Shown piece by piece: positions 1 through 64,000 of a stretch of DNA of 64,000 nucleotides. The stretch lies in IMG/VR virus record IMGVR_UViG_3300030104_006433, positions 96,545-160,544 of that record. One strand, given 5' to 3'. The position numbers and the translations under genes are program-made. The notes under the pieces are model-generated. The model had not been told where the DNA came from. It did not search any database and saw only the letters and a program-made list of their open reading frames with translations. The stretch comes from a virus. How positions within the stretch are numbered: the first letter of the stretch is position 1; every line of letters starts with the position of its first letter.

Positions 1-2139
1 GTATTATCAGCTAAAGACAATTTAGAGTCTAGGGCAGCAAGTGATGAACTTACTATCATTGAATTCGCTTCTTACCCAGCTATCCTAATGGTATCAGGTA
101 AAGAATTGATTTCTGCTAAAGAAATGTTGAAGAAACAACAAGAACATTTAGCTAAGTTAGGAGAAGTTAAAGGTAATCTTCAAGACCAGATAGATTCTAC
201 TGAAGGAGATATAGATCCAGAACTTCAAGGAGAATTTGATAGAATCTCAAACGAATATGATAAAGTTTCTGAAGAAACTGATTTATTTGTATCAAATGTA
301 GATGCATATGATAGTGATGTAAAAGTAGCAGATAATAATGCTTATGTATATCATTTAGATTCTGATGAGGATGGTATTGCAGATCATTTAGATGGTGATA
401 AAGATGGTGATGGTGTAGATAATGAATTAGATGCATTCCCAATGGACGCAGACGAATCAGTTGATACTGATGGTGATGGTATAGGTAACAATGCTGATAC
501 TGATGCTGATAATGATGGTATTTCTAATGCGAATGAAATAATATTAGGAACAGATCCGTTAGATGCAGCAGATACACCTGAGTTAAACGCTATGATGAAA
601 TTAGGTCAGGAAGTTGGCGCATACTTAACTCAAAATCACCAAGATAAAAAATCACAGATTGAAGATCACTATACAGCAATGACAAATGATTTATCTGCTG
701 TAACTACTTCAAGAACAAAAGCGTTTAATCAAGAAAAAGAAGAATTAGCAGCAGAAAAAGATAAACAACAAACTAAATTAGCCACTGACAACAAAACTAA
801 AGTATTTAAAGCATTAGATTTTGTTGTAATGGAAGATGGAGACAGTGTTGATATCCCAGCAGCTATTCAATCTTTAAACTTAAATTCAGATGTTAAGCAA
901 CAGTTAATGGATTTAATCACTAGAACAAATGATACTCAAGAGACTAATTTTGAATCATTTACTCAAGATGTACAAGCATTCTTAGACTTAGTTGGAAATT
1001 TATCTACTGATGATACAGTTATAGCTGATAACAATTCCAAGTCTTTAGATCTATTAAGTGAGAAAATGACTGAAGTTATGGCTCAACTTCTAGAAAGACA
1101 TGATCAAACTAAATCTTCATTAGAACAATTAATTATTAAGATAGATAAAATAGTGGATTTAAGAGGAATGGGAGAAATGGAGGAATATTACTATGCAGAT
1201 GGCTATGCTTTAACTGATGAAGCTTATTTAGCAGAAAGAATCAAATTAAAAGCAGCTGTTGATAGTGGAGAGTTAGATTTAGCTAAATGGGCTGAAGAAG
1301 CTACACTATTACAATATAGACATATTGGTAATCCAGCAGTAAGAAATGATGTTGAAAGAAGATTCAGTATATTTATTGATCATGATTTCAGTGATTCTAT
1401 ATCTAAAGCAGCTAAAGTAGCTTCTTCATTAGCTAAAGCAGCAATGATTAAAGTTCAACTAGAAGACAATAAAGCTAATAGTGAATCTGAAGCTGAAAAA
1501 ATCAAAGGACTATTGGATGCAGGTGCAGAAGAATTAACAGGCCTTGAAACTAAGTATGCTGCTGAAACAGCTAAATATGCTGAAGAAAAAGCTAAAGCAG
1601 AACAAGCATTAAAAGAAGCTGAAAAAGCTTCAGAAGATGCGTGGAAAATTTATCAAGATGAAACTGATGCTGCAAAAATAGCACCAAAATTCCAAGATTA
1701 TTTAGATAAAAGATCTAAAGAAATGGATGCTAGAATAGCACATTCTAGAATAGTATATAGTTGGGCAGCAAGATCAATGGGATTTGAAAGAAATATTGAT
1801 AGACTGAAACAAGCTATCCCTGGGTATGACTCAGCATTTAAATCTTTATCAAAAACAGTAGATAAAGGAGCAAAAATGATAGCAATGCTTCAACATTCAA
1901 TTAGTCAAATTGTACAAGACGCAGTATCTGGAAATGTAAGTGAACTTACAGCATTATTGGCTAAAAAAGATGGACAATGGGCATCTGGAGCTGATATGGT
2001 TGAATCAGGAGAATGGTCAAATGCAGCTAGAGAATTTCATGCTAATTTCTTTATAAGAAATGATGAAGGTAGTTTAGTTGACCCAAAAATAATAGAACGT
2101 ATTAAGGGATATTATGAAGCGGCAGCAATAGGATCTTAA
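1..2139 (+). CDS. Large coiled-coil protein with thrombospondin type-3-like Ca-binding repeats (5' truncated; probable virion protein)
   Basis: Frame is open from base 1 (VLSAKDNLES...), so the true start lies left of the window; DxDxDG repeats; long A/E/K-rich helical segments. Confidence 0.6.
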   Translation, partial: VLSAKDNLESRAASDELTIIEFASYPAILMVSGKELISAKEMLKKQQEHLAKLGEVKGNLQDQIDSTEGDIDPELQGEFDRISNEYDKVSEETDLFVSNVDAYDSDVKVADNNAYVYHLDSDEDGIADHLDGDKDGDGVDNELDAFPMDADESVDTDGDGIGNNADTDADNDGISNANEIILGTDPLDAADTPELNAMMKLGQEVGAYLTQNHQDKKSQIEDHYTAMTNDLSAVTTSRTKAFNQEKEELAAEKDKQQTKLATDNKTKVFKALDFVVMEDGDSVDIPAAIQSLNLNSDVKQQLMDLITRTNDTQETNFESFTQDVQAFLDLVGNLSTDDTVIADNNSKSLDLLSEKMTEVMAQLLERHDQTKSSLEQLIIKIDKIVDLRGMGEMEEYYYADGYALTDEAYLAERIKLKAAVDSGELDLAKWAEEATLLQYRHIGNPAVRNDVERRFSIFIDHDFSDSISKAAKVASSLAKAAMIKVQLEDNKANSESEAEKIKGLLDAGAEELTGLETKYAAETAKYAEEKAKAEQALKEAEKASEDAWKIYQDETDAAKIAPKFQDYLDKRSKEMDARIAHSRIVYSWAARSMGFERNIDRLKQAIPGYDSAFKSLSKTVDKGAKMIAMLQHSISQIVQDAVSGNVSELTALLAKKDGQWASGADMVESGEWSNAAREFHANFFIRNDEGSLVDPKIIERIKGYYEAAAIGS
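358..579 (+). repeat. TSP3-like DxDxDG tandem repeats within the first ORF
   Basis: DSDEDGIADHLDGDKDGDGVDNELDAFPMDADESVDTDGDGIGNNADTDADNDGISNANEIILGTDPLDAADTP. Confidence 0.8.
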
Positions 2140-2167
2140 TAATATTAACATTAAAAATAAATAAAAA

Positions 2168-2686
2168 ATGGAAAATCAATTTGAAAGATTAGGCAAAGCG
2201 GTTCAAGACCAACAACACAGTAACAATCAAGTAGTGACTACTCAATATCAGTCAACTGAAGTAGATACTGTAGAAGCTGGTCGTGAAGCTATTCAAGATG
2301 TAGATAGATTATCACATATGGTGATAGCTGAATTCTCAAAACTAGGTAGTGAAACAACTGCTATGCTTTATCAAACTACTGATGATTTAGAAGTAGAATT
2401 ATCAGAACAAGAAAAAGCAGATGGAAAAGCAAACTTAGTATCAATAGCTACTGCTGTAGATAATTTAGATGAGACGCAAGCTAAGGAATTAGCTGACTGG
2501 TCAAATGCATCAACTACTAGTTTAAATAATGTTAAATCTGCACTTGGAACAACACAAAATTTCCTAGCAAATTTCAATCCAGAATACGGAGAAACAAATA
2601 TAGAAGGAGCTCAACAAGCGATATTTCAAAATATAGAATCTCTTCTTTCTGATGATAAAATGGAAATGAGAAAAGTGGCTGGATAA
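2168..2686 (+). CDS. Hypothetical helical/coiled-coil protein
   Basis: 172 aa ORF, A-rich leader, typical codon usage. Confidence 0.6.
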   Translation: MENQFERLGKAVQDQQHSNNQVVTTQYQSTEVDTVEAGREAIQDVDRLSHMVIAEFSKLGSETTAMLYQTTDDLEVELSEQEKADGKANLVSIATAVDNLDETQAKELADWSNASTTSLNNVKSALGTTQNFLANFNPEYGETNIEGAQQAIFQNIESLLSDDKMEMRKVAG

Positions 2687-2735
2687 CTTAAATATAAGGC
2701 TTATTTAATTAATAACATTTAAAAACATTATAAAA

Positions 2736-3158
2736 ATGAACCCAAATAATCAAATACAGACAATAGCAGAAGCAATTAAAAATTCTCAAACTTTAGGTTT
2801 AGCAGCTCATACTGATCATGTAAATGAACAAACTGATCAATATAAAGAGACAGCTAAAGAAGTTAATGATAGCTTTAAGCAAGCTGCTGAAAATAAAATA
2901 GCAGAAACTATGGCTTATATTGCTGAACAAAAAGCTCTTCAAGAGTCTTTTCGTAAGCAATTTAAAGAAGAAATAGTTCAATTAATGGATGGATCTCATG
3001 GTAAAGACGGATTCGCCCAATTAGTAACAGAGATGAACTCAGCAGAATCTAACTTTAAAGATTATATTAAAGCAGAAAAAGAAATAATCCAATCGGCTAT
3101 GGAAAAAATAGCAAAAGAGATAGGAACAGATTATTCTTTTGGTGATGGTCAAAAATAA
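2736..3158 (+). CDS. Hypothetical coiled-coil protein
   Basis: 140 aa ORF followed by a terminator. Confidence 0.6.
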   Translation: MNPNNQIQTIAEAIKNSQTLGLAAHTDHVNEQTDQYKETAKEVNDSFKQAAENKIAETMAYIAEQKALQESFRKQFKEEIVQLMDGSHGKDGFAQLVTEMNSAESNFKDYIKAEKEIIQSAMEKIAKEIGTDYSFGDGQK

Positions 3159-3195
3159 TAAATTGTAAACAGTATAAATACAATTAAATTAATAC

Positions 3196-3226
3196 AGGGG
3201 AGACTTAGGTCTCCCCTTTTTTTTTT
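3196..3226 (+). terminator. Rho-independent terminator
   Basis: AGGGGAGAC-TTAG-GTCTCCCCT stem-loop followed by a T run. Confidence 0.9.
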
Positions 3227-3240
3227 CATATTTCCCTGAA

Positions 3241-3248
3241 TATTTATA
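3241..3248 (+). promoter_or_regulatory. Putative late promoter TATTTATA
   Basis: Same motif recurs before structural and lysis genes (3755, 4039, 6230, 6810, 7878, 10338, 26778, 48291, 58696, 61370, 63608). Confidence 0.6.
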
Positions 3249-3278
3249 CGTAATAATGTTACATTTTTAAAGGGTATT

Positions 3279-3635
3279 ATGAGTATATTATCTGATCTGG
3301 GAACGTTCCTGGGGGAAAAATTTAGTTTAGTAAATCAAAACATTCAAGAAAACAAAGAAAGCTTAAGTTCTCTTGAAAATGAAATTACTGACCTAAAATT
3401 AGAGATAGAAAATCTTAAAATATTACATAATGAATATAAAGTAAAAGGAACAAATATTCCTGTAGACTTAAATATAGTGGCTTCTAATAAAGGAGTCACC
3501 TTTATGACTGAAAATGGCAACCAATATAGAATTCGTATTAATGATAATAAAAAACTTATAGTAGATGATATATTAAATAATGAAAATAATATAGCCGAAA
3601 TTCAATTAACAACAACTTCAAATGAAGAAGCTTAA
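3279..3635 (+). CDS. Hypothetical protein (N-terminal coiled coil, C-terminal beta-rich; possibly fibre-associated)
   Basis: 118 aa ORF downstream of TATTTATA. Confidence 0.55.
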   Translation: MSILSDLGTFLGEKFSLVNQNIQENKESLSSLENEITDLKLEIENLKILHNEYKVKGTNIPVDLNIVASNKGVTFMTENGNQYRIRINDNKKLIVDDILNNENNIAEIQLTTTSNEEA

Positions 3636-3700
3636 AGCAGTTTAAAATTGAGGGGGTTTTCTCCATATAGATAATATACTCGCCCCCTCAAACTGCTTTT
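3634..3700 (+). terminator. Extended bulged hairpin / terminator-like structure
   Basis: AAAGCAGTT..TTGAGGGGGT pairs with GCCCCCTCAA ACTGCTTT, followed by T/A runs. Confidence 0.55.
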
Positions 3701-3765
3701 TCAAAAAAAATTGGATTTCCTAAATTTCTTATTTACTTTGACATAAACATTTAATATTTATAATC

Positions 3766-4014
3766 ATGGAGAAAATAGTTTTATCAAAAGAAGAGTTAGA
3801 TAATTTAACTCAGTTACAAAAAGAACAAAATGAATTTGTACTTAAATTAGGTCAAATAGAGTATCAAATAAGTACATTAGAAAAATTTAAAAGAGATTTA
3901 AAAAACAACATAGAAAATTTTGAAGACAAACAAGTTAAGGTAGGTAATGAACTTAATGAAAAATATGGTGAAGGAACTATAAATTTAGAAAATGGTGAAT
4001 TCATTAAATCTTAA
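3766..4014 (+). CDS. Small coiled-coil hypothetical protein
   Basis: 82 aa, ends KYGEGTINLENGEF; directly upstream of the sheath gene. Confidence 0.65.
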   Translation: MEKIVLSKEELDNLTQLQKEQNEFVLKLGQIEYQISTLEKFKRDLKNNIENFEDKQVKVGNELNEKYGEGTINLENGEFIKS

Positions 4015-4068
4015 CCGCACTTTCGAAAATTTCTATAATATTTATAAACAAAATTAATTTTGTAGAAA

Positions 4069-6213
4069 ATGGCAGAAGTATTATTATCCCCAGGTGTATT
4101 AGCTAGTGAAACAGACCAATCTTTCCTATCAGCACAACCAGTACAAGCAGGAGCAGCAATATTAGGACCCACAGTTAAAGGTCCAGTTGGTCTTCCAACA
4201 TTAGTTACCACATATAGTGAGTATCAAAATAAATTTGGTGCTGTAGTAGAAAGTGGAAGTGCAGAGTATACTTACTTTACATCAATAGCAGCTTATAATT
4301 ATTTCCAACAAGGAGGAGATTCATTATTAGTAACTAGAATAGTAAGTGGTTCTTACACAACAGCTACTAGTTCAAAAGTTGAAAATGGAAACACAGCTAC
4401 ACCAGGAGCCACAGCTAGTGGAGATTACACTTATAATGTAACAGAACCAGGAACATCTGTAGAAGGAATTAGCATAGAAGGATTACAAGGAAACCCAATT
4501 GATGGAAATGCAGGAACAAAAATCTTTTTATCAGCCTCATCTAATAATGCTTTCATAGCAGCTGGTATATATTATTATACAGGAGCAGGACAAGGATTAG
4601 TAGATTCAATTAACACTAATTTAGGTGGAGTAGGAATATTTAATTATGGTATATCAGCATCATGGGATAATGTTGGTGGGGTAGTTACATTAAAAACTAA
4701 AAATGTAGGTGTAGTAGGAAATGATATTGATTTAAATGCAGGTTCTCAAGTCCAACTATACGCTGGAACAGCTACAAAAGAATTAGATTTATCTGGAGGT
4801 GTAGATGCTACTTTTAGCAACACATTTACTTTAGAAACAATATCAGAAGGAACAGATCAAAATAGTACAGGCTCAGAAGGAGCAGCTGGTAATTTAGCTA
4901 ATGGTACTAGAGATAATATTAGATGGGAAGTTGTTTCACCAAATACAGCCTCAGGTACATTTAGTTTATTAATTAGAAGAGGTGACGATATAACAACCTC
5001 AAAAACAGTATTAGAAACTTGGGCAGATTTATCATTAGACCCAAATGCTCCAAATTATATTGAAAAAGCAATTGGTAATTCAAAACAAACAGTCACTCAA
5101 GATGCTGGAACTGGTGAATACTATGTAAAAAATGAAGGAACTTATAACACATTAAGTAATTATGTAAGAGTAAAATCAGTAGAATCAAAAACATTAAATT
5201 ATTTTGATAATGCTGGAAACCCAAGACCAGAATATGTTGATTCTATCCCATTAGCCCAGTCAGGTACATTAGGTGATGCTGAAGGAACTGCTTTTGATGG
5301 AATTACAGCTAATTTTTATGAAAATATAGATGGTGGTGTTACAGGTAATACACAAGGATTAGTTGATGACAACTATACAATTTCAATTAATTTATTATCT
5401 AATAGAGATGAATACCAATATAACTTGATAGTAGCGCCAGGATTAACAATGCAAAGTCATTCATCACCATTAGCATCAATGATTGATATATCTCAACAAA
5501 GAGGAGATAATTTATCAATTGTAGATTTAAGAGATTGGGGATCAGGAATTAACTCAGTAACAGCTGGAGCTTCAGCTATAGATTCTTCATATGCTGCTAC
5601 ATATTGGCCTTGGTTACAAACAATAGATCCAGATTTAGGTCAACAAGTATGGGTACCAGCTTCAACAATGATGCCTGGAGTATTCGCTTTTAATGACACA
5701 GCAGGAGAAGCATGGTTTGCCCCAGCAGGTTTAAGTAGAGGTGGAATGTCTACAGTATTAAGAGCTGAAAGAAAATTAACAAATGGTAATAGAGATACTT
5801 TATACCAAGCTAATGTAAACCCAATAGCTACATTCCCTAACACAGGGGTAGTAGTATTTGGTCAGAAAACATTACAATCTAAAGCATCAGCCTTAGATAG
5901 AGTAAATGTAAGAAGATTATTAATAGCACTTAAAAATTACATTTCACAAATTGCTAATAATTTAGTATTTGAACAAAATACAATAGCTACAAGAAATAAC
6001 TTCTTAAGTCAAGTTAATCCATATCTATCAAGTGTACAACAAAGACAAGGTTTATATGCCTTTAAAGTAGTAATGGATGATAGTAACAATACACCGGATG
6101 TTATTGATAGAAATCAGTTAATAGGTCAAATATATATTCAACCAACTAAAACAGCTGAATTTATCTACCTAGATTTCAACATATTACCAACTGGAGCTAC
6201 TTTTCCAGCATAA
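4069..6213 (+). CDS. Tail sheath protein (T4 gp18-like)
   Basis: N-terminal LSPGV; C-terminal WFAPAG, NPI, GQKTLQ..SALDRVNVRRL, PTKTAEFI motifs. Confidence 0.95.
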   Translation: MAEVLLSPGVLASETDQSFLSAQPVQAGAAILGPTVKGPVGLPTLVTTYSEYQNKFGAVVESGSAEYTYFTSIAAYNYFQQGGDSLLVTRIVSGSYTTATSSKVENGNTATPGATASGDYTYNVTEPGTSVEGISIEGLQGNPIDGNAGTKIFLSASSNNAFIAAGIYYYTGAGQGLVDSINTNLGGVGIFNYGISASWDNVGGVVTLKTKNVGVVGNDIDLNAGSQVQLYAGTATKELDLSGGVDATFSNTFTLETISEGTDQNSTGSEGAAGNLANGTRDNIRWEVVSPNTASGTFSLLIRRGDDITTSKTVLETWADLSLDPNAPNYIEKAIGNSKQTVTQDAGTGEYYVKNEGTYNTLSNYVRVKSVESKTLNYFDNAGNPRPEYVDSIPLAQSGTLGDAEGTAFDGITANFYENIDGGVTGNTQGLVDDNYTISINLLSNRDEYQYNLIVAPGLTMQSHSSPLASMIDISQQRGDNLSIVDLRDWGSGINSVTAGASAIDSSYAATYWPWLQTIDPDLGQQVWVPASTMMPGVFAFNDTAGEAWFAPAGLSRGGMSTVLRAERKLTNGNRDTLYQANVNPIATFPNTGVVVFGQKTLQSKASALDRVNVRRLLIALKNYISQIANNLVFEQNTIATRNNFLSQVNPYLSSVQQRQGLYAFKVVMDDSNNTPDVIDRNQLIGQIYIQPTKTAEFIYLDFNILPTGATFPA

Positions 6214-6259
6214 AAATTAAAAAATTAGATATTTATAATTGAAAATAAATTAGAACAAA

Positions 6260-6748
6260 ATGGCAGTATTAGATCCCAATGAAATATTTTTCACCGCTTT
6301 TGAACCAAAGCAAGCTAACAGATTTATCCTTTATATGGATGGTATACCAAGTTTTATCATCAAAGGAGTTAGTGCTATATCATTAACACAAGGTGAGGTA
6401 ATATTAAACCACATTAACATTCTTAGAAAAGTTAAAGGAAAAACAGTATGGAATGATGTTACAATGACATTATTTGATCCTATCACTCCATCAGGTGCTC
6501 AGGCAGTTATGGAATGGGTAAGATTACATCACGAATCGGTAACAGGTAGAGATGGATATTCTGATTTTTATAAAAAGAATTTAACTGTAAATGTTTTAGG
6601 ACCAGTAGGTGATATAGTATCAGAATGGATATTACAAGGAGCATTTATTAAAGAAGCTACATTTGGTGAATATAGTTGGGACACTGAAAATGAAGCTAAA
6701 CAAATTGAATTAACACTTGGATTAGATTACGCAGTATTAAATTTCTAA
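6260..6748 (+). CDS. Tail tube protein (T4 gp19-like)
   Basis: FEPKQANRF, EWVRLHHESVTGRDGYSDFYKK, W.L.GAF; follows the sheath gene. Confidence 0.9.
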   Translation: MAVLDPNEIFFTAFEPKQANRFILYMDGIPSFIIKGVSAISLTQGEVILNHINILRKVKGKTVWNDVTMTLFDPITPSGAQAVMEWVRLHHESVTGRDGYSDFYKKNLTVNVLGPVGDIVSEWILQGAFIKEATFGEYSWDTENEAKQIELTLGLDYAVLNF

Positions 6749-6772
6749 TAAAAGAAATTAAAATCTCTAAAA

Positions 6773-6802
6773 GGGAGCTTGGCTATGTCAAGCTCCTTTT
6801 TT
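6773..6802 (+). terminator. Rho-independent terminator after the tube gene
   Basis: GGGAGCTTG-GCTATGT-CAAGCTCCT followed by a T run. Confidence 0.85.
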
Positions 6803-6846
6803 ATATTCATATTTATATTAAACAAGTTATTAACAAATAAAAGATT

Positions 6847-7587
6847 ATGGCAGAATTTAAGTTACCTACAGAGACAATAGATCTTCCCTCTAAAGGTTTA
6901 ATGTACCCTAAAGAAAATCCACTTTCTTCAGGTAAAATTGAAATGAAATATATGACCGCTAAGGAAGAAGATATTTTAACAAATCAAAATTATATAAAAC
7001 AAGGTATAGTAATTGATAAATTATTAAAATCATTAATTGTAAATAAAGATATCAATTACAATGATTTATTAATAGGAGATAAAAATGCTATTATGGTAGC
7101 AGCTCGAATTTTATCTTATGGAAAAAATTATGAGTTTTCATATGAAGGTGAATCTCAAAATATAGACTTATCTAAAATTGATCCTAAAGAATTAGAATTG
7201 GATTTATATAAAGATGGTAAAAATGAATTTGGATTTACTTTACCACATACAGAAAATAAAGTAACATTTAAAATTTTAACTCACGGTGATGAACAAAAAA
7301 TAGAATCTGAAGTAAAGAGTTTAAAGAAAATAAATAAACAATCATCAAGTGAAGTAACAACTAGATTTTCTCATATTATTACATCTGTAAATGGTAGTTC
7401 AGAAACAAAAGATATTAGAGAATTTGTTAATAATTATCTTTTAGCTAAAGATGCTAGAGAATTAAGAAAATATTATCAAGAAGTATCACCTGATTTAGAT
7501 ATGAAAGTATATCTAAACACACCTACAGGCGAAGAGGAGGTCGCGGACCTACCTATAGGTCTTAACTTTTTTTGGCCTGACTCCTGA
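6847..7587 (+). CDS. Baseplate hub assembly / tail assembly chaperone (T4 gp26-like)
   Basis: LPSKG..Y, MTAKEEDIL, L.GDK.AI...AR..SYG; ends FFWPD; lies between tube and tape measure. Confidence 0.8.
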   Translation: MAEFKLPTETIDLPSKGLMYPKENPLSSGKIEMKYMTAKEEDILTNQNYIKQGIVIDKLLKSLIVNKDINYNDLLIGDKNAIMVAARILSYGKNYEFSYEGESQNIDLSKIDPKELELDLYKDGKNEFGFTLPHTENKVTFKILTHGDEQKIESEVKSLKKINKQSSSEVTTRFSHIITSVNGSSETKDIREFVNNYLLAKDARELRKYYQEVSPDLDMKVYLNTPTGEEEVADLPIGLNFFWPDS

Positions 7588-7864
7588 TTATAGGGAATTT
7601 GTTTTTACAACTATTCATGAAATAGTTTTTCATGGTAAAGGGGGATATGATTGGAATACTGTCTATAATATGCCCATATGGTTAAGGAATTTAACTTTTA
7701 AAAAAATTCAAGAGTTTTATGAAAAAGAAAGTAAAACTAGGGCAGGCAATCCAGAAAAAAGTTGGGTAGATCCTAAAATGAAAAACCAAGCTAAAAGAGA
7801 AAAAAAGACAGTATCTCCACCTAGTTTTGTAAGACCTCAACAATCAAAAACTTCATATAAATAA
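7559..7864 (+). CDS. gp51-like chaperone segment, probably reached by frameshift from the gp26-like ORF
   Basis: Frame open from 7559: FFGLTPDYREFVFTTIHEIVFHGKGGYDWNTVYNMPIWLR...; first ATG only at 7670; T7 run at 7567-7573. Confidence 0.65.
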   Translation, partial: VLTFFGLTPDYREFVFTTIHEIVFHGKGGYDWNTVYNMPIWLRNLTFKKIQEFYEKESKTRAGNPEKSWVDPKMKNQAKREKKTVSPPSFVRPQQSKTSYK

Positions 7865-7901
7865 TATTAATTTTATATATTTATAATAAACTAATGTTAT
7901 A

Positions 7902-10337
7902 ATGTTATCAAAGGACGATTTTAAAGAATTAAATAGACTTGGAGAAGAATTTAAATCCAATTTAAATGATATCACATCCCAACTCCAACAAAGTGCTAGA
8001 GCTGGAGGAGATATGTCGGGATCTATTAAAGAGGCAGCTTCAAATCTTTCAAGCTATAGAAGTTTAGCAAATGACTTATCACAGTCTAGTAAATCAACCC
8101 TTAAATCCAAAAAAGAATTAGCTAAAATTGATAAAAGAGTTTATGACATTACTCAAAGGCAGTATCGAATTCAATCTAAAATAAAAGAATTAGATGATAA
8201 GAAAAAACAAGCTGGTGAGAAAGAACAAAAACAGATTGAAAAATCAATTACTTTATTACAAGATGCAGGCTATGAACTTAATGAAATTAAAAAAGGATAT
8301 GAAAAGATAGCATCTGAATCTAAAAAAATATCTGAATCTAACCCTTTTAAAGGATTATCTGACTTAGTATCAGATGTACCTATATTAAATAAATTATTTA
8401 AAGATATGGTCTCAGCTTCTGATAAGTTTCGTGAGACTATGGTAGATACAAATAATAAAGTTTTACCATCTTTAGCAGCGGGAATGAAGGAATACTTAAA
8501 GTTAGCTTCTAAAGCAGCTCGAGTCTTTCTAGTAAGATCAGCTATAAAATCTATTAAAATGTTAGATGACTCTTCAGTTAATCTAGCCAACCAAATGAAT
8601 ATCGGTAAGATGGAAGCTGCTGATATGAAAGAAATGTTTACAGCTGCTGCTCAAGCTAATGATGAATTATTACAATCATCATATGATTTAATAAAAGCAC
8701 AAGCAACATTAGGTACTATGTTTGGTACAACAGCTAAACTTAATGATGATACATTACGTACATTTAATATATTAACTGAAAGAATGGGAATAGCAGCTGA
8801 AGCAGCTGGATCTTTAGTTAATTTCTCAGCGGCTACAGGCCAAAACTTCATGGATTTTACAACAGAAATTCAAGGTACTGTTGTAGCAGAGACAGCACTT
8901 TCAGGTATTATGATTGATCAAAGAGCAGTTATTAATGATATTGCTAATTTAAGTAGTGCTACTAAAATGTCAATGCAAGCTCAGGGTCAAAGTTTAGGTA
9001 AAGCAGCTTTTGAAGCTAGAAAATTAGGTCTTAATCTAGCTGATATGGAAAAAATTGGAAATTCTTTATTGGATTTTGAACAATCTATAGCAAATGAGCT
9101 TGAAGCAGAACTTATAACAGGAAAAGAATTAAATCTTGAAAGAGCTAGATCAGCATATCTAAATAATGATATGGTTACTTTTACAGCTGAAATAGCTAAA
9201 AATGTAGGAACAGCTGCTGATTTTGCTAACATGAATAAAATAGCACAAGATTCTATAGCAGCCTCCTTTGGAATGCAAAGAGATGAGTTTGCTGATATGT
9301 TAATTAATCAAGAAGCTTTAAAAAAGTTCTCCAAAGAAGGACTTGAAACTGAGTCTGAAGTAGTTGAAGAAATGAGAAGAAGATTATTAGCTGGAGAATC
9401 TTATGACAAATTAGTAAAAAAATTCGGAAAAAGTGAAATGCTAAATAGAGCTAAAAACCTATCTATGCAGGATAAAATGAACAAAATGATCGAGAAAATG
9501 TATGATGTTCTTGATAAATATGTTAAACCTGTTTTCAAAGTAATAGATGGTTTACTTGAAAAAATGGGTGGTTCAGCTGGTATCTTAATGGGTGGTTTAG
9601 CTGCTTTAGCAATAGGAGGTCCTATTATTAGAGGAGTAATGATGATGGCTCGTTTATTTAGAGGTATGAGAGGACCAATGATGGGGGCACCAGGAATGGG
9701 AATGCCTTTTTACGGTCCGGCTGGAGGACCTGGTGGTGGTGGTATGGGTGGACCTATGTTTATGGGTGGCCCTACAGGTGGTTCTAATGCTTTACCAAAA
9801 GGTGTAAAAGCAGGTACAGACAAATTAGGTAGAAAATTTCATTATGATGCTAAAACAGGAAGAAGAGTTAGTGTGGGTAATATGGCTAGTAAAGCTAGTA
9901 CTTTAAGTAAAGTAGGTAAATTTGGTAAATTTGCTGGAAGAGCAAGTCTACCTGCTATGATTTTAGGTTTAGGTTTAGATTATGGATCAGATAAATTGAA
10001 AGAATCAGGTTATGAAGAGGCTGGTAAAGCAACTAGTGTGTTAGGAGGAGCATTAGGTGGAGCGGGTACAGGAGCTATGTTAGGTTCATTTCTTGGTCCA
10101 ATTGGAACAGCTGTAGGAGGAGTAGTAGGAGGTTTAATAGGTGGTGGAATGGCCGCTTTTTCAGAATATGGAGAAGATACAGAAAAAGCCACAGAACAAG
10201 GATCAGAAGGTGTTCAACAAGCAATTGATAATCAAACAAGACAATTAACAGCAGTATTACGTACAACAAGAAATGTTAATTTCAACCAAAACGCATTTAT
10301 AAGAGAACAAAGTATAAATTATAGTGGAATGAACTAA
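7902..10337 (+). CDS. Tape measure protein
   Basis: 811 aa Ala-rich helical protein after the chaperones; Gly/Met-rich segment and glycine zipper near the C-terminus. Confidence 0.8.
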   Translation: MLSKDDFKELNRLGEEFKSNLNDITSQLQQSARAGGDMSGSIKEAASNLSSYRSLANDLSQSSKSTLKSKKELAKIDKRVYDITQRQYRIQSKIKELDDKKKQAGEKEQKQIEKSITLLQDAGYELNEIKKGYEKIASESKKISESNPFKGLSDLVSDVPILNKLFKDMVSASDKFRETMVDTNNKVLPSLAAGMKEYLKLASKAARVFLVRSAIKSIKMLDDSSVNLANQMNIGKMEAADMKEMFTAAAQANDELLQSSYDLIKAQATLGTMFGTTAKLNDDTLRTFNILTERMGIAAEAAGSLVNFSAATGQNFMDFTTEIQGTVVAETALSGIMIDQRAVINDIANLSSATKMSMQAQGQSLGKAAFEARKLGLNLADMEKIGNSLLDFEQSIANELEAELITGKELNLERARSAYLNNDMVTFTAEIAKNVGTAADFANMNKIAQDSIAASFGMQRDEFADMLINQEALKKFSKEGLETESEVVEEMRRRLLAGESYDKLVKKFGKSEMLNRAKNLSMQDKMNKMIEKMYDVLDKYVKPVFKVIDGLLEKMGGSAGILMGGLAALAIGGPIIRGVMMMARLFRGMRGPMMGAPGMGMPFYGPAGGPGGGGMGGPMFMGGPTGGSNALPKGVKAGTDKLGRKFHYDAKTGRRVSVGNMASKASTLSKVGKFGKFAGRASLPAMILGLGLDYGSDKLKESGYEEAGKATSVLGGALGGAGTGAMLGSFLGPIGTAVGGVVGGLIGGGMAAFSEYGEDTEKATEQGSEGVQQAIDNQTRQLTAVLRTTRNVNFNQNAFIREQSINYSGMN

Positions 10338-10369
10338 TATTTATAATAAACAAATTAAAAACAAACATT

Positions 10370-10690
10370 ATGTCAGGATTAAAAGATAAATTAATAAATG
10401 GAGCGGGATCACCACTATCAAAAGGTAATGGTACAACTCCTGCAACACCAATAGGTGCTACTCCATCTTCAAAACTTCAATATGAATATTCAATTAATGG
10501 TGTACCAAATATACCAATGAATGGATATTTTACACACTATCAAAATAAACCACTACCATCAGAAATGGATTTAGATGGAGTTAACCCAGTATCACCTTTA
10601 GCACCAGCTAATAAACCACAATTTGGGGCAGGATTTGCTAATGGTACTTATAAACTTAGTTGCCCAACAGAGGGAGTAGGAAATATATAA
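10370..10690 (+). CDS. Hypothetical virion protein (Pro/Gly-rich)
   Basis: 106 aa after TATTTATA in the tail module. Confidence 0.55.
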   Translation: MSGLKDKLINGAGSPLSKGNGTTPATPIGATPSSKLQYEYSINGVPNIPMNGYFTHYQNKPLPSEMDLDGVNPVSPLAPANKPQFGAGFANGTYKLSCPTEGVGNI

Positions 10691-10697
10691 TAATTAA

Positions 10698-12638
10698 ATG
10701 CCATTAGTTAACCTTCAAACTAATTTAAAAGATTTAAAGTTTGGGAAAGATAGACCTGGACTTAGGGATAGCGAACAACCTTATATAGTAGCTCCTATAC
10801 CAGGCCCTAATGAACAAATAGAACCAACCTACCCTGATTTTTTATTAAGAGGAGGTACAACCGGTGTAACTGGAGAAACTGCTGAAGATTTAGTTAGATT
10901 ATCTAAATTTTTAAATGATAGAACATCACCTTTAGGAGCTCAATTTGTTCTTAAACAAGAAATGCTATCTAGAATAGGAGTCAGAACCCAGGCTAGTGGT
11001 TTTCTTTTAAATGAAGGTGTTTATAATCCCCTTAACACTTTAGCACAAGCAGGAATTAGTATAGAAGGAGGACATATTCCTAAACAAGGTTTAATAACTT
11101 TTAGAGGGCCAAATAAGTATTTAAATACTTTACAAGATCAAATTAATGAGAATAAAGAAATTGCACCAAAAGGAATTACAATAACTTCTTCAACTCTAGG
11201 AGATATAGGTTCTTTTGGTAATGGAGTATCATCTGATTTGTCTTTTATAAAAGATCCTCCCCCACCCCCTCCATTACCATCACAACCTATTTTTAATAAT
11301 AGATTGATCCAATTAAATGAGGTAAAAAGAAAAGGTGAACCTTGGAATATAAAATATAAAAGAAATAATCAAGTTTCAAAATTACCTACTGAATTATTAT
11401 CATATGGAGGTGGCCCTGATTCTATATTAGGTATAGGTGGTACACAAATAAAAATAGCTAATGGTAGATTAGGAGCCCCATTAACAACAGGATTAGCAAA
11501 TCTTAAATTATATGGAGGTAATATAGGTTTTAGTGGAGGTAAACAAGTACCACCAAAATATAAAGATTTTGTTGAATGGAAAAATCCAGTCATACAAGAT
11601 TTTAGAAGAGAAAAATTAAAAGATGCTGATAAGGTATCTATCATAATGGGGGTAGCACCTTCTTATGATCCTGCTAATAATCAAACTATAGATAATAGTA
11701 CAGGAACATCAAGAATAAATTATACAAATCCAGGCCAAAGAGGAAATGTTATAGATTATACTCAAGGAAAGTTAAGTGAAACAGGGGAAAAATTAGGCCC
11801 TGTTGATAGAATAAATGCATTACCAATATATAGAAGTGGTTATGTTATAGCTGATCCTGTTAAAAATGATTTAATAAAATTCAGAATAGGGGCTATAGAT
11901 AATGATAATCCTAATGTTAGAGAATTTATTCATTTTAGAGCTTATATTGATTCATTTTCAGATAATTATAATGCTAATTGGATGAATCAAAAATATATGG
12001 GAAGAGGTGAAATATTTCACAAATATGATAGTTTTACAAGAGATATAAACATGGGATTCACAGTAGCTGCTCAATCAAGAGAAGAAATGATGATAATGTA
12101 TAAAAAACTTAATTTTTTAGTTTCTAATCTAGCTCCAGACTATACAAAATCAGGTTATATGGCAGGCCCATTAGTTCAATTAACTCTTGGAGGATGGTGT
12201 TATGAATTACCTGGTTTTATTAAAAGTATGACTTTAGATGTTCCAGAAGAATCACCTTGGGAAATAGGTATACCAAATTTAAATGAAGAAGATGAGCATG
12301 GTGGTATAAAATTTAGAGATTCTGAAGTTAAAGAAATGCCTATGATATGCAAAGTATCAGGATTTGTATTTACTCCAATACATAGATTTAACCCATCTAA
12401 ACAGAAAAATTTATTCGGGGATAAAGGAGCATTTGGAATTGATTTTAAAGATAAAGAGGGTGTTAGAGATGGTAAATATACTAAATGGAAAGATCAGGAA
12501 ATAAGAACAGTTACAGAATATGGTAAACAAAGATTTATTCAATTAGATGATGGTGGTAAAAATAATGCTTATGATAACCAAAAAGCTGATCCTATTGAAA
12601 TTATAAATGATGATAGAAAATTAAATATAGATACATAA
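10698..12638 (+). CDS. Baseplate / tail tube initiator-like protein
   Basis: C-terminal FRAYIDSFSDNY.ANW..KYMGRGE.F..Y..FTR.I..GF..AA tube-fold-like motif; tail module context. Confidence 0.6.
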   Translation: MPLVNLQTNLKDLKFGKDRPGLRDSEQPYIVAPIPGPNEQIEPTYPDFLLRGGTTGVTGETAEDLVRLSKFLNDRTSPLGAQFVLKQEMLSRIGVRTQASGFLLNEGVYNPLNTLAQAGISIEGGHIPKQGLITFRGPNKYLNTLQDQINENKEIAPKGITITSSTLGDIGSFGNGVSSDLSFIKDPPPPPPLPSQPIFNNRLIQLNEVKRKGEPWNIKYKRNNQVSKLPTELLSYGGGPDSILGIGGTQIKIANGRLGAPLTTGLANLKLYGGNIGFSGGKQVPPKYKDFVEWKNPVIQDFRREKLKDADKVSIIMGVAPSYDPANNQTIDNSTGTSRINYTNPGQRGNVIDYTQGKLSETGEKLGPVDRINALPIYRSGYVIADPVKNDLIKFRIGAIDNDNPNVREFIHFRAYIDSFSDNYNANWMNQKYMGRGEIFHKYDSFTRDINMGFTVAAQSREEMMIMYKKLNFLVSNLAPDYTKSGYMAGPLVQLTLGGWCYELPGFIKSMTLDVPEESPWEIGIPNLNEEDEHGGIKFRDSEVKEMPMICKVSGFVFTPIHRFNPSKQKNLFGDKGAFGIDFKDKEGVRDGKYTKWKDQEIRTVTEYGKQRFIQLDDGGKNNAYDNQKADPIEIINDDRKLNIDT

Positions 12639-12642
12639 AATA

Positions 12643-12942
12643 ATGAGCCGTTATAGTAATACAGAAATATTAAAATCACCAAATGACAAAAGGATGTATG
12701 CCACAGTACGTTATCCTGAAATTCCAAGGTCATCAAATGATACTTATATTTTCACAACAGTAGGTGATAGATTTGATACTTTAGCTCAACAATTTTACAA
12801 TGATTCTTCATTATGGTGGATTATATCAATAGCAAATGAAACTTTATTACAAAACTCATTAACCCCGGCTATAGGATCACAGATAAGAATACCTTCAAAT
12901 CCAGTACCTATAATAGCTGAATTTAAAGAAATAAATGAATAG
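12643..12942 (+). CDS. Baseplate wedge LysM-like protein (gp53/tail X-like)
   Basis: GDRFDTLAQQFYNDSSLWWIISIAN...GSQIRIP. Confidence 0.8.
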   Translation: MSRYSNTEILKSPNDKRMYATVRYPEIPRSSNDTYIFTTVGDRFDTLAQQFYNDSSLWWIISIANETLLQNSLTPAIGSQIRIPSNPVPIIAEFKEINE

Positions 12943-12944
12943 TT

Positions 12945-15900
12945 ATGGCAAACCTTTTAGGAGATGGGTTTTCTAATTATGTTAGAAAACAAATAATAAA
13001 AAGACAAGAGGTTCATGGTAAGCAAAATAGATCCCAAAAAGAATTAGCTTACTTAAACTCTCGTACAGCTTGGATAAAACTAGTATCTGGGGTGTCTATA
13101 GATAATTCTAGACTTAAAATGTTAGGATTACAAGGGGTGTTTTCTGAAGGTCTTTCTTTAGCAAAAGAATTTGTTTTATTTAATGGAACATCAAAGGTTA
13201 AAACCAAGAGTAATGGATCTAATGGCAAAATAACACAAAGAGAAGGAATTTTTAAAGGCCCCTTATCTAATAGAAATAGTTTCAAAAATAATTTTGCTTA
13301 TGGATTAGGGGGTGTTGAATTTGGCCCCTCCCCTATGCCAGGTATAGTAGATATGCAAATCAATCATGCAGGTACTAGAGGATCATTAAGAAAAGCTCAA
13401 ATTACAATAAAAGCTTATAACCGACAACAATTAGATTTAATAGATGTATTATATTTAAGGTTAGGATATACTTTAATGATAGAATTTGGTCATAGTGAAT
13501 ATATTAATAATAAAGGAAAAGTAGTAAATTTAGAATCAACCTTATTAGAAGAAAAATTTTTCAACCAAACTATAGCTAAAAAATCATATCTTGAACTTTT
13601 ACCATTAATTGAGAAAAAAAGATTTGAAACTTGTGGAAATTACGATGCTTTATTTGGTAGAATAACAAACTTTCATTGGAGTTTTGAAAACGATGGGACA
13701 TATAACATCAGAATTGACTTATATAGTTTAGGAGATTTAGCAGAATCTTTAACAATATCCCATCCAGGTTCAAGAAGTTCAAGTGATTTAAGTAATGCAG
13801 GAACATCAGACCCAACATATACTCGTAATGTTGTTAGTGAGTATTTAGAAGATATTAAAAATTTCCACAAATATAGATTTACACCAGGAGCAGAGGCTGA
13901 TGTCTTACCTCCTGAAACAAAAGAAGAACAAAACCCAGAAACAGCCCCAGATGCTCCAACACCATCAACTGAATATACTGAAACAACATTAGAAGGATTA
14001 TTAGCATTACCCGCTTTAAATAAAACATTAAAGAAAAAGGGATATAAAACTATAGCAATCCCTCATGATTATTTAACTACTAACACAACTTACAATGAGC
14101 CTTATTTACATGATAAGGATGACCTTTCAGGCTCCGGATTAATTTTCCCTCCTCAAGAATATGTTCAATATGAAGGATCATGGTTTTTAAAAAAGAACAT
14201 GATAGAATATTTTGAACAAGTTAAAATATCATACACACCACCCAAAGATCCAAATTCTGACAATGTATTTGATAAATTTGGTAGATGGAAAGCAACAAAA
14301 CTTACAAAATTTGAAAATCAATATAAATTAAATAGAGAATTACAAATATTAATAGCTGACGTGAATCAGCCAAATTCAACATTTTTAAATCCTTTTGAAG
14401 ATGATAAGAATAATTGGAACACACATTTAGGTGGTAAAAAAAATTCTTTAATATTGGCATATGAAAATTTTGTAGTAACTGGGAAAGATGAGAATGGCGA
14501 GGAAGCATTTAAATTAGCAGTACTAGAATCACAAGTAAATTCAATTATTATAGACGATCAAGGGTTAGGACAGCATGCTGGAGTAAATGTTTTAATTGGA
14601 GCTGACACTAGATATGATATACAAGCAGCTCAAGAAGCTGGAACCCTTAATACTTTTGAAGATTTACAAGAAATAGAAGATGAAAATAACATTCAATTTA
14701 CAGCGGGTTCTGAAGCCCAATCTATGGCAGCTGGAATTGCAGACTATAACTTAGCACTTGATGTTAAAAATGCACAACAAGCCTTAGAAGATGCAATCGG
14801 AAAACCTGATATTCATTTTCAAATTGGTTTAGATACAGATATTGATTCAGTATATCAACCTTTTGGTAAATGTCTTAATTTATGGGAATCATGGCAAGGA
14901 ATACAACCTAGCGGGGATTATTTATACCCACAAGGAAAATTATCTTGTGAAATAGCTAAATTAGATTATATTGATAATAACGCTGAACACCCAGATGATT
15001 ATGGATTTTTTATAAGATTTGGATGTTTGTTAGATTTTATTAGAGAAAAAGTTTTGTATAAAATTGGGGATACACCTAATGAAAAAGATAAAAATGATAT
15101 TCCTAATACTCCTATACTGGATATAGATACTGACATGTTATCTAATGTTATGTACACATTACCAAATCATATCTCATTAAATCAGAAAGTATGTATTGTT
15201 AATAATCAATTTAAATTTAAAAAACTATTTGTTCAAACTTTTGATGGGATGAATAGATTTCAAAGTACAGACCCATATTATGGGATGGTAATGAATATAT
15301 ATTTAAATTTTGCTTTAGTTCAAGAAGTAATGGATAGTTGTACAACTGCTGATGATTCTAAAAAAGTTTATTTATATGAAGCTTTAAGTGGTATTTGTAA
15401 TGCAGTTAATGAAGCTATGGGTGGTATAAATAATTTAGAACCTGTAATAGATGAAAAAACAAATTGTTTAAAAATTATAGATTCATCAAGATTACCTAAT
15501 ATCAAAGAAATAACTGACTTTTTACATAAGACAGATCCTAAAAAATATAATTATCCAAAAGATTTAAAAAGCTTTAATTATAATAAATTTACTTTAGCTG
15601 ATGGATCTATAAAATATGATCTTAATTTATATGGTTATAATCCTAAAGATGATTCATCAAATTTTATACATAATATAGATTTATCAACTAGTGTTACTAA
15701 AAATATGTCAACAATGTTGGCAATAGGAGCAGCGGCTCAAGGTGGGTATGTTGTTGGTGAAGAATCTACAATGTTTTCAAAATGGAATGAAGGAATAACA
15801 GATAGATTTATGTCACCTGTTTTAAATGCTGATGGAACTGAGGCTAATTCTTCAAGTTCCTTTGCTAAACAGTGGGATAATGTTAGAATAGATTATGGTA

Positions 15901-17228
15901 ATTTTATAATTGATAATTTTTATAGTGTAGGTAAAGACAATTACTATCCATATTGGGGTGAGACTTTACCACCACCAACTCAAGATGGAGCTGTAGGATA
16001 TACCTTTAATGTTCCTGGTAATTTAAATGATGAACAAATCTTAAAAAATTTATCAATAGGAACTGAATTTTACAAAATGCTAATGGCATCAGCTTCAATA
16101 GCTAATGATCATTCTTTATCAGCACAACCTGGTTTTTTACCTATTAATTTACAAGTAGACATGGATGGATTATCTGGTATAAAAATTTATGAAAAAGCTA
16201 ATATAGATATCTCATTTTTACCAACAAATTATCCTCAAACTTTAGATTTTTTATCAACAGGTTTAAAACATTTTGTAAAAGATAACAAATGGCAAACTAC
16301 TTTAACAACACAAGCCACAACAATAGGTACATTTAAACGTAATGCTCCACTACCATCAATATTTTCAATAGATGCCGCTTTAGAAGAATTAGAATTAACA
16401 GATTTAACAAGCCAAAATCTAGGTTATGATGATGAATCAGGGTGGGATATATATGTGGGATGTTCTCCATATAATCCACAAAAGTACAATTTTGTCTTAC
16501 AAAATCAATTTAATACGTACGCAGATACTAGTAAAAATCCAAACTATTATAAAGCTTTAAAATTATTAAGTCATATATGGTCTACTTTAGAGGGTAATGA
16601 AGACTCTTCTGGTTATTGTTCTAGATTTGTTAAGAGTTTAGCAACAAAATTTTGGACAGAATGGAATCAATATGATACTTCACCATATAAAGCTAATGGA
16701 GGACCAACATGGCAAGCTACACCAGGAACATTTACCCCAGAGGAATTTCCAGGAGCCATATATGGAACACAAGATGCTAAATCAAAATTAACATCTCAAA
16801 ATTTATCCAATTTATATGGTTATAAAATATATCCAATAGGAACAGGAATAGCCCCAGGTGATAATTATGCTAGTGCTTTAAGAAAATATATAAAGGCTAT
16901 TGACTTCTTTCCAGGAGATATAATAATATATTGGGATTCATCAGGATTAGATGGTGGTGATAGAGGTTATCAAAAATATGGACATATTCAAATGTATTTA
17001 GGAGGAGTAAAACCTTTTATATCAGATTTTGCCCATTCAGAGTTTGTATATGGTGGTTGGTCTAAAAAATATAAAAGATGGTCAATTAATACAAATAATT
17101 GTTTTAATATGGTTTACTTAAGATCAAAACTTAACCCAATTACTATGTTTGGAAAACCAGATCCAGTTATGGTTAATATAGGTGAACGAGCTGAAGCCAA
17201 CCCATTTTCCCCTATAAACAAATTATAA
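12945..17228 (+). CDS. Large baseplate hub protein with C-terminal NlpC/P60/CHAP-like amidase domain
   Basis: N-terminal PMPGI..GSLRKA.I.IKA...LYLRLGY.L..EFG hub motif; C-terminal GYCSRFV...GDIIIY...YGHIQMY Cys/His pair. Confidence 0.65.
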   Translation: MANLLGDGFSNYVRKQIIKRQEVHGKQNRSQKELAYLNSRTAWIKLVSGVSIDNSRLKMLGLQGVFSEGLSLAKEFVLFNGTSKVKTKSNGSNGKITQREGIFKGPLSNRNSFKNNFAYGLGGVEFGPSPMPGIVDMQINHAGTRGSLRKAQITIKAYNRQQLDLIDVLYLRLGYTLMIEFGHSEYINNKGKVVNLESTLLEEKFFNQTIAKKSYLELLPLIEKKRFETCGNYDALFGRITNFHWSFENDGTYNIRIDLYSLGDLAESLTISHPGSRSSSDLSNAGTSDPTYTRNVVSEYLEDIKNFHKYRFTPGAEADVLPPETKEEQNPETAPDAPTPSTEYTETTLEGLLALPALNKTLKKKGYKTIAIPHDYLTTNTTYNEPYLHDKDDLSGSGLIFPPQEYVQYEGSWFLKKNMIEYFEQVKISYTPPKDPNSDNVFDKFGRWKATKLTKFENQYKLNRELQILIADVNQPNSTFLNPFEDDKNNWNTHLGGKKNSLILAYENFVVTGKDENGEEAFKLAVLESQVNSIIIDDQGLGQHAGVNVLIGADTRYDIQAAQEAGTLNTFEDLQEIEDENNIQFTAGSEAQSMAAGIADYNLALDVKNAQQALEDAIGKPDIHFQIGLDTDIDSVYQPFGKCLNLWESWQGIQPSGDYLYPQGKLSCEIAKLDYIDNNAEHPDDYGFFIRFGCLLDFIREKVLYKIGDTPNEKDKNDIPNTPILDIDTDMLSNVMYTLPNHISLNQKVCIVNNQFKFKKLFVQTFDGMNRFQSTDPYYGMVMNIYLNFALVQEVMDSCTTADDSKKVYLYEALSGICNAVNEAMGGINNLEPVIDEKTNCLKIIDSSRLPNIKEITDFLHKTDPKKYNYPKDLKSFNYNKFTLADGSIKYDLNLYGYNPKDDSSNFIHNIDLSTSVTKNMSTMLAIGAAAQGGYVVGEESTMFSKWNEGITDRFMSPVLNADGTEANSSSSFAKQWDNVRIDYGNFIIDNFYSVGKDNYYPYWGETLPPPTQDGAVGYTFNVPGNLNDEQILKNLSIGTEFYKMLMASASIANDHSLSAQPGFLPINLQVDMDGLSGIKIYEKANIDISFLPTNYPQTLDFLSTGLKHFVKDNKWQTTLTTQATTIGTFKRNAPLPSIFSIDAALEELELTDLTSQNLGYDDESGWDIYVGCSPYNPQKYNFVLQNQFNTYADTSKNPNYYKALKLLSHIWSTLEGNEDSSGYCSRFVKSLATKFWTEWNQYDTSPYKANGGPTWQATPGTFTPEEFPGAIYGTQDAKSKLTSQNLSNLYGYKIYPIGTGIAPGDNYASALRKYIKAIDFFPGDIIIYWDSSGLDGGDRGYQKYGHIQMYLGGVKPFISDFAHSEFVYGGWSKKYKRWSINTNNCFNMVYLRSKLNPITMFGKPDPVMVNIGERAEANPFSPINKL

Positions 17229-17231
17229 AAT

Positions 17232-17891
17232 ATGGCTGAATATTATCCCAAATCACAAATAAAAAAAGACCAATATACTGAGGGCTCAGAGTATCGAATT
17301 AAAGCTACACAAGTCCCATATAAAGGATATTATTATTGTATATCAAATGGAAATAAATATACAGGCAGATTCCCAGGAGATGGTCCTAATCAGGTATTAG
17401 AACCTACTTTTAATACTGATCCTGCAAATCCTACACAGGCTTCAACACAGACACCCCTTCAAGAAATACTAATAACTGACCAAGAAAAATACCCATATGA
17501 TTTTACTGATTTTGATTCTGGGACTTATAATAGAATAAAAAATGTAAAACCTATATCAAGATTTATACCATCACCCAATATAACCTTCCCAACAGATAAG
17601 GATATGAAAAAGGGATCTTTTGTTAGATATTTTTGTAAAAAAAATAATGAATTAATATTTTTTGAAATTGATAAATCTACATATAATAAATTAATTGAGA
17701 AAAAGAAGGATATAGTATGGGAATTATACACAGCAACAAAAATAACATGGAATTTAACTTCCGCAAGTAGGGCATCTTTATTTATTGTCAATAGAAATAG
17801 AGTTATTTCAAAAGAAAGAGAATTACAGTGGTTTGGCTTTTCTTCTTGGTTTAATGATAAATTTGTTCGATATTCTAGATATAGTATTTAA
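17232..17891 (+). CDS. Hypothetical tail-module protein
   Basis: 219 aa; YYPKSQI..YT.G.EY, RYFCKK motifs. Confidence 0.55.
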   Translation: MAEYYPKSQIKKDQYTEGSEYRIKATQVPYKGYYYCISNGNKYTGRFPGDGPNQVLEPTFNTDPANPTQASTQTPLQEILITDQEKYPYDFTDFDSGTYNRIKNVKPISRFIPSPNITFPTDKDMKKGSFVRYFCKKNNELIFFEIDKSTYNKLIEKKKDIVWELYTATKITWNLTSASRASLFIVNRNRVISKERELQWFGFSSWFNDKFVRYSRYSI

Positions 17892-17893
17892 AA

Positions 17894-17925
17894 TTTGGCT
17901 ATCCAAAATAAAATTGTTATATTCA
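17894..17925 (+). promoter_or_regulatory. Bacteroidota-type primary-sigma promoter (TTTG-N20-TAnnTT)
   Basis: TTTG at 17894 and TATATTCA at 17918; same 20-nt spacing as many other copies. Confidence 0.75.
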
Positions 17926-17929
17926 ATTA

Positions 17930-19192
17930 ATGTTTTGGCTAGTAGAAAATAGTGAACAATTCTGGAATTTACACCAGAATGAAGAATATCATAAGGAGGC
18001 TTATATAGAAGTTATTCCCTACTCATACAAAACTCATCCAACAATTACTAAAGTATCTCTTGTATACTTACGTCCTTTAAATGCAAGTAAAGGATACATG
18101 ATATCAATAAACCATAGTGAATCTATGCCGTTAAACAACGAGTATATTGTAAATTTAATTAATAATTATGATATATTGCATGTTTGGGGAAAAAAAGAGT
18201 TTTTGCATTATTTTACGTGTAGAAATGTAAATGACATTTCTTTACTTTGTCCTGAATATGAAATGGAAACTACCAAAGCCCATCAAATTTTACAACAAAG
18301 AACTAAAAATAAGTTGGATATTAACAGAATTATTCCTATCGTTAAACATTATGAGACGTGTGAAAAAAATTATAATAATTTAAAACAATATTTTAATGAA
18401 CCAAACAACACATTTTACAACAACAGAGTACCATTGGTATTCAATGCCATTGAAAGGAATGGAATACAAGTGGATAGAGAACTCTTCAAAGAATATTTCA
18501 ACCAAGATTGGGGAGATAAAGTCTATACACAATATAATTACAGAACAACAACAACAAGACCCTCAAATAGATTTGGAGGAATAAATTTTGCTGCGTTAAA
18601 TAAAGAAAATGGAATACGTAAAACATTTATACCAAAAAATGATAAACTTGTTGAAATCGACATTTCAGCTTATCATCCTACTCTTGCTAGCTCCCTTATT
18701 GATTATAGCTTTGATGATAGAGATATTCATGCCTCATTTGCAAAAATGTATGGGGTGGATTACAAAAAATCTAAAGAATTAACATTTAAACAACTATATG
18801 GTGGGGTATTTGATCAATATAAACATTTAGAATTTTTTCAAAAGATACAAAATTTTATTGACAACTTATGGGATGATTTTCAAACTAAAGGATTTATTGA
18901 ATGTCCTATTTCAAAATATAAATTTGAAAAATCTAAGTTAGATAACATGAATCCACAAAAATTATTCAATTATCTATTACAGAATTTGGAGACAGCTAAA
19001 AATGTTCATATATTATGGGACATAATTAAAATATTAAAAAACAAAGATACAAAATTAGTATTATACACTTATGATGCTTTTCTACTAGATTTTAAACTCA
19101 CAGAAAGAACCACATTAGAACGCATATTAGATGTATTTAAAAAATATAAATTAAAAACAAAAATTACACATGGAACCAGTTATGACTTTTGA
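17930..19192 (+). CDS. Divergent, short family-A DNA polymerase-like protein
   Basis: TTTRPS, motif A EIDISAYHP, motif B KELTFKQLYGG, motif C LYTYDAFL; only 420 aa. Confidence 0.75.
   Translation: MFWLVENSEQFWNLHQNEEYHKEAYIEVIPYSYKTHPTITKVSLVYLRPLNASKGYMISINHSESMPLNNEYIVNLINNYDILHVWGKKEFLHYFTCRNVNDISLLCPEYEMETTKAHQILQQRTKNKLDINRIIPIVKHYETCEKNYNNLKQYFNEPNNTFYNNRVPLVFNAIERNGIQVDRELFKEYFNQDWGDKVYTQYNYRTTTTRPSNRFGGINFAALNKENGIRKTFIPKNDKLVEIDISAYHPTLASSLIDYSFDDRDIHASFAKMYGVDYKKSKELTFKQLYGGVFDQYKHLEFFQKIQNFIDNLWDDFQTKGFIECPISKYKFEKSKLDNMNPQKLFNYLLQNLETAKNVHILWDIIKILKNKDTKLVLYTYDAFLLDFKLTERTTLERILDVFKKYKLKTKITHGTSYDF
18609..18782 (+). CDS. Candidate nested +1-frame small membrane protein inside the polA-like gene
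   Basis: MEYVKHLYQKMINLLKSTFQLIILLLLAPLLIIALMIEIFMPHLQKCMGWITKNLKN; host frame uses CTT/ATC/GTT instead of NTA codons. Confidence 0.35.
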   Translation: MEYVKHLYQKMINLLKSTFQLIILLLLAPLLIIALMIEIFMPHLQKCMGWITKNLKN

Positions 19193-19643
19193 ACAAACAT
19201 TTGATATTTATACCATAGAATATGACAATGATAAATTTATAAATTTAAGTGACTTGAATAACAAATTATTTTGCACCTTTGTAAAATCAGAAGAGATTGA
19301 TTCCAAAGTTAAAGAACTCTCCACTACCTATAATATAATGTACAACAAAATGTTTGTACTTTATATTAAAAATAATGATGAGTATGTAATAACTTATAAT
19401 GTGGATCAAGGTAATGTTAGTGAAATACCTGATAATACTATTTTAGTGCATAGAAAAAAAGAAACAAATACCTTATACACTATTAATGCTTTAAATGAAT
19501 TAATTAAAAAGCTTAATGGTGGTGTTGTTGACACTAAGTTTCCAATTAATTGGCAACATTATAGAAATTGTGTTTTACTGACTCAACATGGAGATTTAAA
19601 ACAGTTAAATACAAAGATTCACGATATAATTGACCTCTCATAG
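19170..19643 (+). CDS. Hypothetical replication-region protein
   Basis: NKLFCTF, TYN, HRKKETNTLYTINALN; overlaps the polA-like stop. Confidence 0.65.
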   Translation: MEPVMTFEQTFDIYTIEYDNDKFINLSDLNNKLFCTFVKSEEIDSKVKELSTTYNIMYNKMFVLYIKNNDEYVITYNVDQGNVSEIPDNTILVHRKKETNTLYTINALNELIKKLNGGVVDTKFPINWQHYRNCVLLTQHGDLKQLNTKIHDIIDLS

Positions 19644-19650
19644 GCCATAG

Positions 19651-19682
19651 TTTGGCTATCAGTCAAACCTTTATTATATTTA
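19651..19682 (+). promoter_or_regulatory. Bacteroidota-type promoter
   Basis: TTTG 19651, N20, TATATTTA 19675. Confidence 0.75.
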
Positions 19683-19710
19683 AGTATTATTATTTAAAAA
19701 GTTATAAAAC

Positions 19711-20556
19711 ATGGATTTAAACGCGATTAAAAGTCGTTTGTCATCTTTAAATCAGGATGCCAAACCAAGAACAGGTGAGAAAAAAGATTATACATTAGTC
19801 TATTGGAAGCCAAGACAAGAAGGGAAATATCAAATCAGATTTGTACCTTCTTTAATAAATAAAAATAACCCATTTCAAGAAGTTTATATGCATTATGGAG
19901 TTGGAAAATATCCAATAGTAGCATTAACAAACTGGGGTGAACAAGATCCAGTAGTGGATTTTACTAAAAAATTAAGAACAACAAGTGATTCTGAAAATTG
20001 GAGATTAGCTAAGAAATTAGATCCAAAATTGAGAGTATTTGCACCTGTTATTGTTAGAGGTGAAGAAGATAAAGGAGTTAGATTATTTGAATTTAGCAAA
20101 ACTATCTATATGGAATTACTATCAATTGCAGACGATGAGGATTATGGTGATTTTACAGATGTAGCAGAAGGTTTTGACTTTGTTGTTAATGCCTCTAAGG
20201 TAGTTGATAGACCAGGATTTGCTCTTAGTTTAAGACCAAAACCAAAACAAACACCATTAAGTAAAGATGCTTCACAAGTAACAACATGGTTAGAAAATCA
20301 ACCAAAATTGTTAGAAGAAAGATACAAATACACTTATGAGAAATTAAAAGAAGAATTACAAAACTTTATTTCTGGAGGTGAAGAAAAAGAAGATACAATA
20401 GTATCAGAACCAGCATCTGAATTTGATAATGACAATGTAGAAACTAAAGCTGAAGATAAATCTAAAAAAGCATTTAGTTTAGCAACACAAGGTAAACCTA
20501 AAAAAGCAAAATCAGAAGAATTTGATTCACTTTTTGAGGATGATTTACCATTTTAA
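19711..20556 (+). CDS. Single-stranded DNA-binding protein (T4 gp32-like)
   Basis: WKP..G...IRFVP; VIVRGEEDKGVRL; acidic tail ending FEDDLPF. Confidence 0.85.
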   Translation: MDLNAIKSRLSSLNQDAKPRTGEKKDYTLVYWKPRQEGKYQIRFVPSLINKNNPFQEVYMHYGVGKYPIVALTNWGEQDPVVDFTKKLRTTSDSENWRLAKKLDPKLRVFAPVIVRGEEDKGVRLFEFSKTIYMELLSIADDEDYGDFTDVAEGFDFVVNASKVVDRPGFALSLRPKPKQTPLSKDASQVTTWLENQPKLLEERYKYTYEKLKEELQNFISGGEEKEDTIVSEPASEFDNDNVETKAEDKSKKAFSLATQGKPKKAKSEEFDSLFEDDLPF

Positions 20557-20567
20557 ATTAAAATTAT

Positions 20568-21644
20568 ATGCCAAGAGTTAAAAAATCGTTACAGGAAGCA
20601 GTCTCTGCTGAAATAAAATCCAAATTTGATTTAAGTTCCTTCAAAGAAAAGAAGGGACTTAAACAAAATGTTAAATTTAAAGATCAATCATGGATTCCTC
20701 TTTCACAAGCATTTCAAGATGTAACATCAATTCCAGGCATTCCTATGGGTCATATAGTTTTACTTAGAGGCCACTCAGATACAGGTAAAACAACAGCATT
20801 ATTAGAAGCAGCAGTTTCAGCTCAAAAGAGAGGAATACTGCCTGTTTTTATTATTACTGAAATGAAATGGAACTGGGAACATGCTAAACAAATGGGATTA
20901 GATGTTAAAGAAGTAGTAGATGAAGAAACTGGAGAAATCGTAAATTATGAAGGTGAATTCATTTATACTGATAGAGAAACTATTAATTCAATTGAAGATG
21001 TAGCTGGATTTATTTTAGATCTAATAGATGAACAAAAGAAAGGTAACTTACCTTATGATTTATTATTCCTATGGGATAGTATAGGATCAGTACCTTGTGA
21101 AATGTCTATCAAATCAAATAAAAACAATAATGAATGGAATGCTGGTGCAATGTCTACTCAATTTGGAAATAATGTTAATCAGAGAATTACATTATCAAGA
21201 AAAGAATCATCGCCATTTACTAATACATTAGTTTGTATTAATAAAGTATGGACAGCAAAAGCAGAATCACCAATGGGTAAACCTAAATTAATGAATAAAG
21301 GTGGATTTGCTATGTGGTTTGATTCTACATTTGTAGTTACATTTGGTAATATTTCAAATGCTGGAACATCTAAAATTAAAGCAATTAAAGATGGTAAACA
21401 AGTAGAATTTGCTAAACGTGTTAATTTACAGATTGATAAAAATCACATTAATGGGGTCACTACAAGAGGTAGAATAGTTATGACACCTCATGGGTTTATT
21501 AATGATAATGATAAAGAATTAAAAAACTATAAAGATGAAAATGGTAAAGCTTGGAAAGATATTTTAGGTGGAACTGATTTTCAAATAGTTGAAGAGGAGC
21601 AAGATTATAATGATGTAACTTCTTATATAGAAGAACCACAATAA
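20568..21644 (+). CDS. RecA/UvsX-like recombinase
   Basis: GIPMG.I..L.GHSDTGKTT Walker A; WDSIGS; GG.A..F. Confidence 0.85.
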   Translation: MPRVKKSLQEAVSAEIKSKFDLSSFKEKKGLKQNVKFKDQSWIPLSQAFQDVTSIPGIPMGHIVLLRGHSDTGKTTALLEAAVSAQKRGILPVFIITEMKWNWEHAKQMGLDVKEVVDEETGEIVNYEGEFIYTDRETINSIEDVAGFILDLIDEQKKGNLPYDLLFLWDSIGSVPCEMSIKSNKNNNEWNAGAMSTQFGNNVNQRITLSRKESSPFTNTLVCINKVWTAKAESPMGKPKLMNKGGFAMWFDSTFVVTFGNISNAGTSKIKAIKDGKQVEFAKRVNLQIDKNHINGVTTRGRIVMTPHGFINDNDKELKNYKDENGKAWKDILGGTDFQIVEEEQDYNDVTSYIEEPQ

Positions 21645-21648
21645 AATT

Positions 21649-22680
21649 ATGAAAAAGAAAGAATTACTTGAACTTCTGGGTGATACTCAGGAGAATGATA
21701 AAAGTCTGACTGAGGGTAACAGAATATTGTTATTAGATGGTCTAAATTTATTTTTTAGAAACTTTGCAATGCTTAATATGGTTAATCCTGATGGAGTTCA
21801 TATTGGAGGTTTAGGTGGATTTTTTCGATCATTAGGAGCTATGATTCGTCAAACTCAACCAGATCAGGTTTATGTTGTATTTGATGGAGCGGGATCAGCA
21901 GCTAATCGTAAAAATTTAATACCAGAATATAAATCAGGTAGAAATTTACAAAGAATTACTAATTGGGAGGTGTTTGAAAATTTAGAAGATGAAGATGATT
22001 CTAAAATAGATCAAATGGTTAGAGTTATACAATATTTAAAAACACTCCCAGTTAAAACATTAACTTTAGATAAGGCTGAAGCAGATGATATTATTGCATA
22101 TTTAAGTAATAAATTACCAAATCACAAAGATGATCAAGTATTTATAGTATCTAGTGATAAAGATTTCTTACAATTGATTTCCAAAAATGTTGTAGTATAT
22201 AGACCTATAGAAAAAAAATATTATACTGAAAAAGTAATGAAAGAAAAGTATAATATGCCAGCTCAAAATTTTATTTTATATAAAACCCTATTAGGAGATA
22301 ACTCTGATAAAATTAAAGGAGTTAAAGGATTAGGTGAAAAAGGTATATTTAAAAAATTTCCTGAGTTAACAGAAGGTATTTTAACTTTTGATGATATATT
22401 TAAAATATGTGAAAATAAATTTAAAGACCATGTAGTATATGCTCGTATAATACAGAGTGTTGAAGATCTAGAAAAAAATTATAAAGTAATGGATCTAAGT
22501 AATCCAATGTTAGGAACAAATGATAAAGAATATTTAGATAGGATTGTAGAATCAAAAGATTTAAATTATATTCCTGACCAATTTATAGCATTATATAATG
22601 AAGATAAATTAGGTGGGATGATTAGAAATTTAGATTTTTGGTTAGATGATGTTTTTGAAAAATTAGTTACAAATAAATAA
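21649..22680 (+). CDS. 5'-3' exonuclease / RNase H (FEN-like)
   Basis: LLDGLNLFFR, VFDG, YKSGR, EADD, SSDKDFLQL, GDNSDKIKGVKGLG. Confidence 0.9.
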   Translation: MKKKELLELLGDTQENDKSLTEGNRILLLDGLNLFFRNFAMLNMVNPDGVHIGGLGGFFRSLGAMIRQTQPDQVYVVFDGAGSAANRKNLIPEYKSGRNLQRITNWEVFENLEDEDDSKIDQMVRVIQYLKTLPVKTLTLDKAEADDIIAYLSNKLPNHKDDQVFIVSSDKDFLQLISKNVVVYRPIEKKYYTEKVMKEKYNMPAQNFILYKTLLGDNSDKIKGVKGLGEKGIFKKFPELTEGILTFDDIFKICENKFKDHVVYARIIQSVEDLEKNYKVMDLSNPMLGTNDKEYLDRIVESKDLNYIPDQFIALYNEDKLGGMIRNLDFWLDDVFEKLVTNK

Positions 22681-22685
22681 GTTAT

Positions 22686-24062
22686 ATGACATTAAAAAGT
22701 ATTCAAGAGTACGGAAAAGAATTTCAAATAAAGGTTTTATCTTCTTTATTAACACATAAAGAATTTTTAACAAACATATATGATATTTTAAATGAAGAAG
22801 ATTTTAATAATCAAGCCCATAGATGGATTATTAAAGAAATACTAAAATACTATGACAAATACCATACAGTTCCCTCTTTAGATATTTTAAAAGTTGAAAT
22901 TAAAAAAATTGAAAATGAAGTATTACAAATATCAGTTCAAGAACAATTAAGAGAAGCTTATATAGCAAGTGATGATGATTTAGAGTATGTACAAGAAGAA
23001 TTTTCTGCTTTTTGCAAAAACCAACAACTCAAAAAAGCACTATTATCTTCAGTTGATTTATTAAAAGCCGGAGATTATGATTCTATAAAATTATTAGTAG
23101 AAAATGCTTTAAGAGCAGGAAATGACAAAAATATAGGTCATGAATATAATTTAGATATTGAAACTAGATATAGAGAAGATACAAGAAATCCAATACCCAC
23201 ACCTTGGGATAGAATAAATGAATTATTACAAGGTGGATTAGGACAGGGAGATTTTGGTTTAATATTTGGAAATCCAGGAGGAGGAAAAAGTTGGTCTTTA
23301 GTGGCATTAGGAGGATTTGCCGTTAGAGCAGGTTATAATGTTTTACATTATACTTTAGAATTAGGTGAAGATTATGTAGGTAGAAGATATGATGCGTTTT
23401 TCACTCAAATTCCTGTAAACCATATAATGCAAAATAAAGATAAAGTAGAAGAAGTAATACCTCAAATACCAGGTAAATTAGTTATAAAAGAATTTCCAAT
23501 GGGGAAGGCAACTATACATACTGTAGAATCACATATTAGAAAATGTCATGATTTAGATATTAAACCTGATTTAGTGATAATAGATTATGTTGATCTTCTA
23601 GCAACAAGAAAAAGAACAAATGACCGTAAGGGAGAAATAGATGATATTTATACAAGCACTAAAGGACTTGCCCGAGAATTAAAAGTACCAATCTGGTCAG
23701 TTTCTCAAGTTAATAGAGCAGGTGCTAAAGATGATGTTATAGAAGGAGATAAAGCAGCAGGAAGTTATGATAAAATTATGATAACTGATTTTTGTTTATC
23801 ATTATCTAGAAAAGCAAAAGACAAAGTAAATGGCACCGGTAGGTTTCATGTAATGAAAAATAGATACGGAATGGATGGTTTAACATTTGGAGTAAAAGCT
23901 AATACATCAACTGGACATTTTTCAGTTCATGATTATAATGAGGATGATGAATTAGTATCTAATTTACAAACAGAATCTCTTTCAACATCTGATTTTAATA
24001 ATTATGATAAAGACCATTTAAAAGGTCAAAATATAACAGAGAATTTTTTTATGAATCAATAA
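22686..24062 (+). CDS. Replicative helicase (DnaB/gp41-like)
   Basis: GNPGGGKS Walker A, TLEL, IIDYVDLL, SQVNR, KNRYG. Confidence 0.92.
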   Translation: MTLKSIQEYGKEFQIKVLSSLLTHKEFLTNIYDILNEEDFNNQAHRWIIKEILKYYDKYHTVPSLDILKVEIKKIENEVLQISVQEQLREAYIASDDDLEYVQEEFSAFCKNQQLKKALLSSVDLLKAGDYDSIKLLVENALRAGNDKNIGHEYNLDIETRYREDTRNPIPTPWDRINELLQGGLGQGDFGLIFGNPGGGKSWSLVALGGFAVRAGYNVLHYTLELGEDYVGRRYDAFFTQIPVNHIMQNKDKVEEVIPQIPGKLVIKEFPMGKATIHTVESHIRKCHDLDIKPDLVIIDYVDLLATRKRTNDRKGEIDDIYTSTKGLARELKVPIWSVSQVNRAGAKDDVIEGDKAAGSYDKIMITDFCLSLSRKAKDKVNGTGRFHVMKNRYGMDGLTFGVKANTSTGHFSVHDYNEDDELVSNLQTESLSTSDFNNYDKDHLKGQNITENFFMNQ

Positions 24063-24074
24063 ACCTTAACACAT

Positions 24075-25061
24075 ATGGCAAAATCAAGATTACTTCAGGA
24101 AAGAATAGTTTATAAACCATTTGAATATCAAGCAGCAGCTGATTACTGGTTAAAACAACAACAAGCTCATTGGTTACATACTGAAGTACCAATGATGTCT
24201 GATATAAATGATTGGAAACAAAATCTATCAGAAACAGAAAAAAATATAGTAGGAACTATTTTAAAAGGATTTGCACAAACTGAAACAGTAGTAAATGATT
24301 ACTGGTCAGGATTAGTAACAAAATGGTTTCGAAAACCTGAAATAATAATGATGGCCACAACATTTGGAGCTTTTGAAACAATACATGCTGAAGCTTATTC
24401 TTTACTTAATGAGGAATTAGGATTGGATGATTTTAGTGAATTTTTAGAGGATGAAACTACAATGGCCAAGATTGAAAATTTAATGAATGTGAGAGATAAT
24501 TTTAATGGGGAAAAAGATTGGCATGAGATAGCCAAATCATTAGCTGTATTTTCAGCTTTCACAGAAGGAGTAAATTTATTTTCTTCATTTGCAGTTTTAT
24601 TATCTTTTAAAATGCAAAATAAACTTAAAGGTGTAGGCCAAATAGTAGAATGGAGTATTAGAGATGAATCATTACATTCAGAAGCAGGATGTTGGTTATT
24701 TAGAACATTAATAAAAGAAAACCCAGATTTAAATACACCAGAATTAGAAGCAGCAATTAATGAGGCAGCTTTATTATCACTACAATTAGAACTTAATTTC
24801 ATAGAAAAAGTTTATGAATTAGGAGATTTAGAAGGTTGTTCTAAATACAACTTAACTAACTTTATAAAAAACAGAGTTAATACAAAATTAGCTGATTTAG
24901 GTTACACTCCTATTTTAACTGATATAGATATGAAAGCAGTTAATGAAATGAAATGGTTTGATTCTTTAAGCGCAGGAAAACAACATACAGATTTCTTTGC
25001 AAATAGAGTAACAAATTATAGTAAGGGACACTTAGAATGGGACGCAGCATCAATATTTTAA
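24075..25061 (+). CDS. nrdB: Ribonucleotide reductase class Ia beta subunit
   Basis: ETIHAEAYS, EGVNLFSSF, RDESLH, DFFANRVTNYSK. Confidence 0.95.
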   Translation: MAKSRLLQERIVYKPFEYQAAADYWLKQQQAHWLHTEVPMMSDINDWKQNLSETEKNIVGTILKGFAQTETVVNDYWSGLVTKWFRKPEIIMMATTFGAFETIHAEAYSLLNEELGLDDFSEFLEDETTMAKIENLMNVRDNFNGEKDWHEIAKSLAVFSAFTEGVNLFSSFAVLLSFKMQNKLKGVGQIVEWSIRDESLHSEAGCWLFRTLIKENPDLNTPELEAAINEAALLSLQLELNFIEKVYELGDLEGCSKYNLTNFIKNRVNTKLADLGYTPILTDIDMKAVNEMKWFDSLSAGKQHTDFFANRVTNYSKGHLEWDAASIF

Positions 25062-25064
25062 TTT

Positions 25065-26774
25065 ATGGATAACAATTTAATATCAGATTACAAACAATGG
25101 GAAAAAGGTAGAGACTATCCCGAATGGATGGATGAAGTAGCTTTATCTACAATCTCAAAAGGTTATTTAATGCCAGGTGAAACACCTAAAAAAGCATATA
25201 GAAGAGTAGCATCAGCAGTAGCTATGAGACTAAATAGACCAGATTTAGAAATAAAATTCTTTAAATATATTTGGAATGGTTGGATAGGATTAGCTTCACC
25301 TGTTTTATCAAATACAGGAACAGATAGAGGATTACCAATTTCATGTTTTGGAATTGATACCCCTGACTCTATTAGAGGTATAGGTTTAACAAATGCAGAA
25401 TTAATGCGTTTAACTTCTTATGGAGGAGGAGTTGGAATTGGTTTAAATAGAATTAGACCTAGAGGAACAACTATTAAAGGAAATGGAAAATCAGAAGGAA
25501 TAGTTCCTTGGTCAAAAATTTATGATTCAACTATAATAGCTACAAATCAGGGTAGTGTACGAAGAGGAGCAGCTAGTGTTAATTTAGATGTAACTCACCC
25601 TGATATTAAGGAATATCTTCAAATAAGACGACCAAAAGGTGATCCAAACAGACAATGTTTAAATTTACATCAATGTGTAGTTGTAGAGGATTCTTTTATG
25701 AGAAAATTGAATGATAGAGATCAAGAAGCTATGGAATTATGGTTAGAAATTCTAAAATCAAGAATGGAAACTGGTGAACCTTATATAATGTTTAAAGATA
25801 ATGTTAATAAAGATAATCCAATGGCTTATCTAATGAACAATTTAGATGTTTCCATGACTAATATATGTTCAGAAATAACATTACACACAGATGAAGAACA
25901 TAGTTTTATATGTTGTTTATCATCTTTAAACTTAGCTAAATATGATGAATGGAAAAATACAGATGTTGTAGAAACTGCTATATATTTTCTAGATGGTGTA
26001 ATGCAAGAATTTATAGATAAAACAGAAGGTAAAGCCTCTATGAAACGTACTAATAGACATGCAGTTAAAGGAAGAGCTTTAGGATTAGGTGTAATGGGTT
26101 GGCATACATTCTTACAACAAAAAGATTTACCATTTAATTCTATTTCATCAACAGCTTGGACCCATACAGTTTTCTCACAGATAAAATTAAAAGCAGAAAC
26201 CGCTTCACGTCAATTAGCTGAGGAATATGGAGAACCTTTATGGTGTAAAGGTACAGGTATGAGAAACACTCACCTATTAGCTGTAGCACCTACAGTATCT
26301 AATTCTAGAATATCAGGATGTTCAGCAGGAATTGAACCACAACCCGCTAATGTTTATACATTCAATGGTGCAAAAGGTACTTTTATTGTTAAAAATAAAG
26401 AATTAGTTAATAAATTAAAAGAAACAAAATCAAACACAGAAAAAGTATGGGATCAAATTTTAGCAGATAATGGGTCTGTACAAAATTTACCTGAAGAAAT
26501 ATTATCAGCTGAAGATAAAGAAGTGTTCTTAACATTTCCAGAAATAAACCAATTAGGCTTAGTTCAACAAGCAGCTATTAGGCAAAAATATATAGACCAA
26601 ACACAATCTTTAAATTTATCATTTGACCCAACAGATTCTCCAAGATGGATAAATCAAGTACATATAGAAGCTTGGAAATTAGGAGTAAAAACATTATATT
26701 ATCTAAGAACTGATTCTGTTATTAAAGGTGACTTAGGGTCTAGAATGGCTGAATGTACATCTTGTGATGGATAG
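25065..26774 (+). CDS. nrdA: Ribonucleotide reductase class Ia alpha subunit (no ATP cone)
   Basis: ISCF, NICSEI, LAVAPT, DQTQSLN, KTLYY, C-terminal CTSCDG. Confidence 0.95.
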   Translation: MDNNLISDYKQWEKGRDYPEWMDEVALSTISKGYLMPGETPKKAYRRVASAVAMRLNRPDLEIKFFKYIWNGWIGLASPVLSNTGTDRGLPISCFGIDTPDSIRGIGLTNAELMRLTSYGGGVGIGLNRIRPRGTTIKGNGKSEGIVPWSKIYDSTIIATNQGSVRRGAASVNLDVTHPDIKEYLQIRRPKGDPNRQCLNLHQCVVVEDSFMRKLNDRDQEAMELWLEILKSRMETGEPYIMFKDNVNKDNPMAYLMNNLDVSMTNICSEITLHTDEEHSFICCLSSLNLAKYDEWKNTDVVETAIYFLDGVMQEFIDKTEGKASMKRTNRHAVKGRALGLGVMGWHTFLQQKDLPFNSISSTAWTHTVFSQIKLKAETASRQLAEEYGEPLWCKGTGMRNTHLLAVAPTVSNSRISGCSAGIEPQPANVYTFNGAKGTFIVKNKELVNKLKETKSNTEKVWDQILADNGSVQNLPEEILSAEDKEVFLTFPEINQLGLVQQAAIRQKYIDQTQSLNLSFDPTDSPRWINQVHIEAWKLGVKTLYYLRTDSVIKGDLGSRMAECTSCDG

Positions 26775-26812
26775 TAATATTTATAATAAACCAAGTTTTA
26801 AAAAATAGTTTT

Positions 26813-27091
26813 ATGGGATTAATTAAAAATATAAAACAAAAACTTATGGCTTTTAGAGATATGTTCAAAGATGAAAATGACATTAATGAAAAAAATGTTG
26901 TTGGATTCGCTTCATTTGCTGTTATGGCATTATTTGCTATTGTAGACCTTGCAACAGGTGTATATGGTAAGGAAATTGCTATTTCAGAATATATTTACAA
27001 TTCTTTTGTAATAATTACTTTAGGTTGTTTTGGTATATCTGAAGTAGGAAAAATGTTTGGTAAAAAAGAAGATAAAACAGATAAAAAATAA
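26813..27091 (+). CDS. Putative holin
   Basis: 92 aa, two hydrophobic helices, basic C-terminus, directly upstream of the amidase. Confidence 0.6.
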   Translation: MGLIKNIKQKLMAFRDMFKDENDINEKNVVGFASFAVMALFAIVDLATGVYGKEIAISEYIYNSFVIITLGCFGISEVGKMFGKKEDKTDKK

Positions 27092-27094
27092 AAT

Positions 27095-27922
27095 ATGGTT
27101 TTAAAAATAGGTGATAAAGGTGATAATGTAAAAAAACTCCAAGAATTACTTCAAATTAAAGCAGATGGGAATTTTGGCCCAGCTACACAATTATCAGTAA
27201 TGAAATTCCAGGGTCAAAGGGGTTTAAAAGTTGATGGCATTGTTGGTCCAAAAACTTGGAAAATTCTTCAACCTTCAACTCCTACAAAAGGAGAATATGT
27301 TTGGATTTTAGACAATGGTCATGGTGGTATAATAGATGGAGAATATCAAACACCAGGTAAAAGATCACCAAAATGGGAAGATGGTACACAATTATTTGAA
27401 GGTGAATTTAACAGAGCTGTTGTAAAAAGAATAATTAAACTTTGTGATGAAGCTGGTATAGAATGTATTAATTTAGTTGACACTGAAAAAGATTTATCTT
27501 TAAGGTGGAGAACTGATAAAGCAAATGACATTTTTAGAGAAAGACAACAAAGTGATGGGAAAAAATGTATTTATGTTTCTGTACATGCTAATGGCTTTAC
27601 AAAAGAATCAGCCCATGGTTGGTCAGTTTATACTACAGTAGGGGAAACTAAATCAGATAAAATAGCTCAAATATTACATGAAAAAGCAAAAGCTGAATTT
27701 CCTACACATAAAATGAGAATGGATTCAAGGGATGGAGATGCTGATAAAGAAGCTAATTTTTGGGTGTTAAGAAAAGTAGTAATGCCATCAATTTTATCAG
27801 AAAATTTCTTTATGACTAATAGAGAAGAATCTAAATTATTATTAAGTGAAGAAGGCAGAGATAGAATAGCCAAAATTCACTTTGAAATGATCCAAGAAGT
27901 AGAGGATAAAAAATTAGTTTAG
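27095..27922 (+). CDS. Endolysin: peptidoglycan-binding domain plus N-acetylmuramoyl-L-alanine amidase (Amidase_3)
   Basis: DGIVGPKTW PG-binding motif; LDNGHGG, E, SVHAN, SENFFM. Confidence 0.9.
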   Translation: MVLKIGDKGDNVKKLQELLQIKADGNFGPATQLSVMKFQGQRGLKVDGIVGPKTWKILQPSTPTKGEYVWILDNGHGGIIDGEYQTPGKRSPKWEDGTQLFEGEFNRAVVKRIIKLCDEAGIECINLVDTEKDLSLRWRTDKANDIFRERQQSDGKKCIYVSVHANGFTKESAHGWSVYTTVGETKSDKIAQILHEKAKAEFPTHKMRMDSRDGDADKEANFWVLRKVVMPSILSENFFMTNREESKLLLSEEGRDRIAKIHFEMIQEVEDKKLV

Positions 27923-27923
27923 T

Positions 27924-29027
27924 ATGTTAAAGAAAATCTCAGAAAGAATATTTCCCTTTCTGATAGCTCTTTCCGCGCTATCAGTCTCTGCTTCAGCAGC
28001 ATTTTACTCAATTAGTGGATTAAGTAAATTATTTGCAGGAGCAGCATTTGCAGTTATAGTAATGGCAGCTTCATTAGAAGTAGCTAAATTAGTAATAGCA
28101 TCTTTACTTTACCAATACAGAAAAACATTACCATTTTTACTTAAAGCTTATTTATCTATTGCTTGTATTGTATTAATATTAATTACTTCAATGGGAATAT
28201 ATGGATTTTTATCTGCTGCTTACCAAGATACAGCGAATAAAGAAGGTAATGTTGAAGCTCGAATAGTGTTAATAGAAACTAAAAGAGATAATGTTAAAGA
28301 ACAATTAGAAGTTTATACTGAAGAAAAAACATCTATAAATGAAGCAGTAGCTGAACTTAGAAAGGGTTTATCTAACAATAAAGTACAGTGGAGAGATAAA
28401 GAAACTAATCAAATTATTACCTCAACATCATCATCAACACGTAAGGCATTAACTAGACAATTAGATCAAGCTATAGAAAGACAAACTGAGGTAAATGCTA
28501 AAGTAGATGAATTAAATGAAAAAATATTTAATTTTGAAACAGAAATAGTAGAAACTCGAATAGAAGAAGGAGCAACAAGTGAATTAGGCCCTTTAAAATA
28601 CCTATCAGGTTTAACAGGTTTACCTATGGATAAGATTATAAACTATTTACTTTTAGTTATAATATTTGTATTTGATCCTTTAGCAATAGCATTAGTTATA
28701 GCTGCTAATTTTGCATTTGCTAGATTAAGAAAACCAACAAAGGAAAACTTATATGGTGAAGTAGTTGAGATAGATGGGGCAGAGGGTATAGAAGTAGAAC
28801 TTTCTGTACCTGAAGGTAAAGAATTTAACACTCCTTATGACATAGATGATTTAAAAAATGATATTTCTAAAGAAACAAATTTAGAAAAAGAAATTGATAA
28901 TTTAGAAAAACAAAAAGAAAGAGTTATTAAAAATGATAGTACTGTTAAAAGAACAGAAGAAGGTATAAAGGAAATAGACGAGAAAATTAAAAAATTAAAA
29001 GACGAAGATAACACAATCACTTACTAA
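27924..29027 (+). CDS. Membrane protein with long coiled coil
   Basis: Three N-terminal TM helices (LEVAKL, TSMGIYGFLS), coiled coil, C-terminal TM (IFVFDPLA). Confidence 0.7.
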   Translation: MLKKISERIFPFLIALSALSVSASAAFYSISGLSKLFAGAAFAVIVMAASLEVAKLVIASLLYQYRKTLPFLLKAYLSIACIVLILITSMGIYGFLSAAYQDTANKEGNVEARIVLIETKRDNVKEQLEVYTEEKTSINEAVAELRKGLSNNKVQWRDKETNQIITSTSSSTRKALTRQLDQAIERQTEVNAKVDELNEKIFNFETEIVETRIEEGATSELGPLKYLSGLTGLPMDKIINYLLLVIIFVFDPLAIALVIAANFAFARLRKPTKENLYGEVVEIDGAEGIEVELSVPEGKEFNTPYDIDDLKNDISKETNLEKEIDNLEKQKERVIKNDSTVKRTEEGIKEIDEKIKKLKDEDNTITY

Positions 29028-29032
29028 ATTCG

Positions 29033-29064
29033 TTTGGCTCTCAGAATTTTTTTTATTATATTTA
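29033..29064 (+). promoter_or_regulatory. Bacteroidota-type promoter
   Basis: TTTG 29033, N20, TATATTTA 29057; ATG at 29068. Confidence 0.75.
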
Positions 29065-29067
29065 GGT

Positions 29068-29571
29068 ATGTCTTTATATAATGTTAATGAGAAAGTAGTT
29101 TTAAAAGAAATCAAAAAATTACAACCTTTAAATTACAATCAATTCCGATGGTGGAGAAGATTTGATAGTCCAAATAAATCACTCCATAAAAATACAGATT
29201 TACTTAGGAAAATTCAAAATGGTGATTATGATTTTTCTCACTTTTTTTGGCAAGCTAAATATACTGAATTAGAGATAAATAAAATATATGATGAATGTTA
29301 TCCTGATTTTACTTTATTTAATGAGAAAAATGCTTTAAATGGGGCTAGAAGAAAACGTTTATGGAATGATTTTGAAAAAGATGAAAAAGATAAATTATTA
29401 CAAATTCAAAAAGAATTCTATTTAACATTTGTTATGACAAAAGAAGAAGTAAAATTAGAAATGGAAAGGTTTGGCAATTCACTAGAGAAATTTTATATTC
29501 ACTGTGAAAACAAGTTCGGAAAAAGAAACAAAAAGATGTCCACTCGTGGACGTCCTAAAAAAAATAAATAA
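29068..29571 (+). CDS. Hypothetical protein
   Basis: 167 aa; YNQFRWWRRF; AT-hook-like RGRP at C-terminus. Confidence 0.6.
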   Translation: MSLYNVNEKVVLKEIKKLQPLNYNQFRWWRRFDSPNKSLHKNTDLLRKIQNGDYDFSHFFWQAKYTELEINKIYDECYPDFTLFNEKNALNGARRKRLWNDFEKDEKDKLLQIQKEFYLTFVMTKEEVKLEMERFGNSLEKFYIHCENKFGKRNKKMSTRGRPKKNK

Positions 29572-30360
29572 ATGAAGGTATCACATGAAGCACCTATTCC
29601 CTATATGAAACAAGTTAGGGGACTAATTGATTATGATTATTGTTTACCCCATCTATTAGATGAAAGTGATGAATATTTAGATTACTTTCAAGAATCTAAA
29701 GAAATGGGACGTTATATTATTATGGATAACTCCTTACATGAATTGGGAGAACCATATAAAGAAGAACGTTTATGGCATTGGCTAAATTATCTAAAACCTG
29801 ATGAATTTATAGTGCCTGATTATTGGCAAGATAAAATAGCTACTCTAGTATCAGCTAAATCATGGTTAAAAAGAAATTATCCTGAAGAAACAACTCCTGT
29901 AGCTGTAGTTCAAGGTAAAAATGAAATGGAAGCTAGAGAATGTTATAGAATATTAAAATATCAAGGATATCAAAAAATAGCATTCAGTTATGGAGCTGAT
30001 TGGTATAAATCTTATGGTGAACAATATATTGAAGATGCTAATGAAGCAGTGACAAAAGCTTATGGTAGATATAATTTTATAAAAGAATTACATGAAGATA
30101 GAACCATTAATAGAACTGATAGTCTTCATTTATTAGGCTGTAATATACCACAAGAATTTAGTTGGTATAAAGATATGCCTTTTATTAAATCAATAGATAC
30201 ATCAAACCCAGTTATACATGGTTTAGCAGGAATAAAATATAATGATTGGGGATTAGATGAAAAAATATCAACAAAAGTAGATAAATTTAAAGGGAAAGAT
30301 GAACATTGGGATAAAGCAGTTTATAATATACAAAAATTTAAAGAATTTTTACCAAAATAA
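29572..30360 (+). CDS. TGT-fold 7-deazaguanine transglycosylase-like protein (DpdA-type)
   Basis: IIMDNS, IVPD, VAVVQG, HLLG, SIDTS follow the TGT motif order; upstream of queC. Confidence 0.7.
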   Translation: MKVSHEAPIPYMKQVRGLIDYDYCLPHLLDESDEYLDYFQESKEMGRYIIMDNSLHELGEPYKEERLWHWLNYLKPDEFIVPDYWQDKIATLVSAKSWLKRNYPEETTPVAVVQGKNEMEARECYRILKYQGYQKIAFSYGADWYKSYGEQYIEDANEAVTKAYGRYNFIKELHEDRTINRTDSLHLLGCNIPQEFSWYKDMPFIKSIDTSNPVIHGLAGIKYNDWGLDEKISTKVDKFKGKDEHWDKAVYNIQKFKEFLPK

Positions 30361-30369
30361 TAAATAGTT

Positions 30370-30594
30370 ATGCAAATAAAAAACGGAATAGAATATCACT
30401 CATTATATGAATACCTAGGTTATGCTGCGGGGCCAGAATTAGGTGATGCGGTAAATAAAGCAGCAATGAAAGAAAATCACAAGTATGTAACACAAAAGGT
30501 TAATCAAGGAGGTTACAAAGGAGAAGTATTTTGTTATACAAAAAACTTTTTAAATGAATTTTTTGCAAATCAATATAAATTATTAAGTCAATGA
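30370..30594 (+). CDS. Hypothetical protein
   Basis: SLYEYLGYAAGPELG; 74 aa. Confidence 0.6.
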   Translation: MQIKNGIEYHSLYEYLGYAAGPELGDAVNKAAMKENHKYVTQKVNQGGYKGEVFCYTKNFLNEFFANQYKLLSQ

Positions 30595-31463
30595 AACAAG
30601 CAGTATTAAGTTTAAGTGGTGGAATGGATAGTAGTACACTATTACTTCACCTATTAGCAAATGATTATAAAGTAACAGCTCTTAGTTTTGATTATGGTCA
30701 AAAACATAGGGTTGAATTAGAAAGAGCACAAGAATTAGTAGATTATTTAAATAGTAAATCAGATGTAACTTTAGTTAAAAATGATTTAGGAGAAGTTATT
30801 AAACATCTTTTTGAACCTATTACATATCAAACTATTAAATTAGATGGTCTATCTCAATTATTAAACTCAGCTTTAGTAGATGGAGGAGATGAAGTTCCTG
30901 AAGGTCATTATGAAGAAGATAATATGAAGGCAACAGTAGTTCCAAATAGAAATAAAATATTTTCTTCAATTATACAATCAGTAGCACTATCAATAGCAAA
31001 TGAAACAGAATCACCTGTTAAAATAGCAATGGGTATTCACGCTGGTGATCACGCCATTTATCCTGATTGTAGACAAGAATTTAGAGATGCTGATTATAAA
31101 GCATTTTATGAAGGTAATTGGGAAGCTTATAGAGTATCAACTTATACACCTTATTTAGAAGGAGATAAATTTGATATTTTAAAAGATGGAGAATCATGTT
31201 GTGAGTGTTTAGGGATTGACTTTGATGAAGTTTATAAAAGAACAAATACAAGTTATAAACCAATTAAACATTACTATAGACCAGAAACAAATGCATTCAA
31301 ATGGTATTCAGATTTTAAATCAGCATCATCAGTAGAAAGAATAGAAGCATTTATGAAATTGGGAAGACCTGATCCTGTAGAATATGCAGATGAAAATGGT
31401 CCTGTAGAATATAAAGTAGCTAAAAAACACGTAGAACAAATATTAGAAAGTCATGGCGTATAA
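30591..31463 (+). CDS. queC: 7-cyano-7-deazaguanine synthase
   Basis: SLSGGMDS, FDYGQKH, VPNRN, YPDCR. Confidence 0.93.
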   Translation: MKQAVLSLSGGMDSSTLLLHLLANDYKVTALSFDYGQKHRVELERAQELVDYLNSKSDVTLVKNDLGEVIKHLFEPITYQTIKLDGLSQLLNSALVDGGDEVPEGHYEEDNMKATVVPNRNKIFSSIIQSVALSIANETESPVKIAMGIHAGDHAIYPDCRQEFRDADYKAFYEGNWEAYRVSTYTPYLEGDKFDILKDGESCCECLGIDFDEVYKRTNTSYKPIKHYYRPETNAFKWYSDFKSASSVERIEAFMKLGRPDPVEYADENGPVEYKVAKKHVEQILESHGV

Positions 31464-31701
31464 ACCAAAGAAAAAACAAAAAGATCAAATAAAAAAAGAA
31501 ATTGAGGTAACTCTAAATGATATAGGTGAAAAAATAACCCAATTAGAAAAATTACCTGATGCCAAACTTCACCAATCAGTAAGTTTTATTAAATCAGGTA
31601 TGAGAATAATAGGATATTGTTTTATTCCTTATAATTTAGGAATAGCAACAGCAATTTTAGTATTAAGTGAAATAATAGGAATAATAGAAGAATTAGTATA
31701 A
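31453..31701 (+). CDS. Small membrane protein
   Basis: Hydrophobic C-terminus ending EIIGIIEELV. Confidence 0.6.
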   Translation: MAYKPKKKQKDQIKKEIEVTLNDIGEKITQLEKLPDAKLHQSVSFIKSGMRIIGYCFIPYNLGIATAILVLSEIIGIIEELV

Positions 31702-31702
31702 T

Positions 31703-32185
31703 ATGGCAAAGTATCAATCAACAAAAATATTTGACAACTACTCAGTTGCAATAAGACAATGGAAAGCACAACATTCACATTGTCAGTTATTACATGGATA
31801 TGCTTTAAAATTTAAAGTATGGTTTGAATCTAATACCCCAGATGATGAAAATGATGGATTAGATGATATGAATTGGATAGTAGATTATGGTGGGTTTAAA
31901 GATAAACCTGTTGGAAATGGTTTAAAATCATGGATGAACCATATGTGGGACCATACAACATTAATTCAAAAAGATGACCCATATGCAGACATATTTGAAC
32001 AAATGGGTCAAATGGGATTAGCTAAAGTCCATTTTTTAGATAAAATGGGAGCTGAATCTTGCGCTAGAATAGTATATGAACATTTTAATGAAGTTTTATC
32101 TAAAACAGATGCTGGAAGATGTAAAGTAGTAAAAGTAGAATGTTTTGAGAATGATAAAAATTCTTCTATTTACTATGAAGATTAA
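31703..32185 (+). CDS. queD: 6-carboxytetrahydropterin synthase
   Basis: RQWKAQHSHCQLLHGY, WIVDYG, DHT, AES, E.FE..KNS. Confidence 0.9.
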   Translation: MAKYQSTKIFDNYSVAIRQWKAQHSHCQLLHGYALKFKVWFESNTPDDENDGLDDMNWIVDYGGFKDKPVGNGLKSWMNHMWDHTTLIQKDDPYADIFEQMGQMGLAKVHFLDKMGAESCARIVYEHFNEVLSKTDAGRCKVVKVECFENDKNSSIYYED

Positions 32186-32200
32186 TATTTATTAGTATAA

Positions 32201-32271
32201 TGTCAGGTCGTCTAGAGGCAGGACTCCTGGTTTTGGTCCAGGCAACGGAGGTTCGAATCCTTCCCTGACAA
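32201..32271 (+). tRNA. tRNA-Gln(UUG)
   Basis: Acceptor TGTCAGG/CCTGACA; anticodon arm CCTGG-TTTTGGT-CCAGG; GTTCGAATC T-loop. Confidence 0.92.
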
Positions 32272-32289
32272 CAAAATTCTTTACATAAT

Positions 32290-32361
32290 GCTCCCTTCGT
32301 CTAGGGGTTAGGACGTCAGGTTTTCATCCTGGAAACAGGGGTTCGATTCCCCTAGGGAGTA
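32290..32361 (+). tRNA. tRNA-Glu(UUC)
   Basis: Acceptor GCTCCCT/AGGGAGT; anticodon arm TCAGG-TTTTCAT-CCTGG; GTTCGATTC. Confidence 0.92.
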
Positions 32362-32374
32362 CAATTATTAATTG

Positions 32375-32448
32375 GGGGGATTAGCTCAGCTGGCTAGAGC
32401 GCCTGCCTTGCACGCAGGAGGTCATCGGTTCGACTCCGATATCCTCCA
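32375..32448 (+). tRNA. tRNA-Ala(UGC)
   Basis: GGGGGATTAGCTCAGCTGGCTAGAGCGCCTGCCTTGCACGCAGG...TTCGACTCCGATATCCTCCA. Confidence 0.95.
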
Positions 32449-32464
32449 CTAAAAATTATAAATT

Positions 32465-32764
32465 ATGAAAAAATCAAAAACACCAAAAAATTATATCCAT
32501 TGGGTATTCACAGACCACTATTTTAAAAACGGAAGAGGTATAGGAAAATTTATAGGTATGTTATATGGTATATTTCAAGTTATTTATGTTCCACCCCTAG
32601 TTTTAGAAGAATATTATGGAGGATGGATTCCACTATTCCCAGTTATTTTAATGTATATGACCATATGGGGATTTTTAATAGGTATAACTTGGCAACCCTA
32701 TAATATTTATAAAAAGTTAAAAAGAATGAATTGGTGGGATAGGATAGAAAATGATTTAAAATAA
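32465..32764 (+). CDS. Small membrane protein
   Basis: 99 aa with two hydrophobic segments. Confidence 0.6.
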   Translation: MKKSKTPKNYIHWVFTDHYFKNGRGIGKFIGMLYGIFQVIYVPPLVLEEYYGGWIPLFPVILMYMTIWGFLIGITWQPYNIYKKLKRMNWWDRIENDLK

Positions 32765-32765
32765 G

Positions 32766-32797
32766 TTTGTATTCCCCTAAAATAAATGTTATATTAA
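32766..32797 (+). promoter_or_regulatory. Bacteroidota-type promoter
   Basis: TTTG 32766, N20, TATATTAA 32790. Confidence 0.65.
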
Positions 32798-32835
32798 CCG
32801 CAGTGAATGAAAAACCACTATAAAAAATTTACAAT

Positions 32836-33609
32836 ATGTTAAAAAGAATAAAGGATTACAATAAAGTACTCCCTGTATTAGAATTATATAGGTGTGTACA
32901 ATCAGAAGGGTCAAGATTTGGAAGGCCCACAATAGCAGTAAGAACAACAGGATGTACACATAGATGCTACTTTGGAGAAGGTGGATGGTGTGATTCTTGG
33001 TATACAAGTATTCATCCTGAAAAAGGCACATTTACATTTAATGATATTATCAAAATATATGATGATAATCCTCATGTGAATGAAATGATGCTAACAGGTG
33101 GGTCACCTACTATGCATCCAGCTTTAGTTAATGAATTAACACATTTTGCAAATGAAAGAGATATTCTTATTACAATCGAAACTGAAGGTTCTCATTTTCT
33201 TGAAACTGACCACCCCTTGGATCTTATTAGTCTTAGCCCTAAGTTTTCTAATTCAGTTCCTATGCCCGGGACTACCACTCCTAATGGTGCGTTGGTTGAT
33301 GAAAGGATGGTCAAAGTCCACAACCGACTTAGATTAAATAAAGATGCTATTAGAAAAACACTAGATTATCATAAAGATTATCATTTCAAACCAGTATGGG
33401 ATGGTACAGATGAAAATTTAGAAGAAATAGAAGCTTTTAGAATTGAAATGGAAATTCCAAAATATAAAACTTTTATGATGCCAGCTGGAGATACTAGAGA
33501 AACATTAATTAAAATGTACCCTAAGGTATTTAGATTATGTGAGGAAAAAGGATACAATATGACTGGTAGGGATCATATAATAGCATTTGATACAGAACGA
33601 GGAGTATGA
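32836..33609 (+). CDS. queE: 7-carboxy-7-deazaguanine synthase (radical SAM)
   Basis: QSEG..G.P..VRT.GC..RC...WCDS, LTGG.P, IETEG, LSPK. Confidence 0.92.
   Translation: MLKRIKDYNKVLPVLELYRCVQSEGSRFGRPTIAVRTTGCTHRCYFGEGGWCDSWYTSIHPEKGTFTFNDIIKIYDDNPHVNEMMLTGGSPTMHPALVNELTHFANERDILITIETEGSHFLETDHPLDLISLSPKFSNSVPMPGTTTPNGALVDERMVKVHNRLRLNKDAIRKTLDYHKDYHFKPVWDGTDENLEEIEAFRIEMEIPKYKTFMMPAGDTRETLIKMYPKVFRLCEEKGYNMTGRDHIIAFDTERGV
33152..33337 (+). CDS. Candidate nested +1-frame membrane protein inside queE
   Basis: MKEIFLLQSKLKVLIFLKLTTPWILLVLALSFLIQFLCPGLPLLMVRWLMKGWSKSTTDLD; coincides with a codon-shifted patch. Confidence 0.4.
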   Translation: MKEIFLLQSKLKVLIFLKLTTPWILLVLALSFLIQFLCPGLPLLMVRWLMKGWSKSTTDLD

Positions 33610-33746
33610 TAGAGGAAGCTTTAGAGATACTAGAAGAAATAGAAAGTAATGTTAGTATTTGTTGTGCCATAACTATGGACCCAGAAGAAGTAGAAGATTT
33701 AATTTTTAAATTAAAAGAAATATTACAAGAATTAAATAATAACTAA
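33606..33746 (+). CDS. Small acidic hypothetical protein (46 aa, not in ORF track)
   Basis: MIEEALEILEEIESNVSICCAITMDPEEVEDLIFKLKEILQELNNN; ATGA overlap with the queE stop. Confidence 0.6.
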   Translation: MIEEALEILEEIESNVSICCAITMDPEEVEDLIFKLKEILQELNNN

Positions 33747-33758
33747 TTTTAATATTTG

Positions 33759-33790
33759 TTTGGCTATTAAATAAATAGATGTTATATTTA
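33759..33790 (+). promoter_or_regulatory. Bacteroidota-type promoter
   Basis: TTTG 33759, N20, TATATTTA 33783; shares TAAATAGATGTTATATTTA with the 59109 promoter. Confidence 0.75.
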
Positions 33791-33805
33791 AGCAAAATTA
33801 AATAA

Positions 33806-34249
33806 ATGAATAAACATTATGTAGATTGGAGTGAAATAAATGCTTTAGTTTTTAGGCTATGTCATAGAATAAAAACATCAGAACTAAAATTTAAAAACAT
33901 ATATGGATTACCAAGAGGAGGATTAATACCTGCTGTTATGTTATCTCATAGATTAGAAATTCCTTTAGTTAAAGGTGATATAGGCCCTGATACTTTAATT
34001 GTAGATGACATATGTGATAGTGGAGAAACATTAGATAAGTTTATAATAAAATATCAAACTTTATATTCATTTCCATTTAATCTTAAAACAGCGGTTTTAC
34101 ATTACAAACCTCATACTTCATGTTTTGAACCTACTTTTAATGCTAAAAAATGGGATAAAGATGATTGGTTAGTATATCCTTGGGAAACAGAAAACTCAGA
34201 ACCTATACAAGATTATAAAGTAAAGATTGGCCAAGTTGAAAATTATTAA
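33806..34249 (+). CDS. Purine phosphoribosyltransferase (type I PRTase)
   Basis: GLPRGGLIPA, LIVDDICDSGETL PRPP motif, WLVYPWE. Confidence 0.9.
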   Translation: MNKHYVDWSEINALVFRLCHRIKTSELKFKNIYGLPRGGLIPAVMLSHRLEIPLVKGDIGPDTLIVDDICDSGETLDKFIIKYQTLYSFPFNLKTAVLHYKPHTSCFEPTFNAKKWDKDDWLVYPWETENSEPIQDYKVKIGQVENY

Positions 34250-34274
34250 TATATTTAAATAAAATTAAAACAAT

Positions 34275-35315
34275 ATGAGTGTAAAAAGTACAATAAAAAC
34301 AAAATTTGTTAAAAAATATGAATGGGTAGGAGATGTAGACTCTTATGTAGAACCAGATTCAAATGAACATTCAGAAAAATACAATGAACCAAATAGGGAT
34401 TATGATTCAAAGTATAAACCAACTAAGGATGACATCAAAACATTCCCTGATTTACAGAATGGCCCTTCATCATTAATACAGGGTTCTCCTGTAGAAATAC
34501 AACAAGTAGGGATTCATAATTTTAGATTACCTTTAAGATATAAAACAAGAGATAATGGTGATATAGAATTAGAAACTAAAGTAACAGGAACTGTATCACT
34601 TGAAGCACATAAAAAAGGAATAAATATGTCTCGTATTATGAGATCATTTTATGAATTTAAAAATGATACTTTTAGTATAGATAAATTAGAAACAGTTTTA
34701 TCTGCTTATCAAGATAAATTAAAATCATTTGATTCTAAAATAGCACTCAAATTCTCATATCCTATAATTCAAAAATCACTAAGATCAGATAATGAGGGAT
34801 ATCAATATTATGATGTTACTTTAGAGGGTGATTTAAATAAACAAGGTGAATTAAGAAAAATAATTCATTTTGATTTTGTATATTCATCAGCTTGTCCATG
34901 TTCTTATGAATTAGCTGAATTTGCTAGGAAATATAGAAACAAAGCAACAGTATCCCATTCACAAAGATCAGTAACTAGAGTATCAATTGAATTTGATGAA
35001 ATGGTTTGGATAGAAGAATTACAAGAAATGTGTGCTAAAGCATTACAAACAGAAACACAAGTAGTTGTTAAAAGAGAAGATGAAATGGCATTTGCTGAAT
35101 TAAATGGATCATATTTAAAATTTGTTGAAGACGCAGCTAGATTGTTATATGAACAATTAATTGAAGATAAAAGAATTAAAGATTTTAGAGTAATATGTTC
35201 ACATCAAGAATCATTACATTCACATGATGCTGTATCAGTTATATTAGCTCCAAATAGTAAATTTTGTGGAGATGTACCTCATGAATTATGGTCAAGTTTA
35301 ATACATATTTCTTGA
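34275..35315 (+). CDS. folE2: GTP cyclohydrolase IB
   Basis: PDLQ, IQQVGI, KGINMSR, SACPCS, HSQRS, KREDE, FVEDAAR, ESLHSHDA. Confidence 0.92.
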   Translation: MSVKSTIKTKFVKKYEWVGDVDSYVEPDSNEHSEKYNEPNRDYDSKYKPTKDDIKTFPDLQNGPSSLIQGSPVEIQQVGIHNFRLPLRYKTRDNGDIELETKVTGTVSLEAHKKGINMSRIMRSFYEFKNDTFSIDKLETVLSAYQDKLKSFDSKIALKFSYPIIQKSLRSDNEGYQYYDVTLEGDLNKQGELRKIIHFDFVYSSACPCSYELAEFARKYRNKATVSHSQRSVTRVSIEFDEMVWIEELQEMCAKALQTETQVVVKREDEMAFAELNGSYLKFVEDAARLLYEQLIEDKRIKDFRVICSHQESLHSHDAVSVILAPNSKFCGDVPHELWSSLIHIS

Positions 35316-35443
35316 AACCTATAAAAAAAATAAAGGCTACAATGAAAGAAATTTATGATGCGATGCGTCCAAATGTTTATCGTAACCGAAAAAAATACAC
35401 AAGAAAAAATAAACATAAAAATAAAAGTTATGACAAAAGTTAA
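35312..35443 (+). CDS. Small basic hypothetical protein
   Basis: (L)KPIKKIKATMKEIYDAMRPNVYRNRKKYTRKNKHK...; fills the gap and overlaps both neighbours. Confidence 0.45.
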   Translation: MKPIKKIKATMKEIYDAMRPNVYRNRKKYTRKNKHKNKSYDKS

Positions 35444-36125
35444 AAAAAGAACATTAAATGAGTATAGACAAGTAAAAGATGCTTCTTATACCCCACCAAA
35501 AAAAGGACAAAAATTTGAAATACCAAAATTTGATCCCCAAACAGGAGAACTAAATCCTTATTATTTAGAATTAACAGGAAAAGATAGTTTCAATCAATTA
35601 GAAATACCTTTTGAATTCCAAACTGATAATGTAGACTTTGTAAATGAAGTAGAAGAATTTAATAGAACTTTTGGTAAACCGAATAATTATAAACCAACAA
35701 TACCAGCCAAAAAAGAATGGCAATTTGTATATGATTTTATACTCGAAGAACTTGAAGAATATAAAGAAGCATGCGAGCGAGGTGACATCGTGGAAGTTTT
35801 GGATGCTTTGTGTGATATTACTTACGTTTCCCTTGGGAACGGTGTTATGTTACATGGCCTTAAGGATAAGATTTGGCCCGCGTATCAAGAAGTACAAGAT
35901 TCAAATATGTCAAAATCTTGTAAAACTAAAGAAGAAGCAATCAAAACTGTCTATAAAAGAAGTGAGGAACAAGGTGAGGAATGTCATTTTGAAAAAGTAG
36001 GAGATAGATATGTTGTTTATAGAACAAGAGATAGAAAAGTAATGAAATCAATAAATTACTTTAGACCTGATTTACATCAATTTTTCACACCAGAAGAAAC
36101 TGAAGGAGCAATTAAGAATGTATAA
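35430..36125 (+). CDS. MazG-like / PRA-PH-type nucleotide pyrophosphohydrolase
   Basis: EELEEY...EVLDALCD..YV and SNMSK; start likely 35430 rather than 35355. Confidence 0.8.
   Translation: MTKVKKRTLNEYRQVKDASYTPPKKGQKFEIPKFDPQTGELNPYYLELTGKDSFNQLEIPFEFQTDNVDFVNEVEEFNRTFGKPNNYKPTIPAKKEWQFVYDFILEELEEYKEACERGDIVEVLDALCDITYVSLGNGVMLHGLKDKIWPAYQEVQDSNMSKSCKTKEEAIKTVYKRSEEQGEECHFEKVGDRYVVYRTRDRKVMKSINYFRPDLHQFFTPEETEGAIKNV
35731..36000 (+). CDS. Candidate nested +1-frame single-TM protein inside the MazG-like gene
   Basis: MILYSKNLKNIKKHASEVTSWKFWMLCVILLTFPLGTVLCYMALRIRFGPRIKKYK...; +1 frame open for more than 110 codons. Confidence 0.45.
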   Translation: MILYSKNLKNIKKHASEVTSWKFWMLCVILLTFPLGTVLCYMALRIRFGPRIKKYKIQICQNLVKLKKKQSKLSIKEVRNKVRNVILKK

Positions 36126-37911
36126 AAAATGTTATGCTAAAAAAATAAAGGGTAGTCTAAATCAATTTGAAATAGATTTGTGGACAGACTCAGGACATGA
36201 AAAATTAGAATGGACTAATTATGCTTATAAAGAATGTCATGAAGCAGATGCTACCCATATAGGTTTAAATGGTCACCCCTTGATAAAAACTCAAAAATGG
36301 AAAAGAGGTGATGATAAAATCCACTTCAATGATATGAAACCTTATCAGAAGTTCCTGATAGAAAAATATGGAACAAATGATGAGGTTTCTACAACTCACA
36401 ATGAAATGTTTTTTGATATTGAAACTGAAATGGGGGATGCCTTAACAGTTGAATATATAGAATCTGCGCCTAAGAAAGTAACATCTATTGCTTGGTATGA
36501 TAAAAGGGTTGACCAATGGGGAATACTAATTTTAGACCCTAAAAAACAATTAGAACATACTAAAGCTAGAAATAAAGAAATAACACCAGTACTTACAGAA
36601 CATGATTTACTAATGAAATTTTTAGGTAAATTAGAAGAAATTGAACCTGATATTTTAGTAGGATATAATAGTGATTATTTTGATATACCTTATCTATATT
36701 ACAGAATGTGTAATGTATTAGGCCCAGAATTAGCTAGAAGAATATCACCTTTAGGTAGAGTAAAATGTAGAAAAGGAAATGAATATTGGTTTAAAAAAGA
36801 TACATTTGTGACTATTGAAGGAATTGAATCTTTGGATTATATTAGAATGCATAGAAAATATAGTTGGGCAGATGAACCAAGTTGGAAATTAGATGCTATT
36901 GGAGAAAAATATGCTGGTGTAAATAAAATTGAATATGAGGGCTCATTAGATAGATTATTTGAAACTGATATTCATAAATTTATAGAGTATAACTTTATGG
37001 ATGTTAAAATCTTAGTTGAACTAGATAAAAAATTAGAATACTTAGCCCTAACAAAAAATCTATCCCATAAAGGTAAACATAATTATAGTGAAGTATATGC
37101 TAATACTAACACACAAGATGGCGCAATTTCAGCTTACTTATTAGGTAAAGGAATTATACCACCAAACAAAGATCCACATATCAATTACAAAGATAGTTAT
37201 GCTGGTGGTTATTTATTTTGTCCTAAAGCAGGAATCTATAATTATATGTTTGATGAGGATTTAACATCACTATATCCTTCAATTATCATGTCTTTAAACA
37301 TAGGTAAAGAAACATTAATGGCTCGTATAATAGATGCTGATGATAGAAATAATAGATTAGGATTAAATGATTTGATTCAAAAAGATCCAAATGAAACCGT
37401 TCTTATAAGAAATAATAAAGATCAAAGAGCTGAATTAACAATAGGTCAATTGCTAAAATTTATTAAAGAAAAAAGATGGACAATATCAGCAAATGGTACA
37501 ATGTATGCTACAAATAGACAATCAGTTTTATCTACAATTTTAGCTAAATGGTTTAATGAAAGAGTAAAATATAAAAAAGCTAAGAAGAAAGCAGCTAAAG
37601 CTAAGGATAAAGATTTAGAGGCTTCATTTCATATGAAACAATATACAATGAAAATTTTGCTAAATAGTTTATATGGTGCCACAGCTTTAAGTAGTTTTAG
37701 ATATGGTAATAGAGTATTATCAAAATCAATCACATTAGCAGGACAAAGAATTATTCAAGAAAGCGCTTTATGTGCTAATAGACATATGAATAAAGTTATA
37801 AAAGGTGAAATTGAATTAAATTTAAATCAAAAATCAAAACCAAATAAAAAAGAAAGAACTAACGATCCTAAAATTGAAAGAAATATAAGCCCAAGACCTT
37901 ATGGAATTTAA
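36118..37911 (+). CDS. Family-B DNA polymerase, N-terminal part (3'-5' exonuclease, motifs A and B)
   Basis: FFDIET, GYNSDYFDIPY, YNFMDV, DLTSLYPSII, KILLNSLYG; no DTDS. Confidence 0.92.
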   Translation: MYKKCYAKKIKGSLNQFEIDLWTDSGHEKLEWTNYAYKECHEADATHIGLNGHPLIKTQKWKRGDDKIHFNDMKPYQKFLIEKYGTNDEVSTTHNEMFFDIETEMGDALTVEYIESAPKKVTSIAWYDKRVDQWGILILDPKKQLEHTKARNKEITPVLTEHDLLMKFLGKLEEIEPDILVGYNSDYFDIPYLYYRMCNVLGPELARRISPLGRVKCRKGNEYWFKKDTFVTIEGIESLDYIRMHRKYSWADEPSWKLDAIGEKYAGVNKIEYEGSLDRLFETDIHKFIEYNFMDVKILVELDKKLEYLALTKNLSHKGKHNYSEVYANTNTQDGAISAYLLGKGIIPPNKDPHINYKDSYAGGYLFCPKAGIYNYMFDEDLTSLYPSIIMSLNIGKETLMARIIDADDRNNRLGLNDLIQKDPNETVLIRNNKDQRAELTIGQLLKFIKEKRWTISANGTMYATNRQSVLSTILAKWFNERVKYKKAKKKAAKAKDKDLEASFHMKQYTMKILLNSLYGATALSSFRYGNRVLSKSITLAGQRIIQESALCANRHMNKVIKGEIELNLNQKSKPNKKERTNDPKIERNISPRPYGI

Positions 37912-37922
37912 AACTAAAATAT

Positions 37923-38183
37923 ATGCTGAGTAAACAATCAATTAGAAAAGAACATACCATTTATTTAAATAATGTTCAAATGACTAAAGAAGAAATTATT
38001 GAAATATCAAAAGATTTTAATGAGAAAGAAGAGTTACATTTTAGAAAGATGTTAAAGCAGGGTGGAACACTTAAAATCAAAGAATTAGTGTTTGATATTA
38101 AAAGATATGAATATAAACAAAGGAATAGCAAAGGTGAATTTGATGAACCAGCTAGACCACACAGACCAGAAGATTGGGAATGA
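37923..38183 (+). CDS. Hypothetical protein between the polymerase halves
   Basis: MLSKQSIRK...FRKMLKQGG; 86 aa. Confidence 0.65.
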   Translation: MLSKQSIRKEHTIYLNNVQMTKEEIIEISKDFNEKEELHFRKMLKQGGTLKIKELVFDIKRYEYKQRNSKGEFDEPARPHRPEDWE

Positions 38184-39139
38184 AACATTTAGAAGACACA
38201 CCATGGTGGATTTGCGATCCTGAAGACGAAAATTATTGTGCTTATGTAGATACAGATAGTAATTATTTTCACGCTGAACCTGTACTTAGACATTTATATC
38301 CTAATTTAGATGAAATGTCTGATCAAGAAAAAGACAATAAATTAGAAGAAATAGCTTTAGCTTATCAAGATATTATAACAGACCATTATGATATTTTAGC
38401 TAAGGAGACATTTAACGTTCATAAATTTCCTTGGTTTAAAGATAGAGAAAAAGACCATTGGTTAGAAATGAAAACTGAATGTATAATAAGATCAGGTTAT
38501 TTTAGAGCCACTAGAAGATATGCTCAATGGATTACTAAACAAGAGGGTGTTGAGAAAGAAACACTTGATATTAAAGGACTAGAATTTAAAAAAGCTAATT
38601 TTCCTCCTATATTAGGTAAATTTTTTAAAAGTGCTTTAATTGATGTTCTAAAAGGAACACAACAAGAAGAAATTGACCAAAGAGTAAAAGCATTTAAAAA
38701 AGAAATATTAGAAGGTAAAATACCTTTAACACAATTGGGTAACCCAACATCAGTAAAAACATTAAACAAATACACAGAAAGAAAAGCTAGGGCTGGAGAA
38801 ATGTTTTCTGTGATAGCTAAAGGAGCACCTGCTTCTGTTAAAGCAACAATAGCCTATAATGATTTAATTAGGTTTTGGAATTTAAGTGGAAAGCACAGTT
38901 ATATAGCACAAGGTGATAAGGTTAAATGGATTTATTTAAAACCAAACACCTACCAAATTGAGGCCCTAGCTTTTTTAGAATTTGATTTACCTAAAAAAAT
39001 AAAAGATTTTTTAGAAGAATATGCTGATAGAAAAAAAGTATTTGAAAGTATATTATTAAATAAATTAGAAGGATTCTATTCAGATTTAGGATGGAATTTA
39101 AATTTAAACCCTTATATTAATAAGTTTTTTGAATTATGA
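38174..39139 (+). CDS. Family-B DNA polymerase, C-terminal part (motif C and thumb)
   Basis: YVDTDS, RRYA, IKGLEF; start may be 38180. Confidence 0.9.
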   Translation: MGMKHLEDTPWWICDPEDENYCAYVDTDSNYFHAEPVLRHLYPNLDEMSDQEKDNKLEEIALAYQDIITDHYDILAKETFNVHKFPWFKDREKDHWLEMKTECIIRSGYFRATRRYAQWITKQEGVEKETLDIKGLEFKKANFPPILGKFFKSALIDVLKGTQQEEIDQRVKAFKKEILEGKIPLTQLGNPTSVKTLNKYTERKARAGEMFSVIAKGAPASVKATIAYNDLIRFWNLSGKHSYIAQGDKVKWIYLKPNTYQIEALAFLEFDLPKKIKDFLEEYADRKKVFESILLNKLEGFYSDLGWNLNLNPYINKFFEL

Positions 39140-39873
39140 TAAATAAAAATATATTACAAAATGTTATCTCTAAATATTATTTAGGTGAGATAGAAAGAGT
39201 AAAATGGGAAATTGAAGATAACCAATTAACAGTTAATTTTATAACTCCAAGCAGAATGGTGTTAGGTAGTGTGAAATGTAATGATTTTCCATTAGAAAAC
39301 GCTGATTTAGCTATATATCATACTAAAAAATTATCAAACCTTATTTCAATATGTAACGGAGATTTACTATTAGAGTTAGAAAAACAAAAGGAAATGTTAT
39401 TAAAACTTAATATATCTGATTCTAACTTTAATTTATCTTATGCATTATCAGATCCATTATTAATTAAAAGTACAGGTAAAGCAAAACCAGTAGAAGGTTG
39501 GGACATTGAATTAGAAATGACAAGAAATGAAATAGGTAACATATTAAAAGCTAAAAGCGCTTTATCTGAAATTGATAATATGTTAGTTACATCTACAAAA
39601 GATTTAGATGGAGAAGATGTTTGTGAGTTTGTGTTTGGAGATGAAGCAGGACATAATAATAAAATAACTTACCAATTGAAAGGTAAAATAGACAAAGAAA
39701 ATATTAAAATTAGATACAACTCAGATATGTTAAAAACAATATTAAATGCTAATAAAGATGTAGATGATGGAGTATTTAAAATATCCAAAGAAGGATTAAT
39801 GCATTTATCATTTAAAAATGATGAAATTGAAAGTGAATATTACATGGTTCCACAAGAAGATGGAGTTTTGTAA
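39136..39873 (+). CDS. Sliding clamp (gp45/PCNA-like)
   Basis: 245 aa two-domain beta-rich pattern ending GLMHL.F....SEYYMV; follows the polymerase. Confidence 0.7.
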   Translation: MINKNILQNVISKYYLGEIERVKWEIEDNQLTVNFITPSRMVLGSVKCNDFPLENADLAIYHTKKLSNLISICNGDLLLELEKQKEMLLKLNISDSNFNLSYALSDPLLIKSTGKAKPVEGWDIELEMTRNEIGNILKAKSALSEIDNMLVTSTKDLDGEDVCEFVFGDEAGHNNKITYQLKGKIDKENIKIRYNSDMLKTILNANKDVDDGVFKISKEGLMHLSFKNDEIESEYYMVPQEDGVL

Positions 39874-39898
39874 ATAGAAAATTTTTTATATATATTTA
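39867..39898 (+). promoter_or_regulatory. Bacteroidota-type promoter for hsp20
   Basis: TTTG 39867, N20, TATATTTA 39891. Confidence 0.6.
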
Positions 39899-39903
39899 TT
39901 AAT

Positions 39904-40443
39904 GCAAAACTTAGGATGCAAAACCGGCTCACCAAAATGGGAGCTATTTTATTAACAAAACATAAATTTAAGAATTATGACTTATCTAAGAGAAATAGAA
40001 CAAGGCCTAGCGCCAAGAATAACATCACCTTTTGACATACTTGTTAGAAATTTCTTCAACACCGAAGAACCTTTTCACCCTTTACAATCAATTAAACTTA
40101 AACATCCAGTTGATGTTTATGAAGATAATGATGGTCTTCATTTGGAAGTAGCTTGTACTGGGTTGACTAAAGAAGATGTAAACCTTGATATCGAGGGAGA
40201 CATTTTAAAAGTTAGCTATACAAAACCTGAAAATGAGGATATTAATAGAGAATATCACTACTCAGGTATAGCTAAAAGATCATTCAATTTTGGTTACAAA
40301 GTAGCTAATAAATTTAGATTATCTGAAGCTGAAGCTAAAATGGAGAATGGATTATTAACAGTTACAGTTCCATATTCTCCTCATGTAGTAACAAAACCAC
40401 TATCAATAAAAATTAAGTAAGAAAATCGCATCCTAGGTTTTGC
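39904..40443. repeat. 16-bp inverted repeat bracketing hsp20
   Basis: GCAAAACTTAGGATGC (39904-39919) and GCATCCTAGGTTTTGC (40428-40443); the one mismatch is a G-U pair. Confidence 0.85.
39977..40420 (+). CDS. Small heat shock protein (Hsp20/alpha-crystallin)
   Basis: PVDVYE, G..KEDV.L...GD.L.V, GIAKRSF, A.MENGLLTVTVP. Confidence 0.93.
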   Translation: MTYLREIEQGLAPRITSPFDILVRNFFNTEEPFHPLQSIKLKHPVDVYEDNDGLHLEVACTGLTKEDVNLDIEGDILKVSYTKPENEDINREYHYSGIAKRSFNFGYKVANKFRLSEAEAKMENGLLTVTVPYSPHVVTKPLSIKIK

Positions 40444-40492
40444 TTATTAAGATATTTTTATTATATTCATTTAAACATTATAAAACAACGTT

Positions 40493-40870
40493 ATGACAGA
40501 ATTAGAAGCATTATTTGATGCAGTTATAGTTAAACCTCAAGAAGAAGAGGAAACTCAATATGGCTCAATAGTAGTACCTGATCTAGGTAAAGATAGAAAT
40601 GAACATGGCACAGTAGTAGCTGTGGGGCCTGGAAGACATGTAGGTGGAGTAGGTTTTGTAGAAACTGAAATTAAAATAGGAGACAATGTTATTTTACCTA
40701 CCATAGGATTCACTAAATTAGAACACAAAGGAGAAGAATATTATATTGGCCAAGAAAATCAAATCTTAGCCAGAGTTAAAAAAGAGGTTAATGTTGAAGA
40801 TATTTTAGCAGAAACAGAAGTTACACCAGAAGAAATAAAAGAAATAAAAGAAAGATTAGAAAATGAGTAA
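40493..40870 (+). CDS. groES: Co-chaperonin GroES with acidic C-terminal extension
   Basis: LFDAVIVK, GSIVVPD, GTVVAVGPG, KIGD.V, ILA. Confidence 0.9.
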   Translation: MTELEALFDAVIVKPQEEEETQYGSIVVPDLGKDRNEHGTVVAVGPGRHVGGVGFVETEIKIGDNVILPTIGFTKLEHKGEEYYIGQENQILARVKKEVNVEDILAETEVTPEEIKEIKERLENE

Positions 40871-42491
40871 AATTATAGAATTTGGCCCTGAAGCCAGAAA
40901 AAAACTAGTAAAAGGAATAGACCAAATAGCGGATGCTGTAGTATCTACATTAGGTCCAAATGGTAGAAATGTTATTATTTCAAAACAAAATGAAACTCCA
41001 CAATCAACAAAAGATGGAGTAACAGTAGCTAAAAATATATCATTAGAAGATCCAACTGAAGAATTAGGTGTTCAAATGCTTAAACAAGCAGCTATTAAAA
41101 CAGCTGATAATGCAGGAGATGGTACAACTACTTCTACTTTATTAGCTAGAGAAATAGTTAAAGAAGGTTTAAGTGCTTTAGATAAAAAAGCTAATGCTGT
41201 TGATATTAAAAGAGGAATAGATGCCGCTGTAAAGCAAGTTGTAAAACAATTAAGAACAATTAATGAAGATATTTCATCACCAGAACAATTAGAACAAGTA
41301 GCTACAATTTCAGCTAACAATGATGAAAAAGTAGGAAAACTTATTTCTAGAGCTATGGAAAAAGTAGGCAGAGAAGGTGTTGTTCATATTGAAGAATCTA
41401 AAACCGGAGAAACATATCTTGAAACAGTTGAAGGGATGCAATTCAATAGAGGATTTAAATCACCTTATTTTGTTACAAATAATAATAATATGACATCTAC
41501 TTTAAATGATTGTTATGTTTTAATTGCTGATCATACTTTTACACAAGTAAAAGAATTACTACCAATATTAGAAAGTGTATCAAATACAAATAAATCACTT
41601 TTAATCATTGCTAAAGATATAGATAATGAAGCATTAGCTACTCTTATAGTAAATAAAATGAGAGGTACATTAAAAGTATGTGCTGTTAAAGCTCCTGAAT
41701 TTGGAGATAGACAAAAATTAGTTTTAGATGATATAGCTGTATTAACTGGGGGTCAAGTATTTTCTAAAGAAAAAGGAATGAAACTTGAAAAATTTAGTTG
41801 GGAATGGTTTGGTGAAGCTAGAGTTGCTACAATCACTAAAGAAAAAACAACTATTGTAGATGGTAAAGGTAAAGAAGAAGATATTAATAATAGAGTAGAA
41901 GAACTATCAAACCAAATTGAACACTCAGAAACACCATTTGAAATGGAGAGTTTACAAAATAGAATGTCTAAATTTGTAGGTGGGGTAGCTATAGTTCATG
42001 TAGGTGGAAATACTGAAACTGAAATGAATGAGAAGAAAGATAGAGTTGATGATGCTTTAAATGCTACAAAAGCCGCAATTGAGGAAGGAATATTACCTGG
42101 AGGTGGAGTTGCCTTATTAGGAGCTTCATTAAAAGTAGAATGCACAGGTAACCCAGATTTTTTGTTTGGTGTTGATATTGTTAAAAAAGCATGTAAAAAA
42201 CCATTTTTTCAAATTTTATTTAATGCTGGTTTTGATTATGAAGATGCTAGAGAAATATCATTAGAAGTAGAAGATTTAGATTGGGTTGGATATGATATTA
42301 AAAATTATGAAAATGTTAACTTAAAAGATGCGGGAATTATTGATCCATTTAAAGTAACAAGAAATGCTTTAGAAAATGCAGCTTCAATAGCAGGAACAAT
42401 TCTATTAACAGAGGCAACAATAGTTGACAAACCGAAAGAAAATAATATGCCAGAAATTGATCCCGCTGCAATGATGGGAGGAATGATGTAA
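40863..42491 (+). CDS. groEL: Chaperonin GroEL
   Basis: TLGPNGRNV, TKDGVTVAK, AGDGTTT, EGMQF, GGG; GGMM tail. Confidence 0.97.
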   Translation: MSKIIEFGPEARKKLVKGIDQIADAVVSTLGPNGRNVIISKQNETPQSTKDGVTVAKNISLEDPTEELGVQMLKQAAIKTADNAGDGTTTSTLLAREIVKEGLSALDKKANAVDIKRGIDAAVKQVVKQLRTINEDISSPEQLEQVATISANNDEKVGKLISRAMEKVGREGVVHIEESKTGETYLETVEGMQFNRGFKSPYFVTNNNNMTSTLNDCYVLIADHTFTQVKELLPILESVSNTNKSLLIIAKDIDNEALATLIVNKMRGTLKVCAVKAPEFGDRQKLVLDDIAVLTGGQVFSKEKGMKLEKFSWEWFGEARVATITKEKTTIVDGKGKEEDINNRVEELSNQIEHSETPFEMESLQNRMSKFVGGVAIVHVGGNTETEMNEKKDRVDDALNATKAAIEEGILPGGGVALLGASLKVECTGNPDFLFGVDIVKKACKKPFFQILFNAGFDYEDAREISLEVEDLDWVGYDIKNYENVNLKDAGIIDPFKVTRNALENAASIAGTILLTEATIVDKPKENNMPEIDPAAMMGGMM

Positions 42492-42554
42492 TATGGTTTT
42501 AGAATTAATATTTTTAATAAGTTGTTTTATATTGACAATCCTTAAAGACGAAAT

Positions 42555-42818
42555 ATGAAAACAAAAGTTATAGAAAGAAATGAATTAATAGCTACTAGAG
42601 TACCACCTGGAGACAGATGGACTCTAGTAGATGATTCAAAAAAAGTAATTCATAAATCCTTAACAGATACTTTGGAATCCTACTTAGGGATCACTAACTT
42701 TAAAGGTGAATATAGGCTAGACCCTATTGGAAGTAAATTATACGCTATTAAAACTTCTGAGGAAGAGGTCAAACCTGAACCAATAAAAAAGTATAACATT
42801 TATGGAGATGAATATTAA
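42555..42818 (+). CDS. Hypothetical protein
   Basis: 87 aa, IATRVPPGDRW. Confidence 0.65.
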   Translation: MKTKVIERNELIATRVPPGDRWTLVDDSKKVIHKSLTDTLESYLGITNFKGEYRLDPIGSKLYAIKTSEEEVKPEPIKKYNIYGDEY

Positions 42819-43153
42819 AATTAATGAGTCCTAAATTACCTAAAAAATAATGCTTATGGAAAATTTAGATATAATTATAGGAACCCTGATTGGATCAGGT
42901 TTAACTGCTTTAGTGGCAATTTTTGTTACTAGGGTTTCAAATCGATTTAAACAGGTAAATGAAGACTTACAAAGTGTAAGTAGAGATCACTCAACTAGTT
43001 TGGATGCTGTGTATGATAGTAATTCAAGAGAAGTTGAGAATATATATAGAGAAATTGATTCTCAAATTAATAAACTAGAATCTAGATTGGTAAAACAATT
43101 TAAAGATTATAATTACAATAAATAATTAACCCAATTTAGGACTCTTAATTTTA
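42816..43153. repeat. About 21-bp inverted repeat bracketing ORF 42850-43125
   Basis: TAAAATTAA(T)GAGTCCTAAATT (42816-42837) and AATTTAGGACTCTTAATTTTA (43133-43153). Confidence 0.8.
42850..43125 (+). CDS. Single-TM coiled-coil small protein
   Basis: N-terminal hydrophobic helix followed by a coiled coil (IDSQINKLESRL). Confidence 0.65.
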   Translation: MLMENLDIIIGTLIGSGLTALVAIFVTRVSNRFKQVNEDLQSVSRDHSTSLDAVYDSNSREVENIYREIDSQINKLESRLVKQFKDYNYNK

Positions 43154-44076
43154 TGAAAGACCACACATTATTAGTAGAAAAATATCGATCTAACACTCTT
43201 GATGAATATGTAGGTAATAACCATATTAAAACCCAAATACAAAAATACTTAGACCAGGATGATATTCAAAACTTCATTTTTTATGGCCCTGCTGGTACAG
43301 GGAAAACTACTCTCGCTAAACTCATTGTTAATAATTTGGACTGCGATTACTTATACATTAACGCTTCTGATGAACGGGGTATCGAAACTATTAGGGATAA
43401 AGTCACCAACTTCTCAAGTACTGCTTCGTTTCGACAGATCAAAGTTGTCATACTCGATGAGGCAGATTTCCTCACAATTCAAGCGCAAGCATCATTAAGA
43501 AATGTAATAGAAACATTTTCTAGGAATACACGTTTTATTATGACGTGTAATTTTATAGAGAGGATAATAGATCCACTACAATCAAGATGCCAAGTACTAA
43601 AAATAGTACCCCCAAGTAAAAAAGAAGTAGCAAAACATTTAAAAGAAATATTAGATACAGAACAAACAAAATTCAAAGTTGAAGCTCTCGTTAACATAGT
43701 TAACACACATCATCCGGATATACGAAAAATGTTAAACACAATTCAGTTATCTACTAAAGATAATGAGTTAGTACTAGATGAATCAATCATAGTATCATCC
43801 AATTATATAAAACAAGTTATAACAGAATTAAAAAACCCAAAAACAGATTATCGAAAGTTAAGACAAATAATTGCTGACTCGGGAGTTAAAGATTTTGAAG
43901 AATTATATAGATCATTATTTGACCAAGCAGGAGAGTATGCTAAAGGTAGAGAGGGTAGTGTAGCTATGATTTTAAATGAACATCAATATCATTCAAATTT
44001 TAGAATTGATAAGGAAATTAATATAGCAAGTGCTTTAGCAAAAATAATAGAAACCAAAAAACCACAAGTAATATGA
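43153..44076 (+). CDS. Clamp loader large subunit (gp44/RFC-like AAA+)
   Basis: VEKYR, GPAGTGKTT, NASDERG, LDEAD, SRC. Confidence 0.95.
   Translation: MKDHTLLVEKYRSNTLDEYVGNNHIKTQIQKYLDQDDIQNFIFYGPAGTGKTTLAKLIVNNLDCDYLYINASDERGIETIRDKVTNFSSTASFRQIKVVILDEADFLTIQAQASLRNVIETFSRNTRFIMTCNFIERIIDPLQSRCQVLKIVPPSKKEVAKHLKEILDTEQTKFKVEALVNIVNTHHPDIRKMLNTIQLSTKDNELVLDESIIVSSNYIKQVITELKNPKTDYRKLRQIIADSGVKDFEELYRSLFDQAGEYAKGREGSVAMILNEHQYHSNFRIDKEINIASALAKIIETKKPQVI
43259..43498 (+). CDS. Candidate nested +1-frame protein inside the clamp loader gene
   Basis: 79 aa with hydrophobic N-half and basic C-end; matches a patch of CTC/ATC/GTC/CGG/TCG codons. Confidence 0.4.
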   Translation: MIFKTSFFMALLVQGKLLSLNSLLIIWTAITYTLTLLMNGVSKLLGIKSPTSQVLLRFDRSKLSYSMRQISSQFKRKHH

Positions 44077-44789
44077 AAAATATAAAATGGTGTGGGTATG
44101 AATGGCTTCCAAGAGAAAAATGGGGGAAATTTCACCCCATAAAGCCATATTGTCATTATGACCCTGAAGCTATAGATTGTGATGAAGATGAAAATTTAAT
44201 ATTAAAAACTCATGTTAATCCAAAAAGATTAAAACATCCCCATACTAAAAAATTTATTAAGATACCAATAGGAGTAGGATTAATAACTAGTAAAAAAGGA
44301 TTTGATTATGGTTATTTTGAAATAGAAGCTAAATTACCTAAAGGTAAAAATTTATGGCCTGCTTTTTGGATGAGTCCTTTTGAAAGTTGGCCTCCTGAAA
44401 TAGATGTATTTGAAGGTTATACTAAAGAAAAAGATAATTACTTTCATTTTAATTGGAAAAATCCATTTGGTTTCTGGAGAGTAGAAACTAATTTCCATTG
44501 TGGTAAAGAGCCTGAAAATTATAATTTAGGGGCTAAAACACATTGGTTAGGGTTTAAAGACCCAATAAAACATTTTAACAAATATGGATGCCTATGGACA
44601 CCAGATAAAATAGAAATATTCTATAATGGTAGATTAGTTAGAAAATTAACTGATAAAAAATTATTAAAAGAATATCATGATAAATCTATGTGTGTTAAAA
44701 TTAATGCTCATGTAGATAAAAATGTAGATAAAGAAAATCACAAAACAACAAAATATATAATTAAAAATTTCAAATACGAAAAATTATGA
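44073..44789 (+). CDS. Glycoside hydrolase family 16
   Basis: YGYFEIEAKLP.G..LWPAFW and catalytic EIDVFE; YGCLWTPD.I.IF.NG. Confidence 0.85.
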   Translation: MKNIKWCGYEWLPREKWGKFHPIKPYCHYDPEAIDCDEDENLILKTHVNPKRLKHPHTKKFIKIPIGVGLITSKKGFDYGYFEIEAKLPKGKNLWPAFWMSPFESWPPEIDVFEGYTKEKDNYFHFNWKNPFGFWRVETNFHCGKEPENYNLGAKTHWLGFKDPIKHFNKYGCLWTPDKIEIFYNGRLVRKLTDKKLLKEYHDKSMCVKINAHVDKNVDKENHKTTKYIIKNFKYEKL

Positions 44790-45040
44790 ATGCACCACAA
44801 CAACAAGGTCTAAATATAGATTTTAAAAACACAACATCAATAGAAGGATTTAATGGCGGTAAATTATTTGGTCAAGCCTTTGTTTTAAGAAAAGTATCTA
44901 AATTTGTAGTAGGCGGAGATGAAGATGCAATGCTTCCAATCCCAGTATTCTATGATATGGAAACAAAGAAAATTATAACTGATTCATTACCTAAAGAATT
45001 AAGAGAAGAATATAAAGATATAGCTATTGAAAGGGATTAG
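44786..45040 (+). CDS. Hypothetical protein
   Basis: LRKVSKF..G...DA..PIPVFY. Confidence 0.65.
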   Translation: MNAPQQQGLNIDFKNTTSIEGFNGGKLFGQAFVLRKVSKFVVGGDEDAMLPIPVFYDMETKKIITDSLPKELREEYKDIAIERD

Positions 45041-45050
45041 AAAAATAAAT

Positions 45051-45224
45051 ATGAAAACTCAACTATTATTTAATGGTTGGTGGGCTCATTATCACCCTAA
45101 TTGTTGGTTTAAAGACTCAGAGGATACTCAGTACTTAGAAAATGGAATGTTGGTTGGTTTTAGACCTGAAGAAGAAGGATTAACAATGAAAGAAGCATAT
45201 GAAAAGTCCAAAAACAATATTTGA
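45051..45224 (+). CDS. Small hypothetical protein
   Basis: MKTQLLFNGWWAHYHPNCW...; first ATG at 45051 in the track ORF 45027-45224. Confidence 0.5.
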   Translation: MKTQLLFNGWWAHYHPNCWFKDSEDTQYLENGMLVGFRPEEEGLTMKEAYEKSKNNI

Positions 45225-45624
45225 TTGGCTTCAACATATAACATGGTTGAAAACACCAACTGAAGAATTTTCTGATAAAGACTGGGAAGGTTTCAATTCA
45301 TATATGATCCATAGGTTTATAAGTATGAGCCAATACTACGTTGAAGTCGCTGATTATGCGCAGGGTTTAATGCCAAATAATAAGAAAGAAATATATAATT
45401 TTTATAAGGAAATAATACCTAAACGTAAGGTTTGGTTAAAGTATATTAAATCAAAAAGTAAAACTTATAATAAGGAATTAATAGAAATATTATCTGAGTA
45501 CTTTAAGCTTGGCTCTTCAGAAATTCCTTCATATATTAATATCCTGGGAAATGAAAAAGTAATAGAAATTTTAAGAGAGATGGGAATTGAAGAAAAAGAA
45601 TCAAAAAAATTATTAAAATCATGA
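45199..45624 (+). CDS. Clamp loader small subunit (gp62-like)
   Basis: IFDWL..I, FNSYMIHRFISM, Y.FY...IPKRK.W.KYIK. Confidence 0.8.
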   Translation: MKSPKTIFDWLQHITWLKTPTEEFSDKDWEGFNSYMIHRFISMSQYYVEVADYAQGLMPNNKKEIYNFYKEIIPKRKVWLKYIKSKSKTYNKELIEILSEYFKLGSSEIPSYINILGNEKVIEILREMGIEEKESKKLLKS

Positions 45625-45980
45625 CTGAAAAAACATTAAAAAAATTAAATAAAAAATACCCAAATTGGTATAAAAAAATAAGGAGAGTAATTGTTAATTT
45701 ATATAGACCAATCCTTCATGACAAGTCAGAAAGTAAATTCAATCAACATCCTATAGCTTATATTATGTTCACAACATTTATTTGGAGTGCTATTTTAGTT
45801 CATCAAGACAGTCCTAATTATTGGATTCCATTTTTAAGTGGTTGGGTTATTATACCTATTACTTGGATTTATTTAAAGTTATTTCCACAAACATGGGATG
45901 AAATGTATGAATATGAAAAAGTAGCTTTTAGACAAATTTGGAGATTATCTAAAAAATGGAAACCTAAAAAAACAAAATAA
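45621..45980 (+). CDS. Small membrane protein
   Basis: Two hydrophobic segments, Trp-rich. Confidence 0.55.
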   Translation: MTEKTLKKLNKKYPNWYKKIRRVIVNLYRPILHDKSESKFNQHPIAYIMFTTFIWSAILVHQDSPNYWIPFLSGWVIIPITWIYLKLFPQTWDEMYEYEKVAFRQIWRLSKKWKPKKTK

Positions 45981-45983
45981 GTT

Positions 45984-46151
45984 ATGAAAAAGTATAAAGT
46001 AGAATTAATAAATTTTACTCAAGAAGGAAATCCTGTAAGTGGAGTTTCTAGAGTTATAGAAAAAATGAGTTTTAAAAAATTAAGAAAATTCCAAAACCAA
46101 TACCCAGGCAGGGAAGATTTAGTTAGAAAATTAAATATTAAAGAAATATAG
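45984..46151 (+). CDS. Small hypothetical protein (55 aa, not in track)
   Basis: MKKYKVELINFTQEGNPVSG...; fills the gap exactly. Confidence 0.5.
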   Translation: MKKYKVELINFTQEGNPVSGVSRVIEKMSFKKLRKFQNQYPGREDLVRKLNIKEI

Positions 46152-46153
46152 TT

Positions 46154-46738
46154 ATGGCAAATCACTTAAGAAGTTGGATCAAAGTTAAAGCAAATGAAGA
46201 TACTATAAAATATGTTGATTCTTTAGTTGATAAAATTTCATCAGAAAAATATAATAATGATGATTATGGCATAACAGCATTTGCAAAAACATTTTATAAA
46301 GATGTTGATTGTGGAGATGGTGGGGGTGTAATGTATGATTGGGCAATTGATAATATAGGCCCTAAATGGACTTATTTAGAAGAAATTGAAGATGAAGGAG
46401 AATTTTCAACTACATCAGCTTGGTATCCACCAAAAGAATTTTTTATTCATTTATATAAACTATGTGTTGAATTAGATGAAAATGTAGAAATTGAAGTAAA
46501 ATATGAAGATGAATCATATGACCCAATAGGTGCTATGGTTGTGAAAAAAGATAGAGATGGTGTTCCTTGTATATGGGAAGAAGAAGATACTATAGAAAAC
46601 CCAACTGATGATATGGATTGGGAAGATGAAGGTTATGATGAAGCACAACAAGAGTTTCATGATGAACTTTATAAAACTAAAAAAGAACTTTTAAAAGAAT
46701 GTCACTCATTAGTATTAACTGATGGTGAACCAATTTAA
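46154..46738 (+). CDS. Acidic hypothetical protein, YubB/DUF1281-like ferredoxin-fold candidate
   Basis: MANH, W..DNIGPKW, SAWYPP, YEDE. Confidence 0.5.
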   Translation: MANHLRSWIKVKANEDTIKYVDSLVDKISSEKYNNDDYGITAFAKTFYKDVDCGDGGGVMYDWAIDNIGPKWTYLEEIEDEGEFSTTSAWYPPKEFFIHLYKLCVELDENVEIEVKYEDESYDPIGAMVVKKDRDGVPCIWEEEDTIENPTDDMDWEDEGYDEAQQEFHDELYKTKKELLKECHSLVLTDGEPI

Positions 46739-46740
46739 TA

Positions 46741-46908
46741 ATGGAGGAAAGTAAAGGATTAGGAGATAGCATTGAAAAATTTACAACAACTACTGGAATT
46801 AAAAAGGTAGTAGATGCTATATCAAAAAAAGTAGGAAAAGATTGTGGATGTAAAAAAAGAAAAGCAGTTTTAAACAAAAAATATCCATATAAAAATAAAA
46901 AAAGTTAA
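46741..46908 (+). CDS. Small CGC-motif phage protein (55 aa, not in track)
   Basis: SKGLGDSIEKFTTTTGIKKVVD...DCGCKKRK..LN..YPY. Confidence 0.65.
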   Translation: MEESKGLGDSIEKFTTTTGIKKVVDAISKKVGKDCGCKKRKAVLNKKYPYKNKKS

Positions 46909-47331
46909 ATGAAAGATCAAGTTATAGAAGAAGATAAATTTATAGAAGATTTAATAGAGTCAAGAAAAATAAAGGGATATATTGAAGATGAAATAAACCA
47001 AACAATTACTATTTTTGAAGAAGACTATCCTGAATTATCTAAAGAATTTAAAAAAATTCAAGATGAAATGTATGAAACATTTGCTCGTAAACATATGGAT
47101 TATGGTTTACAAAACATCTCATTAGGTGGTGATTTAACTAAAGAAAATGATAAAAAGTTTTCATTAACTGGATTAGCAATTAGGTTAACTGATAAAGTAT
47201 CCAGATTAAGAAATTTATTAGTAAATGGAAAAAGTTTTGTAAAAGGTGAAGGAATGGAAGACACGTTTTTAGATGTAGCTAATTATGGTATAATTGGCTT
47301 ATTAGTTGGACGTGACAAATGGAAAAAATAA
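46909..47331 (+). CDS. DUF1599-like nucleotide-modification-associated helical protein
   Basis: F.RKH.DYG..N, IRL.DK..RL.NL, EDTF.D.ANY. Confidence 0.75.
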   Translation: MKDQVIEEDKFIEDLIESRKIKGYIEDEINQTITIFEEDYPELSKEFKKIQDEMYETFARKHMDYGLQNISLGGDLTKENDKKFSLTGLAIRLTDKVSRLRNLLVNGKSFVKGEGMEDTFLDVANYGIIGLLVGRDKWKK

Positions 47332-48279
47332 ATGCCTAAAATCCCCACCATAGTTAAGGAGATTCAACAATTTCCAAAAAGAGAAGTTAATTATGCTTTT
47401 CAAAAAAATATTTCATATTCACAATATTCAATGTGGAAAAAATGTCCTAAACAGTGGGCATTACAATATAGAGATGGTCATAAAATTTATACTCCAAGTG
47501 TTCATACTGTATTTGGAAAAGCACTACATGAGGCATTTCAACATTATATTCAAGTAATGTATGATAAAAGTGGGGCAGCCGCTGATAGAGAAGACATATT
47601 AGAAATATTAAAAGATAAAATTAGAGAGCATTATCAAGATGAATACAAGAAAAATAATAACCAACATTTCTCAGATCCAGGTGAATTAAGTGAATTTTAT
47701 GAAGATGGGGTTGAAATATTAAATTATTTAAAAAAGAATAGAGGCAAATATTTTTCAAAACGAGGTTGGCACTTAGTTGGAATCGAAACCCCTATCACAA
47801 TGCCTCCAATTTCATCAAATCCTAATGTTTTATTTGTAGGTTATTTAGATATTGTGATGTATAATGATCGAGTTAAGAAATTTAAAATAATAGATATTAA
47901 AACATCTACTAATGGTTGGAAGTTAGATTATGTTAAAAAAGATGAGGACAAACAATTTCAACTCATCCTATACAAAAAATTCTTTGCAGAACAGTTTGGT
48001 GTAGATGAAAAAGATATTGATATTGAGTTTTTTATAACAAGAAGAAAAGTATATGAAGGTGGAGATTACCCACAAAAAAGATTTCAAATGTATTCACCTC
48101 CATCAGGAAAAATTAAAATAGGAAGAGCAACTCAAGCAATAAATGAATTTATAAATGAGTGTTTTAACGGAAATAACCATAATGAAAAAGAAATGTTACC
48201 TAACCCTAGCAAATGGAATTGTACTTTTTGTGCTTTTAAAGAAAACGCAAACTTATGCGGACTAGGCGGTAACCTTTAG
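47332..48279 (+). CDS. PD-(D/E)XK exonuclease (Cas4/AddB-like)
   Basis: SYSQ...CP, G..LHE, GYLD, IIDIKT, QL.LY, C-terminal CTFC...C. Confidence 0.85.
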   Translation: MPKIPTIVKEIQQFPKREVNYAFQKNISYSQYSMWKKCPKQWALQYRDGHKIYTPSVHTVFGKALHEAFQHYIQVMYDKSGAAADREDILEILKDKIREHYQDEYKKNNNQHFSDPGELSEFYEDGVEILNYLKKNRGKYFSKRGWHLVGIETPITMPPISSNPNVLFVGYLDIVMYNDRVKKFKIIDIKTSTNGWKLDYVKKDEDKQFQLILYKKFFAEQFGVDEKDIDIEFFITRRKVYEGGDYPQKRFQMYSPPSGKIKIGRATQAINEFINECFNGNNHNEKEMLPNPSKWNCTFCAFKENANLCGLGGNL

Positions 48280-48327
48280 GAATATTGATATATTTATATA
48301 AAATAATTATTAACCAAATAAACCAAA

Positions 48328-48516
48328 ATGGCAGAAAAGAAAAATATGACTCTTACAAGTGTTAAAGTTAAGAGTGATTTATTTGAAAATTTTAAAATAG
48401 AATGTGTTAAGAGAAAATTCTCATTCCAAAAATTATCAGATAGAGCTATTCATCTTTATTTAACAGATGAAGAATTTAGAAAAAAAATAAATAACCACAC
48501 CAATTTAGAACTATAA
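48328..48516 (+). CDS. Small ribbon-helix-helix-like DNA-binding protein
   Basis: LTSVKV beta strand followed by two helices. Confidence 0.55.
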   Translation: MAEKKNMTLTSVKVKSDLFENFKIECVKRKFSFQKLSDRAIHLYLTDEEFRKKINNHTNLEL

Positions 48517-48517
48517 T

Positions 48518-49957
48518 ATGAATAAAGATTTTAAATATCTACCTAAGGAAAAAAGAAAGAAAATACTGTTAATATGTGATGATATGAGGGTACACTCAGG
48601 GGTAGCTACAGTAGCTAAAGAAATGGTCACAAATACCTGTCAACATTTTAATTGGGTTCAAATAGCTGGAGCAATTCAACATCCTGATATAGGTAAAAAA
48701 ATTGATTTAAGTGAAGAAACTAATAAATTAAGTAAATTAGATGATACTAGTGTTATTTTATATCCAACTAATGGATACGGGGAACCTAATATTGTTAGAA
48801 GTTTAATGAAAATGGAAAAACCAGATGCTATTTTTATTATAACAGATCCAAGATATTTTGATTGGTTATTCCAAATGGAAGGTGAAATTAGAAAACAAAT
48901 ACCTATCATATACCTTAACATTTGGGATGATTACCCTGCTCCTTTATATAATAGTGCTTTTTATGAATCATGTGATGCTTTATTAGCCATATCAAAACAA
49001 ACAAAAAACATAAATGAAATTGTTTTAGGAGATAAGGTTGAGAATAAAATAATTAAATATGTTCCTCATGGATTGAATGAAAATCATTATTTCCCAATTG
49101 ATAAAAATTCTGATAATGTTTTAAATATGAAAAAGAAATTTTTTGGTGATGACGAAGTAGATTTTACTTTGTTTTTCAATTCTAGAAATATTAGAAGAAA
49201 ACAAATCCCAGATACTATGTGGGCGTTTAAAATGTTTTTAGATGGATTACCTAAAGAAAAAGCAGATAAATGTAGATTTTTACTTCATACTGAAATTACT
49301 CATGACGCAGGTACCAATTTAGAAGTTTTAAGAGAATTATTATTTGAAAAAGAATATCCTAATGCTATTAAATTCTCAACAGAAAAATTATCAACAGTAG
49401 ATTTAAATTTATTGTATAATATAACAGATTGTCAAATTCTTTTAACATCAAATGAAGGATGGGGATTAACATTAACTGAAGCAATGTTAGCAGGTAATCC
49501 TATTATAGCTAATGTTACAGGAGGAATGCAAGACCAAATGAGATTTATTGATGAAAATGGAAAATGGTTTACACCTTCTCCTCAAATACCTTCAAATAAT
49601 ACAGGTAAATATAATCTTTGCGGTGAATGGGCATTCCCAGTATATCCAGCTTCAAGATCAATTCAAGGCTCACCTCCAACTCCTTATATTTGGGATGATA
49701 GATGTAAACCTGAAGATGCAGCAGATAGAATAAGAGAAGTATATGACTTAGGATCTGAAGAAAGAAAAGAAATAGGACAGAAAGGTAGAGAATGGGCTCT
49801 AAGTGATGAAGCTGGCTTTACAGCTGAAAAAATGAGTAATAGAGTAATCAATGCAATAGATGAATTATTTGATACTTGGGAGCCAAGAAAAAAATATGAA
49901 ATAATTAACACAAGCAAAAGTTTTAAAAAAACACAAACACATAATTTAGTATATTAA
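48518..49957 (+). CDS. GT-B (GT4-like) glycosyltransferase
   Basis: SGVA, VPHG, RNIRRK, EGWGL...EAM..G.PII. Confidence 0.88.
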   Translation: MNKDFKYLPKEKRKKILLICDDMRVHSGVATVAKEMVTNTCQHFNWVQIAGAIQHPDIGKKIDLSEETNKLSKLDDTSVILYPTNGYGEPNIVRSLMKMEKPDAIFIITDPRYFDWLFQMEGEIRKQIPIIYLNIWDDYPAPLYNSAFYESCDALLAISKQTKNINEIVLGDKVENKIIKYVPHGLNENHYFPIDKNSDNVLNMKKKFFGDDEVDFTLFFNSRNIRRKQIPDTMWAFKMFLDGLPKEKADKCRFLLHTEITHDAGTNLEVLRELLFEKEYPNAIKFSTEKLSTVDLNLLYNITDCQILLTSNEGWGLTLTEAMLAGNPIIANVTGGMQDQMRFIDENGKWFTPSPQIPSNNTGKYNLCGEWAFPVYPASRSIQGSPPTPYIWDDRCKPEDAADRIREVYDLGSEERKEIGQKGREWALSDEAGFTAEKMSNRVINAIDELFDTWEPRKKYEIINTSKSFKKTQTHNLVY

Positions 49958-49958
49958 G

Positions 49959-51272
49959 ATGAGTAAACCAACAGTTATAATAAGTTGTCCAATTGATACC
50001 TACTCAGGTTATGGGGCAAGAGGAAGAGATGTAGTAAAAGCATTTATTGAATTAAATAAATATGATGTGAAAATTATCCCTCAAAGATGGGGAAATACAC
50101 CTTGGGGTTTTATTGAAGATCATCCAGAATGGAATTTTTTAAACCAACATATTTTTAATCCAGAACCTAATAAACAATATCCCAAACCTGATATTTGGGT
50201 GCAAATAACAATTCCAAACGAATTTATGCCTCAAGGACATTATAATATAGGAATAACAGCAGGAATTGAATCAACAGTGGCTGCTGCAGATTGGGTCGAA
50301 GGATGTAATAGAATGGATTTAATTTTAGGTTCTTCTAACCATTCAATACAAGCTCTAAAAACATCAAAGTACCAAAAAAGAGATAATAAAACCCAACAAG
50401 TTATAGCTAATATAGAATTAAATACTAAAACTGATATATTATTTGAAGGTTTAAATTTAAACACCTATAAACCTGTAGAATCAACATTAGACTTATCTGA
50501 TATTAAAGAATCATTTTGTTATCTATTTGTTGGTACTTGGATACAAGGAGATTTTGGGCATGATAGAAAAAATATTGGTTTATTAATCAAATCATTTTTA
50601 GAAACATTCAAAAATAAACAGAAAAAACCAGCTTTAATATTAAAAACAAGTCATAGTGGGGTTTCATATGTTGATAGAGATTTTATATTATCTAAAATTG
50701 AAAAAATAAAAAAGACTGTTAAAGGAAAATTACCAAACATTTATTTACTACATGGAGATTTTTCAAATTCTGAAATTAATGAATTATATAATCATAAAAA
50801 AGTAAAAGCTATGATTAGCTTAACAAAAGGTGAAGGATTTGGAAGACCATTACTTGAATTTACTCAAGTTAAAAAACCAATTATAACATCAGGATGGTCA
50901 GGTCATATAGATTTCTTAAAACCTGATATGAGTATATTATTACCTGGTAACTTAGGCCCAGTACATAAAAGTGCTCAAAATAAATGGTTAATTGAAGGTT
51001 CACAGTGGTTTGATGTTGACCATATGGCTTTAGGTAAAACATTAAAAAATACATATAAAAAATACAAAGATTATATTCCAAATGCTAGACGTCAAGCAAC
51101 ACATGCTAAAGATAATTTTAGCTATGAAAAGATGAAAGAAAAATTAGATATAATCTTAGAGGATAATGTCACTCAAACCCCAAAACAAGTTGATTTAAAA
51201 TTACCAAAGTTAAAAAAATCAAAGAAAAAAGAACTTCCTAAATTAGAATTACCAAAATTACAAAAGATATGA
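49959..51272 (+). CDS. GT-B (GT4-like) glycosyltransferase
   Basis: SGYG, RKN, GEGFGRPLLEF, WSGH.DF. Confidence 0.88.
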   Translation: MSKPTVIISCPIDTYSGYGARGRDVVKAFIELNKYDVKIIPQRWGNTPWGFIEDHPEWNFLNQHIFNPEPNKQYPKPDIWVQITIPNEFMPQGHYNIGITAGIESTVAAADWVEGCNRMDLILGSSNHSIQALKTSKYQKRDNKTQQVIANIELNTKTDILFEGLNLNTYKPVESTLDLSDIKESFCYLFVGTWIQGDFGHDRKNIGLLIKSFLETFKNKQKKPALILKTSHSGVSYVDRDFILSKIEKIKKTVKGKLPNIYLLHGDFSNSEINELYNHKKVKAMISLTKGEGFGRPLLEFTQVKKPIITSGWSGHIDFLKPDMSILLPGNLGPVHKSAQNKWLIEGSQWFDVDHMALGKTLKNTYKKYKDYIPNARRQATHAKDNFSYEKMKEKLDIILEDNVTQTPKQVDLKLPKLKKSKKKELPKLELPKLQKI

Positions 51273-51730
51273 ACTCAGATAATTTAATAATATGTCCTAG
51301 ATGTGAGAGTGATGCTTGTTATTCCAGTGAAATAAATGATGAAATAACTAATTACTCTTGCTTCGGATGCGGTTTCCAAAGTAATTCATTAATGAAAAAA
51401 GATGAACCATTTCTAAATGAACAATTAGAAATACTACCAGAATTGTATAAAGATCTTTTATTTGAAGATAAAAATGGTCAAGGATGGCTTCCTCAAACTA
51501 TTAACCTACCTCAAAAAGGTATGGTGTTCGCTAATGGAGCCACAACTAAAAATTGGAAATGGTCAGCTGTAAAAGCAGTCCCTGTTAAAGAAGATGAAAA
51601 ATTAAAATACCCTATCCCAGGTAAAAAAGATGAATATTATGAATTTAGAATGGATATGGGAACTATGAAAATGTTTGAAGAAAAAGATTTTATGGAAGCT
51701 TTAAGTTATATTGAAGTTTTACCTTCATAG
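51269..51730 (+). CDS. Hypothetical Zn-ribbon protein
   Basis: CPRC...CFGCG. Confidence 0.6.
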   Translation: MNSDNLIICPRCESDACYSSEINDEITNYSCFGCGFQSNSLMKKDEPFLNEQLEILPELYKDLLFEDKNGQGWLPQTINLPQKGMVFANGATTKNWKWSAVKAVPVKEDEKLKYPIPGKKDEYYEFRMDMGTMKMFEEKDFMEALSYIEVLPS

Positions 51731-51762
51731 TTTGGCTTTCATATATACTTTTATTATATTAC
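51731..51762 (+). promoter_or_regulatory. Bacteroidota-type promoter
   Basis: TTTG 51731, N20, TATATTAC 51755. Confidence 0.7.
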
Positions 51763-51784
51763 ATCAAATAAAAAATAAATAATT

Positions 51785-52045
51785 ATGCTAAGATTAACAG
51801 TGCATGTGTCTAATCCTTCTTTCATCACAAAAGAACAAAAACCAATGGGAAAGGATGAAAATAATAAACCTATTATGAAACCCAAAAAAGCTAAATGTAT
51901 AGTGAACACTATAACACTTAGAAATTTAAGGTCAATGAAAAGTGTGGAATCTAAATTATCTTATATTAAATCTAAGTATAAAATAGCTAGATGGAAAGAA
52001 GGTAAAAAGAAAGGTAAAGAAATGATTTATATAGCTTATCATTAA
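51785..52045 (+). CDS. Basic hypothetical protein
   Basis: 86 aa, Lys-rich. Confidence 0.55.
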   Translation: MLRLTVHVSNPSFITKEQKPMGKDENNKPIMKPKKAKCIVNTITLRNLRSMKSVESKLSYIKSKYKIARWKEGKKKGKEMIYIAYH

Positions 52046-52671
52046 TGAAAATAAGTTATGCAATAACAGTCTGTGATGAGTTTATAGAAATTCAAAGATT
52101 AGTAAATTTTCTATTAAAAAACAAAAGACCAGAAGATGAAATTGTTGTATTATATGACATGAATAAAGGTCATGAAGGAATAGAACAATTTTTAAGAGCA
52201 AAATCTGTTAATAAAGGGCTTTCTTGGGTGTATGGCTCATTTGAAGGACATTTTGCTGATTGGAAAAATAAACTAACATCTTTATGTACTGGGGATTTTA
52301 TATATCAAATTGATGCTGATGAACTTCCAACTAAATCAATACTTGAAGATTTATGGGCAATATTAGAAATGAACAGTACAATAGATGTTTTTCTAGTACC
52401 CAGAATTAATACTGTAGAGGGTATCACCCCAGAACATATTCAAAAATGGAGATGGAATGTTAATAAGAAAGGATGGATCAATTTTCCAGATTACCAATGG
52501 AGGATTTATAGAAATGATGGTAAAATAAAATGGAAAAATAAAGTACATGAAGTATTAGAAGGTTATGAGAATTTTTCACAATTGCCCCCTGAAGAAGAAT
52601 ATTGTTTAATACATAATAAAGATATTAAACGTCAAGAAAAACAAAATGAATATTATAATACTTTACAATAA
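52045..52671 (+). CDS. GT2-family glycosyltransferase
   Basis: KISYAITV, QIDADE DxD motif, PDYQ.R, VHE. Confidence 0.88.
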   Translation: MKISYAITVCDEFIEIQRLVNFLLKNKRPEDEIVVLYDMNKGHEGIEQFLRAKSVNKGLSWVYGSFEGHFADWKNKLTSLCTGDFIYQIDADELPTKSILEDLWAILEMNSTIDVFLVPRINTVEGITPEHIQKWRWNVNKKGWINFPDYQWRIYRNDGKIKWKNKVHEVLEGYENFSQLPPEEEYCLIHNKDIKRQEKQNEYYNTLQ

Positions 52672-53264
52672 TGGCTCATAAAGAACAAAGAAACTATTTA
52701 GATAGAATTAAAAGTGAACATCCAAAAGCATTTAAAGATTGTAAAGTGCTAGATATTGGTTCATTTGATGTAAATGGAAATGAAGCTCCTTGGTTTGACG
52801 ATTGTGACTTTACAGGACTAGATTTACTCCCAGGACCTGGTGTAGATGTAGCTTGTCCTGCAAATGAATATGATGCTCCTGATGAAACTTTTGATACTAT
52901 TATTTCATGTGAGTGTTGGGAACATAATCCCTTTTATAAAGAAAGTATTTTAAATGCAATTAGAATGTTAAAATCTGGAGGTTATTTTATTTGGACTTGT
53001 GCTACAACTGGGAGACCTATTCATGGAACTGCTTCTCAAGATAAGATTGATAGATCTAAAGGAGTAACATCCCAGGGAAATGAAATTTTAGAATGGAAAA
53101 CTATGCCTAATGTAGCTAAAGAGGATTGGGATAATGAGTATTATAAAAATGTTACTGAAGAAGATATTAGATCTTTTTGTGATATAGAAAAAACATTCAG
53201 TGAATTTAAGTTTGAAATTGAAAAAAATCACTGTGATTTAATGTTTTGGGGGGTTAAAAAATGA
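52671..53264 (+). CDS. Class I SAM-dependent methyltransferase
   Basis: VLDIGS.DVNG, G.GVD, FD.IIS.EC.EH.P. Confidence 0.88.
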   Translation: MAHKEQRNYLDRIKSEHPKAFKDCKVLDIGSFDVNGNEAPWFDDCDFTGLDLLPGPGVDVACPANEYDAPDETFDTIISCECWEHNPFYKESILNAIRMLKSGGYFIWTCATTGRPIHGTASQDKIDRSKGVTSQGNEILEWKTMPNVAKEDWDNEYYKNVTEEDIRSFCDIEKTFSEFKFEIEKNHCDLMFWGVKK

Positions 53265-54052
53265 AGTTTAAATCAGTTTTAAATAATTCTATTTTTGGGC
53301 AAATGGGATTTATAGGCTCCCAATCTGATCTGGATTTATTAGAAAGATATATTTTATATAATTTAGAAGTTTTAAAGGAATCTAAACAAATTATAATTTC
53401 TACTAATTTTGGTTCTCCTCTCCAAAAAGAAAATAAAAATTTATGGAAAAAATATTTTCCTAAATGTATACTATTAGATTTAAAAGTAAATAGAGGGCAT
53501 AACCATGGCTATGTTGATTTAGAAAATCAATTGTTTGATTGGTGTAAAGATAATGGTGAAGAATGGCTTTGTAAAATATCTAATGATATTATTTTATCCC
53601 CTACTTTATTAGATAAAGAAGTTCCTAAATCCGATTTTTATTATTTAAGTAGTATAGGTTATGGAGGAATGATTAAGTATAATTTTAATTTTGAGGATAT
53701 TATTAAAAATGATTTTTTTCCTCAAGGGAATTTTTATGTGATGAATGTTGGAAAGTGTGATTATATAAGTGATAAAAATTTCTTAAATGAAACTTATGAG
53801 TATATTCAGTCTCTACCTGATTATAATGGTAGAATTTGGGAATACATTCCAGGATGGACATGTGAGAGATTTTTAAGAAAATGTGTTCTAAGAAATAATT
53901 TAACAAAACATCATTTGATATCTCCAAAAAATTATCGTATATTATTAGAAACAGTTAAAAATAACCAAATACATGATTGTAGTCATAAAAATATCATGAT
54001 AGAAGGGGTATGTCATTTTCAATATCCTAACCAACAAATTATAAAAATATGA
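53261..54052 (+). CDS. Putative GT-A-like / glycan-modifying protein
   Basis: NRGH..G, K.SND.I; located in the glycosylation island. Confidence 0.45.
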   Translation: MKFKSVLNNSIFGQMGFIGSQSDLDLLERYILYNLEVLKESKQIIISTNFGSPLQKENKNLWKKYFPKCILLDLKVNRGHNHGYVDLENQLFDWCKDNGEEWLCKISNDIILSPTLLDKEVPKSDFYYLSSIGYGGMIKYNFNFEDIIKNDFFPQGNFYVMNVGKCDYISDKNFLNETYEYIQSLPDYNGRIWEYIPGWTCERFLRKCVLRNNLTKHHLISPKNYRILLETVKNNQIHDCSHKNIMIEGVCHFQYPNQQIIKI

Positions 54053-54573
54053 GTGAAGTACCAAGTAAGCCATGGATGCATGATTCTGAAATTGATTTAA
54101 TAATTGCATTTCTAAATAAAGAACAAAGTATGTTAGAATGGGGCTGTGGTGGCAGTACTATGCTTTTTTCTAAATATGTTAAAAAATATTATTCCATTGA
54201 ACATAATAAAGAATGGTATGATAAAGTTAATGATAAAATTAAAAAAGATAAAATTAAAAATATACAAAATTACCATATTCCAACAGAGGATGGTGGGTCT
54301 GATTTTCCAAGCACTCCTGATAGATACAAAACATATATAGAATACCCTTCCCAGATTGGAAAGAAATATGATAGAATATTAATAGATGGAAGAGCTAGAC
54401 AATTTTGCTCTGAGTATTGTTTACCTTATCTTAAAGAAGGTGGTTTAGTATTTTTCCATGATTTTTGGATGCCAGGACGTGAAAGATATAGAAATATAGC
54501 TCTAAAATATTTTAATGAAGTAGCTTCAATAGTTCATTCATCCCAAACATTAGCCATTTTACAACCTAAATAA
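54049..54573 (+). CDS. SAM-dependent (polysaccharide O-)methyltransferase
   Basis: MLEWGCGGST, SIEH...W, ILIDGRAR, FFHD. Confidence 0.85.
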   Translation: MSEVPSKPWMHDSEIDLIIAFLNKEQSMLEWGCGGSTMLFSKYVKKYYSIEHNKEWYDKVNDKIKKDKIKNIQNYHIPTEDGGSDFPSTPDRYKTYIEYPSQIGKKYDRILIDGRARQFCSEYCLPYLKEGGLVFFHDFWMPGRERYRNIALKYFNEVASIVHSSQTLAILQPK

Positions 54574-54579
54574 TTAAAA

Positions 54580-56628
54580 ATGAATTATACTATAGAAAAC
54601 TTTAATTTAGAAGAGTATAATTTTAAATATGCCCATTGGTCTCATCCTTATATGGGTAAATTTAAGTTTACTTTAGATATGATTAACACCCAAAAAACTT
54701 ACCTATCTAAAGGAGACATAGTAATTGATATAGGAGCCCACTCAGGAGACACACCCATACTATATGCTAATGCTGTGGGTAAAGAAGGAAAAGTAATTTC
54801 CTTTGAAGCAAATCCTCATGCTTGTGAAATTTTAGAGGTCAACTCAAAATTAAATGACCATTTAAATATTATCCCAATAAATAAAGCAATTACTGAAACC
54901 CCTGGAAAATATACTTTCCATTACTCAGATTATGGATTTTGTAATGGGGGTTTTGCTGAAGAAATTGACAAAGGGATAGGAGCAACAGGCCATATAGTAC
55001 CATTAGAAGTAGAAGGTGTAAATTTAACAGATTGGTTAGAAGATAATTTACCTAAAAAAGAATGGAATAAAATAAGTTTTATAAAAATTGATACAGAAGG
55101 ATATGATTATAAAATTTTAAGATCTAACAAAAATTTATTCAACCAAATTAGACCTATTTTAGAAGTTGAACTTTACCCAGATTTATCAATTAGAGAAGTA
55201 ATAGAATTTTATAAAATATTAAAAGAATTAGGATATGAAGTTTTTCAACAAAATAAACGAAGAGATTGTTCCTTAAATTCTTTATCCTTAGGTTTAGAAG
55301 AACAAGACTTTATTAATATATTCAAAAATATAAAATCAGGAGAAGATATAGTTGCTTACCCTAAAGAAAAAGTACCAAAAAATAAATTAAAACAACCTAT
55401 GAAAATATCAATTATCCAACCAAGTAGAAATAATCTTAAATACCTTAAATGGTCATATGATTCAATTCGTAAAAACCAAGGTGACCATGAAGTAGAAATT
55501 TGTGTAGCAGATGACTTTAGTGATAAGGATAATACTTGGGAATGGTGTAAAGAAATGATGGAAAAAGACCCATTATTTAAGGCAATTAGAAATGAAGGAC
55601 CAACACGTTTAGGTCATACTATATTATATGATACTTTAGTAAATGAAGTAGCTACAAATGATATTTGCATGATTTATCATGCTGATATGTACTTATGTCC
55701 TTATGCTTTAGATGCAATTGAGAAACAATTAAAAGAGAAAACAATAGTATCTCTTACCAGAATTGAACCGCCATTACACCCACCAGGACCAGAAAAAATA
55801 TTATTTGATTGTGGAATTGAACCTGAAGAATTTAGTGAAGAAACTTTAATGGCTCATTTACAAACAACAAGTTTAGATAGACTAGATAAAACCACTGAAG
55901 GAATATTTGCACCTTGGGCATTTTATAAAAAAGATTTTCAAGAAATAGGGGGACATGATGCTATATTTGCCCCTCAATCAAAAGAAGATACAGACATATT
56001 TAATCGTTTTCAATTAAATGGTATTAAATTTATTCAAACCTGGGAAGGATGTGTCTACCATATGACTTGTAGAGGATCAAGGTTTGCGGATGGAGCTAAA
56101 CGTAATCCAAATGGTGAGGTGTTTATGAAAAATAGAGAAACAGATGAATGGCTAATACAAAATCAAAAATCAACAAGAGAATTTATTCGTAAGTGGGGTC
56201 ATTATTGTAAACATGATCAATTGATGAAACCAATTATACCTCCTAAATATAATGTAGGTATTAGAGTTAAAAATTGTCATCCTGAATTGTTATATCATTT
56301 AGAACCTTGGTGTGATAGAATATATGTTGATTTAGAGGATTTTGTTTTATATCAAGAAAAAGAACAACCTAACACTTCATTTGATCTAAATAAAAGATTA
56401 CATGGTGCTGAATATGTTGATGAAGCTGAAGACAAATATGATTATGATGATATAATTGTTGAAATAAATGGAACTTCATTTAAACAACAGGATATGCAGT
56501 TAATATCTCAATTATCAGAAATACTACAAGATAGTGGTGAAATAGGATCATTTGAGCTAGGTAATTTAAAAATTACTATTAATAGTTTAGAAACATATGA
56601 AAAAGATTTAATTAAAGTTACAAATTAA
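54580..56628 (+). CDS. FkbM-family methyltransferase fused to a GT2 glycosyltransferase
   Basis: IDIGAH.G, FEAN, IKIDTEG.D, then MKISIIQPSRNN..DD.S, HADM, EDTD. Confidence 0.85.
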   Translation: MNYTIENFNLEEYNFKYAHWSHPYMGKFKFTLDMINTQKTYLSKGDIVIDIGAHSGDTPILYANAVGKEGKVISFEANPHACEILEVNSKLNDHLNIIPINKAITETPGKYTFHYSDYGFCNGGFAEEIDKGIGATGHIVPLEVEGVNLTDWLEDNLPKKEWNKISFIKIDTEGYDYKILRSNKNLFNQIRPILEVELYPDLSIREVIEFYKILKELGYEVFQQNKRRDCSLNSLSLGLEEQDFINIFKNIKSGEDIVAYPKEKVPKNKLKQPMKISIIQPSRNNLKYLKWSYDSIRKNQGDHEVEICVADDFSDKDNTWEWCKEMMEKDPLFKAIRNEGPTRLGHTILYDTLVNEVATNDICMIYHADMYLCPYALDAIEKQLKEKTIVSLTRIEPPLHPPGPEKILFDCGIEPEEFSEETLMAHLQTTSLDRLDKTTEGIFAPWAFYKKDFQEIGGHDAIFAPQSKEDTDIFNRFQLNGIKFIQTWEGCVYHMTCRGSRFADGAKRNPNGEVFMKNRETDEWLIQNQKSTREFIRKWGHYCKHDQLMKPIIPPKYNVGIRVKNCHPELLYHLEPWCDRIYVDLEDFVLYQEKEQPNTSFDLNKRLHGAEYVDEAEDKYDYDDIIVEINGTSFKQQDMQLISQLSEILQDSGEIGSFELGNLKITINSLETYEKDLIKVTN

Positions 56629-57029
56629 TGAGAGAGAGTTTAAAAACTGAGTTACGTAAATTAGGAGGAAAAAACCTAACAGTTAAAGAAAATCCTAAAT
56701 CTATTTTAAAAAAACATAAGAAAGTTTTTACAGAAATTGTACTTGATTTAAAAAACCTTCATATGAGAAGTGAAATTTTAGATATTAAATATGGAGTACA
56801 TCTAGTACATTTTGAAGATGAGCATTATAAAATAATAGAGCAACTTCTTATAGAAACATATGGAATAGCAGCTGCTGAGGTAATATTTTGGTGGGTTTAT
56901 AATTTTAACACAGAATCAAAACCTGAAGATTATTATATTGAGGAAGAAAATACTGGAAAGAAATATTATGTTAAAACTGAAAACCAACTATACACCCTAT
57001 TAAAAAAATTAAAATTATTTAAACAATAA
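56628..57029 (+). CDS. Hypothetical protein
   Basis: 133 aa ORF overlapping the upstream stop. Confidence 0.6.
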   Translation: MRESLKTELRKLGGKNLTVKENPKSILKKHKKVFTEIVLDLKNLHMRSEILDIKYGVHLVHFEDEHYKIIEQLLIETYGIAAAEVIFWWVYNFNTESKPEDYYIEEENTGKKYYVKTENQLYTLLKKLKLFKQ

Positions 57030-57042
57030 AAAACTTAATGAT

Positions 57043-57351
57043 ATGTATACAGTAATTGATGAAATAATGAATTGTATTAAATGTAATATTGAAATACCAC
57101 CTAAAAGATTAGAAATCCTTCCAGGAACTAAGACTTGTGTTAACTGTTCTACAGAATCAGCTAAAAGAGGAGTCCCAGTTATGAGAGGAACAGGTGATCA
57201 TACTTGGGTTGATTTAGAAGTAATGACACAAGAACAATATGAGCAATATGAAGAATTAAAAAAACCACCATCTAAAAGAACAAAATCTGACAGTTCTACT
57301 AATAAAGATAATTTAAAAGGACCATTTAATATAATTGATCCTGAAGATTAA
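57043..57351 (+). CDS. DksA/TraR-type C4 zinc-finger protein
   Basis: CIKC..EIP.KRLEILP.T.TCVNC. Confidence 0.75.
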   Translation: MYTVIDEIMNCIKCNIEIPPKRLEILPGTKTCVNCSTESAKRGVPVMRGTGDHTWVDLEVMTQEQYEQYEELKKPPSKRTKSDSSTNKDNLKGPFNIIDPED

Positions 57352-57353
57352 AA

Positions 57354-57998
57354 ATGCCAAAAGCTAAACCCATATCAAAAGAAATGTGTTTAGCTGCTAT
57401 GAATAAAACAAAATCAGTAAAAGCAGCAGCTAGATATCTAAATTGTTCTTACCATCATTTAAAGCGTTATATGAAGCTTTACACAGATGAAGAAACAGGT
57501 AAAACCTTGTTTGAATTACATAAAAACCAACAAGGTAAAGGTATACCTAAATTTTTATCATCAAAGGGTAAAGAGCCTGTTTTATTAGATATAATTGAAG
57601 GTAGAGTAGATGTTTCATCATTCACACCAGAGAAAATAAAATATAGACTAATAACTGAGGGTTATTTAGAAGAATGTTGTAGTGAATGTGGTTTTGAAGA
57701 AAGAAGAGTAACAGATTATAAAGTACCTTTAATATTAAATTTTAAAGATAAAAATAAAAAGAACTATAATAAAAATAATATTCATTTTCTTTGTTATAAT
57801 TGTTACTTCCTATATATTGATAATGTATTTACTGAAAAAGATATTGAACAATTAGAAGATCATGTTCCTTTAAATAAAACAACAGAGGCTATTAATTTTG
57901 AATTAGATGATTATCATATGAAAAGACTAAAAGAATTAGGTTTAGATGGTGATAAAAAAGATGATAATGATCCTTATAACCTTGTCAGCTATAAATAG
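57354..57998 (+). CDS. HTH plus HNH-like (degenerate) endonuclease-fold protein
   Basis: AAARYLNCSY HTH; CSECG...N....N..FLCYNC. Confidence 0.65.
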   Translation: MPKAKPISKEMCLAAMNKTKSVKAAARYLNCSYHHLKRYMKLYTDEETGKTLFELHKNQQGKGIPKFLSSKGKEPVLLDIIEGRVDVSSFTPEKIKYRLITEGYLEECCSECGFEERRVTDYKVPLILNFKDKNKKNYNKNNIHFLCYNCYFLYIDNVFTEKDIEQLEDHVPLNKTTEAINFELDDYHMKRLKELGLDGDKKDDNDPYNLVSYK

Positions 57999-58005
57999 AT
58001 TCAAA

Positions 58006-58037
58006 TTTGGCTTTTATTTAATCTTTACTTATATTTA
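58006..58037 (+). promoter_or_regulatory. Bacteroidota-type promoter
   Basis: TTTG 58006, N20, TATATTTA 58030. Confidence 0.7.
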
Positions 58038-58043
58038 TAAGGG

Positions 58044-58226
58044 ATGAGGAAAAAAAGAAAAATACAACCTCTTAAGAAAAAAAAGCATGATAAAATTGTA
58101 AAAGATTTCAAAAATGCTAAACAAAACCACCTAGAAAAATTAGCTACTAAGACTCTTAAGAAAGATGAATTTTTCCAAAAGTTGAAAGGAAAAGAAATTA
58201 ATAATAAATTTTTAGACTTATTTTAA
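58044..58226 (+). CDS. Small basic protein
   Basis: 60 aa, Lys-rich. Confidence 0.55.
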   Translation: MRKKRKIQPLKKKKHDKIVKDFKNAKQNHLEKLATKTLKKDEFFQKLKGKEINNKFLDLF

Positions 58227-58228
58227 TT

Positions 58229-58540
58229 ATGCCTAGAGAATTTGAAGTAAAAAATGCTGAGGAGTTTGAAATGATGCTTAAGAATGGAGATATAAGAGTC
58301 TCAGAAGCATTAGTATCAACAGTTTTAAAAAATTTAAAAAGTACAAAAAGATATCACCATGCTTTGAGTGTAATATCTCTTGATGAAGATGCTATCTACG
58401 ATATTACTATTCATAAAAAAGATTTTTATCATACTTTATCAGAAAGTTTAATTAAGTATGAGGAAGAAGAAAGATATGAGGATTGTGCTAAAATAAAAGA
58501 AGCTTTAAATTATTTAAAAACAATAGATGATAATAACTAG
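58229..58540 (+). CDS. Hypothetical protein with C-terminal UVR-like motif
   Basis: EEERYEDCAKIKEAL. Confidence 0.6.
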   Translation: MPREFEVKNAEEFEMMLKNGDIRVSEALVSTVLKNLKSTKRYHHALSVISLDEDAIYDITIHKKDFYHTLSESLIKYEEEERYEDCAKIKEALNYLKTIDDNN

Positions 58541-58676
58541 AGGTCTTAAAGAAATCTTAGAAGATTTTTCTGATAAAGAATTTAGCTTATTAGTCCAATC
58601 AGACCCATATTTTTTATTTGATTTCTGTTATATGTTATCTTTAGAAATCCAGTTAAGTAAAGAAAATAAAAATTAA
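58527..58676 (+). CDS. Small hypothetical protein (49 aa, not in track)
   Basis: MIITRGLKEILEDFSDKEF... Confidence 0.4.
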   Translation: MIITRGLKEILEDFSDKEFSLLVQSDPYFLFDFCYMLSLEIQLSKENKN

Positions 58677-58717
58677 ATAAATAATAACTTTTCTATATTT
58701 ATAACATATAAAATATT

Positions 58718-59080
58718 ATGGCTACATTAACATTTAATAATCAATCACAAGGCACATCATATGTTGTTATATCAATAATTGCTGACCCTATTACTGGTAA
58801 AATATCAAACACTCCAAAATATATATCAGGTTCAACCTTTACAAGTTTAACAAATATAGATAGAGATATGATTGTTAATGATGATTATAAAGTAGGAATA
58901 ATTGTACCTGAGGGTAATTCATCACTTGTTTACACCCCAGGATTAACAATACCCTCAAATGAATCAATAATTAGAGGAGCTGGAAATTGTAGTGTTACTA
59001 TAACAGGAGCTCCTTCCACTATAAATGTATCATCAGAAGAACTAAATAGTACTGGTGTAACTTTACCACAAATACAATAA
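58718..59080 (+). CDS. Ser/Thr-rich beta protein, possible virion protein
   Basis: Preceded by TATTTATA at 58696. Confidence 0.55.
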   Translation: MATLTFNNQSQGTSYVVISIIADPITGKISNTPKYISGSTFTSLTNIDRDMIVNDDYKVGIIVPEGNSSLVYTPGLTIPSNESIIRGAGNCSVTITGAPSTINVSSEELNSTGVTLPQIQ

Positions 59081-59108
59081 CATCTATTTTTATTTTTTTC
59101 TGGATTTG

Positions 59109-59140
59109 TTTGGCTTTTGGCTAAATAGATGTTATATTTA
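59109..59140 (+). promoter_or_regulatory. Bacteroidota-type promoter
   Basis: TTTG 59109, N20, TATATTTA 59133. Confidence 0.75.
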
Positions 59141-59160
59141 GGTAATTAAAAATTAGGGTT

Positions 59161-59322
59161 ATGAATAAATACAAATATTACTTTTTATCAGATTCATCAA
59201 AAGAAGCAATTGGTAAAATTAGAGCTTTTAATAGAAAAAAAGCAATTAAAAAAGCAGCTTTAAAAAAGCAGTTAGGCTTAAGACAATTTTTAAAATTATT
59301 TGGAGTGGAGGAAATAAAATGA
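59161..59322 (+). CDS. Small basic protein (53 aa, not in track)
   Basis: MNKYKYYFLSDSSKEAIGKI...; ATGA overlap with the next gene. Confidence 0.55.
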   Translation: MNKYKYYFLSDSSKEAIGKIRAFNRKKAIKKAALKKQLGLRQFLKLFGVEEIK

Positions 59323-59588
59323 AAAGAGGAAGACCAGTAGAACAACCAACAGAAGTATTAGAAAAATTTACTAGAGTAGTCAAACATTCAGATGGTTCAG
59401 TAACCACTTGGTTTTATGATTATACTAAAACAAAAAATGGACCAATAAAAACAGAAACTAAGTATCCTAAAGGGATGTTAGATTGGGAACAAGTTCAAGA
59501 ATCATTACCTAAAACAAAAAGAAAATATGCTTTAGATGATGGTAGAATAGTTGGTTATACAAGAGCAAGAGAATTAGGAGTTATATAA
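59319..59588 (+). CDS. Hypothetical protein
   Basis: 89 aa, N-terminal RGRP. Confidence 0.6.
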   Translation: MKRGRPVEQPTEVLEKFTRVVKHSDGSVTTWFYDYTKTKNGPIKTETKYPKGMLDWEQVQESLPKTKRKYALDDGRIVGYTRARELGVI

Positions 59589-59600
59589 ATAAAATAAGTT

Positions 59601-59852
59601 ATGAAAATAAAGTCAAAAACAACAAATAAACCGGTTACTAAAACTTGGGAAAATGGATTAAGAGCAATTAAAGAAGGCAGAAGAGATGATGCTAGAGATT
59701 GTTTTGATATGGGTATAGTAATGATAGCAACTTATGCTGATGATGGCCATGTAGAAGATGATTATATGATTGAAGGTGTAAGAAAAGGATTATGGCATAC
59801 TAGATTTTGGAAAGTTGGATTAGAAAATAACAACTTATTATTAGGATCATAA
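59601..59852 (+). CDS. Hypothetical protein
   Basis: 83 aa. Confidence 0.6.
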   Translation: MKIKSKTTNKPVTKTWENGLRAIKEGRRDDARDCFDMGIVMIATYADDGHVEDDYMIEGVRKGLWHTRFWKVGLENNNLLLGS

Positions 59853-59862
59853 AAAATAAATT

Positions 59863-60102
59863 ATGAGTACAACATTTGGAGTAAATATTAAAAATGGGGA
59901 TATGGATGAAGTTGTTGAGATAGCATTTCGAAGTAATGGAATGAGATTTACAAATGATTTAGCATGGTTATTAGAGGATAATACACCTGTATTCCCTCTA
60001 GATAATACAGCCCAAGGTGTTTATACAGTAGGTGATATTAAAAAAGAAATAGCAAAAACAGATCCAGATGCTCAATACTGGAGAACAGTTGAAGTGAAAT
60101 AA
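59863..60102 (+). CDS. Hypothetical protein
   Basis: 79 aa; PLDNTAQG. Confidence 0.6.
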   Translation: MSTTFGVNIKNGDMDEVVEIAFRSNGMRFTNDLAWLLEDNTPVFPLDNTAQGVYTVGDIKKEIAKTDPDAQYWRTVEVK

Positions 60103-60121
60103 AAACTTTTGTATGTGAATA

Positions 60122-60153
60122 TTTGGCTACCAGAGATATTGATGTTATATTTA
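60122..60153 (+). promoter_or_regulatory. Bacteroidota-type promoter
   Basis: TTTG 60122, N20, TATATTTA 60146. Confidence 0.75.
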
Positions 60154-60205
60154 CAAAGTAAGAAAGTTAAAAAATGTTAAATAAAGGTTATAAAAAATAA
60201 AAATT

Positions 60206-60502
60206 ATGAGTAAATATAGAGAATTATCAATAAATCCTCCTAAATTAAAGTTAGAAGGTAAACCAAGAGAAATTAAAATTAACTTAATTAGTTGTATGTG
60301 TGACAATTCATATAGATGGACTATAAAACAAAATGATGAAGGAGATTATAGAATTCACACACATGGTTTTGCTTATAGTAATTGGCAAATACCACATAGA
60401 AAAGATGATATTGAATGGACAGCTGATGAAGGTAATTGGAAAGAAGTATTTAAAATGATAAATACAGGAACAAGTAAAATTGAATCAATTAAATATAGAT
60501 AA
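60206..60502 (+). CDS. Hypothetical protein
   Basis: 98 aa; SCMCDN. Confidence 0.6.
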   Translation: MSKYRELSINPPKLKLEGKPREIKINLISCMCDNSYRWTIKQNDEGDYRIHTHGFAYSNWQIPHRKDDIEWTADEGNWKEVFKMINTGTSKIESIKYR

Positions 60503-60503
60503 A

Positions 60504-60674
60504 ATGAAAAAACAAGTTTTAAAATGGTATCCAGTTGGTATAGCTTTTATATGCTTACTGTATTCAGTAGGTTTAGGATTATATGGTAACACAGCAGAGG
60601 CAATGTATTCAGCTCACTGGCCTGGTACTATATTATTATTTTCAATAGCAATTAATCAAATTAAAAGACAATGA
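60504..60674 (+). CDS. Small membrane protein
   Basis: MKKQVLKWYPVGIAFICLLYSVGLGL...; ATG at 60504 within the track ORF. Confidence 0.55.
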   Translation: MKKQVLKWYPVGIAFICLLYSVGLGLYGNTAEAMYSAHWPGTILLFSIAINQIKRQ

Positions 60675-60889
60675 GTATAATATTTTTTGGAATAGGGTTT
60701 ATTATATTTTCACTTTATCTTATTCTTTTAGTATGGAATATAATTTACAATGGTAATAAACAAGAGGAAGAGAATTATCCAAATCTAATTGTTAATGACC
60801 ATGATGTTATAGATATGGATGGTGTAGGTAATCAAGGTAGAGTGCCTTTAAAAAGTAGAAGAAATAAGAAAAAATCAATAATAAAATGA
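60671..60889 (+). CDS. Small single-TM protein
   Basis: N-terminal TM, then DMDGVGNQGR. Confidence 0.6.
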   Translation: MSIIFFGIGFIIFSLYLILLVWNIIYNGNKQEEENYPNLIVNDHDVIDMDGVGNQGRVPLKSRRNKKKSIIK

Positions 60890-61029
60890 ATAAAAATTTA
60901 ACCGTGGAAGATGTATGTAGATTCATTTCAACAGCAAAACCTAAAGATTTATATTTTATACAAAAAACTATAGAATTAAAAAGACAAGAAAAAACAAATA
61001 ATATGTTTGAAGGAGCAACTAATTTATGA
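60886..61029 (+). CDS. Small hypothetical protein (47 aa, not in track)
   Basis: ATGA overlaps at both ends. Confidence 0.5.
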   Translation: MNKNLTVEDVCRFISTAKPKDLYFIQKTIELKRQEKTNNMFEGATNL

Positions 61030-61367
61030 ATTTATTATACGGAATATTTTATTTTTTATTAGCACACATATGTGCTTTCATTCAACTTAATGGTCAATTT
61101 AAGTGGGAATGGTTTGCAAAACATGAATGGGTGATAGCATTATTTGGGGTTCCAATGTCTTTTTTCTATATATGGGGTACAAAATATACTGTTGCTGGTA
61201 TGGATGGCATGTTATGGCCTACTAGATTTATAGGATTTGGTATTGGGATTATTATATATGCTATTTTGGTTAATTGGTTTTTTGGAGAAGGGTTTAACAC
61301 TAAAACAATAGTTTCAATTCTTCTTTCAATAACTTTAATAGCTATTCAAGCTTTTTGGAAAAATTAA
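61026..61367 (+). CDS. Four-TM SMR/DMT-like membrane protein
   Basis: 113 aa with four hydrophobic helices; W..RFIGF, FFGE. Confidence 0.6.
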   Translation: MNLLYGIFYFLLAHICAFIQLNGQFKWEWFAKHEWVIALFGVPMSFFYIWGTKYTVAGMDGMLWPTRFIGFGIGIIIYAILVNWFFGEGFNTKTIVSILLSITLIAIQAFWKN

Positions 61368-61455
61368 CATATTTATAACCATACACTAGTTTTATCTTTA
61401 ATTTGTTTCCTTTAATAAGAGTAATTGTATTATTAACCTTATTAAAATATGAAAC

Positions 61456-62241
61456 ATGATACTAGGATTCAACTTAATTGGTTTTTTAATTATAATTTTA
61501 CCACCCTTATTATATGCTTGGATAATTTATTTATCTGCTCCATTCAAATCACTAACCATAAAAAACTCCATTAGTTTTGTTGTTGGAGGTATATTTTCAG
61601 TCGTAATATTAACTTTTATATCATTCTTTTTTCCTTATTGGAATTTTTATTATTTTTTAGATCCATTTTGGCAAAGTTTTTGGGCTGTGGCTCCTAAAGA
61701 AGAATTAGCTAAATTTTTAATGTTTTTAATTATATATAAAGGAATGGATGATGAATCACAACACCACCCAATAACTTATATGTTTTATTTAGGTATGTTA
61801 GGTTTAGGTTTTGCTTTAGTTGAAAATATTCAATATGTGGCTAGATATGGATTTAAAATATTAATTATTAGAGATTTCGGAGCTGTATTTGTTCATATGA
61901 TTTGTGGTTTGTTATTTGGATATTGGCTGGGAATGAGTAAAATTCCTAAAACAAAATCTTCATTAAAAACTATATCTTCTTCTTATTTAAAATCTAGACC
62001 AAAATTAAAATCATTCTTATATATAATAATGGGCTTAATAACGGCCTCAATTTTTCATGGTTTATGGAATTATCATTTATCAGTTTTTGGTATATCTTCA
62101 AAACCTATATCAATTATAATATTAATGATAGGATTTTTAGCGTGTAAACTATTATCAAGGGATTTAATTAATCAATATGAAAAATCAATCCATTATGAAC
62201 CTTTAAAATCAAGATTAGATAATGATTTAGATAATTATTAA
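61456..62241 (+). CDS. PrsW-family intramembrane metalloprotease
   Basis: EELAK, GLGFALVEN..Y, VHM, HGLWN. Confidence 0.85.
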   Translation: MILGFNLIGFLIIILPPLLYAWIIYLSAPFKSLTIKNSISFVVGGIFSVVILTFISFFFPYWNFYYFLDPFWQSFWAVAPKEELAKFLMFLIIYKGMDDESQHHPITYMFYLGMLGLGFALVENIQYVARYGFKILIIRDFGAVFVHMICGLLFGYWLGMSKIPKTKSSLKTISSSYLKSRPKLKSFLYIIMGLITASIFHGLWNYHLSVFGISSKPISIIILMIGFLACKLLSRDLINQYEKSIHYEPLKSRLDNDLDNY

Positions 62242-62251
62242 AACAAAAACT

Positions 62252-62839
62252 ATGGAAAGTAATAAATTATGCAAAAAATTATATGATACAAGTAATGAAC
62301 CTTATATTATAAACACCACCAAATGGGGAAAATCAATGGGAAATGAATTATACGGAGAAATAACATATGAGGGAACAACATCCCTAATAAAATATTTTAA
62401 CACATACTTCACAAAAAATACAGTTTTTTATGATTTAGGGTCAGGACTAGGGAAAATGGTTATCCATATGGGGAATCTAATCCCAGGTATTAAAAAATCA
62501 ACAGGAATAGAATATAGTAAAGAGAGGTACCAATATTCTCTTGAGGTATTAAATAACAATAAAGACTTAAAAAATAAAACAATAAATTTAATTAATGGTG
62601 ATATTTTTAAAACTGACATATCTGACGCTACTGTTTGTTATATGGATAACACTGTTATGTCCAGTACTGAACATGGTAATGTAATATGGAACTTAATTCC
62701 TCAGGGATGTTTATTTATATTTGCTGTCCCTTTTGGATGGGATAGTATTATAAACAAACATACATCACAATTAAGGGATATTGGTTATAAAAAAACATAT
62801 GGAAAACAAGATTGGGTTAGTTATGCTATAAAAAGTTAA
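62252..62839 (+). CDS. DOT1-like SAM-dependent methyltransferase
   Basis: YGEIT, FYDLGSG.GK, GIE...R, GD. Confidence 0.75.
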   Translation: MESNKLCKKLYDTSNEPYIINTTKWGKSMGNELYGEITYEGTTSLIKYFNTYFTKNTVFYDLGSGLGKMVIHMGNLIPGIKKSTGIEYSKERYQYSLEVLNNNKDLKNKTINLINGDIFKTDISDATVCYMDNTVMSSTEHGNVIWNLIPQGCLFIFAVPFGWDSIINKHTSQLRDIGYKKTYGKQDWVSYAIKS

Positions 62840-62880
62840 TTTATTATATTATATTTATTAATGATAATAATAAAATAAAA

Positions 62881-63069
62881 ATGTTTAATCAGTTATATAG
62901 ACATCAAGGTAATCTTTACCAAATTGTAAGAAAAATAAAAATAGAAAGATTTTTAAATCAAGACCAAGTGAAAGAATATAGAGATCATATTGATTCAAAT
63001 CATGTTTTAAAAGATAAAACCCACTATATATTTTGCAGAGTTGTTGAAGATGCTGAAATAATAGAATGA
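62881..63069 (+). CDS. Small hypothetical protein
   Basis: 62 aa. Confidence 0.55.
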   Translation: MFNQLYRHQGNLYQIVRKIKIERFLNQDQVKEYRDHIDSNHVLKDKTHYIFCRVVEDAEIIE

Positions 63070-63605
63070 AAAGATTATTTTTAATATTTTTAGCCTTTAT
63101 AGGTTGTTCAAAAATAGATGAAAATGGTTTTAAGACTTTTAAAATAAAAAAAGGCAGACACAGATCAGGATACAGATATAAATCAGACTATAGAAATTAT
63201 ATTGAGTTTGATGTAATATTCGATGAATCAGCTATATATAGTACAAAATCAACAAGTAACCAAGCAGATGTAAATAAATTATATGGTGTAAGTGATTGTG
63301 GTAGAGGCCACATGGAATATTCAATTCGTTTTGGATGGAGATATTATAATGATAGCCTACAAATATTATGGTTTAAGCATACTGCAGGTGAATTTGATTT
63401 TGGTGTAATTAAAGAAATAAATATCAATCAAGTTTACACTTTAGGCTTGGATATAACAGAAGATGAATATATATTATGTGTAGATGATGTTTGTACAGTG
63501 ACTGATAGAACTTGTATGCAAGATTATAAAAGGTATTACTTATACCCTTATTTTGGAGGAGATGAGACAGCCCCCCATGATATTGTGATTAGAATAAAAG
63601 AGTAA
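63066..63605 (+). CDS. Putative lipoprotein with beta-sandwich domain
   Basis: Signal peptide with lipobox-like FIGC; NKLYG, SIRFGWR, LYPYFGG. Confidence 0.6.
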   Translation: MKRLFLIFLAFIGCSKIDENGFKTFKIKKGRHRSGYRYKSDYRNYIEFDVIFDESAIYSTKSTSNQADVNKLYGVSDCGRGHMEYSIRFGWRYYNDSLQILWFKHTAGEFDFGVIKEININQVYTLGLDITEDEYILCVDDVCTVTDRTCMQDYKRYYLYPYFGGDETAPHDIVIRIKE

Positions 63606-63631
63606 CATATTTATATTATATAATAAAATCT

Positions 63632-64000
63632 ATGAAAAATTTTAAAAAGTTAATAAAAGAATCTTATTTAGGAAATCCCTTAAATGAAAATTCAATTGAT
63701 GAAAATTTAATGGCAAAATTCCAGGATGCATTAGATGATGACCAATTTGATTTCTTTCAAAGAGCTTTAGATAAAGCAGAAAGAGGTGAAGAATTAAACC
63801 AATCTGAAGAACAAGTTGTTAAGTATTTTGGTATGGTTAAAGCAAAGTATGATGATGCTATTGCCCAAGGTATGTCCCCTGATGAAATAACACTTAACCC
63901 AAATAAGCCAATTGATGAAGGAATAGAAGGTACTCCTCAATATTATGTTAAATACACAACTCAAGATGGTGAAACAGCTAAGTCTGGATTTATGTCTAAA
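63632..64000 (+). CDS. 3'-truncated late protein, possible internal head protein
   Basis: MKNFKKLIKESYLGNPLNENSIDE...; open to the window end; follows TATTTATA at 63608. Confidence 0.55.
   Translation, partial: MKNFKKLIKESYLGNPLNENSIDENLMAKFQDALDDDQFDFFQRALDKAERGEELNQSEEQVVKYFGMVKAKYDDAIAQGMSPDEITLNPNKPIDEGIEGTPQYYVKYTTQDGETAKSGFMSK

What the first reader, a model, noticed from the sequence alone, without database searches (positions are those of the whole stretch)
18231..43498. Recurrent nested +1-frame ORFs inside core genes, marked by local codon-usage switches
Seen: the window's genes mostly use TTA/ATA/GTA, which put TAA/TAG stops in the +1 frame every few codons. In discrete patches of four unrelated core genes (polA-like, queE, MazG-like, clamp loader) the main frame switches to CTT/CTC/TTG/ATC/GTC and otherwise rare CG-containing codons. 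There the +1 frame opens for roughly 50-115 codons, with an ATG near the patch start and a stop at the patch end. Several products have a clean hydrophobic helix and a basic flank. Inference: this is a hidden layer of overprinted small membrane proteins (for example exclusion, lysis timing or anti-defence factors) embedded in core genes. Caveats: any NTA-poor patch, such as a recombined segment, opens the +1 frame automatically, and +1 frames of AT-rich genes are intrinsically hydrophobic.
Basis: partly seen in the sequence, partly recalled or inferred. Interest (0 to 1): 0.85.

Follow-up and report, generated by a model that had tools for sequence, protein, structure and literature searches.

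The report
Hidden +1-frame genes inside phage core genes
Four core genes of this marine Bacteroidetes-type phage each carry a stretch whose second reading frame is kept free of stop codons, also in dozens of distant relatives, so they very probably hide five small extra genes that normal annotation misses.

Summary
The window is the last 64 kb of a 160.5 kb phage genome of about 29% GC, related to Flavobacterium phage immuto.

- clamp loader: log10P -6.9
- queE: -6.2
- MazG-like: -5.8
- polA-like: -4.0
- next best run: -3.5

In alignments of 36-71 distinct homologues from viral contigs, +1 stops fall to 0.01-0.3 of expectation only in these patches. They stay near 1 elsewhere, in the +2 frame and in two control genes. 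TTA/ATA/GTA are absent before A/G, where they would make a stop, but remain common before C/T. This excludes a simple donor codon-usage patch. Relatives are either stop-free or carry several stops (up to 11). A recombination tract swaps the queE allele between near-identical genomes, and the +1 ATG goes with the open frame.

Amino-acid-level constraint is clear only for the MazG ORF. The helix-plus-basic-tail look is automatic for this frame. Translation and function are untested. One ORF (18231-18383) is not conserved.

Another first-stage note in this scan describes the same MazG nested ORF in a different genome.

Verdict: five selectively maintained overprinted ORFs, a new variant of a known kind.

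The parts
17930..19192 (+). Host gene 1: 420-aa DNA-polymerase-A-like protein. The assignment is weak.
   Evidence: The only family hit is PHROG 17, DNA polymerase, at E 0.0019. Pfam, NCBIfam and PDB sequence searches found nothing. Resemblance to family A motif A/B was judged by eye only.
18396..18584 (+). polA_a: nested +1 ORF of 62 aa, polar and rich in T/S/Q/N.
   Evidence: Open in 30/36 distinct homologues at 50-88% host identity. The ATG at alignment column 174 is present in 30/30 ORF+ against 0/5 ORF-. Observed/expected +1 stops are 0.03-0.26. The product is about 5 SD less hydrophobic than stop-free recodings. The start context is at the 99th percentile of internal ATGs.
18609..18782 (+). 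polA_b: nested +1 ORF of 57 aa with a hydrophobic core. It lies over the motif-A-like region of the host gene.
   Evidence: log10P(open) is -4.0 for run 18600-18779, fourth in the genome. Open in 33/36 homologues. Observed/expected stops are 0.07-0.36.
32836..33609 (+). Host gene 2: QueE (7-carboxy-7-deazaguanine synthase, radical SAM).
   Evidence: Pfam Radical_SAM and NCBIfam QueE models hit, all below their curated cut-offs. The immuto orthologue is annotated QueE.
33152..33337 (+). queE nested +1 ORF of 61 aa from the ATG. The open frame starts at 33140 and a TTG lies at 33146.
   Evidence: log10P is -6.2, with 7.4 stops expected. Open in 37/60 homologues; the rest have 1-7 stops. ATG in 36/37 ORF+ against 16/21 ORF-. 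Also present in cultured phage immuto. The allele is swapped by a recombination tract against the nearest relative L202.
35355..36125 (+). Host gene 3: MazG-like / PRA-PH nucleoside triphosphate pyrophosphohydrolase, with an N-terminal extension.
   Evidence: Pfam PF01503 at 2.3e-11. PHROG 671 at 8.5e-31. The immuto orthologue is annotated NTP pyrophosphohydrolase.
35731..36000 (+). MazG nested +1 ORF of 89 aa from the ATG. The open frame runs from 35653, and a TTG at 35671 would give 109 aa. It is the best-supported overlapping gene.
   Evidence: Open in 68/71 distinct homologues, with ORFs of 89-140 aa. Four-fold sites are nearly invariant over the core, holding rare codons (TCC CTT GGG AAC) that spell F-P-L-G-T in +1. 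Synonymous diversity is 0.20 in the core against 0.37-0.45 at the flanks. dNN/dNS is 0.53 [0.32-0.83]. It is the only megablast-level match of an 11 kb stretch to any GenBank phage.
43153..44076 (+). Host gene 4: clamp loader (RFC small subunit / gp44-like AAA+ ATPase).
   Evidence: Pfam AAA and DNA_pol3_delta2 hit. NCBIfam RFC small subunit hits at 1.1e-61. tblastn finds gp44 clamp loaders of T4-like cyanophages.
43259..43498 (+). Clamp-loader nested +1 ORF of 79 aa, lying over the Walker A to Walker B region.
   Evidence: log10P is -6.9, with 8.8 stops expected, first in the genome. Open in 39/66 distinct homologues; the others have 2-11 stops. There are at least 22 codon changes at 13 risky columns, none to NTA, while ORF- alleles use NTA there in 149/337 cases. 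ATG in 38/38 ORF+ against 21/27 ORF-.
18231..18383 (+). It is not part of the phenomenon.
   Evidence: Homologues carry +1 stops throughout this segment. log10P is only -2.1.

Best explanation
Five same-strand, +1-frame ORFs are overprinted on the conserved cores of four replication and nucleotide-metabolism genes, and natural selection keeps them open. They are most likely translated from internal ATGs on the host genes' own mRNAs. Their products are small proteins: 57-89 aa here and 48-140 aa in relatives.

Shown:
- Selection against +1 stops is frame-specific and patch-specific across many diverged phages.
- The +1 ATG co-occurs with the open frame.
- ORF+ and ORF- alleles exist and are exchanged by homologous recombination inside the conserved host gene.
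- The MazG ORF is constrained at the amino-acid level: a hydrophobic helix, a Pro-Leu-Gly break, a second helix, then a very basic tail.

Inferred:
- The ORFs are translated.
- The hydrophobic ones (polA_b, queE, MazG, clamp) act as small membrane-associated accessory proteins made while the replication genes are expressed. Their function would depend largely on generic composition, which would explain why mainly stop avoidance is visible.
- Their dispensability (ORF- alleles) points to a conditional role, such as phage-phage or phage-host conflict, rather than a core role.
For: (1) Genome-wide rank. The four patches are the four least probable open alternative-frame runs in 160.5 kb.

(2) Homologue alignments. 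Observed/expected +1 stops are 0.01-0.12 (MazG), 0.21-0.45 (clamp), 0.25-0.46 (queE) and 0.03-0.36 (polA) inside the patches. They are about 1 outside, in the +2 frame and in two control genes.

(3) Context specificity. In ORF+ alleles NTA codons before A/G number 0/639, 0/531 and 0/123. Before C/T they stay at 52%, 34% and 25%. Background genes show no context effect.

(4) Turnover without stops. At risky columns there are at least 15, 22, 13, 9 and 8 codon-type changes, none to the genome's favoured NTA. ORF- alleles use NTA at the same columns.

(5) Alleles. Relatives are either stop-free or carry stops: 2-11 (clamp), 1-7 (queE), 3-5 (MazG).

(6) The canonical +1 ATG is present in 38/38 ORF+ against 21/27 ORF- (clamp), 36/37 against 16/21 (queE) and 30/30 against 0/5 (polA_a). 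The MazG ATG codon context TAT is kept 80:2, while other Tyr columns are roughly balanced.

(7) MazG core. Four-fold sites are nearly invariant with rare codons, synonymous diversity is halved and dNN/dNS is 0.53.

(8) Composition shifts at sites irrelevant to stops. polA_a is more polar, and queE and polA_b are more hydrophobic, in ORF+ than in ORF- alleles.

(9) A more distant relative (L434) still has a 118-aa +1 ORF beside an intact MazG frame.
Against: - No evidence of translation is available.
- For clamp, queE and polA_b, synonymous diversity inside the patch equals that outside, and dNN/dNS matches the controls. No amino-acid-level constraint is demonstrated there.
- Hydrophobicity and basic tails are no greater than in random stop-free recodings.
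- The start contexts of the MazG and clamp ATGs in the window are poor: 44th and 29th percentile of internal ATGs, and 3rd and 2nd percentile of real starts.
- The window lacks the family's canonical MazG ATG and must use a later one.
- No stand-alone homologue and no family match exist for any product.
- The Fisher tests and sequence counts are not corrected for phylogeny.
- Many relatives do without the ORFs.
Confidence: 0.65

Rival explanations
1. The +1 frame is kept open for a translation-level purpose other than an independent small protein. One option is programmed +1 frameshifting, which would make trans-frame fusions of the enzyme's N-terminus with a +1 tail. Another is an internal ORF whose act of translation, not its peptide, matters for mRNA stability or for expression of the host gene.
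For: For three or four of the ORFs only stops are avoided, while the +1 amino-acid sequence drifts freely. The MazG and clamp ATGs have poor initiation contexts. In MazG the open frame begins about 13 codons upstream of the conserved ATG.
Against: The ATG co-varies with the open state. No slippery or frameshift motif was identified, though none was searched for systematically. The MazG product shows residue-level constraint. Four unrelated genes would each need a frameshift site. A fusion would destroy the catalytic core of each enzyme.
Confidence: 0.15
2. The patches are recombination tracts from relatives with a different, less NTA-rich codon usage. The open +1 frame is a by-product with no function.
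For: The queE patch differs from the otherwise identical nearest relative by about 50 mostly synonymous changes, so it is a clear recombination tract. GC3 is raised in the patches. Within-patch shuffling of the window sequence alone cannot reject composition for queE and polA (P 0.25-0.27).
Against: NTA codons persist in the same patches before C/T, at 25-52%, but are never found before A/G. Flanking GC3 is the same in ORF+ and ORF- contigs. Stop depletion holds in lineages whose synonymous sites are saturated, including polA homologues at 50-57% amino-acid identity. The +2 frame is not depleted. Within-patch shuffles reject composition for MazG (P 0.009) and nearly for the clamp loader (0.05).
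Confidence: 0.08
3. Chance. Long +1 runs arise where the host protein has few Leu/Ile/Val codons followed by A/G-initial codons.
For: The total number of +1 runs of at least 50 codons is as expected: 10 against 9.4. Runs such as 18231-18380, 18384-18581, 47354-47554 and 49542-49730 are unremarkable once the amino-acid sequence is considered.
Against: Expected stops in the four patches are 5.1-8.8 against 0 observed, the top four in the genome. The same patches are depleted in dozens of diverged homologues, while control genes are not.
Confidence: 0.02

Closest known systems
Embedded o-spanin genes (lambda Rz1 inside Rz, T7 18.7 inside 18.5)
   Same: A small gene lies entirely nested in the +1 frame of a larger same-strand gene of a dsDNA phage, and the product is membrane-targeted (PMC6139136).
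   Different: The host genes here are replication and nucleotide-metabolism enzymes, not an i-spanin in a lysis cassette. By eye, the one product inspected (MazG, WMLC) lacks a lipobox, and the others were not checked. There is no functional pairing between host and nested product. Five such ORFs occur in one genome. ORF+ and ORF- alleles coexist in the population.
Overprinted genes of small phages (phiX174 E in D, B in A, K; MS2 L)
   Same: These are de novo ORFs in an alternative frame of an essential gene, often encoding a short hydrophobic membrane-active protein (established knowledge; review PMC8227390).
   Different: Those occur in genomes of 4-6 kb, where coding space is limiting. Here the genome is 160 kb and has many small accessory genes. 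The nested ORFs here are dispensable in many relatives.
Small hydrophobic type I toxins such as IbsC, whose frameshifted variants stay membrane-toxic
   Same: They support the idea that function can rest on generic hydrophobic and basic composition, which would leave stop avoidance as the main visible constraint (PMC7192591 abstract).
   Different: There is no antisense RNA partner and no evidence of toxicity here. This is an analogy of mechanism only.
Early small membrane proteins of T4-type phages (Imm, Sp: superinfection exclusion)
   Same: They share the size, the transmembrane character and the expected expression during the early/middle phase (my own knowledge, not tested here).
   Different: Those are free-standing genes. 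No sequence or profile similarity was found.

Membership tests
Overprinted (nested, same-strand +1) protein-coding gene | The alternative-frame ORF is longer than expected given the host protein sequence and codon usage. | tested here: met
   log10P values are -6.9, -6.2, -5.8 and -4.0, the top four in the genome. polA_a is not significant in the window alone.
Overprinted (nested, same-strand +1) protein-coding gene | The open frame is conserved in homologues whose synonymous sites have diverged. | tested here: met
   Open in 68/71, 39/66, 37/60, 30/36 and 33/36 homologues. Observed/expected stops are 0.01-0.45 inside and about 1 outside, in the +2 frame and in controls.
Overprinted (nested, same-strand +1) protein-coding gene | A conserved start codon is tied to the ORF. 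| tested here: met
   The ATG co-occurs with the open state: 38/38 against 21/27, 36/37 against 16/21, and 30/30 against 0/5. For MazG the ATG is at column 163 or 177 in all ORF+. These counts are not corrected for phylogeny.
Overprinted (nested, same-strand +1) protein-coding gene | Purifying selection acts on the alternative-frame protein (reduced host synonymous rate, dNN/dNS below 1). | tested here: inconclusive
   Met for MazG: core synonymous diversity 0.20 against 0.37-0.45, dNN/dNS 0.53, four-fold sites invariant. Weak for polA_a. Not detected for clamp, queE and polA_b.
Overprinted (nested, same-strand +1) protein-coding gene | The product is translated. | not testable with these tools
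   Only metatranscriptome contigs were available. They cannot show frame or translation.
Embedded o-spanin (Rz1-like) | It is nested in an i-spanin gene of a lysis cassette and has a lipoprotein signal with a lipobox Cys. | tested here: not met
   The host genes are polA-like, QueE, MazG-like and clamp loader. The MazG product's WMLC motif does not fit a lipobox by eye; the other products were not checked, and no signal-peptide predictor was run.
Holin | A small protein with at least one transmembrane segment and a charged C-terminus, encoded next to an endolysin, that triggers lysis. | not tested
   The composition is compatible, but that composition is automatic for this frame. The genomic context is replication, not lysis. 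There is no PHROG or Pfam holin match.
Programmed +1 ribosomal frameshift product | A conserved shift site with a stimulatory element, and no need for an internal start. | not tested
   No systematic search for shift sites was made. The ATG conservation argues for internal initiation.

The most novel reading that the evidence does not exclude
Marine Bacteroidetes myoviruses may carry a layer of accessory genes written in the +1 frame of the most conserved catalytic cores of core genes. Because those cores are the stretches with the highest nucleotide identity between diverged phages, the hidden ORFs would spread and be lost as ORF+/ORF- alleles by homologous recombination. In effect they would be mobile accessory genes without their own locus, invisible to annotation and to gene-content comparisons. 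Other genes and lineages probably hold more of them.
Probability: 0.35. Interest if true: 0.85.

Novelty: new variant of a known kind. Interest (0 to 1): 0.74.

Why it matters
Overprinted genes are textbook for tiny phages and for spanins. Large dsDNA phages, in contrast, are annotated as if each stretch encoded one protein.

Here five nested ORFs in one 160 kb genome show population-wide selection against stop codons. They sit inside replication and DNA-modification genes that are used as conserved markers. If they are translated, three things follow:
- Phage gene counts and "core gene" evolutionary rates are biased.
- Synonymous sites in marker genes are not neutral.
- Accessory functions can move between phages by recombination inside core genes.

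The ORF+/ORF- polymorphism offers a natural experiment. A cultured relative, phage immuto, carries two of the ORFs, which makes the question directly testable.

Tried and rejected
- **Within-gene synonymous shuffle**. It flagged only MazG and the clamp loader. It is conservative because the patch's own codons are in the shuffled pool, so I replaced it with the genome-wide codon-usage test.
- **Within-patch shuffle of the window alone**. It lacks power for queE and polA (P about 0.25).
- **Family searches for the five +1 products.** Pfam and PHROGs gave no meaningful hit.
- **The search for homologous proteins and the 1.84-billion-protein profile search with the MazG +1 product**. They returned only the same nested ORF in relatives, or two-frame chimeras from contigs whose other genes are fragmented. 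No stand-alone homologue was found.
- **ESM Atlas**. Nothing usable.
- **AlphaFold2 of the MazG +1 product with 45 sequences**. The model is all-helical with a break at Pro-Leu-Gly and mean pLDDT 68.7. I ran no fold search, because short helical models give meaningless matches.
- **RNA structure as the cause of MazG core conservation**. None of 40 predicted pairs shows compensatory change. The region is too conserved to test, so there is no support.
- **Bacteroidetes -7 promoter motif TAnnTTTG**. It occurs 95 times against 114 expected. Only one site (18568-18575) lies upstream of a nested ATG, so there is no evidence for internal promoters.
- **Start-context matrix**. Results are mixed: good for polA_a, poor for MazG and clamp.
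- **Hydrophobic helix and basic tail as evidence**. Rejected.
- **OLGenie-like dNN/dNS**. Informative only for MazG.
- **Metatranscriptome contigs**. Relatives' contigs pile up on 35665-35920. As contigs they show neither transcription level nor frame, so I did not use them as evidence.
- **Cross-contig co-occurrence of the five ORFs.** It could not be computed, because locus files carry no contig names.


Full report
**Setting.** The window is the last 64 kb of a single 160,544-bp contig. It has about 29% GC, and all genes are tightly packed on the + strand. The only GenBank phages with nucleotide-level similarity are the Flavobacterium phages vB_FspM_immuto, which carry 7-deazaguanine DNA-modification genes.

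The four host genes are:
- a weakly DNA-polymerase-A-like protein, 17930-19192 (only PHROG 17, E 0.0019)
- QueE, 32836-33609
- a MazG/PRA-PH nucleoside triphosphate pyrophosphohydrolase, 35355-36125
- an RFC/gp44-like clamp loader, 43153-44076

**The observation.** +1-frame open runs average 8.3 codons. The longest are 115 codons (35653-35997) and 81 codons (43253-43495).

A within-gene synonymous shuffle singles out only these two, both in the window and in the whole genome. The number of runs of at least 50 codons is not in excess: 10 against 9.4. That shuffle is conservative, because the odd codons of the patch belong to the shuffled pool.

I therefore computed the probability that each observed run stays open, using genome-wide codon usage conditioned on the host protein sequence.

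| Patch | Run | log10P | Stops expected |
|---|---|---|---|
| clamp loader | 43253-43495 | -6.9 | 8.8 |
| queE | 33140-33334 | -6.2 | 7.4 |
| MazG | 35653-35997 | -5.8 | 7.2 |
| polA-like | 18600-18779 | -4.0 | 5.1 |

The next best run scores -3.5. The codon switch is real. In the window's clamp-loader patch none of 14 Leu/Ile/Val codons followed by A/G makes a stop, against 33 stops at 43 such sites elsewhere in the gene. GC3 is 0.36 inside against 0.15 outside.

**Relatives.** IMG/VR holds hundreds of homologues of each gene. I built codon alignments of 36-71 distinct sequences and compared observed +1 stops with those expected from each sequence's own amino acids.

| Gene | Observed/expected +1 stops inside the patch |
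|---|---|
| MazG | 0.01-0.12 |
| clamp loader | 0.21-0.45 |
| queE | 0.25-0.46 |
| polA-like, segment a | 0.03-0.26 |
| polA-like, segment b | 0.07-0.36 |

The ratio stays near 1 in the rest of these genes, in the +2 frame and in two control genes. Those controls have long but statistically unremarkable +1 runs in the window.

The open frame covers the core in the following numbers of distinct homologues:
- MazG: 68/71
- clamp loader: 39/66
- queE: 37/60
- polA_a: 30/36
- polA_b: 33/36

The remaining homologues mostly carry several stops (up to 11), so there are ORF+ and ORF- alleles. The 50-aa ORF at 18231-18383 is not conserved.

**Not a donor codon-usage patch.** In other genes of the same loci the share of NTA codons is the same before A/G as before C/T: Leu 0.80/0.76, Ile 0.37/0.40, Val 0.53/0.54. 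Inside the patches of ORF+ alleles, NTA before A/G is 0/639 (MazG), 0/531 (clamp) and 0/123 (queE). Before C/T it remains 52%, 34% and 25%.

At the risky columns ORF+ sequences vary among CTT/CTC/TTG/CTG, ATT/ATC and GTT/GTC/GTG. There are at least 15, 22, 13, 9 and 8 codon-type changes for the five ORFs, and none goes to the genome's favoured NTA. ORF- alleles use NTA at those very columns. GC3 outside the patch is the same in ORF+ and ORF- contigs. So the raised GC3 of the patch is a consequence of stop avoidance, not its cause.

**Recombination.** The window and its nearest relative (L202) are identical or nearly so across queE. The exception is the patch, where about 50 mostly synonymous differences cluster and L202 has at least five +1 stops. 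On trees built from the flanks, the ORF state changes at least 5 times for the clamp loader and at least 12 times for queE. What recombines, however, is an allele with or without the ORF.

**Start codons.** Each ORF has an ATG just after the upstream +1 stop, and the ATG goes with the open state. These counts are not corrected for phylogeny.
- Clamp loader: 38/38 ORF+ against 21/27 ORF-.
- queE: 36/37 against 16/21.
- polA_a: 30/30 against 0/5.
- MazG: the ATG arises from TAT-GAA. That Tyr codon is TAT in 80 of 82 sequences, while other Tyr columns are mixed. The window's clade has Lys for Glu there and uses an ATG 14 codons later, at 35731.

Start-context scores are good for polA_a (99th percentile of internal ATGs), fair for polA_b and queE, and poor for MazG and clamp. 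No internal promoter motif stands out.

**Constraint on the products.** MazG is the clear case.
- Over the core, four-fold sites are almost invariant and hold rare codons. For example TCC-CTT-GGG-AAC reads F-P-L-G-T in +1.
- Synonymous diversity is 0.20 in the core against 0.37-0.45 at the flanks.
- dNN/dNS is 0.53 [0.32-0.83].
- RNA structure gets no support.
- AlphaFold2 gives helix, break at PLG, helix, then a basic helical tail (pLDDT 68.7).

For clamp, queE and polA_b neither synonymous diversity nor dNN/dNS differs from controls. Hydrophobic helices and basic tails are what random stop-free recodings of these AT-rich genes give anyway, so they are not evidence.

Some composition signals do go beyond stop avoidance. 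polA_a is about 5 SD more polar than the null. At sites irrelevant to stops, ORF+ alleles are more polar than ORF- alleles for polA_a and more hydrophobic for queE and polA_b. The clamp product is more basic than expected (P 0.003).

**Homology and function.** No family, stand-alone homologue or Atlas neighbour was found. Database hits are the same nested ORF, or two-frame chimeras from error-prone contigs. A more distant relative keeps a 118-aa +1 ORF beside an intact MazG frame. This pattern fits a de novo origin by overprinting.

Function remains inferred. The likeliest reading is small, mostly membrane-associated accessory proteins made together with the replication genes. They are dispensable in many lineages, so a conditional role is more likely than a core one.

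**Comparison with known systems.** The closest known architecture is Rz1 embedded in the +1 frame of Rz (PMC6139136). The classic overprinted genes of phiX174 and MS2 are also close. Membership in spanins is rejected, because the host genes and genomic context are wrong and the one product inspected (MazG) has no lipobox.

The new elements are:
- the hosts are catalytic cores of replication and DNA-modification enzymes in a 160 kb phage
- five such ORFs occur in one genome
- ORF+ and ORF- alleles are exchanged by recombination

**Earlier notes in this scan.** Another first-stage note (e1-5680300) independently describes the same MazG nested ORF and the same purine-context codon rule in a different genome. 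That note is an unverified lead, not support.

**Verdict.** I put the probability that these are selectively maintained coding ORFs at about 0.65 overall: about 0.85 for MazG and 0.5-0.65 for the others. The specific membrane or conflict function is a guess.

Noticed in passing
window 35355-35645: The window's MazG-like gene has an N-terminal extension of about 97 aa that immuto's 174-aa protein lacks. This N-terminal part varies strongly in length and sequence among homologues.
   Followed up: no
window 35646-36089: This is the only megablast-level match of an 11 kb stretch (34000-45000) to any GenBank phage, at 79.5% identity to immuto. It coincides with the nested ORF. Hundreds of relatives' contigs in two metatranscriptome runs pile up on 35665-35920.
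   Followed up: partly
queE alignment columns 100-140 (upstream of the patch, window about 32950-33080); clamp alignment columns 210-225; control gene 47332-48279 around column 220: These are further, weaker dips of observed/expected +1 stops (0.2-0.55) in homologue alignments. They may mark additional nested ORFs present only in some relatives.
   Followed up: no
L272 (ENA contig_20483), L433 (JGI Ga0634393_00120): Database 'proteins' P0002, P0004, P0006, P0012 and P0022 are chimeras that start in the MazG frame and continue in the +1 frame, or the reverse. In L272 the neighbouring polB is also fragmented, which points to indel errors in the assembly rather than real frameshifting.
   Followed up: partly
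window 18568-18575: A Bacteroidetes-type -7 box (TAGATTTG) lies 34 nt upstream of the polA_b ATG. The motif is no more frequent in the window than chance.
   Followed up: no
window 63794-63964 (- strand): My crude gene caller picked a 56-aa minus-strand ORF at the very end of the genome. Its +1 frame is open for 46 codons (p<1/300 in the shuffle). This probably means the real coding frame there is a different one.
   Followed up: no
loci L003 and L258 (one contig), L006 and L208 (another contig): The two contigs whose MazG nested ORF is broken (L003, L006) also have a broken queE nested ORF. This hints that whole lineages may have lost several of the hidden ORFs together. The contig pairing was read from the tables, and the ORF states.
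   Followed up: no

Follow-up and report, generated by a model that had tools for sequence, protein, structure and literature searches.

Evidence for a conserved gene overprinted in the +1 frame of a MazG-like gene in immuto-like phages

Does a phage enzyme gene that stays open in a second reading frame encode a second protein? The question is raised by the window (the whole stretch of DNA analysed here, 64,000 nucleotides), which makes up the final 64 kb of a viral record 160.5 kb long and 99% complete. Its GC content is 27–33%, and its long ORFs all lie on the plus strand. Among cultured phages, the Flavobacterium phages vB_FspM_immuto (160 kb) are closest to it. On the minus strand, two antisense ORFs (106 aa at 8270–8590, 135 aa at 24395–24802) are found within plus-strand genes. 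Inside the gene for a MazG-like enzyme, the +1 frame is free of stops over a long region, and the 89-aa product that it would encode contains WKFWMLCVILLTFPLGTVLCYMAL and then RIRFGPRIKKYK. The locus has the following features:

35355..36125, plus strand: host gene, a MazG/PRA-PH-like NTP pyrophosphohydrolase (256-aa ORF; a later ATG may be the true start)
35650..35652, plus strand: last upstream stop of the +1 frame, a TAG made by the host codons GTA and GAA, at a position common to most relatives
35653..36000, plus strand: stop-free +1 frame, 115 codons plus TAG (35998–36000)
35731..36000, plus strand: predicted nested CDS, 89 aa plus stop, pI 10.6, starting at the first ATG of the frame
35791..35862, plus strand: predicted TM segment, nested residues 21–44 (WKFW...YMAL), with a central F-P-L-G-T motif
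35863..35997, plus strand: polybasic C-terminal tail, predicted helical, net charge +16, with conserved R-Y/F-G and K-Y-K motifs

The host protein matches Pfam PF01503 over residues 99–164 (E 2.3e-11, 44.4 bits against a cutoff of 21.3), and because this match spans the EExxE...D core we assign the protein to the MazG/PRA-PH group. It also matches phrog_671, "nucleotide pyrophosphohydrolase" (E about 8.5e-31). The gene is flanked by genes for a FolE2 GTP cyclohydrolase and a family-B DNA polymerase (PolB) and sits within a 7-deazaguanine cluster; its immuto ortholog neighbours queD, queE, folE, dpdA and queF. In immuto DNA every G is replaced by formyl-preQ1 (PMC10516641).

The sequence-only reading had described the 89-aa ORF starting at ATG 35731 as the product of the longest same-strand alternative frame in the window. 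Its coordinates and peptide strings are correct, and the 115-codon run is indeed the longest of its kind in about 55 kb of coding sequence, the runner-up reaching 81 codons. Background +1 runs in the window average 8.6 codons, with a +1 stop frequency of 0.10 per codon. When the MazG protein was held fixed and synonymous codons were drawn from usage in the other genes of the window, 7.2 +1 stops were expected over this stretch of the gene, and the frame was open in 0 of 20000 resamplings; the analytic probability of a stop-free frame is about 1.5e-6. Nor did shuffling of synonymous codons within the gene ever yield an open run of 115 codons. At 12 codon junctions a synonymous choice could make a +1 stop, with a probability as high as 0.83–0.88 at several of them because TTA is the dominant Leu codon, and all 12 avoid it. 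A chance origin of the open +1 frame in the window is thus excluded. The host codons over the nested ORF had also been called atypical, which background usage bears out (CTC 0.02, TGC 0.10, CGA 0.04, ATC 0.07, GTG 0.04, TCC 0.05, CTT 0.09, GGG 0.09, CCC 0.08, GCG 0.03), and as claimed they cover the EELEE...DALCD core, within the PF01503 match. No second copy of the nested gene was found in the window's own 160.5-kb genome.

Is the frame kept open in relatives? Scanning IMG/VR with the host protein yielded 80 loci at 61–97% identity, among 442 relatives, all 80 matching the window in AT-richness. The finding named beforehand as fatal to the idea was an interrupted +1 frame in close relatives. 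In a codon alignment the frame was open over the same region in 76 of the 80 loci, with total runs of 115–149 codons, while runs in the +2 frame, used as a control, spanned just 2–61 codons. Using background codon usage from the flanking genes of the same loci, we expected a mean of 6.9 +1 stops per relative, and the probability of observing none ranged from 1e-7 to 2e-4 per sequence. Sixty of the 67 distinct sequences have no stop and four have one (L001, L061, L062 and L077, each explained by a shifted upstream boundary or an alignment edge); the remainder form the loss clade discussed below. A second scan, seeded with a deep-branching member, added 64 further distinct sequences, several on contigs of 156–164 kb, and the nested frame was present in every one (98–154 codons). 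The length of the ORF depends on the clade, relatives ending after 115, 120, 129/130 or more codons. The nested gene is also present in a cultured phage, Flavobacterium phage immuto 2-6A (117 aa, ATG at MW353175.1:33446, stop ending at 33799, equivalent to L081:3059-3412), inside the annotated pyrophosphohydrolase CDS immuto26A_63, and it is unannotated in both GenBank and RefSeq.

A further line of evidence lies in the codons of the host gene. Inside the ORF, Leu, Ile and Val codons ending in TA occur before a pyrimidine in 299 of 575 cases (52%) and before a purine in 0 of 567; TA before a purine was seen only at the natural stop of the 115-codon class. Columns vulnerable to a stop still vary synonymously (CTT/CTC, TTG/CTC/CTT/CTG, ATC/ATT), and at least 50 parsimony changes at these columns include none that makes a stop. 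Over the core of the TM segment (35788–35876), synonymous diversity of the host gene is 0.234 against 0.445 expected, or about half, and past the end of the ORF it is neutral (0.409 against 0.417 expected). The codons fixed in this core are rare in the background (GTG 0.04, TTG 0.04, TCC 0.05, GGG 0.09, GGC 0.04, CTT 0.09 and GTC 0.02). Read in the +1 frame, the fixed rare codons specify residues W21, F23, L26, L30, F33, P34, G36, T37, L44, R47, Y48 and Y55.

Could the frame be open without any second protein, owing to a nucleotide-level constraint or a mosaic patch of higher GC? The patch is GC-richer than its surroundings; GC of the host gene exceeds that of the locus in all intact loci and returns to locus level in the loss clade, and the region is 78.5% identical to immuto at the DNA level. 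Yet TA-ending codons are common where no +1 stop is possible and absent where one is, synonymous codons at the vulnerable sites vary freely among the allowed alternatives, and the +2 frame has a normal number of stops. The RNA fold is unremarkable (z-score −1.26, 20 of 200 shuffles folding as well), and an Rfam search returned no match. The context dependence of TA codons, together with the fold and the Rfam result, led us to reject a GC-rich patch or nucleotide element, and we regard an open frame with no second protein behind it as scarcely credible. Such a codon pattern is expected under selection on a second protein and is not expected from a GC-rich patch, RNA structure or avoidance of a DNA motif. 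Judged from these alignments, purifying selection is shown to act on the open frame, on its start codon and on specific residues of its putative product.

The only interrupted sequences provide a natural control:

Loss-clade loci L003, L004 and L007: IMG/VR contigs 3300037991_007584, 3300037634_003468 and 3300009433_003150

These three loci form one monophyletic clade, sister to L005 and near the window, and contain 7, 4–5 and 8 stops, respectively, against 6.5–8.0 expected. The loss clade is thus at the neutral stop number, which calibrates the null model: neutral expectation predicts well wherever the gene is absent. Compared with intact sequences, its synonymous codon identity is lowered in the core (0.51 vs 0.76) and nowhere else, being unchanged downstream of the ORF (0.60 vs 0.61). 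We considered that TAG might be recoded in this clade, where the stops are mostly TAG, and rejected it on several grounds: (i) the predominance of TAG matches the expected TAG:TAA ratio; (ii) TAA is also present in L003 and L007; (iii) TAG terminates ordinary ORFs in these contigs; and (iv) the nested residues change non-conservatively in the interrupted clade. No replacement copy of the gene was found in the available parts of the loss-clade contigs (5–33% complete). With the frame open in 76 of the 80 loci and in all 64 sequences of the second scan, and with a single interrupted clade at the neutral stop number, the earlier proposal of a genuine gene for a single-TM protein, nested in the +1 frame, is supported.

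Where did the gene come from? MazG genes of three outgroups (two uncultured jumbo phages at 39% identity and Tenacibaculum phage PTm1 at 29%) do not carry the nested frame, their longest +1 runs being 24, 29 and 56 codons. The phylogenetic distribution indicates that the nested gene arose in one MazG clade and was lost once, and since the outgroup MazG genes are without it, its origin would have been de novo within MazG.

How would such a gene be started? Every one of the 64 distinct intact sequences has an ATG after the upstream stop and before the TM segment. The usual position, however, is not the one used to define the CDS in the window:

35689..35691, plus strand: usual start position of the family, ATA in the window (ATG lost)

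An ATG occupies the equivalent of 35689 in 61 of the 64, with A at −3 in 59 of 60 and at −6 in 60 of 60; A at these two positions promotes initiation in Flavobacterium, which uses no Shine-Dalgarno sequence (PMC6847099). The three remaining sequences are the window, L001 and L005, which have ATA there and all carry ATG at 35731. In L001, which is 97% identical, an upstream stop leaves the 35731 ATG as the sole start before the TM segment. The 35731 ATG is therefore not where the family usually starts. The first stop-avoiding site, at 35742, lies just past 35731, so +1 translation must start before 35742.

The poor context of the 35731 ATG (T at −3), the lost ancestral ATG and the outright loss of the ORF in the nearest clade, L003/L004/L007, mean that the copy in the window could be weakly expressed or in early decay. 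The gene might then be real in the family while the window holds a decaying or non-expressed remnant. Against this, the cores of the window, L001 and L005 contain no stop where about seven are expected, and the frame has remained open although the window and L005 differ at 10 of 41 core codons for the same amino acid, about a quarter. The window also retains the rare selected codons GTG, GCT, ATT, TCC, GGG, AAC and CTT, and the same compensating ATG is common to all three sequences. We therefore consider a remnant very improbable.

What do protein databases hold of the nested frame? A profile search of 5.8 billion proteins returned 60 matches, which were either nested ORFs picked by gene callers or chimeras of MazG and the nested frame. 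The chimeras (P0014, P0017, P0041, P0047 and others) read the MazG N-terminus and then the nested frame, as would be expected if +1 frameshifting or transcriptional slippage fused the MazG N-terminus to the TM segment and basic tail. An upstream A-run (GAA AAA AAG) and the use of +1 frameshifting by Flavobacterium prfB (PMC10798248) also speak for such a fusion. The chimeras, however, are 1-nt deletions in DNA at short A-runs, with junctions that differ, which fits sequencing indels. The two chimeras examined, at L086:2501-2986 and L087:1826-2392, have deletions at the same short A-run, lie on contigs with neighbouring JGI identifiers and leave the downstream MazG frame intact, and in the L087 assembly neighbouring genes are fragmented too. 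We thus read the chimeras as probable sequencing or assembly indels and rejected them as natural fusions. Moreover, the A-run is not conserved as a homopolymer, AAA, AAG and GAA alternating along it; no conserved shift-prone codon with a slow codon after it was seen downstream of the upstream stop and ahead of the first stop-avoiding site; and the well-placed ATG is kept across the family and compensated when lost. A fused product is, in our judgement, very improbable.

An exhaustive search of 1.84 billion representatives gave 27 matches, one of which is not nested at all:

L171:4001-4225: P0070, a free-standing 74-aa homologue on a 78-kb phage-like ENA contig, k141_537059

P0070 matches the nested family with E 1.3e-6 library-wide (1.84 billion proteins) and an hhalign probability of 98%, and in a tblastn search of 2.3 Gb of phage genomes its sole matches were the +1 frames of immuto MazG genes. 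It shares with the nested protein the motif SW[KR]FW, 9 residues, P-x-G-T, 6 residues, L-[KR]-x-R-Y, 3 residues, I-x-K-Y-K, and retains 9 of the 12 residues that are directly selected in the nested copies. Unlike the nested gene it stands free, at 74 aa on a PolA-type phage contig, between thioredoxin and exonuclease genes on one side and an intein-bearing PolA gene on the other; the other frames at the locus are closed, so that it is not overlapped. P0070 is a singleton in the databases. A profile search of the six-frame translation detected no MazG remnant beneath it, and the direction of descent consequently rests on the outgroup argument. We take P0070 as probable evidence that the nested product functions as an independent protein.

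What kind of protein would the gene encode? An alignment of 54 nested products has a mean column identity of 63% and the core SWKFWMLC.ILLMFPLGTVLCYMAL[KR]IRYG..IKKYK..IC. The hydrophobic peak of the window product is TM-like (Kyte-Doolittle 19-residue mean 2.24), as the sequence-only reading had proposed. We rejected excess hydrophobicity as a signal of selection, because 12.6% of stop-free synonymous simulations are at least as hydrophobic; a predisposition of the +1 frame to hydrophobicity came with the host frame, as is often the case in overprinted genes, and the argument for membrane insertion accordingly draws on conservation and on features of the helix. The positive-inside flank that had been proposed along with the helix is only partly informative: both sides are basic (net charge +3 on the N-side, +16 on the C-side), which makes the topology uncertain. 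The AF2 model has three helices (2–31, 34–48 and 50–88) with a mean pLDDT of 70, and about 80 over residues 21–70. Family searches with the nested product gave nothing above threshold in Pfam (best, Connexin, E 0.004), nothing below E 0.018 in PHROGs and no significant match among ESM Atlas clusters (best score 0.76).

We conclude that 35731..36000 is very probably a genuine coding gene that overprints the MazG-like gene in its +1 frame. The comparisons show that purifying selection maintains the frame, a start codon upstream of the hydrophobic segment and the identity of specific residues in a large clade of marine Flavobacteriia phages that resemble immuto (about 160 kb).

What could the product do? 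Initiation independent of a Shine-Dalgarno sequence is usual in Bacteroidota, and the nested frame would be translated from the mRNA of the host gene by internal initiation of this type, at the equivalent of ATG 35689 in relatives and at 35731 in the window. The product would be a very basic, single-pass inner-membrane protein of 89–119 aa. A short N-terminal part would lead into a helix of 24 residues, belted by aromatic residues (W..W, Y) and kinked at Pro-x-Gly-Thr, followed by a polybasic helix of about 45–60 aa that is predicted to be cytoplasmic; by charge, the orientation would be N-out/C-in. Most speculatively, the protein would be made together with the products of nucleotide-metabolism, DNA-modification and replication genes and act at the membrane through its basic tail in the early or middle phase of infection. 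Our preferred guess is that the tail tethers DNA or the replication/nucleotide machinery, much as phi29 p16.7 does; superinfection exclusion or a role of the holin/antiholin type would be alternative guesses. The gene appears to have been born de novo inside MazG and seemingly escaped once as a free-standing gene.

Other genes of the window also carry long +1 frames. In the clamp-loader gene (43153..44076), an 81-codon +1 frame at 43253–43498 is open in 34 of 61 distinct relatives, where about 8.8 stops are expected; it is open in all relatives of at least 84% identity, and other lineages have 3–11 stops. This is probably another conserved nested gene, one that has been lost several times. Within 18384–18782 of the PolA-like gene (17930..19192), a 60-codon +1 frame from 18600 has stayed open in 28 of 31 distinct relatives, some with as little as 49% identity, where 3.8 stops are expected; the frame from 18384 is open in 8 of 32, most of the others having one stop. 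A 65-codon +1 frame in queE (32836..33609; frame at 33140–33337) is patchy: 17 of 57 relatives have no stop where 7.2 are expected, many have 1–3 and others 5–11, and one relative that is 96% identical has 9. This pattern suggests patch-wise recombination or recent loss.

These frames hint that phages of this group carry nested genes as a general trait. One may go further and propose that immuto-like Flavobacteriia phages conserve several +1 overprinted genes, the MazG-nested one among them and others lying in the PolA-like gene, the clamp loader and, in a patchy way, QueE. Overprinting would then be a systematic route of gene birth in phages whose Bacteroidota hosts initiate without a Shine-Dalgarno sequence, which would make internal AUGs easy to use, and the MazG-nested gene would already have escaped once as P0070; we hold this wider proposal to be possible, though on balance doubtful. 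The MazG case suggests that further hidden genes are present in such phage genomes. The MazG-nested gene is an unusually clean comparative case, with more than 120 diverged open sequences, a loss clade that provides calibration, outgroups that do not have the gene and a free-standing homologue. It adds an unrecognised predicted membrane protein to widespread marine phages with fully 7-deazaguanine-modified DNA, and offers a tractable system for studying how genes arise de novo and how the catalytic core of an enzyme is constrained in two frames. Its presence, unannotated, in the cultured pair of Flavobacterium phage immuto 2-6A and strain LMO8 makes it directly testable.

How does the nested gene compare with known systems? 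The protein phi29 p16.7 is a small early membrane protein with one TM helix and a cytoplasmic part that binds nucleic acid, and it anchors replicating phage DNA. The nested protein resembles it as a small one-TM protein encoded with replication genes, and may likewise bind DNA, as the +16 tail would suggest; p16.7 differs in being encoded by a free-standing gene and in having no known similarity to it in sequence or fold. Holins, antiholins and proteins of the T4 Imm/Sp type are also small phage membrane proteins, and holins typically have a highly charged C-terminal cytoplasmic tail. A holin calls for at least one TMD and a charged C-terminal tail, and the nested product offers one TM-like helix and the +16 tail. 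It differs from these proteins in having no adjacent endolysin gene, late-gene context or family match, and its neighbours, the FolE2 and PolB genes here and the que/dpdA genes in immuto, do not constitute a lysis cassette.

Overprinting and nesting are known in phages from Rz/Rz1 and phiX174 D/E (reviewed in PMC8227390 and PMC3494269). Our literature searches returned no report of a gene inside a phage MazG, and the immuto papers make no mention of one. Like phiX174 E (in D) and MS2 L, the nested gene is overprinted in +1 and would encode about 90 aa with one TM helix, a conserved proline and a basic hydrophilic remainder. E and L, however, are the sole lysis genes of tiny ssDNA and ssRNA phages, whereas the nested gene resides in a 160-kb myovirus-type genome, and its TM segment is central rather than N-terminal. 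Lambda Rz1 is a lipoprotein with a lipobox that works with the product of its host gene in lysis. The nested protein differs in this respect: its cysteines lie in WMLC, TVLC and QIC contexts, so the o-spanin lipobox [LVI][ASTVI][GAS]C is absent (TVLC and WMLC do not fit it), its host gene encodes an enzyme of nucleotide metabolism, and there is no lysis context. What it has in common with Rz1 is its architecture, that of a small gene fully nested in the +1 frame on the same strand of a larger dsDNA-phage gene and missed by gene callers. Fully nested genes of this kind are well documented in tiny phages and for Rz/Rz1, but demonstrated cases from large dsDNA phages are rare, and gene callers do not allow them.

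Follow-up and report, generated by a model that had tools for sequence, protein, structure and literature searches.

Whether the 81-codon stop-free run in the +1 frame of a phage clamp-loader gene represents a gene in its own right, or only reflects the codons with which the clamp loader happens to be written, is the question raised by this locus. The window (the whole stretch of 64,000 nucleotides that was analysed, 29% G+C) is the final 64 kb of a 160.5-kb IMG/VR record. The clamp-loader gene is referred to here as the host gene and the open reading frame within it as the nested ORF. The features that define the overlap are as follows.

43153..44076, + strand: host gene, encoding a 307-aa AAA+ clamp-loader ATPase subunit of the T4 gp44 / RFC small-subunit type (assigned from Pfam, tblastn and motifs)
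43250..43252, + strand: TAG stop bounding the +1 run on its 5' side, formed by host TTA-G at codon 33; the boundary is identical in all 27 clade A and A2 sequences
43259..43498, + strand: nested ORF in the +1 frame of the host gene, with an ATG start and 79 aa followed by TAA (recognized from its length against chance and from frame-specific stop avoidance in relatives)
43285..43311, + strand: host Walker A (GPAGTGKTT, from the translation), overlapped by the nested ORF
43450..43467, + strand: host Walker B (ILDEAD, from the translation), overlapped by the nested ORF
43496..43498, + strand: TAA stop of the nested ORF, formed by host TTA-A at codons 115/116; fixed in clades A and A2, whereas other open clades have it at host codon 118 or 130

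The host protein matches the Pfam families AAA (1.7e-18) and DNA_pol3_delta2 (1.4e-11), and a tblastn search among named phages matched it, at 30-40% identity, to clamp-loader genes from cyanophages and T4-like phages. Besides the two Walker motifs, the host translation contains MTCN (the TCN of sensor-1) and QSRC (the SRC arginine finger), which together are the motifs expected of a gp44/RFC-type AAA+ protein. Judged by GroEL, the nearest named phage is Flavobacterium phage immuto, whose GroEL gene shares 60% identity and which has a genome of 160 kb and a similar local layout. The marine phage that carries the nested frame probably infects Flavobacteriia.

The nested ORF extends from just upstream of Walker A to just past Walker B. 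The stop-free run that contains it (43253..43498) stands out from the rest of the host gene, where the second longest +1 run is 30 codons, and its GC3 is 0.35 compared to 0.16 in the remainder of the gene. A first-pass annotation had described a 79-aa nested ORF at 43259-43498 over this part of the clamp loader, flanked by +1 stops, and its description was found to be accurate: the ORF is present with an ATG start in the +1 frame, and the two bounding stops arise from TTA-G and TTA-A at host codons 33 and 115 respectively. The list of codons given for the region is also exact, with leucine encoded by CTC, CTC, TTG, TTA (followed by T), CTC and CTC, and valine by GTT or GTC, and the codons TTA, GTA and ATA resume directly outside it.

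These codons are uncommon in the phage, as TTA accounts for 74% of the leucine codons in the window and CTC for 1.4%, with GTC at 3.9%. When the same protein is written with the codon usage of the window, 8.9 stops are expected in the +1 frame of the region and none was observed; not one of 200,000 synonymous randomisations of the region was free of stops. A total of 132 long ORFs in the whole 160.5-kb genome were compared in the same manner, and only two of them have a longest +1 run at p<0.001 (0/4000 randomisations in both cases), namely the clamp loader and a MazG-like gene. For the clamp loader the longest run of 81 codons compares to a simulated median of 29 (p<0.00025). The nested frame is thus longer than chance allows, as expected of an overprinted gene.

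Three scans of IMG/VR yielded 238 loci representing 152 distinct coding sequences, with protein identities to the window of 69-98% in the first scan. The host protein is near-invariant across the overlapped stretch in all 152 relatives. Counts of +1 stops across the region are bimodal: 61 of the 152 sequences have none and most of the others have 3-11. The core of the region (host codons 44-95) is open in 85 of the 152. A tree was built from the flanking parts of the gene only, on which the relatives closest to the window fall into two clades: A, with 23 sequences and a support of 0.99, and A2, with 4 sequences and a support of 0.999. Every member of these two flank-defined clades is open with the same ORF boundaries, and the lineages positioned between the two clades on the flank tree form a closed grade with 8-11 stops. 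A non-conserved frame in relatives had been named by the first-pass annotation as part of the outcome that would count against the ORF; this was not what we observed, since the frame is without a +1 stop in 27/27 sequences of its own clades and in 61/152 overall.

Open frames in other clades differ in extent. Longer versions of 101 codons (from host codon 16 to 118) and 96 codons (ending at codon 130) were found, several partly closed clades retain a core of 56-64 codons, and the ORFs of clade G span codons 41 to 98. The region GC3 in open sequences is 0.30 compared to 0.18 elsewhere in the gene, and the corresponding values in closed sequences are 0.17 and 0.18. Sister lineages whose host protein is the same have 5-12 stops and ordinary codons, and in closed lineages with a nearly identical host protein the codons are genome-typical (GC3 0.10-0.17) and 8-11 stops are present. 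The nested peptides of different open clades are merely 37-48% identical.

The distribution of the two states on the flank tree requires at least 22 changes between open and closed. In closed sequences that occur among open close relatives, the region differs 2-4 times more than the flanks do; an example is the pair L099 and L086, where the difference is 0.44 in the region and 0.09 in the flanks. This contrast between region and flanks indicates that the segment is exchanged by recombination and that open and closed alleles co-circulate. Judged from these alignments, the nested element is a discrete allele that is either present or absent among related phages, and the nested frame has evidently been lost or replaced repeatedly, which makes it a non-essential element.

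A stop in the +1 frame can arise only where an NTA codon precedes a purine or an NTG codon precedes A. About fourteen leucine, isoleucine and valine positions in the region carry this risk, and at these positions the stop-creating codons are never used in open sequences even though the sites vary among the safe synonyms (CTT, CTC and TTG at codon 101; CTT, CTG, TTG and CTC at codon 54). NTA codons are common in the same sequences where a pyrimidine follows: ATA occurs in 18/37 open sequences at codon 42, TTA in 18/37 at codon 67, and the invariant Ile100 of Walker B is ATA in 10/37. As sequences selected beforehand for being open would make such counts partly circular, the tests were carried out on the flank-defined clades and on the region's own tree. 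Parsimony reconstruction in clades A and A2 gave no stop-creating change among 40 synonymous L/I/V changes before a purine in the region, compared to 50/124 outside the region (Fisher 5e-8). Within the region itself, changes to NTA before a pyrimidine were found in 7/14 cases compared to the 0/40 before a purine (2e-5). The most conservative count, made on the region's own tree, still gave 0/34 stop-creating changes (binomial 3e-8 at p=0.4). On the strength of these substitution patterns we conclude that purifying selection holds the +1 frame open, a property by which an overprinted gene is recognized.

Only the +1 frame is cleared of stops. Open alleles have on average no stop in +1, 12.6 in +2 and 12.5 in one of the antisense frames, the last two values being higher than in closed alleles. 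General avoidance of stop trinucleotides was rejected on the same observation, since stops in the +2 frame are more numerous in open alleles than in closed ones. An antisense gene was also considered and rejected, since the antisense frames carry 3-12 stops and the sole antisense ORF is 42 aa long.

The open frame is not an effect of G+C content. Lineages L241 and L176 have a region GC3 of 0.46-0.48 yet contain 8-10 +1 stops; stop avoidance alone predicts a GC3 of 0.18 where 0.28-0.35 is observed; and the counts of W>S and S>W changes are balanced, so that there is no decay of an imported G+C-rich tract. A recent sweep or a decaying import was likewise rejected, because the diversity of the open class equals that of the flanks and because of the same balance of changes. 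At sites with an invariant residue in clades A and A2, the major codon ends in C or G in 14/67 cases in the region (mean frequency 0.78) compared to 7/107 outside it (0.59), which makes such codons about three times as frequent in the region. Several conserved C- or G-ending codons occupy sites without any risk of a stop, namely AAC at codons 40 and 70, AGG at 81, TTC at 87 and GAG at 103. These riskless codons, together with a GC3 above the need of stop avoidance, suggest some constraint at the level of the nested amino acids. As a negative control, a 68-codon +1 run in the gene at 47332..48279 was followed in the same way and is open in just 2/59 relatives. The control run is not conserved, hence the method discriminates between a maintained frame and an incidental one.

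Several results do not fit a conventional protein. Synonymous codons diverge no less in the region than in the rest of the gene, with ratios of 0.99, 1.08, 1.10 and 0.73 in open clades and 0.94 and 0.78 in closed ones, and the reduction of synonymous rate across the whole overlap by which overprinted genes can be recognized was not found. A scan for synonymous constraint had been proposed as the check on the nested ORF, and its outcome is divided: constraint is evident at specific sites, in the form of the fourteen or so risk sites without stop codons and the rare C/G-ending codons that are kept, but the overall divergence is not reduced. All third codon positions of the host fall on second positions of the nested codons, over a host protein that is near-invariant. 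In a BLOSUM-based test, a weighted null (z=0.64) gave replacements in the nested frame that were just as conservative as those observed. When four nested peptides were scanned against Pfam and PHROG, only sub-threshold noise was returned, and the ESM Atlas gave no usable lead for the nested peptide. A profile search of 5.8 billion proteins found no free-standing homologue, the only matches being four chimeric, frameshifted clamp-loader calls.

Two segments can be distinguished in the predicted product.

43307..43372, + strand: nested residues 17-38 (LLSLNSLLIIWTAITYTLTLLM), a hydrophobic helix and possible membrane segment (maximum KD19 1.76; within the AlphaFold2 helix 2-45, pLDDT 86-94 here)
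43385..43495, + strand: nested residues 43-79, a basic, predicted helical tail (net charge of residues 41-79, +8; AlphaFold2 helix 50-78)

The AlphaFold2 model of the nested peptide as a whole consists of these two helices with a pLDDT of 79 and is uninformative on function. The hydrophobic N-half and basic end pointed out by the first-pass annotation do describe the product; as independent support for a gene they do not hold, as stop-free synonymous randomisations of the host give a maximum KD19 of 2.2 +/- 0.5, equal to or stronger than the value observed, and a tail charge of +6. Both features are default by-products of the host sequence and therefore provide no argument for function. The peptide contains no cysteine. 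An identity as a lipoprotein or embedded o-spanin of the Rz1 type was rejected on this ground and because the surrounding gene encodes an AAA+ clamp loader, not an i-spanin.

Two internal ATG codons could serve as the start.

43259..43261, + strand: candidate start ATG no. 1, at host Asp36-Asp37 (GAT-G); ATG in 58/61 fully open relatives
43283..43285, + strand: alternative start ATG no. 2, at host Tyr44-Gly45 (TAT-G); ATG in 73/85 core-open relatives

ATG no. 1 has an A at -3, an upstream sequence with 55% A and almost no predicted structure (MFE -1.2 kcal/mol). ATG no. 2 lies eight codons downstream and is the sole usable start in sequences where a stop occupies host codon 41. The Shine-Dalgarno core was found at 6.6% of the gene starts of the phage, compared to a background of 11%, and the leaders are A/T-rich. 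Ribosomes of the Bacteroidia ignore the Shine-Dalgarno sequence, and initiation is tuned by low structure and an A at -3 (PMC6847099). The start-region features are permissive and not diagnostic, because the host residues Q-D-D dictate most of ATG no. 1 and its context; the same features are present in 44/67 closed sequences. Only marginal differences in initiation context were observed between open and closed alleles, with statistics that ignore phylogeny.

The original reading of the locus as a genuine nested ORF is supported by the conservation of the frame and by the site-specific synonymous constraint. From the comparative evidence we consider it probable that the 79-codon +1 frame is a translated, overprinted and dispensable accessory gene whose initiation does not involve a Shine-Dalgarno sequence. 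Translation would begin inside the clamp-loader mRNA, at the AUG at 43259 (or that at 43283), where the A-rich, unstructured upstream region with its A at -3 would suffice by itself, as for every other gene that the phage encodes. The encoded protein is predicted to be small and helical, its N-half hydrophobic and its tail basic; it may act via these gross properties, possibly through association with a membrane, and not via its precise sequence. Translation, the choice of start site and the action through gross properties are the parts of this scheme that we infer.

The absence of a fall in synonymous rate and of a bias towards conservative replacements, despite such strong avoidance of stops, would also be expected if the +1 frame were translated and kept open with the peptide itself being irrelevant. 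What mattered would then be the act of translation or its end, for instance for mRNA stability, for clamp-loader expression or for the release of internally initiated ribosomes, and such a role agrees with the recurrence of the pattern in several further genes of this family of phages. However, rare C/G-ending codons are kept at sites without risk and GC3 is above the need of stop avoidance, the end of the ORF differs by clade (host codons 115, 118, 130 and about 98), and host Met130, the sole nearby restart codon, is leucine in many open sequences. Termination-reinitiation at Met130 was rejected for this last reason. We know of no mechanism that needs an open frame independent of the peptide, and we regard this explanation as unlikely. 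The open frame might alternatively be untranslated and result incidentally from a codon style that certain alleles have in the conserved ATPase core, produced for example by accuracy-driven C-ending codons or by tracts imported through recombination. Many of the enriched codons do end in C (AAC, TAC, ATC, TTC, GTC and CTC), the region is exchanged by recombination as the excess divergence of closed alleles within open clades indicates, and GC3-rich patches also lie over other catalytic cores. A codon style would nevertheless have to account for NTA codons that are common before pyrimidines and absent at all 14 purine-followed sites of the same sequences, for the clearing of the +1 frame only, and for GC3-rich lineages that are closed; in addition, a diversity equal to that of the flanks points to an old allele and not a recent sweep, with no decay of GC3. 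This interpretation is already disfavoured, and we consider it quite improbable.

A further explanation is that a programmed +1 frameshift or transcriptional slippage fuses the first 35-45 residues of the clamp loader to the +1 frame, loosely in the manner of dnaX tau/gamma. A T6 run (TTC ATT TTT TAT G) is indeed present at host codons 41-44 in the window, and three of the public chimeric calls (P0001-P0003) join the host N-terminus to the +1 peptide. The run is not conserved, though, as open sequences have either TTT (20) or TTC (17) at codon 43 and differ at codons 41-42, and P0001-P0003 switch frame at three different positions while P0004 shifts the other way. Because the switch points differ and each is represented by one sequence from one contig, the chimeras fit assembly indels and not recoding. 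Only 10 codons are available for a shift, given the +1 stop at host codon 33, and a product without the P-loop has no evident use. Slippery-site frameshifting in particular was rejected because no conserved slippery motif occurs at the junction, and recoding of any kind at this locus appears highly improbable to us.

Embedded out-of-frame genes are textbook examples of gene overlap in tiny phages and in spanin pairs. In phiX174 and other Microviridae, gene E is embedded out of frame in gene D. Its product is a lysis protein that targets MraY, in a phage whose ssDNA genome measures 5 kb. The nested ORF resembles gene E in being a small ORF that lies wholly within an essential gene, read from the same strand but in a different frame, and that would have originated by overprinting, with a hydrophobic N-terminal helix, a basic C-terminal part and a tolerance of much sequence change. 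Unlike gene E, for which translation and target are proven, it is a predicted gene in a 160-kb dsDNA myovirus-like genome, within a gene for a replication ATPase, and it is dispensable in many relatives. To our knowledge, annotations of large dsDNA phages hardly ever include a gene that is embedded entirely and out of frame in another, and no clamp-loader gene is known to contain one. Our literature search likewise yielded no earlier account of such an overlap in the clamp-loader gene of a phage, and hence no precedent that we could find.

The embedded o-spanins (Rz1 in Rz of lambda and 18.7 in 18.5 of T7; spanin survey PMC6139136) are also fully embedded +1 genes of large dsDNA phages and usually unannotated. 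Rz1-type proteins are lipobox-cysteine lipoproteins encoded inside the gene of the partner i-spanin, whereas the nested peptide lacks cysteine and lies in a gene that has nothing to do with lysis. With dnaX tau/gamma recoding in bacterial clamp loaders (recoding review PMC5009743) the locus shares a second reading frame in a clamp-loader gene. In dnaX, a -1 shift or slippage truncates the protein at a slippery site that is conserved and lies late in the gene; the present locus has no conserved slippery site, and its second frame spans the N-terminal ATPase core with its own AUG. As with the candidate overlapping genes obtained from codon-permutation and synonymous-mutation tests of ORF length (Schlub, Buchmann & Holmes 2018, PMC6188560), the ORF is far longer than synonymous randomisation allows. 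The single-genome test is here extended by 152 relatives, a control within the region and natural loss alleles.

The comparative evidence at this locus is unusually clean, as the same codons are allowed or forbidden by the next base alone, loss alleles occur with an identical host protein, and a negative-control gene is available. If translated, the nested ORF would provide an abundant group of uncultured marine phages with a previously unrecognised accessory protein. A frame that is held open for long with little visible constraint on its amino acids is also a test case for methods that detect overlaps from synonymous rates.

Open +1 frames were also found in other genes of this phage. In the MazG-like gene, the +1 frame at 35653-36000 (115 codons) is open in 64/69 distinct relatives, and in a PolA-like gene two +1 ORFs (18396-18581 and 18609-18779) are open in 31/38 and 35/38 relatives respectively, down to 50% host identity. 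This recurrence implies either several overprinted genes in the phage family or an unrecognised constraint linked to translation. An invariant host protein freezes positions 1 and 3 of the nested codons, and it is possible that unavoidable stops rarely arise for this reason. We tentatively propose, with rather less confidence than we have in the clamp-loader ORF itself, that the phage family might carry a hidden layer of overprinted +1 genes in the best-conserved catalytic cores of its enzymes for replication and nucleotide metabolism (the clamp loader, the MazG-like hydrolase, two ORFs in the PolA-like polymerase and perhaps QueE), in which the frozen host protein would shelter the second frame and initiation independent of Shine-Dalgarno would make internal AUGs usable. 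If the clamp-loader ORF is translated, it suggests, taken with the MazG-like and PolA-like parallels, that translation without Shine-Dalgarno sequences may favour the birth of overprinted genes.

A third +1 ORF in the PolA-like gene (18231-18380) is open in merely 3/38 relatives, and the nested frame in QueE is patchy, being open in 18/61. Within these regions of the MazG-like, PolA-like and QueE genes, the frequency of NTA before a pyrimidine in open sequences is 20-70%. The nested frames of all three genes overlie conserved catalytic cores.

Besides the nested frame of the clamp loader, +1-frame runs were observed in four other genes of the window, one of them serving as a negative control:

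35653-36000, +1-frame run of 115 codons inside the MazG-like gene (35355..36125)
18396-18581 and 18609-18779, two neighbouring +1 ORFs inside the PolA-like gene (17930..19192)
33152-33334, +1 ORF inside queE (32836..33609)
47354-47553, +1 run of 68 codons inside the gene at 47332..48279, negative control

The run in the MazG-like gene is the longest +1 run in the genome, and its length was reached by none of 4000 randomisations. This frame was found to be free of stops in 64 of the 69 distinct IMG/VR relatives, with the identity of the host gene ranging from 60 to 82%. The third-position G+C content of the gene is about 0.34 within the region of the run compared to about 0.20 outside it. NTA, which gives rise to a +1 stop when it precedes a purine and is harmless before a pyrimidine, makes up 340 of 642 cases before pyrimidines in this region and is entirely absent before purines. 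The control run was open in just two of 59 relatives and is therefore a chance ORF.

Both neighbouring ORFs in the PolA-like gene are widely open among 38 distinct relatives (31 for 18396-18581 and 35 for 18609-18779), down to a host-gene identity of 50%, while a third flagged ORF in this gene (18231-18380) was open in just three of the 38. The frame in queE is patchy, being open in 18 of 61 relatives, and its region contains nine to eleven stops in relatives of 90-96% identity; together these observations suggest the existence of open and closed alleles, resembling the situation in the clamp loader.

In the clamp-loader gene, the segment from Walker A to Walker B (codons 36-113) was observed to be a recombination mosaic when the relatives L099, L091, L093, L121, L097 and L128 were compared with their nearest relatives, and phages that are close elsewhere diverge two to four times as much at synonymous sites within this segment as they do in its flanks. 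The clade typified by the relative L057 (e.g., L057:1489-2403) has an open +1 frame of 101 codons starting at host codon 16. As this clade lacks both upstream stops found in the window's clade and has additional in-frame AUGs, the N-terminus of the predicted nested product may be longer there.

Four public-database proteins matched by the profile search with the nested peptide (P0001-P0004) are chimeras of the clamp loader and its +1 frame, with differing frame-switch positions. These are probably assembly indels, and the open +1 frame would have let gene-calling programs continue across them.

The tRNA genes of the whole genome are confined to one site:

32201-32449, genes for three ordinary tRNAs (Gln-TTG, Glu-TTC and Ala-TGC)

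None of these three has an unusual anticodon loop hinting at quadruplet decoding. Of the 61 long ORFs in the window, 60 are on the + strand. Shine-Dalgarno motifs are essentially absent from the gene starts (6.6% against a background of 11%), and the leaders are A/T-rich. The GroEL shares 60% identity with its counterpart in the 160 kb Flavobacterium phage vB_FspM_immuto, which points to a bacterial host among the Bacteroidota.
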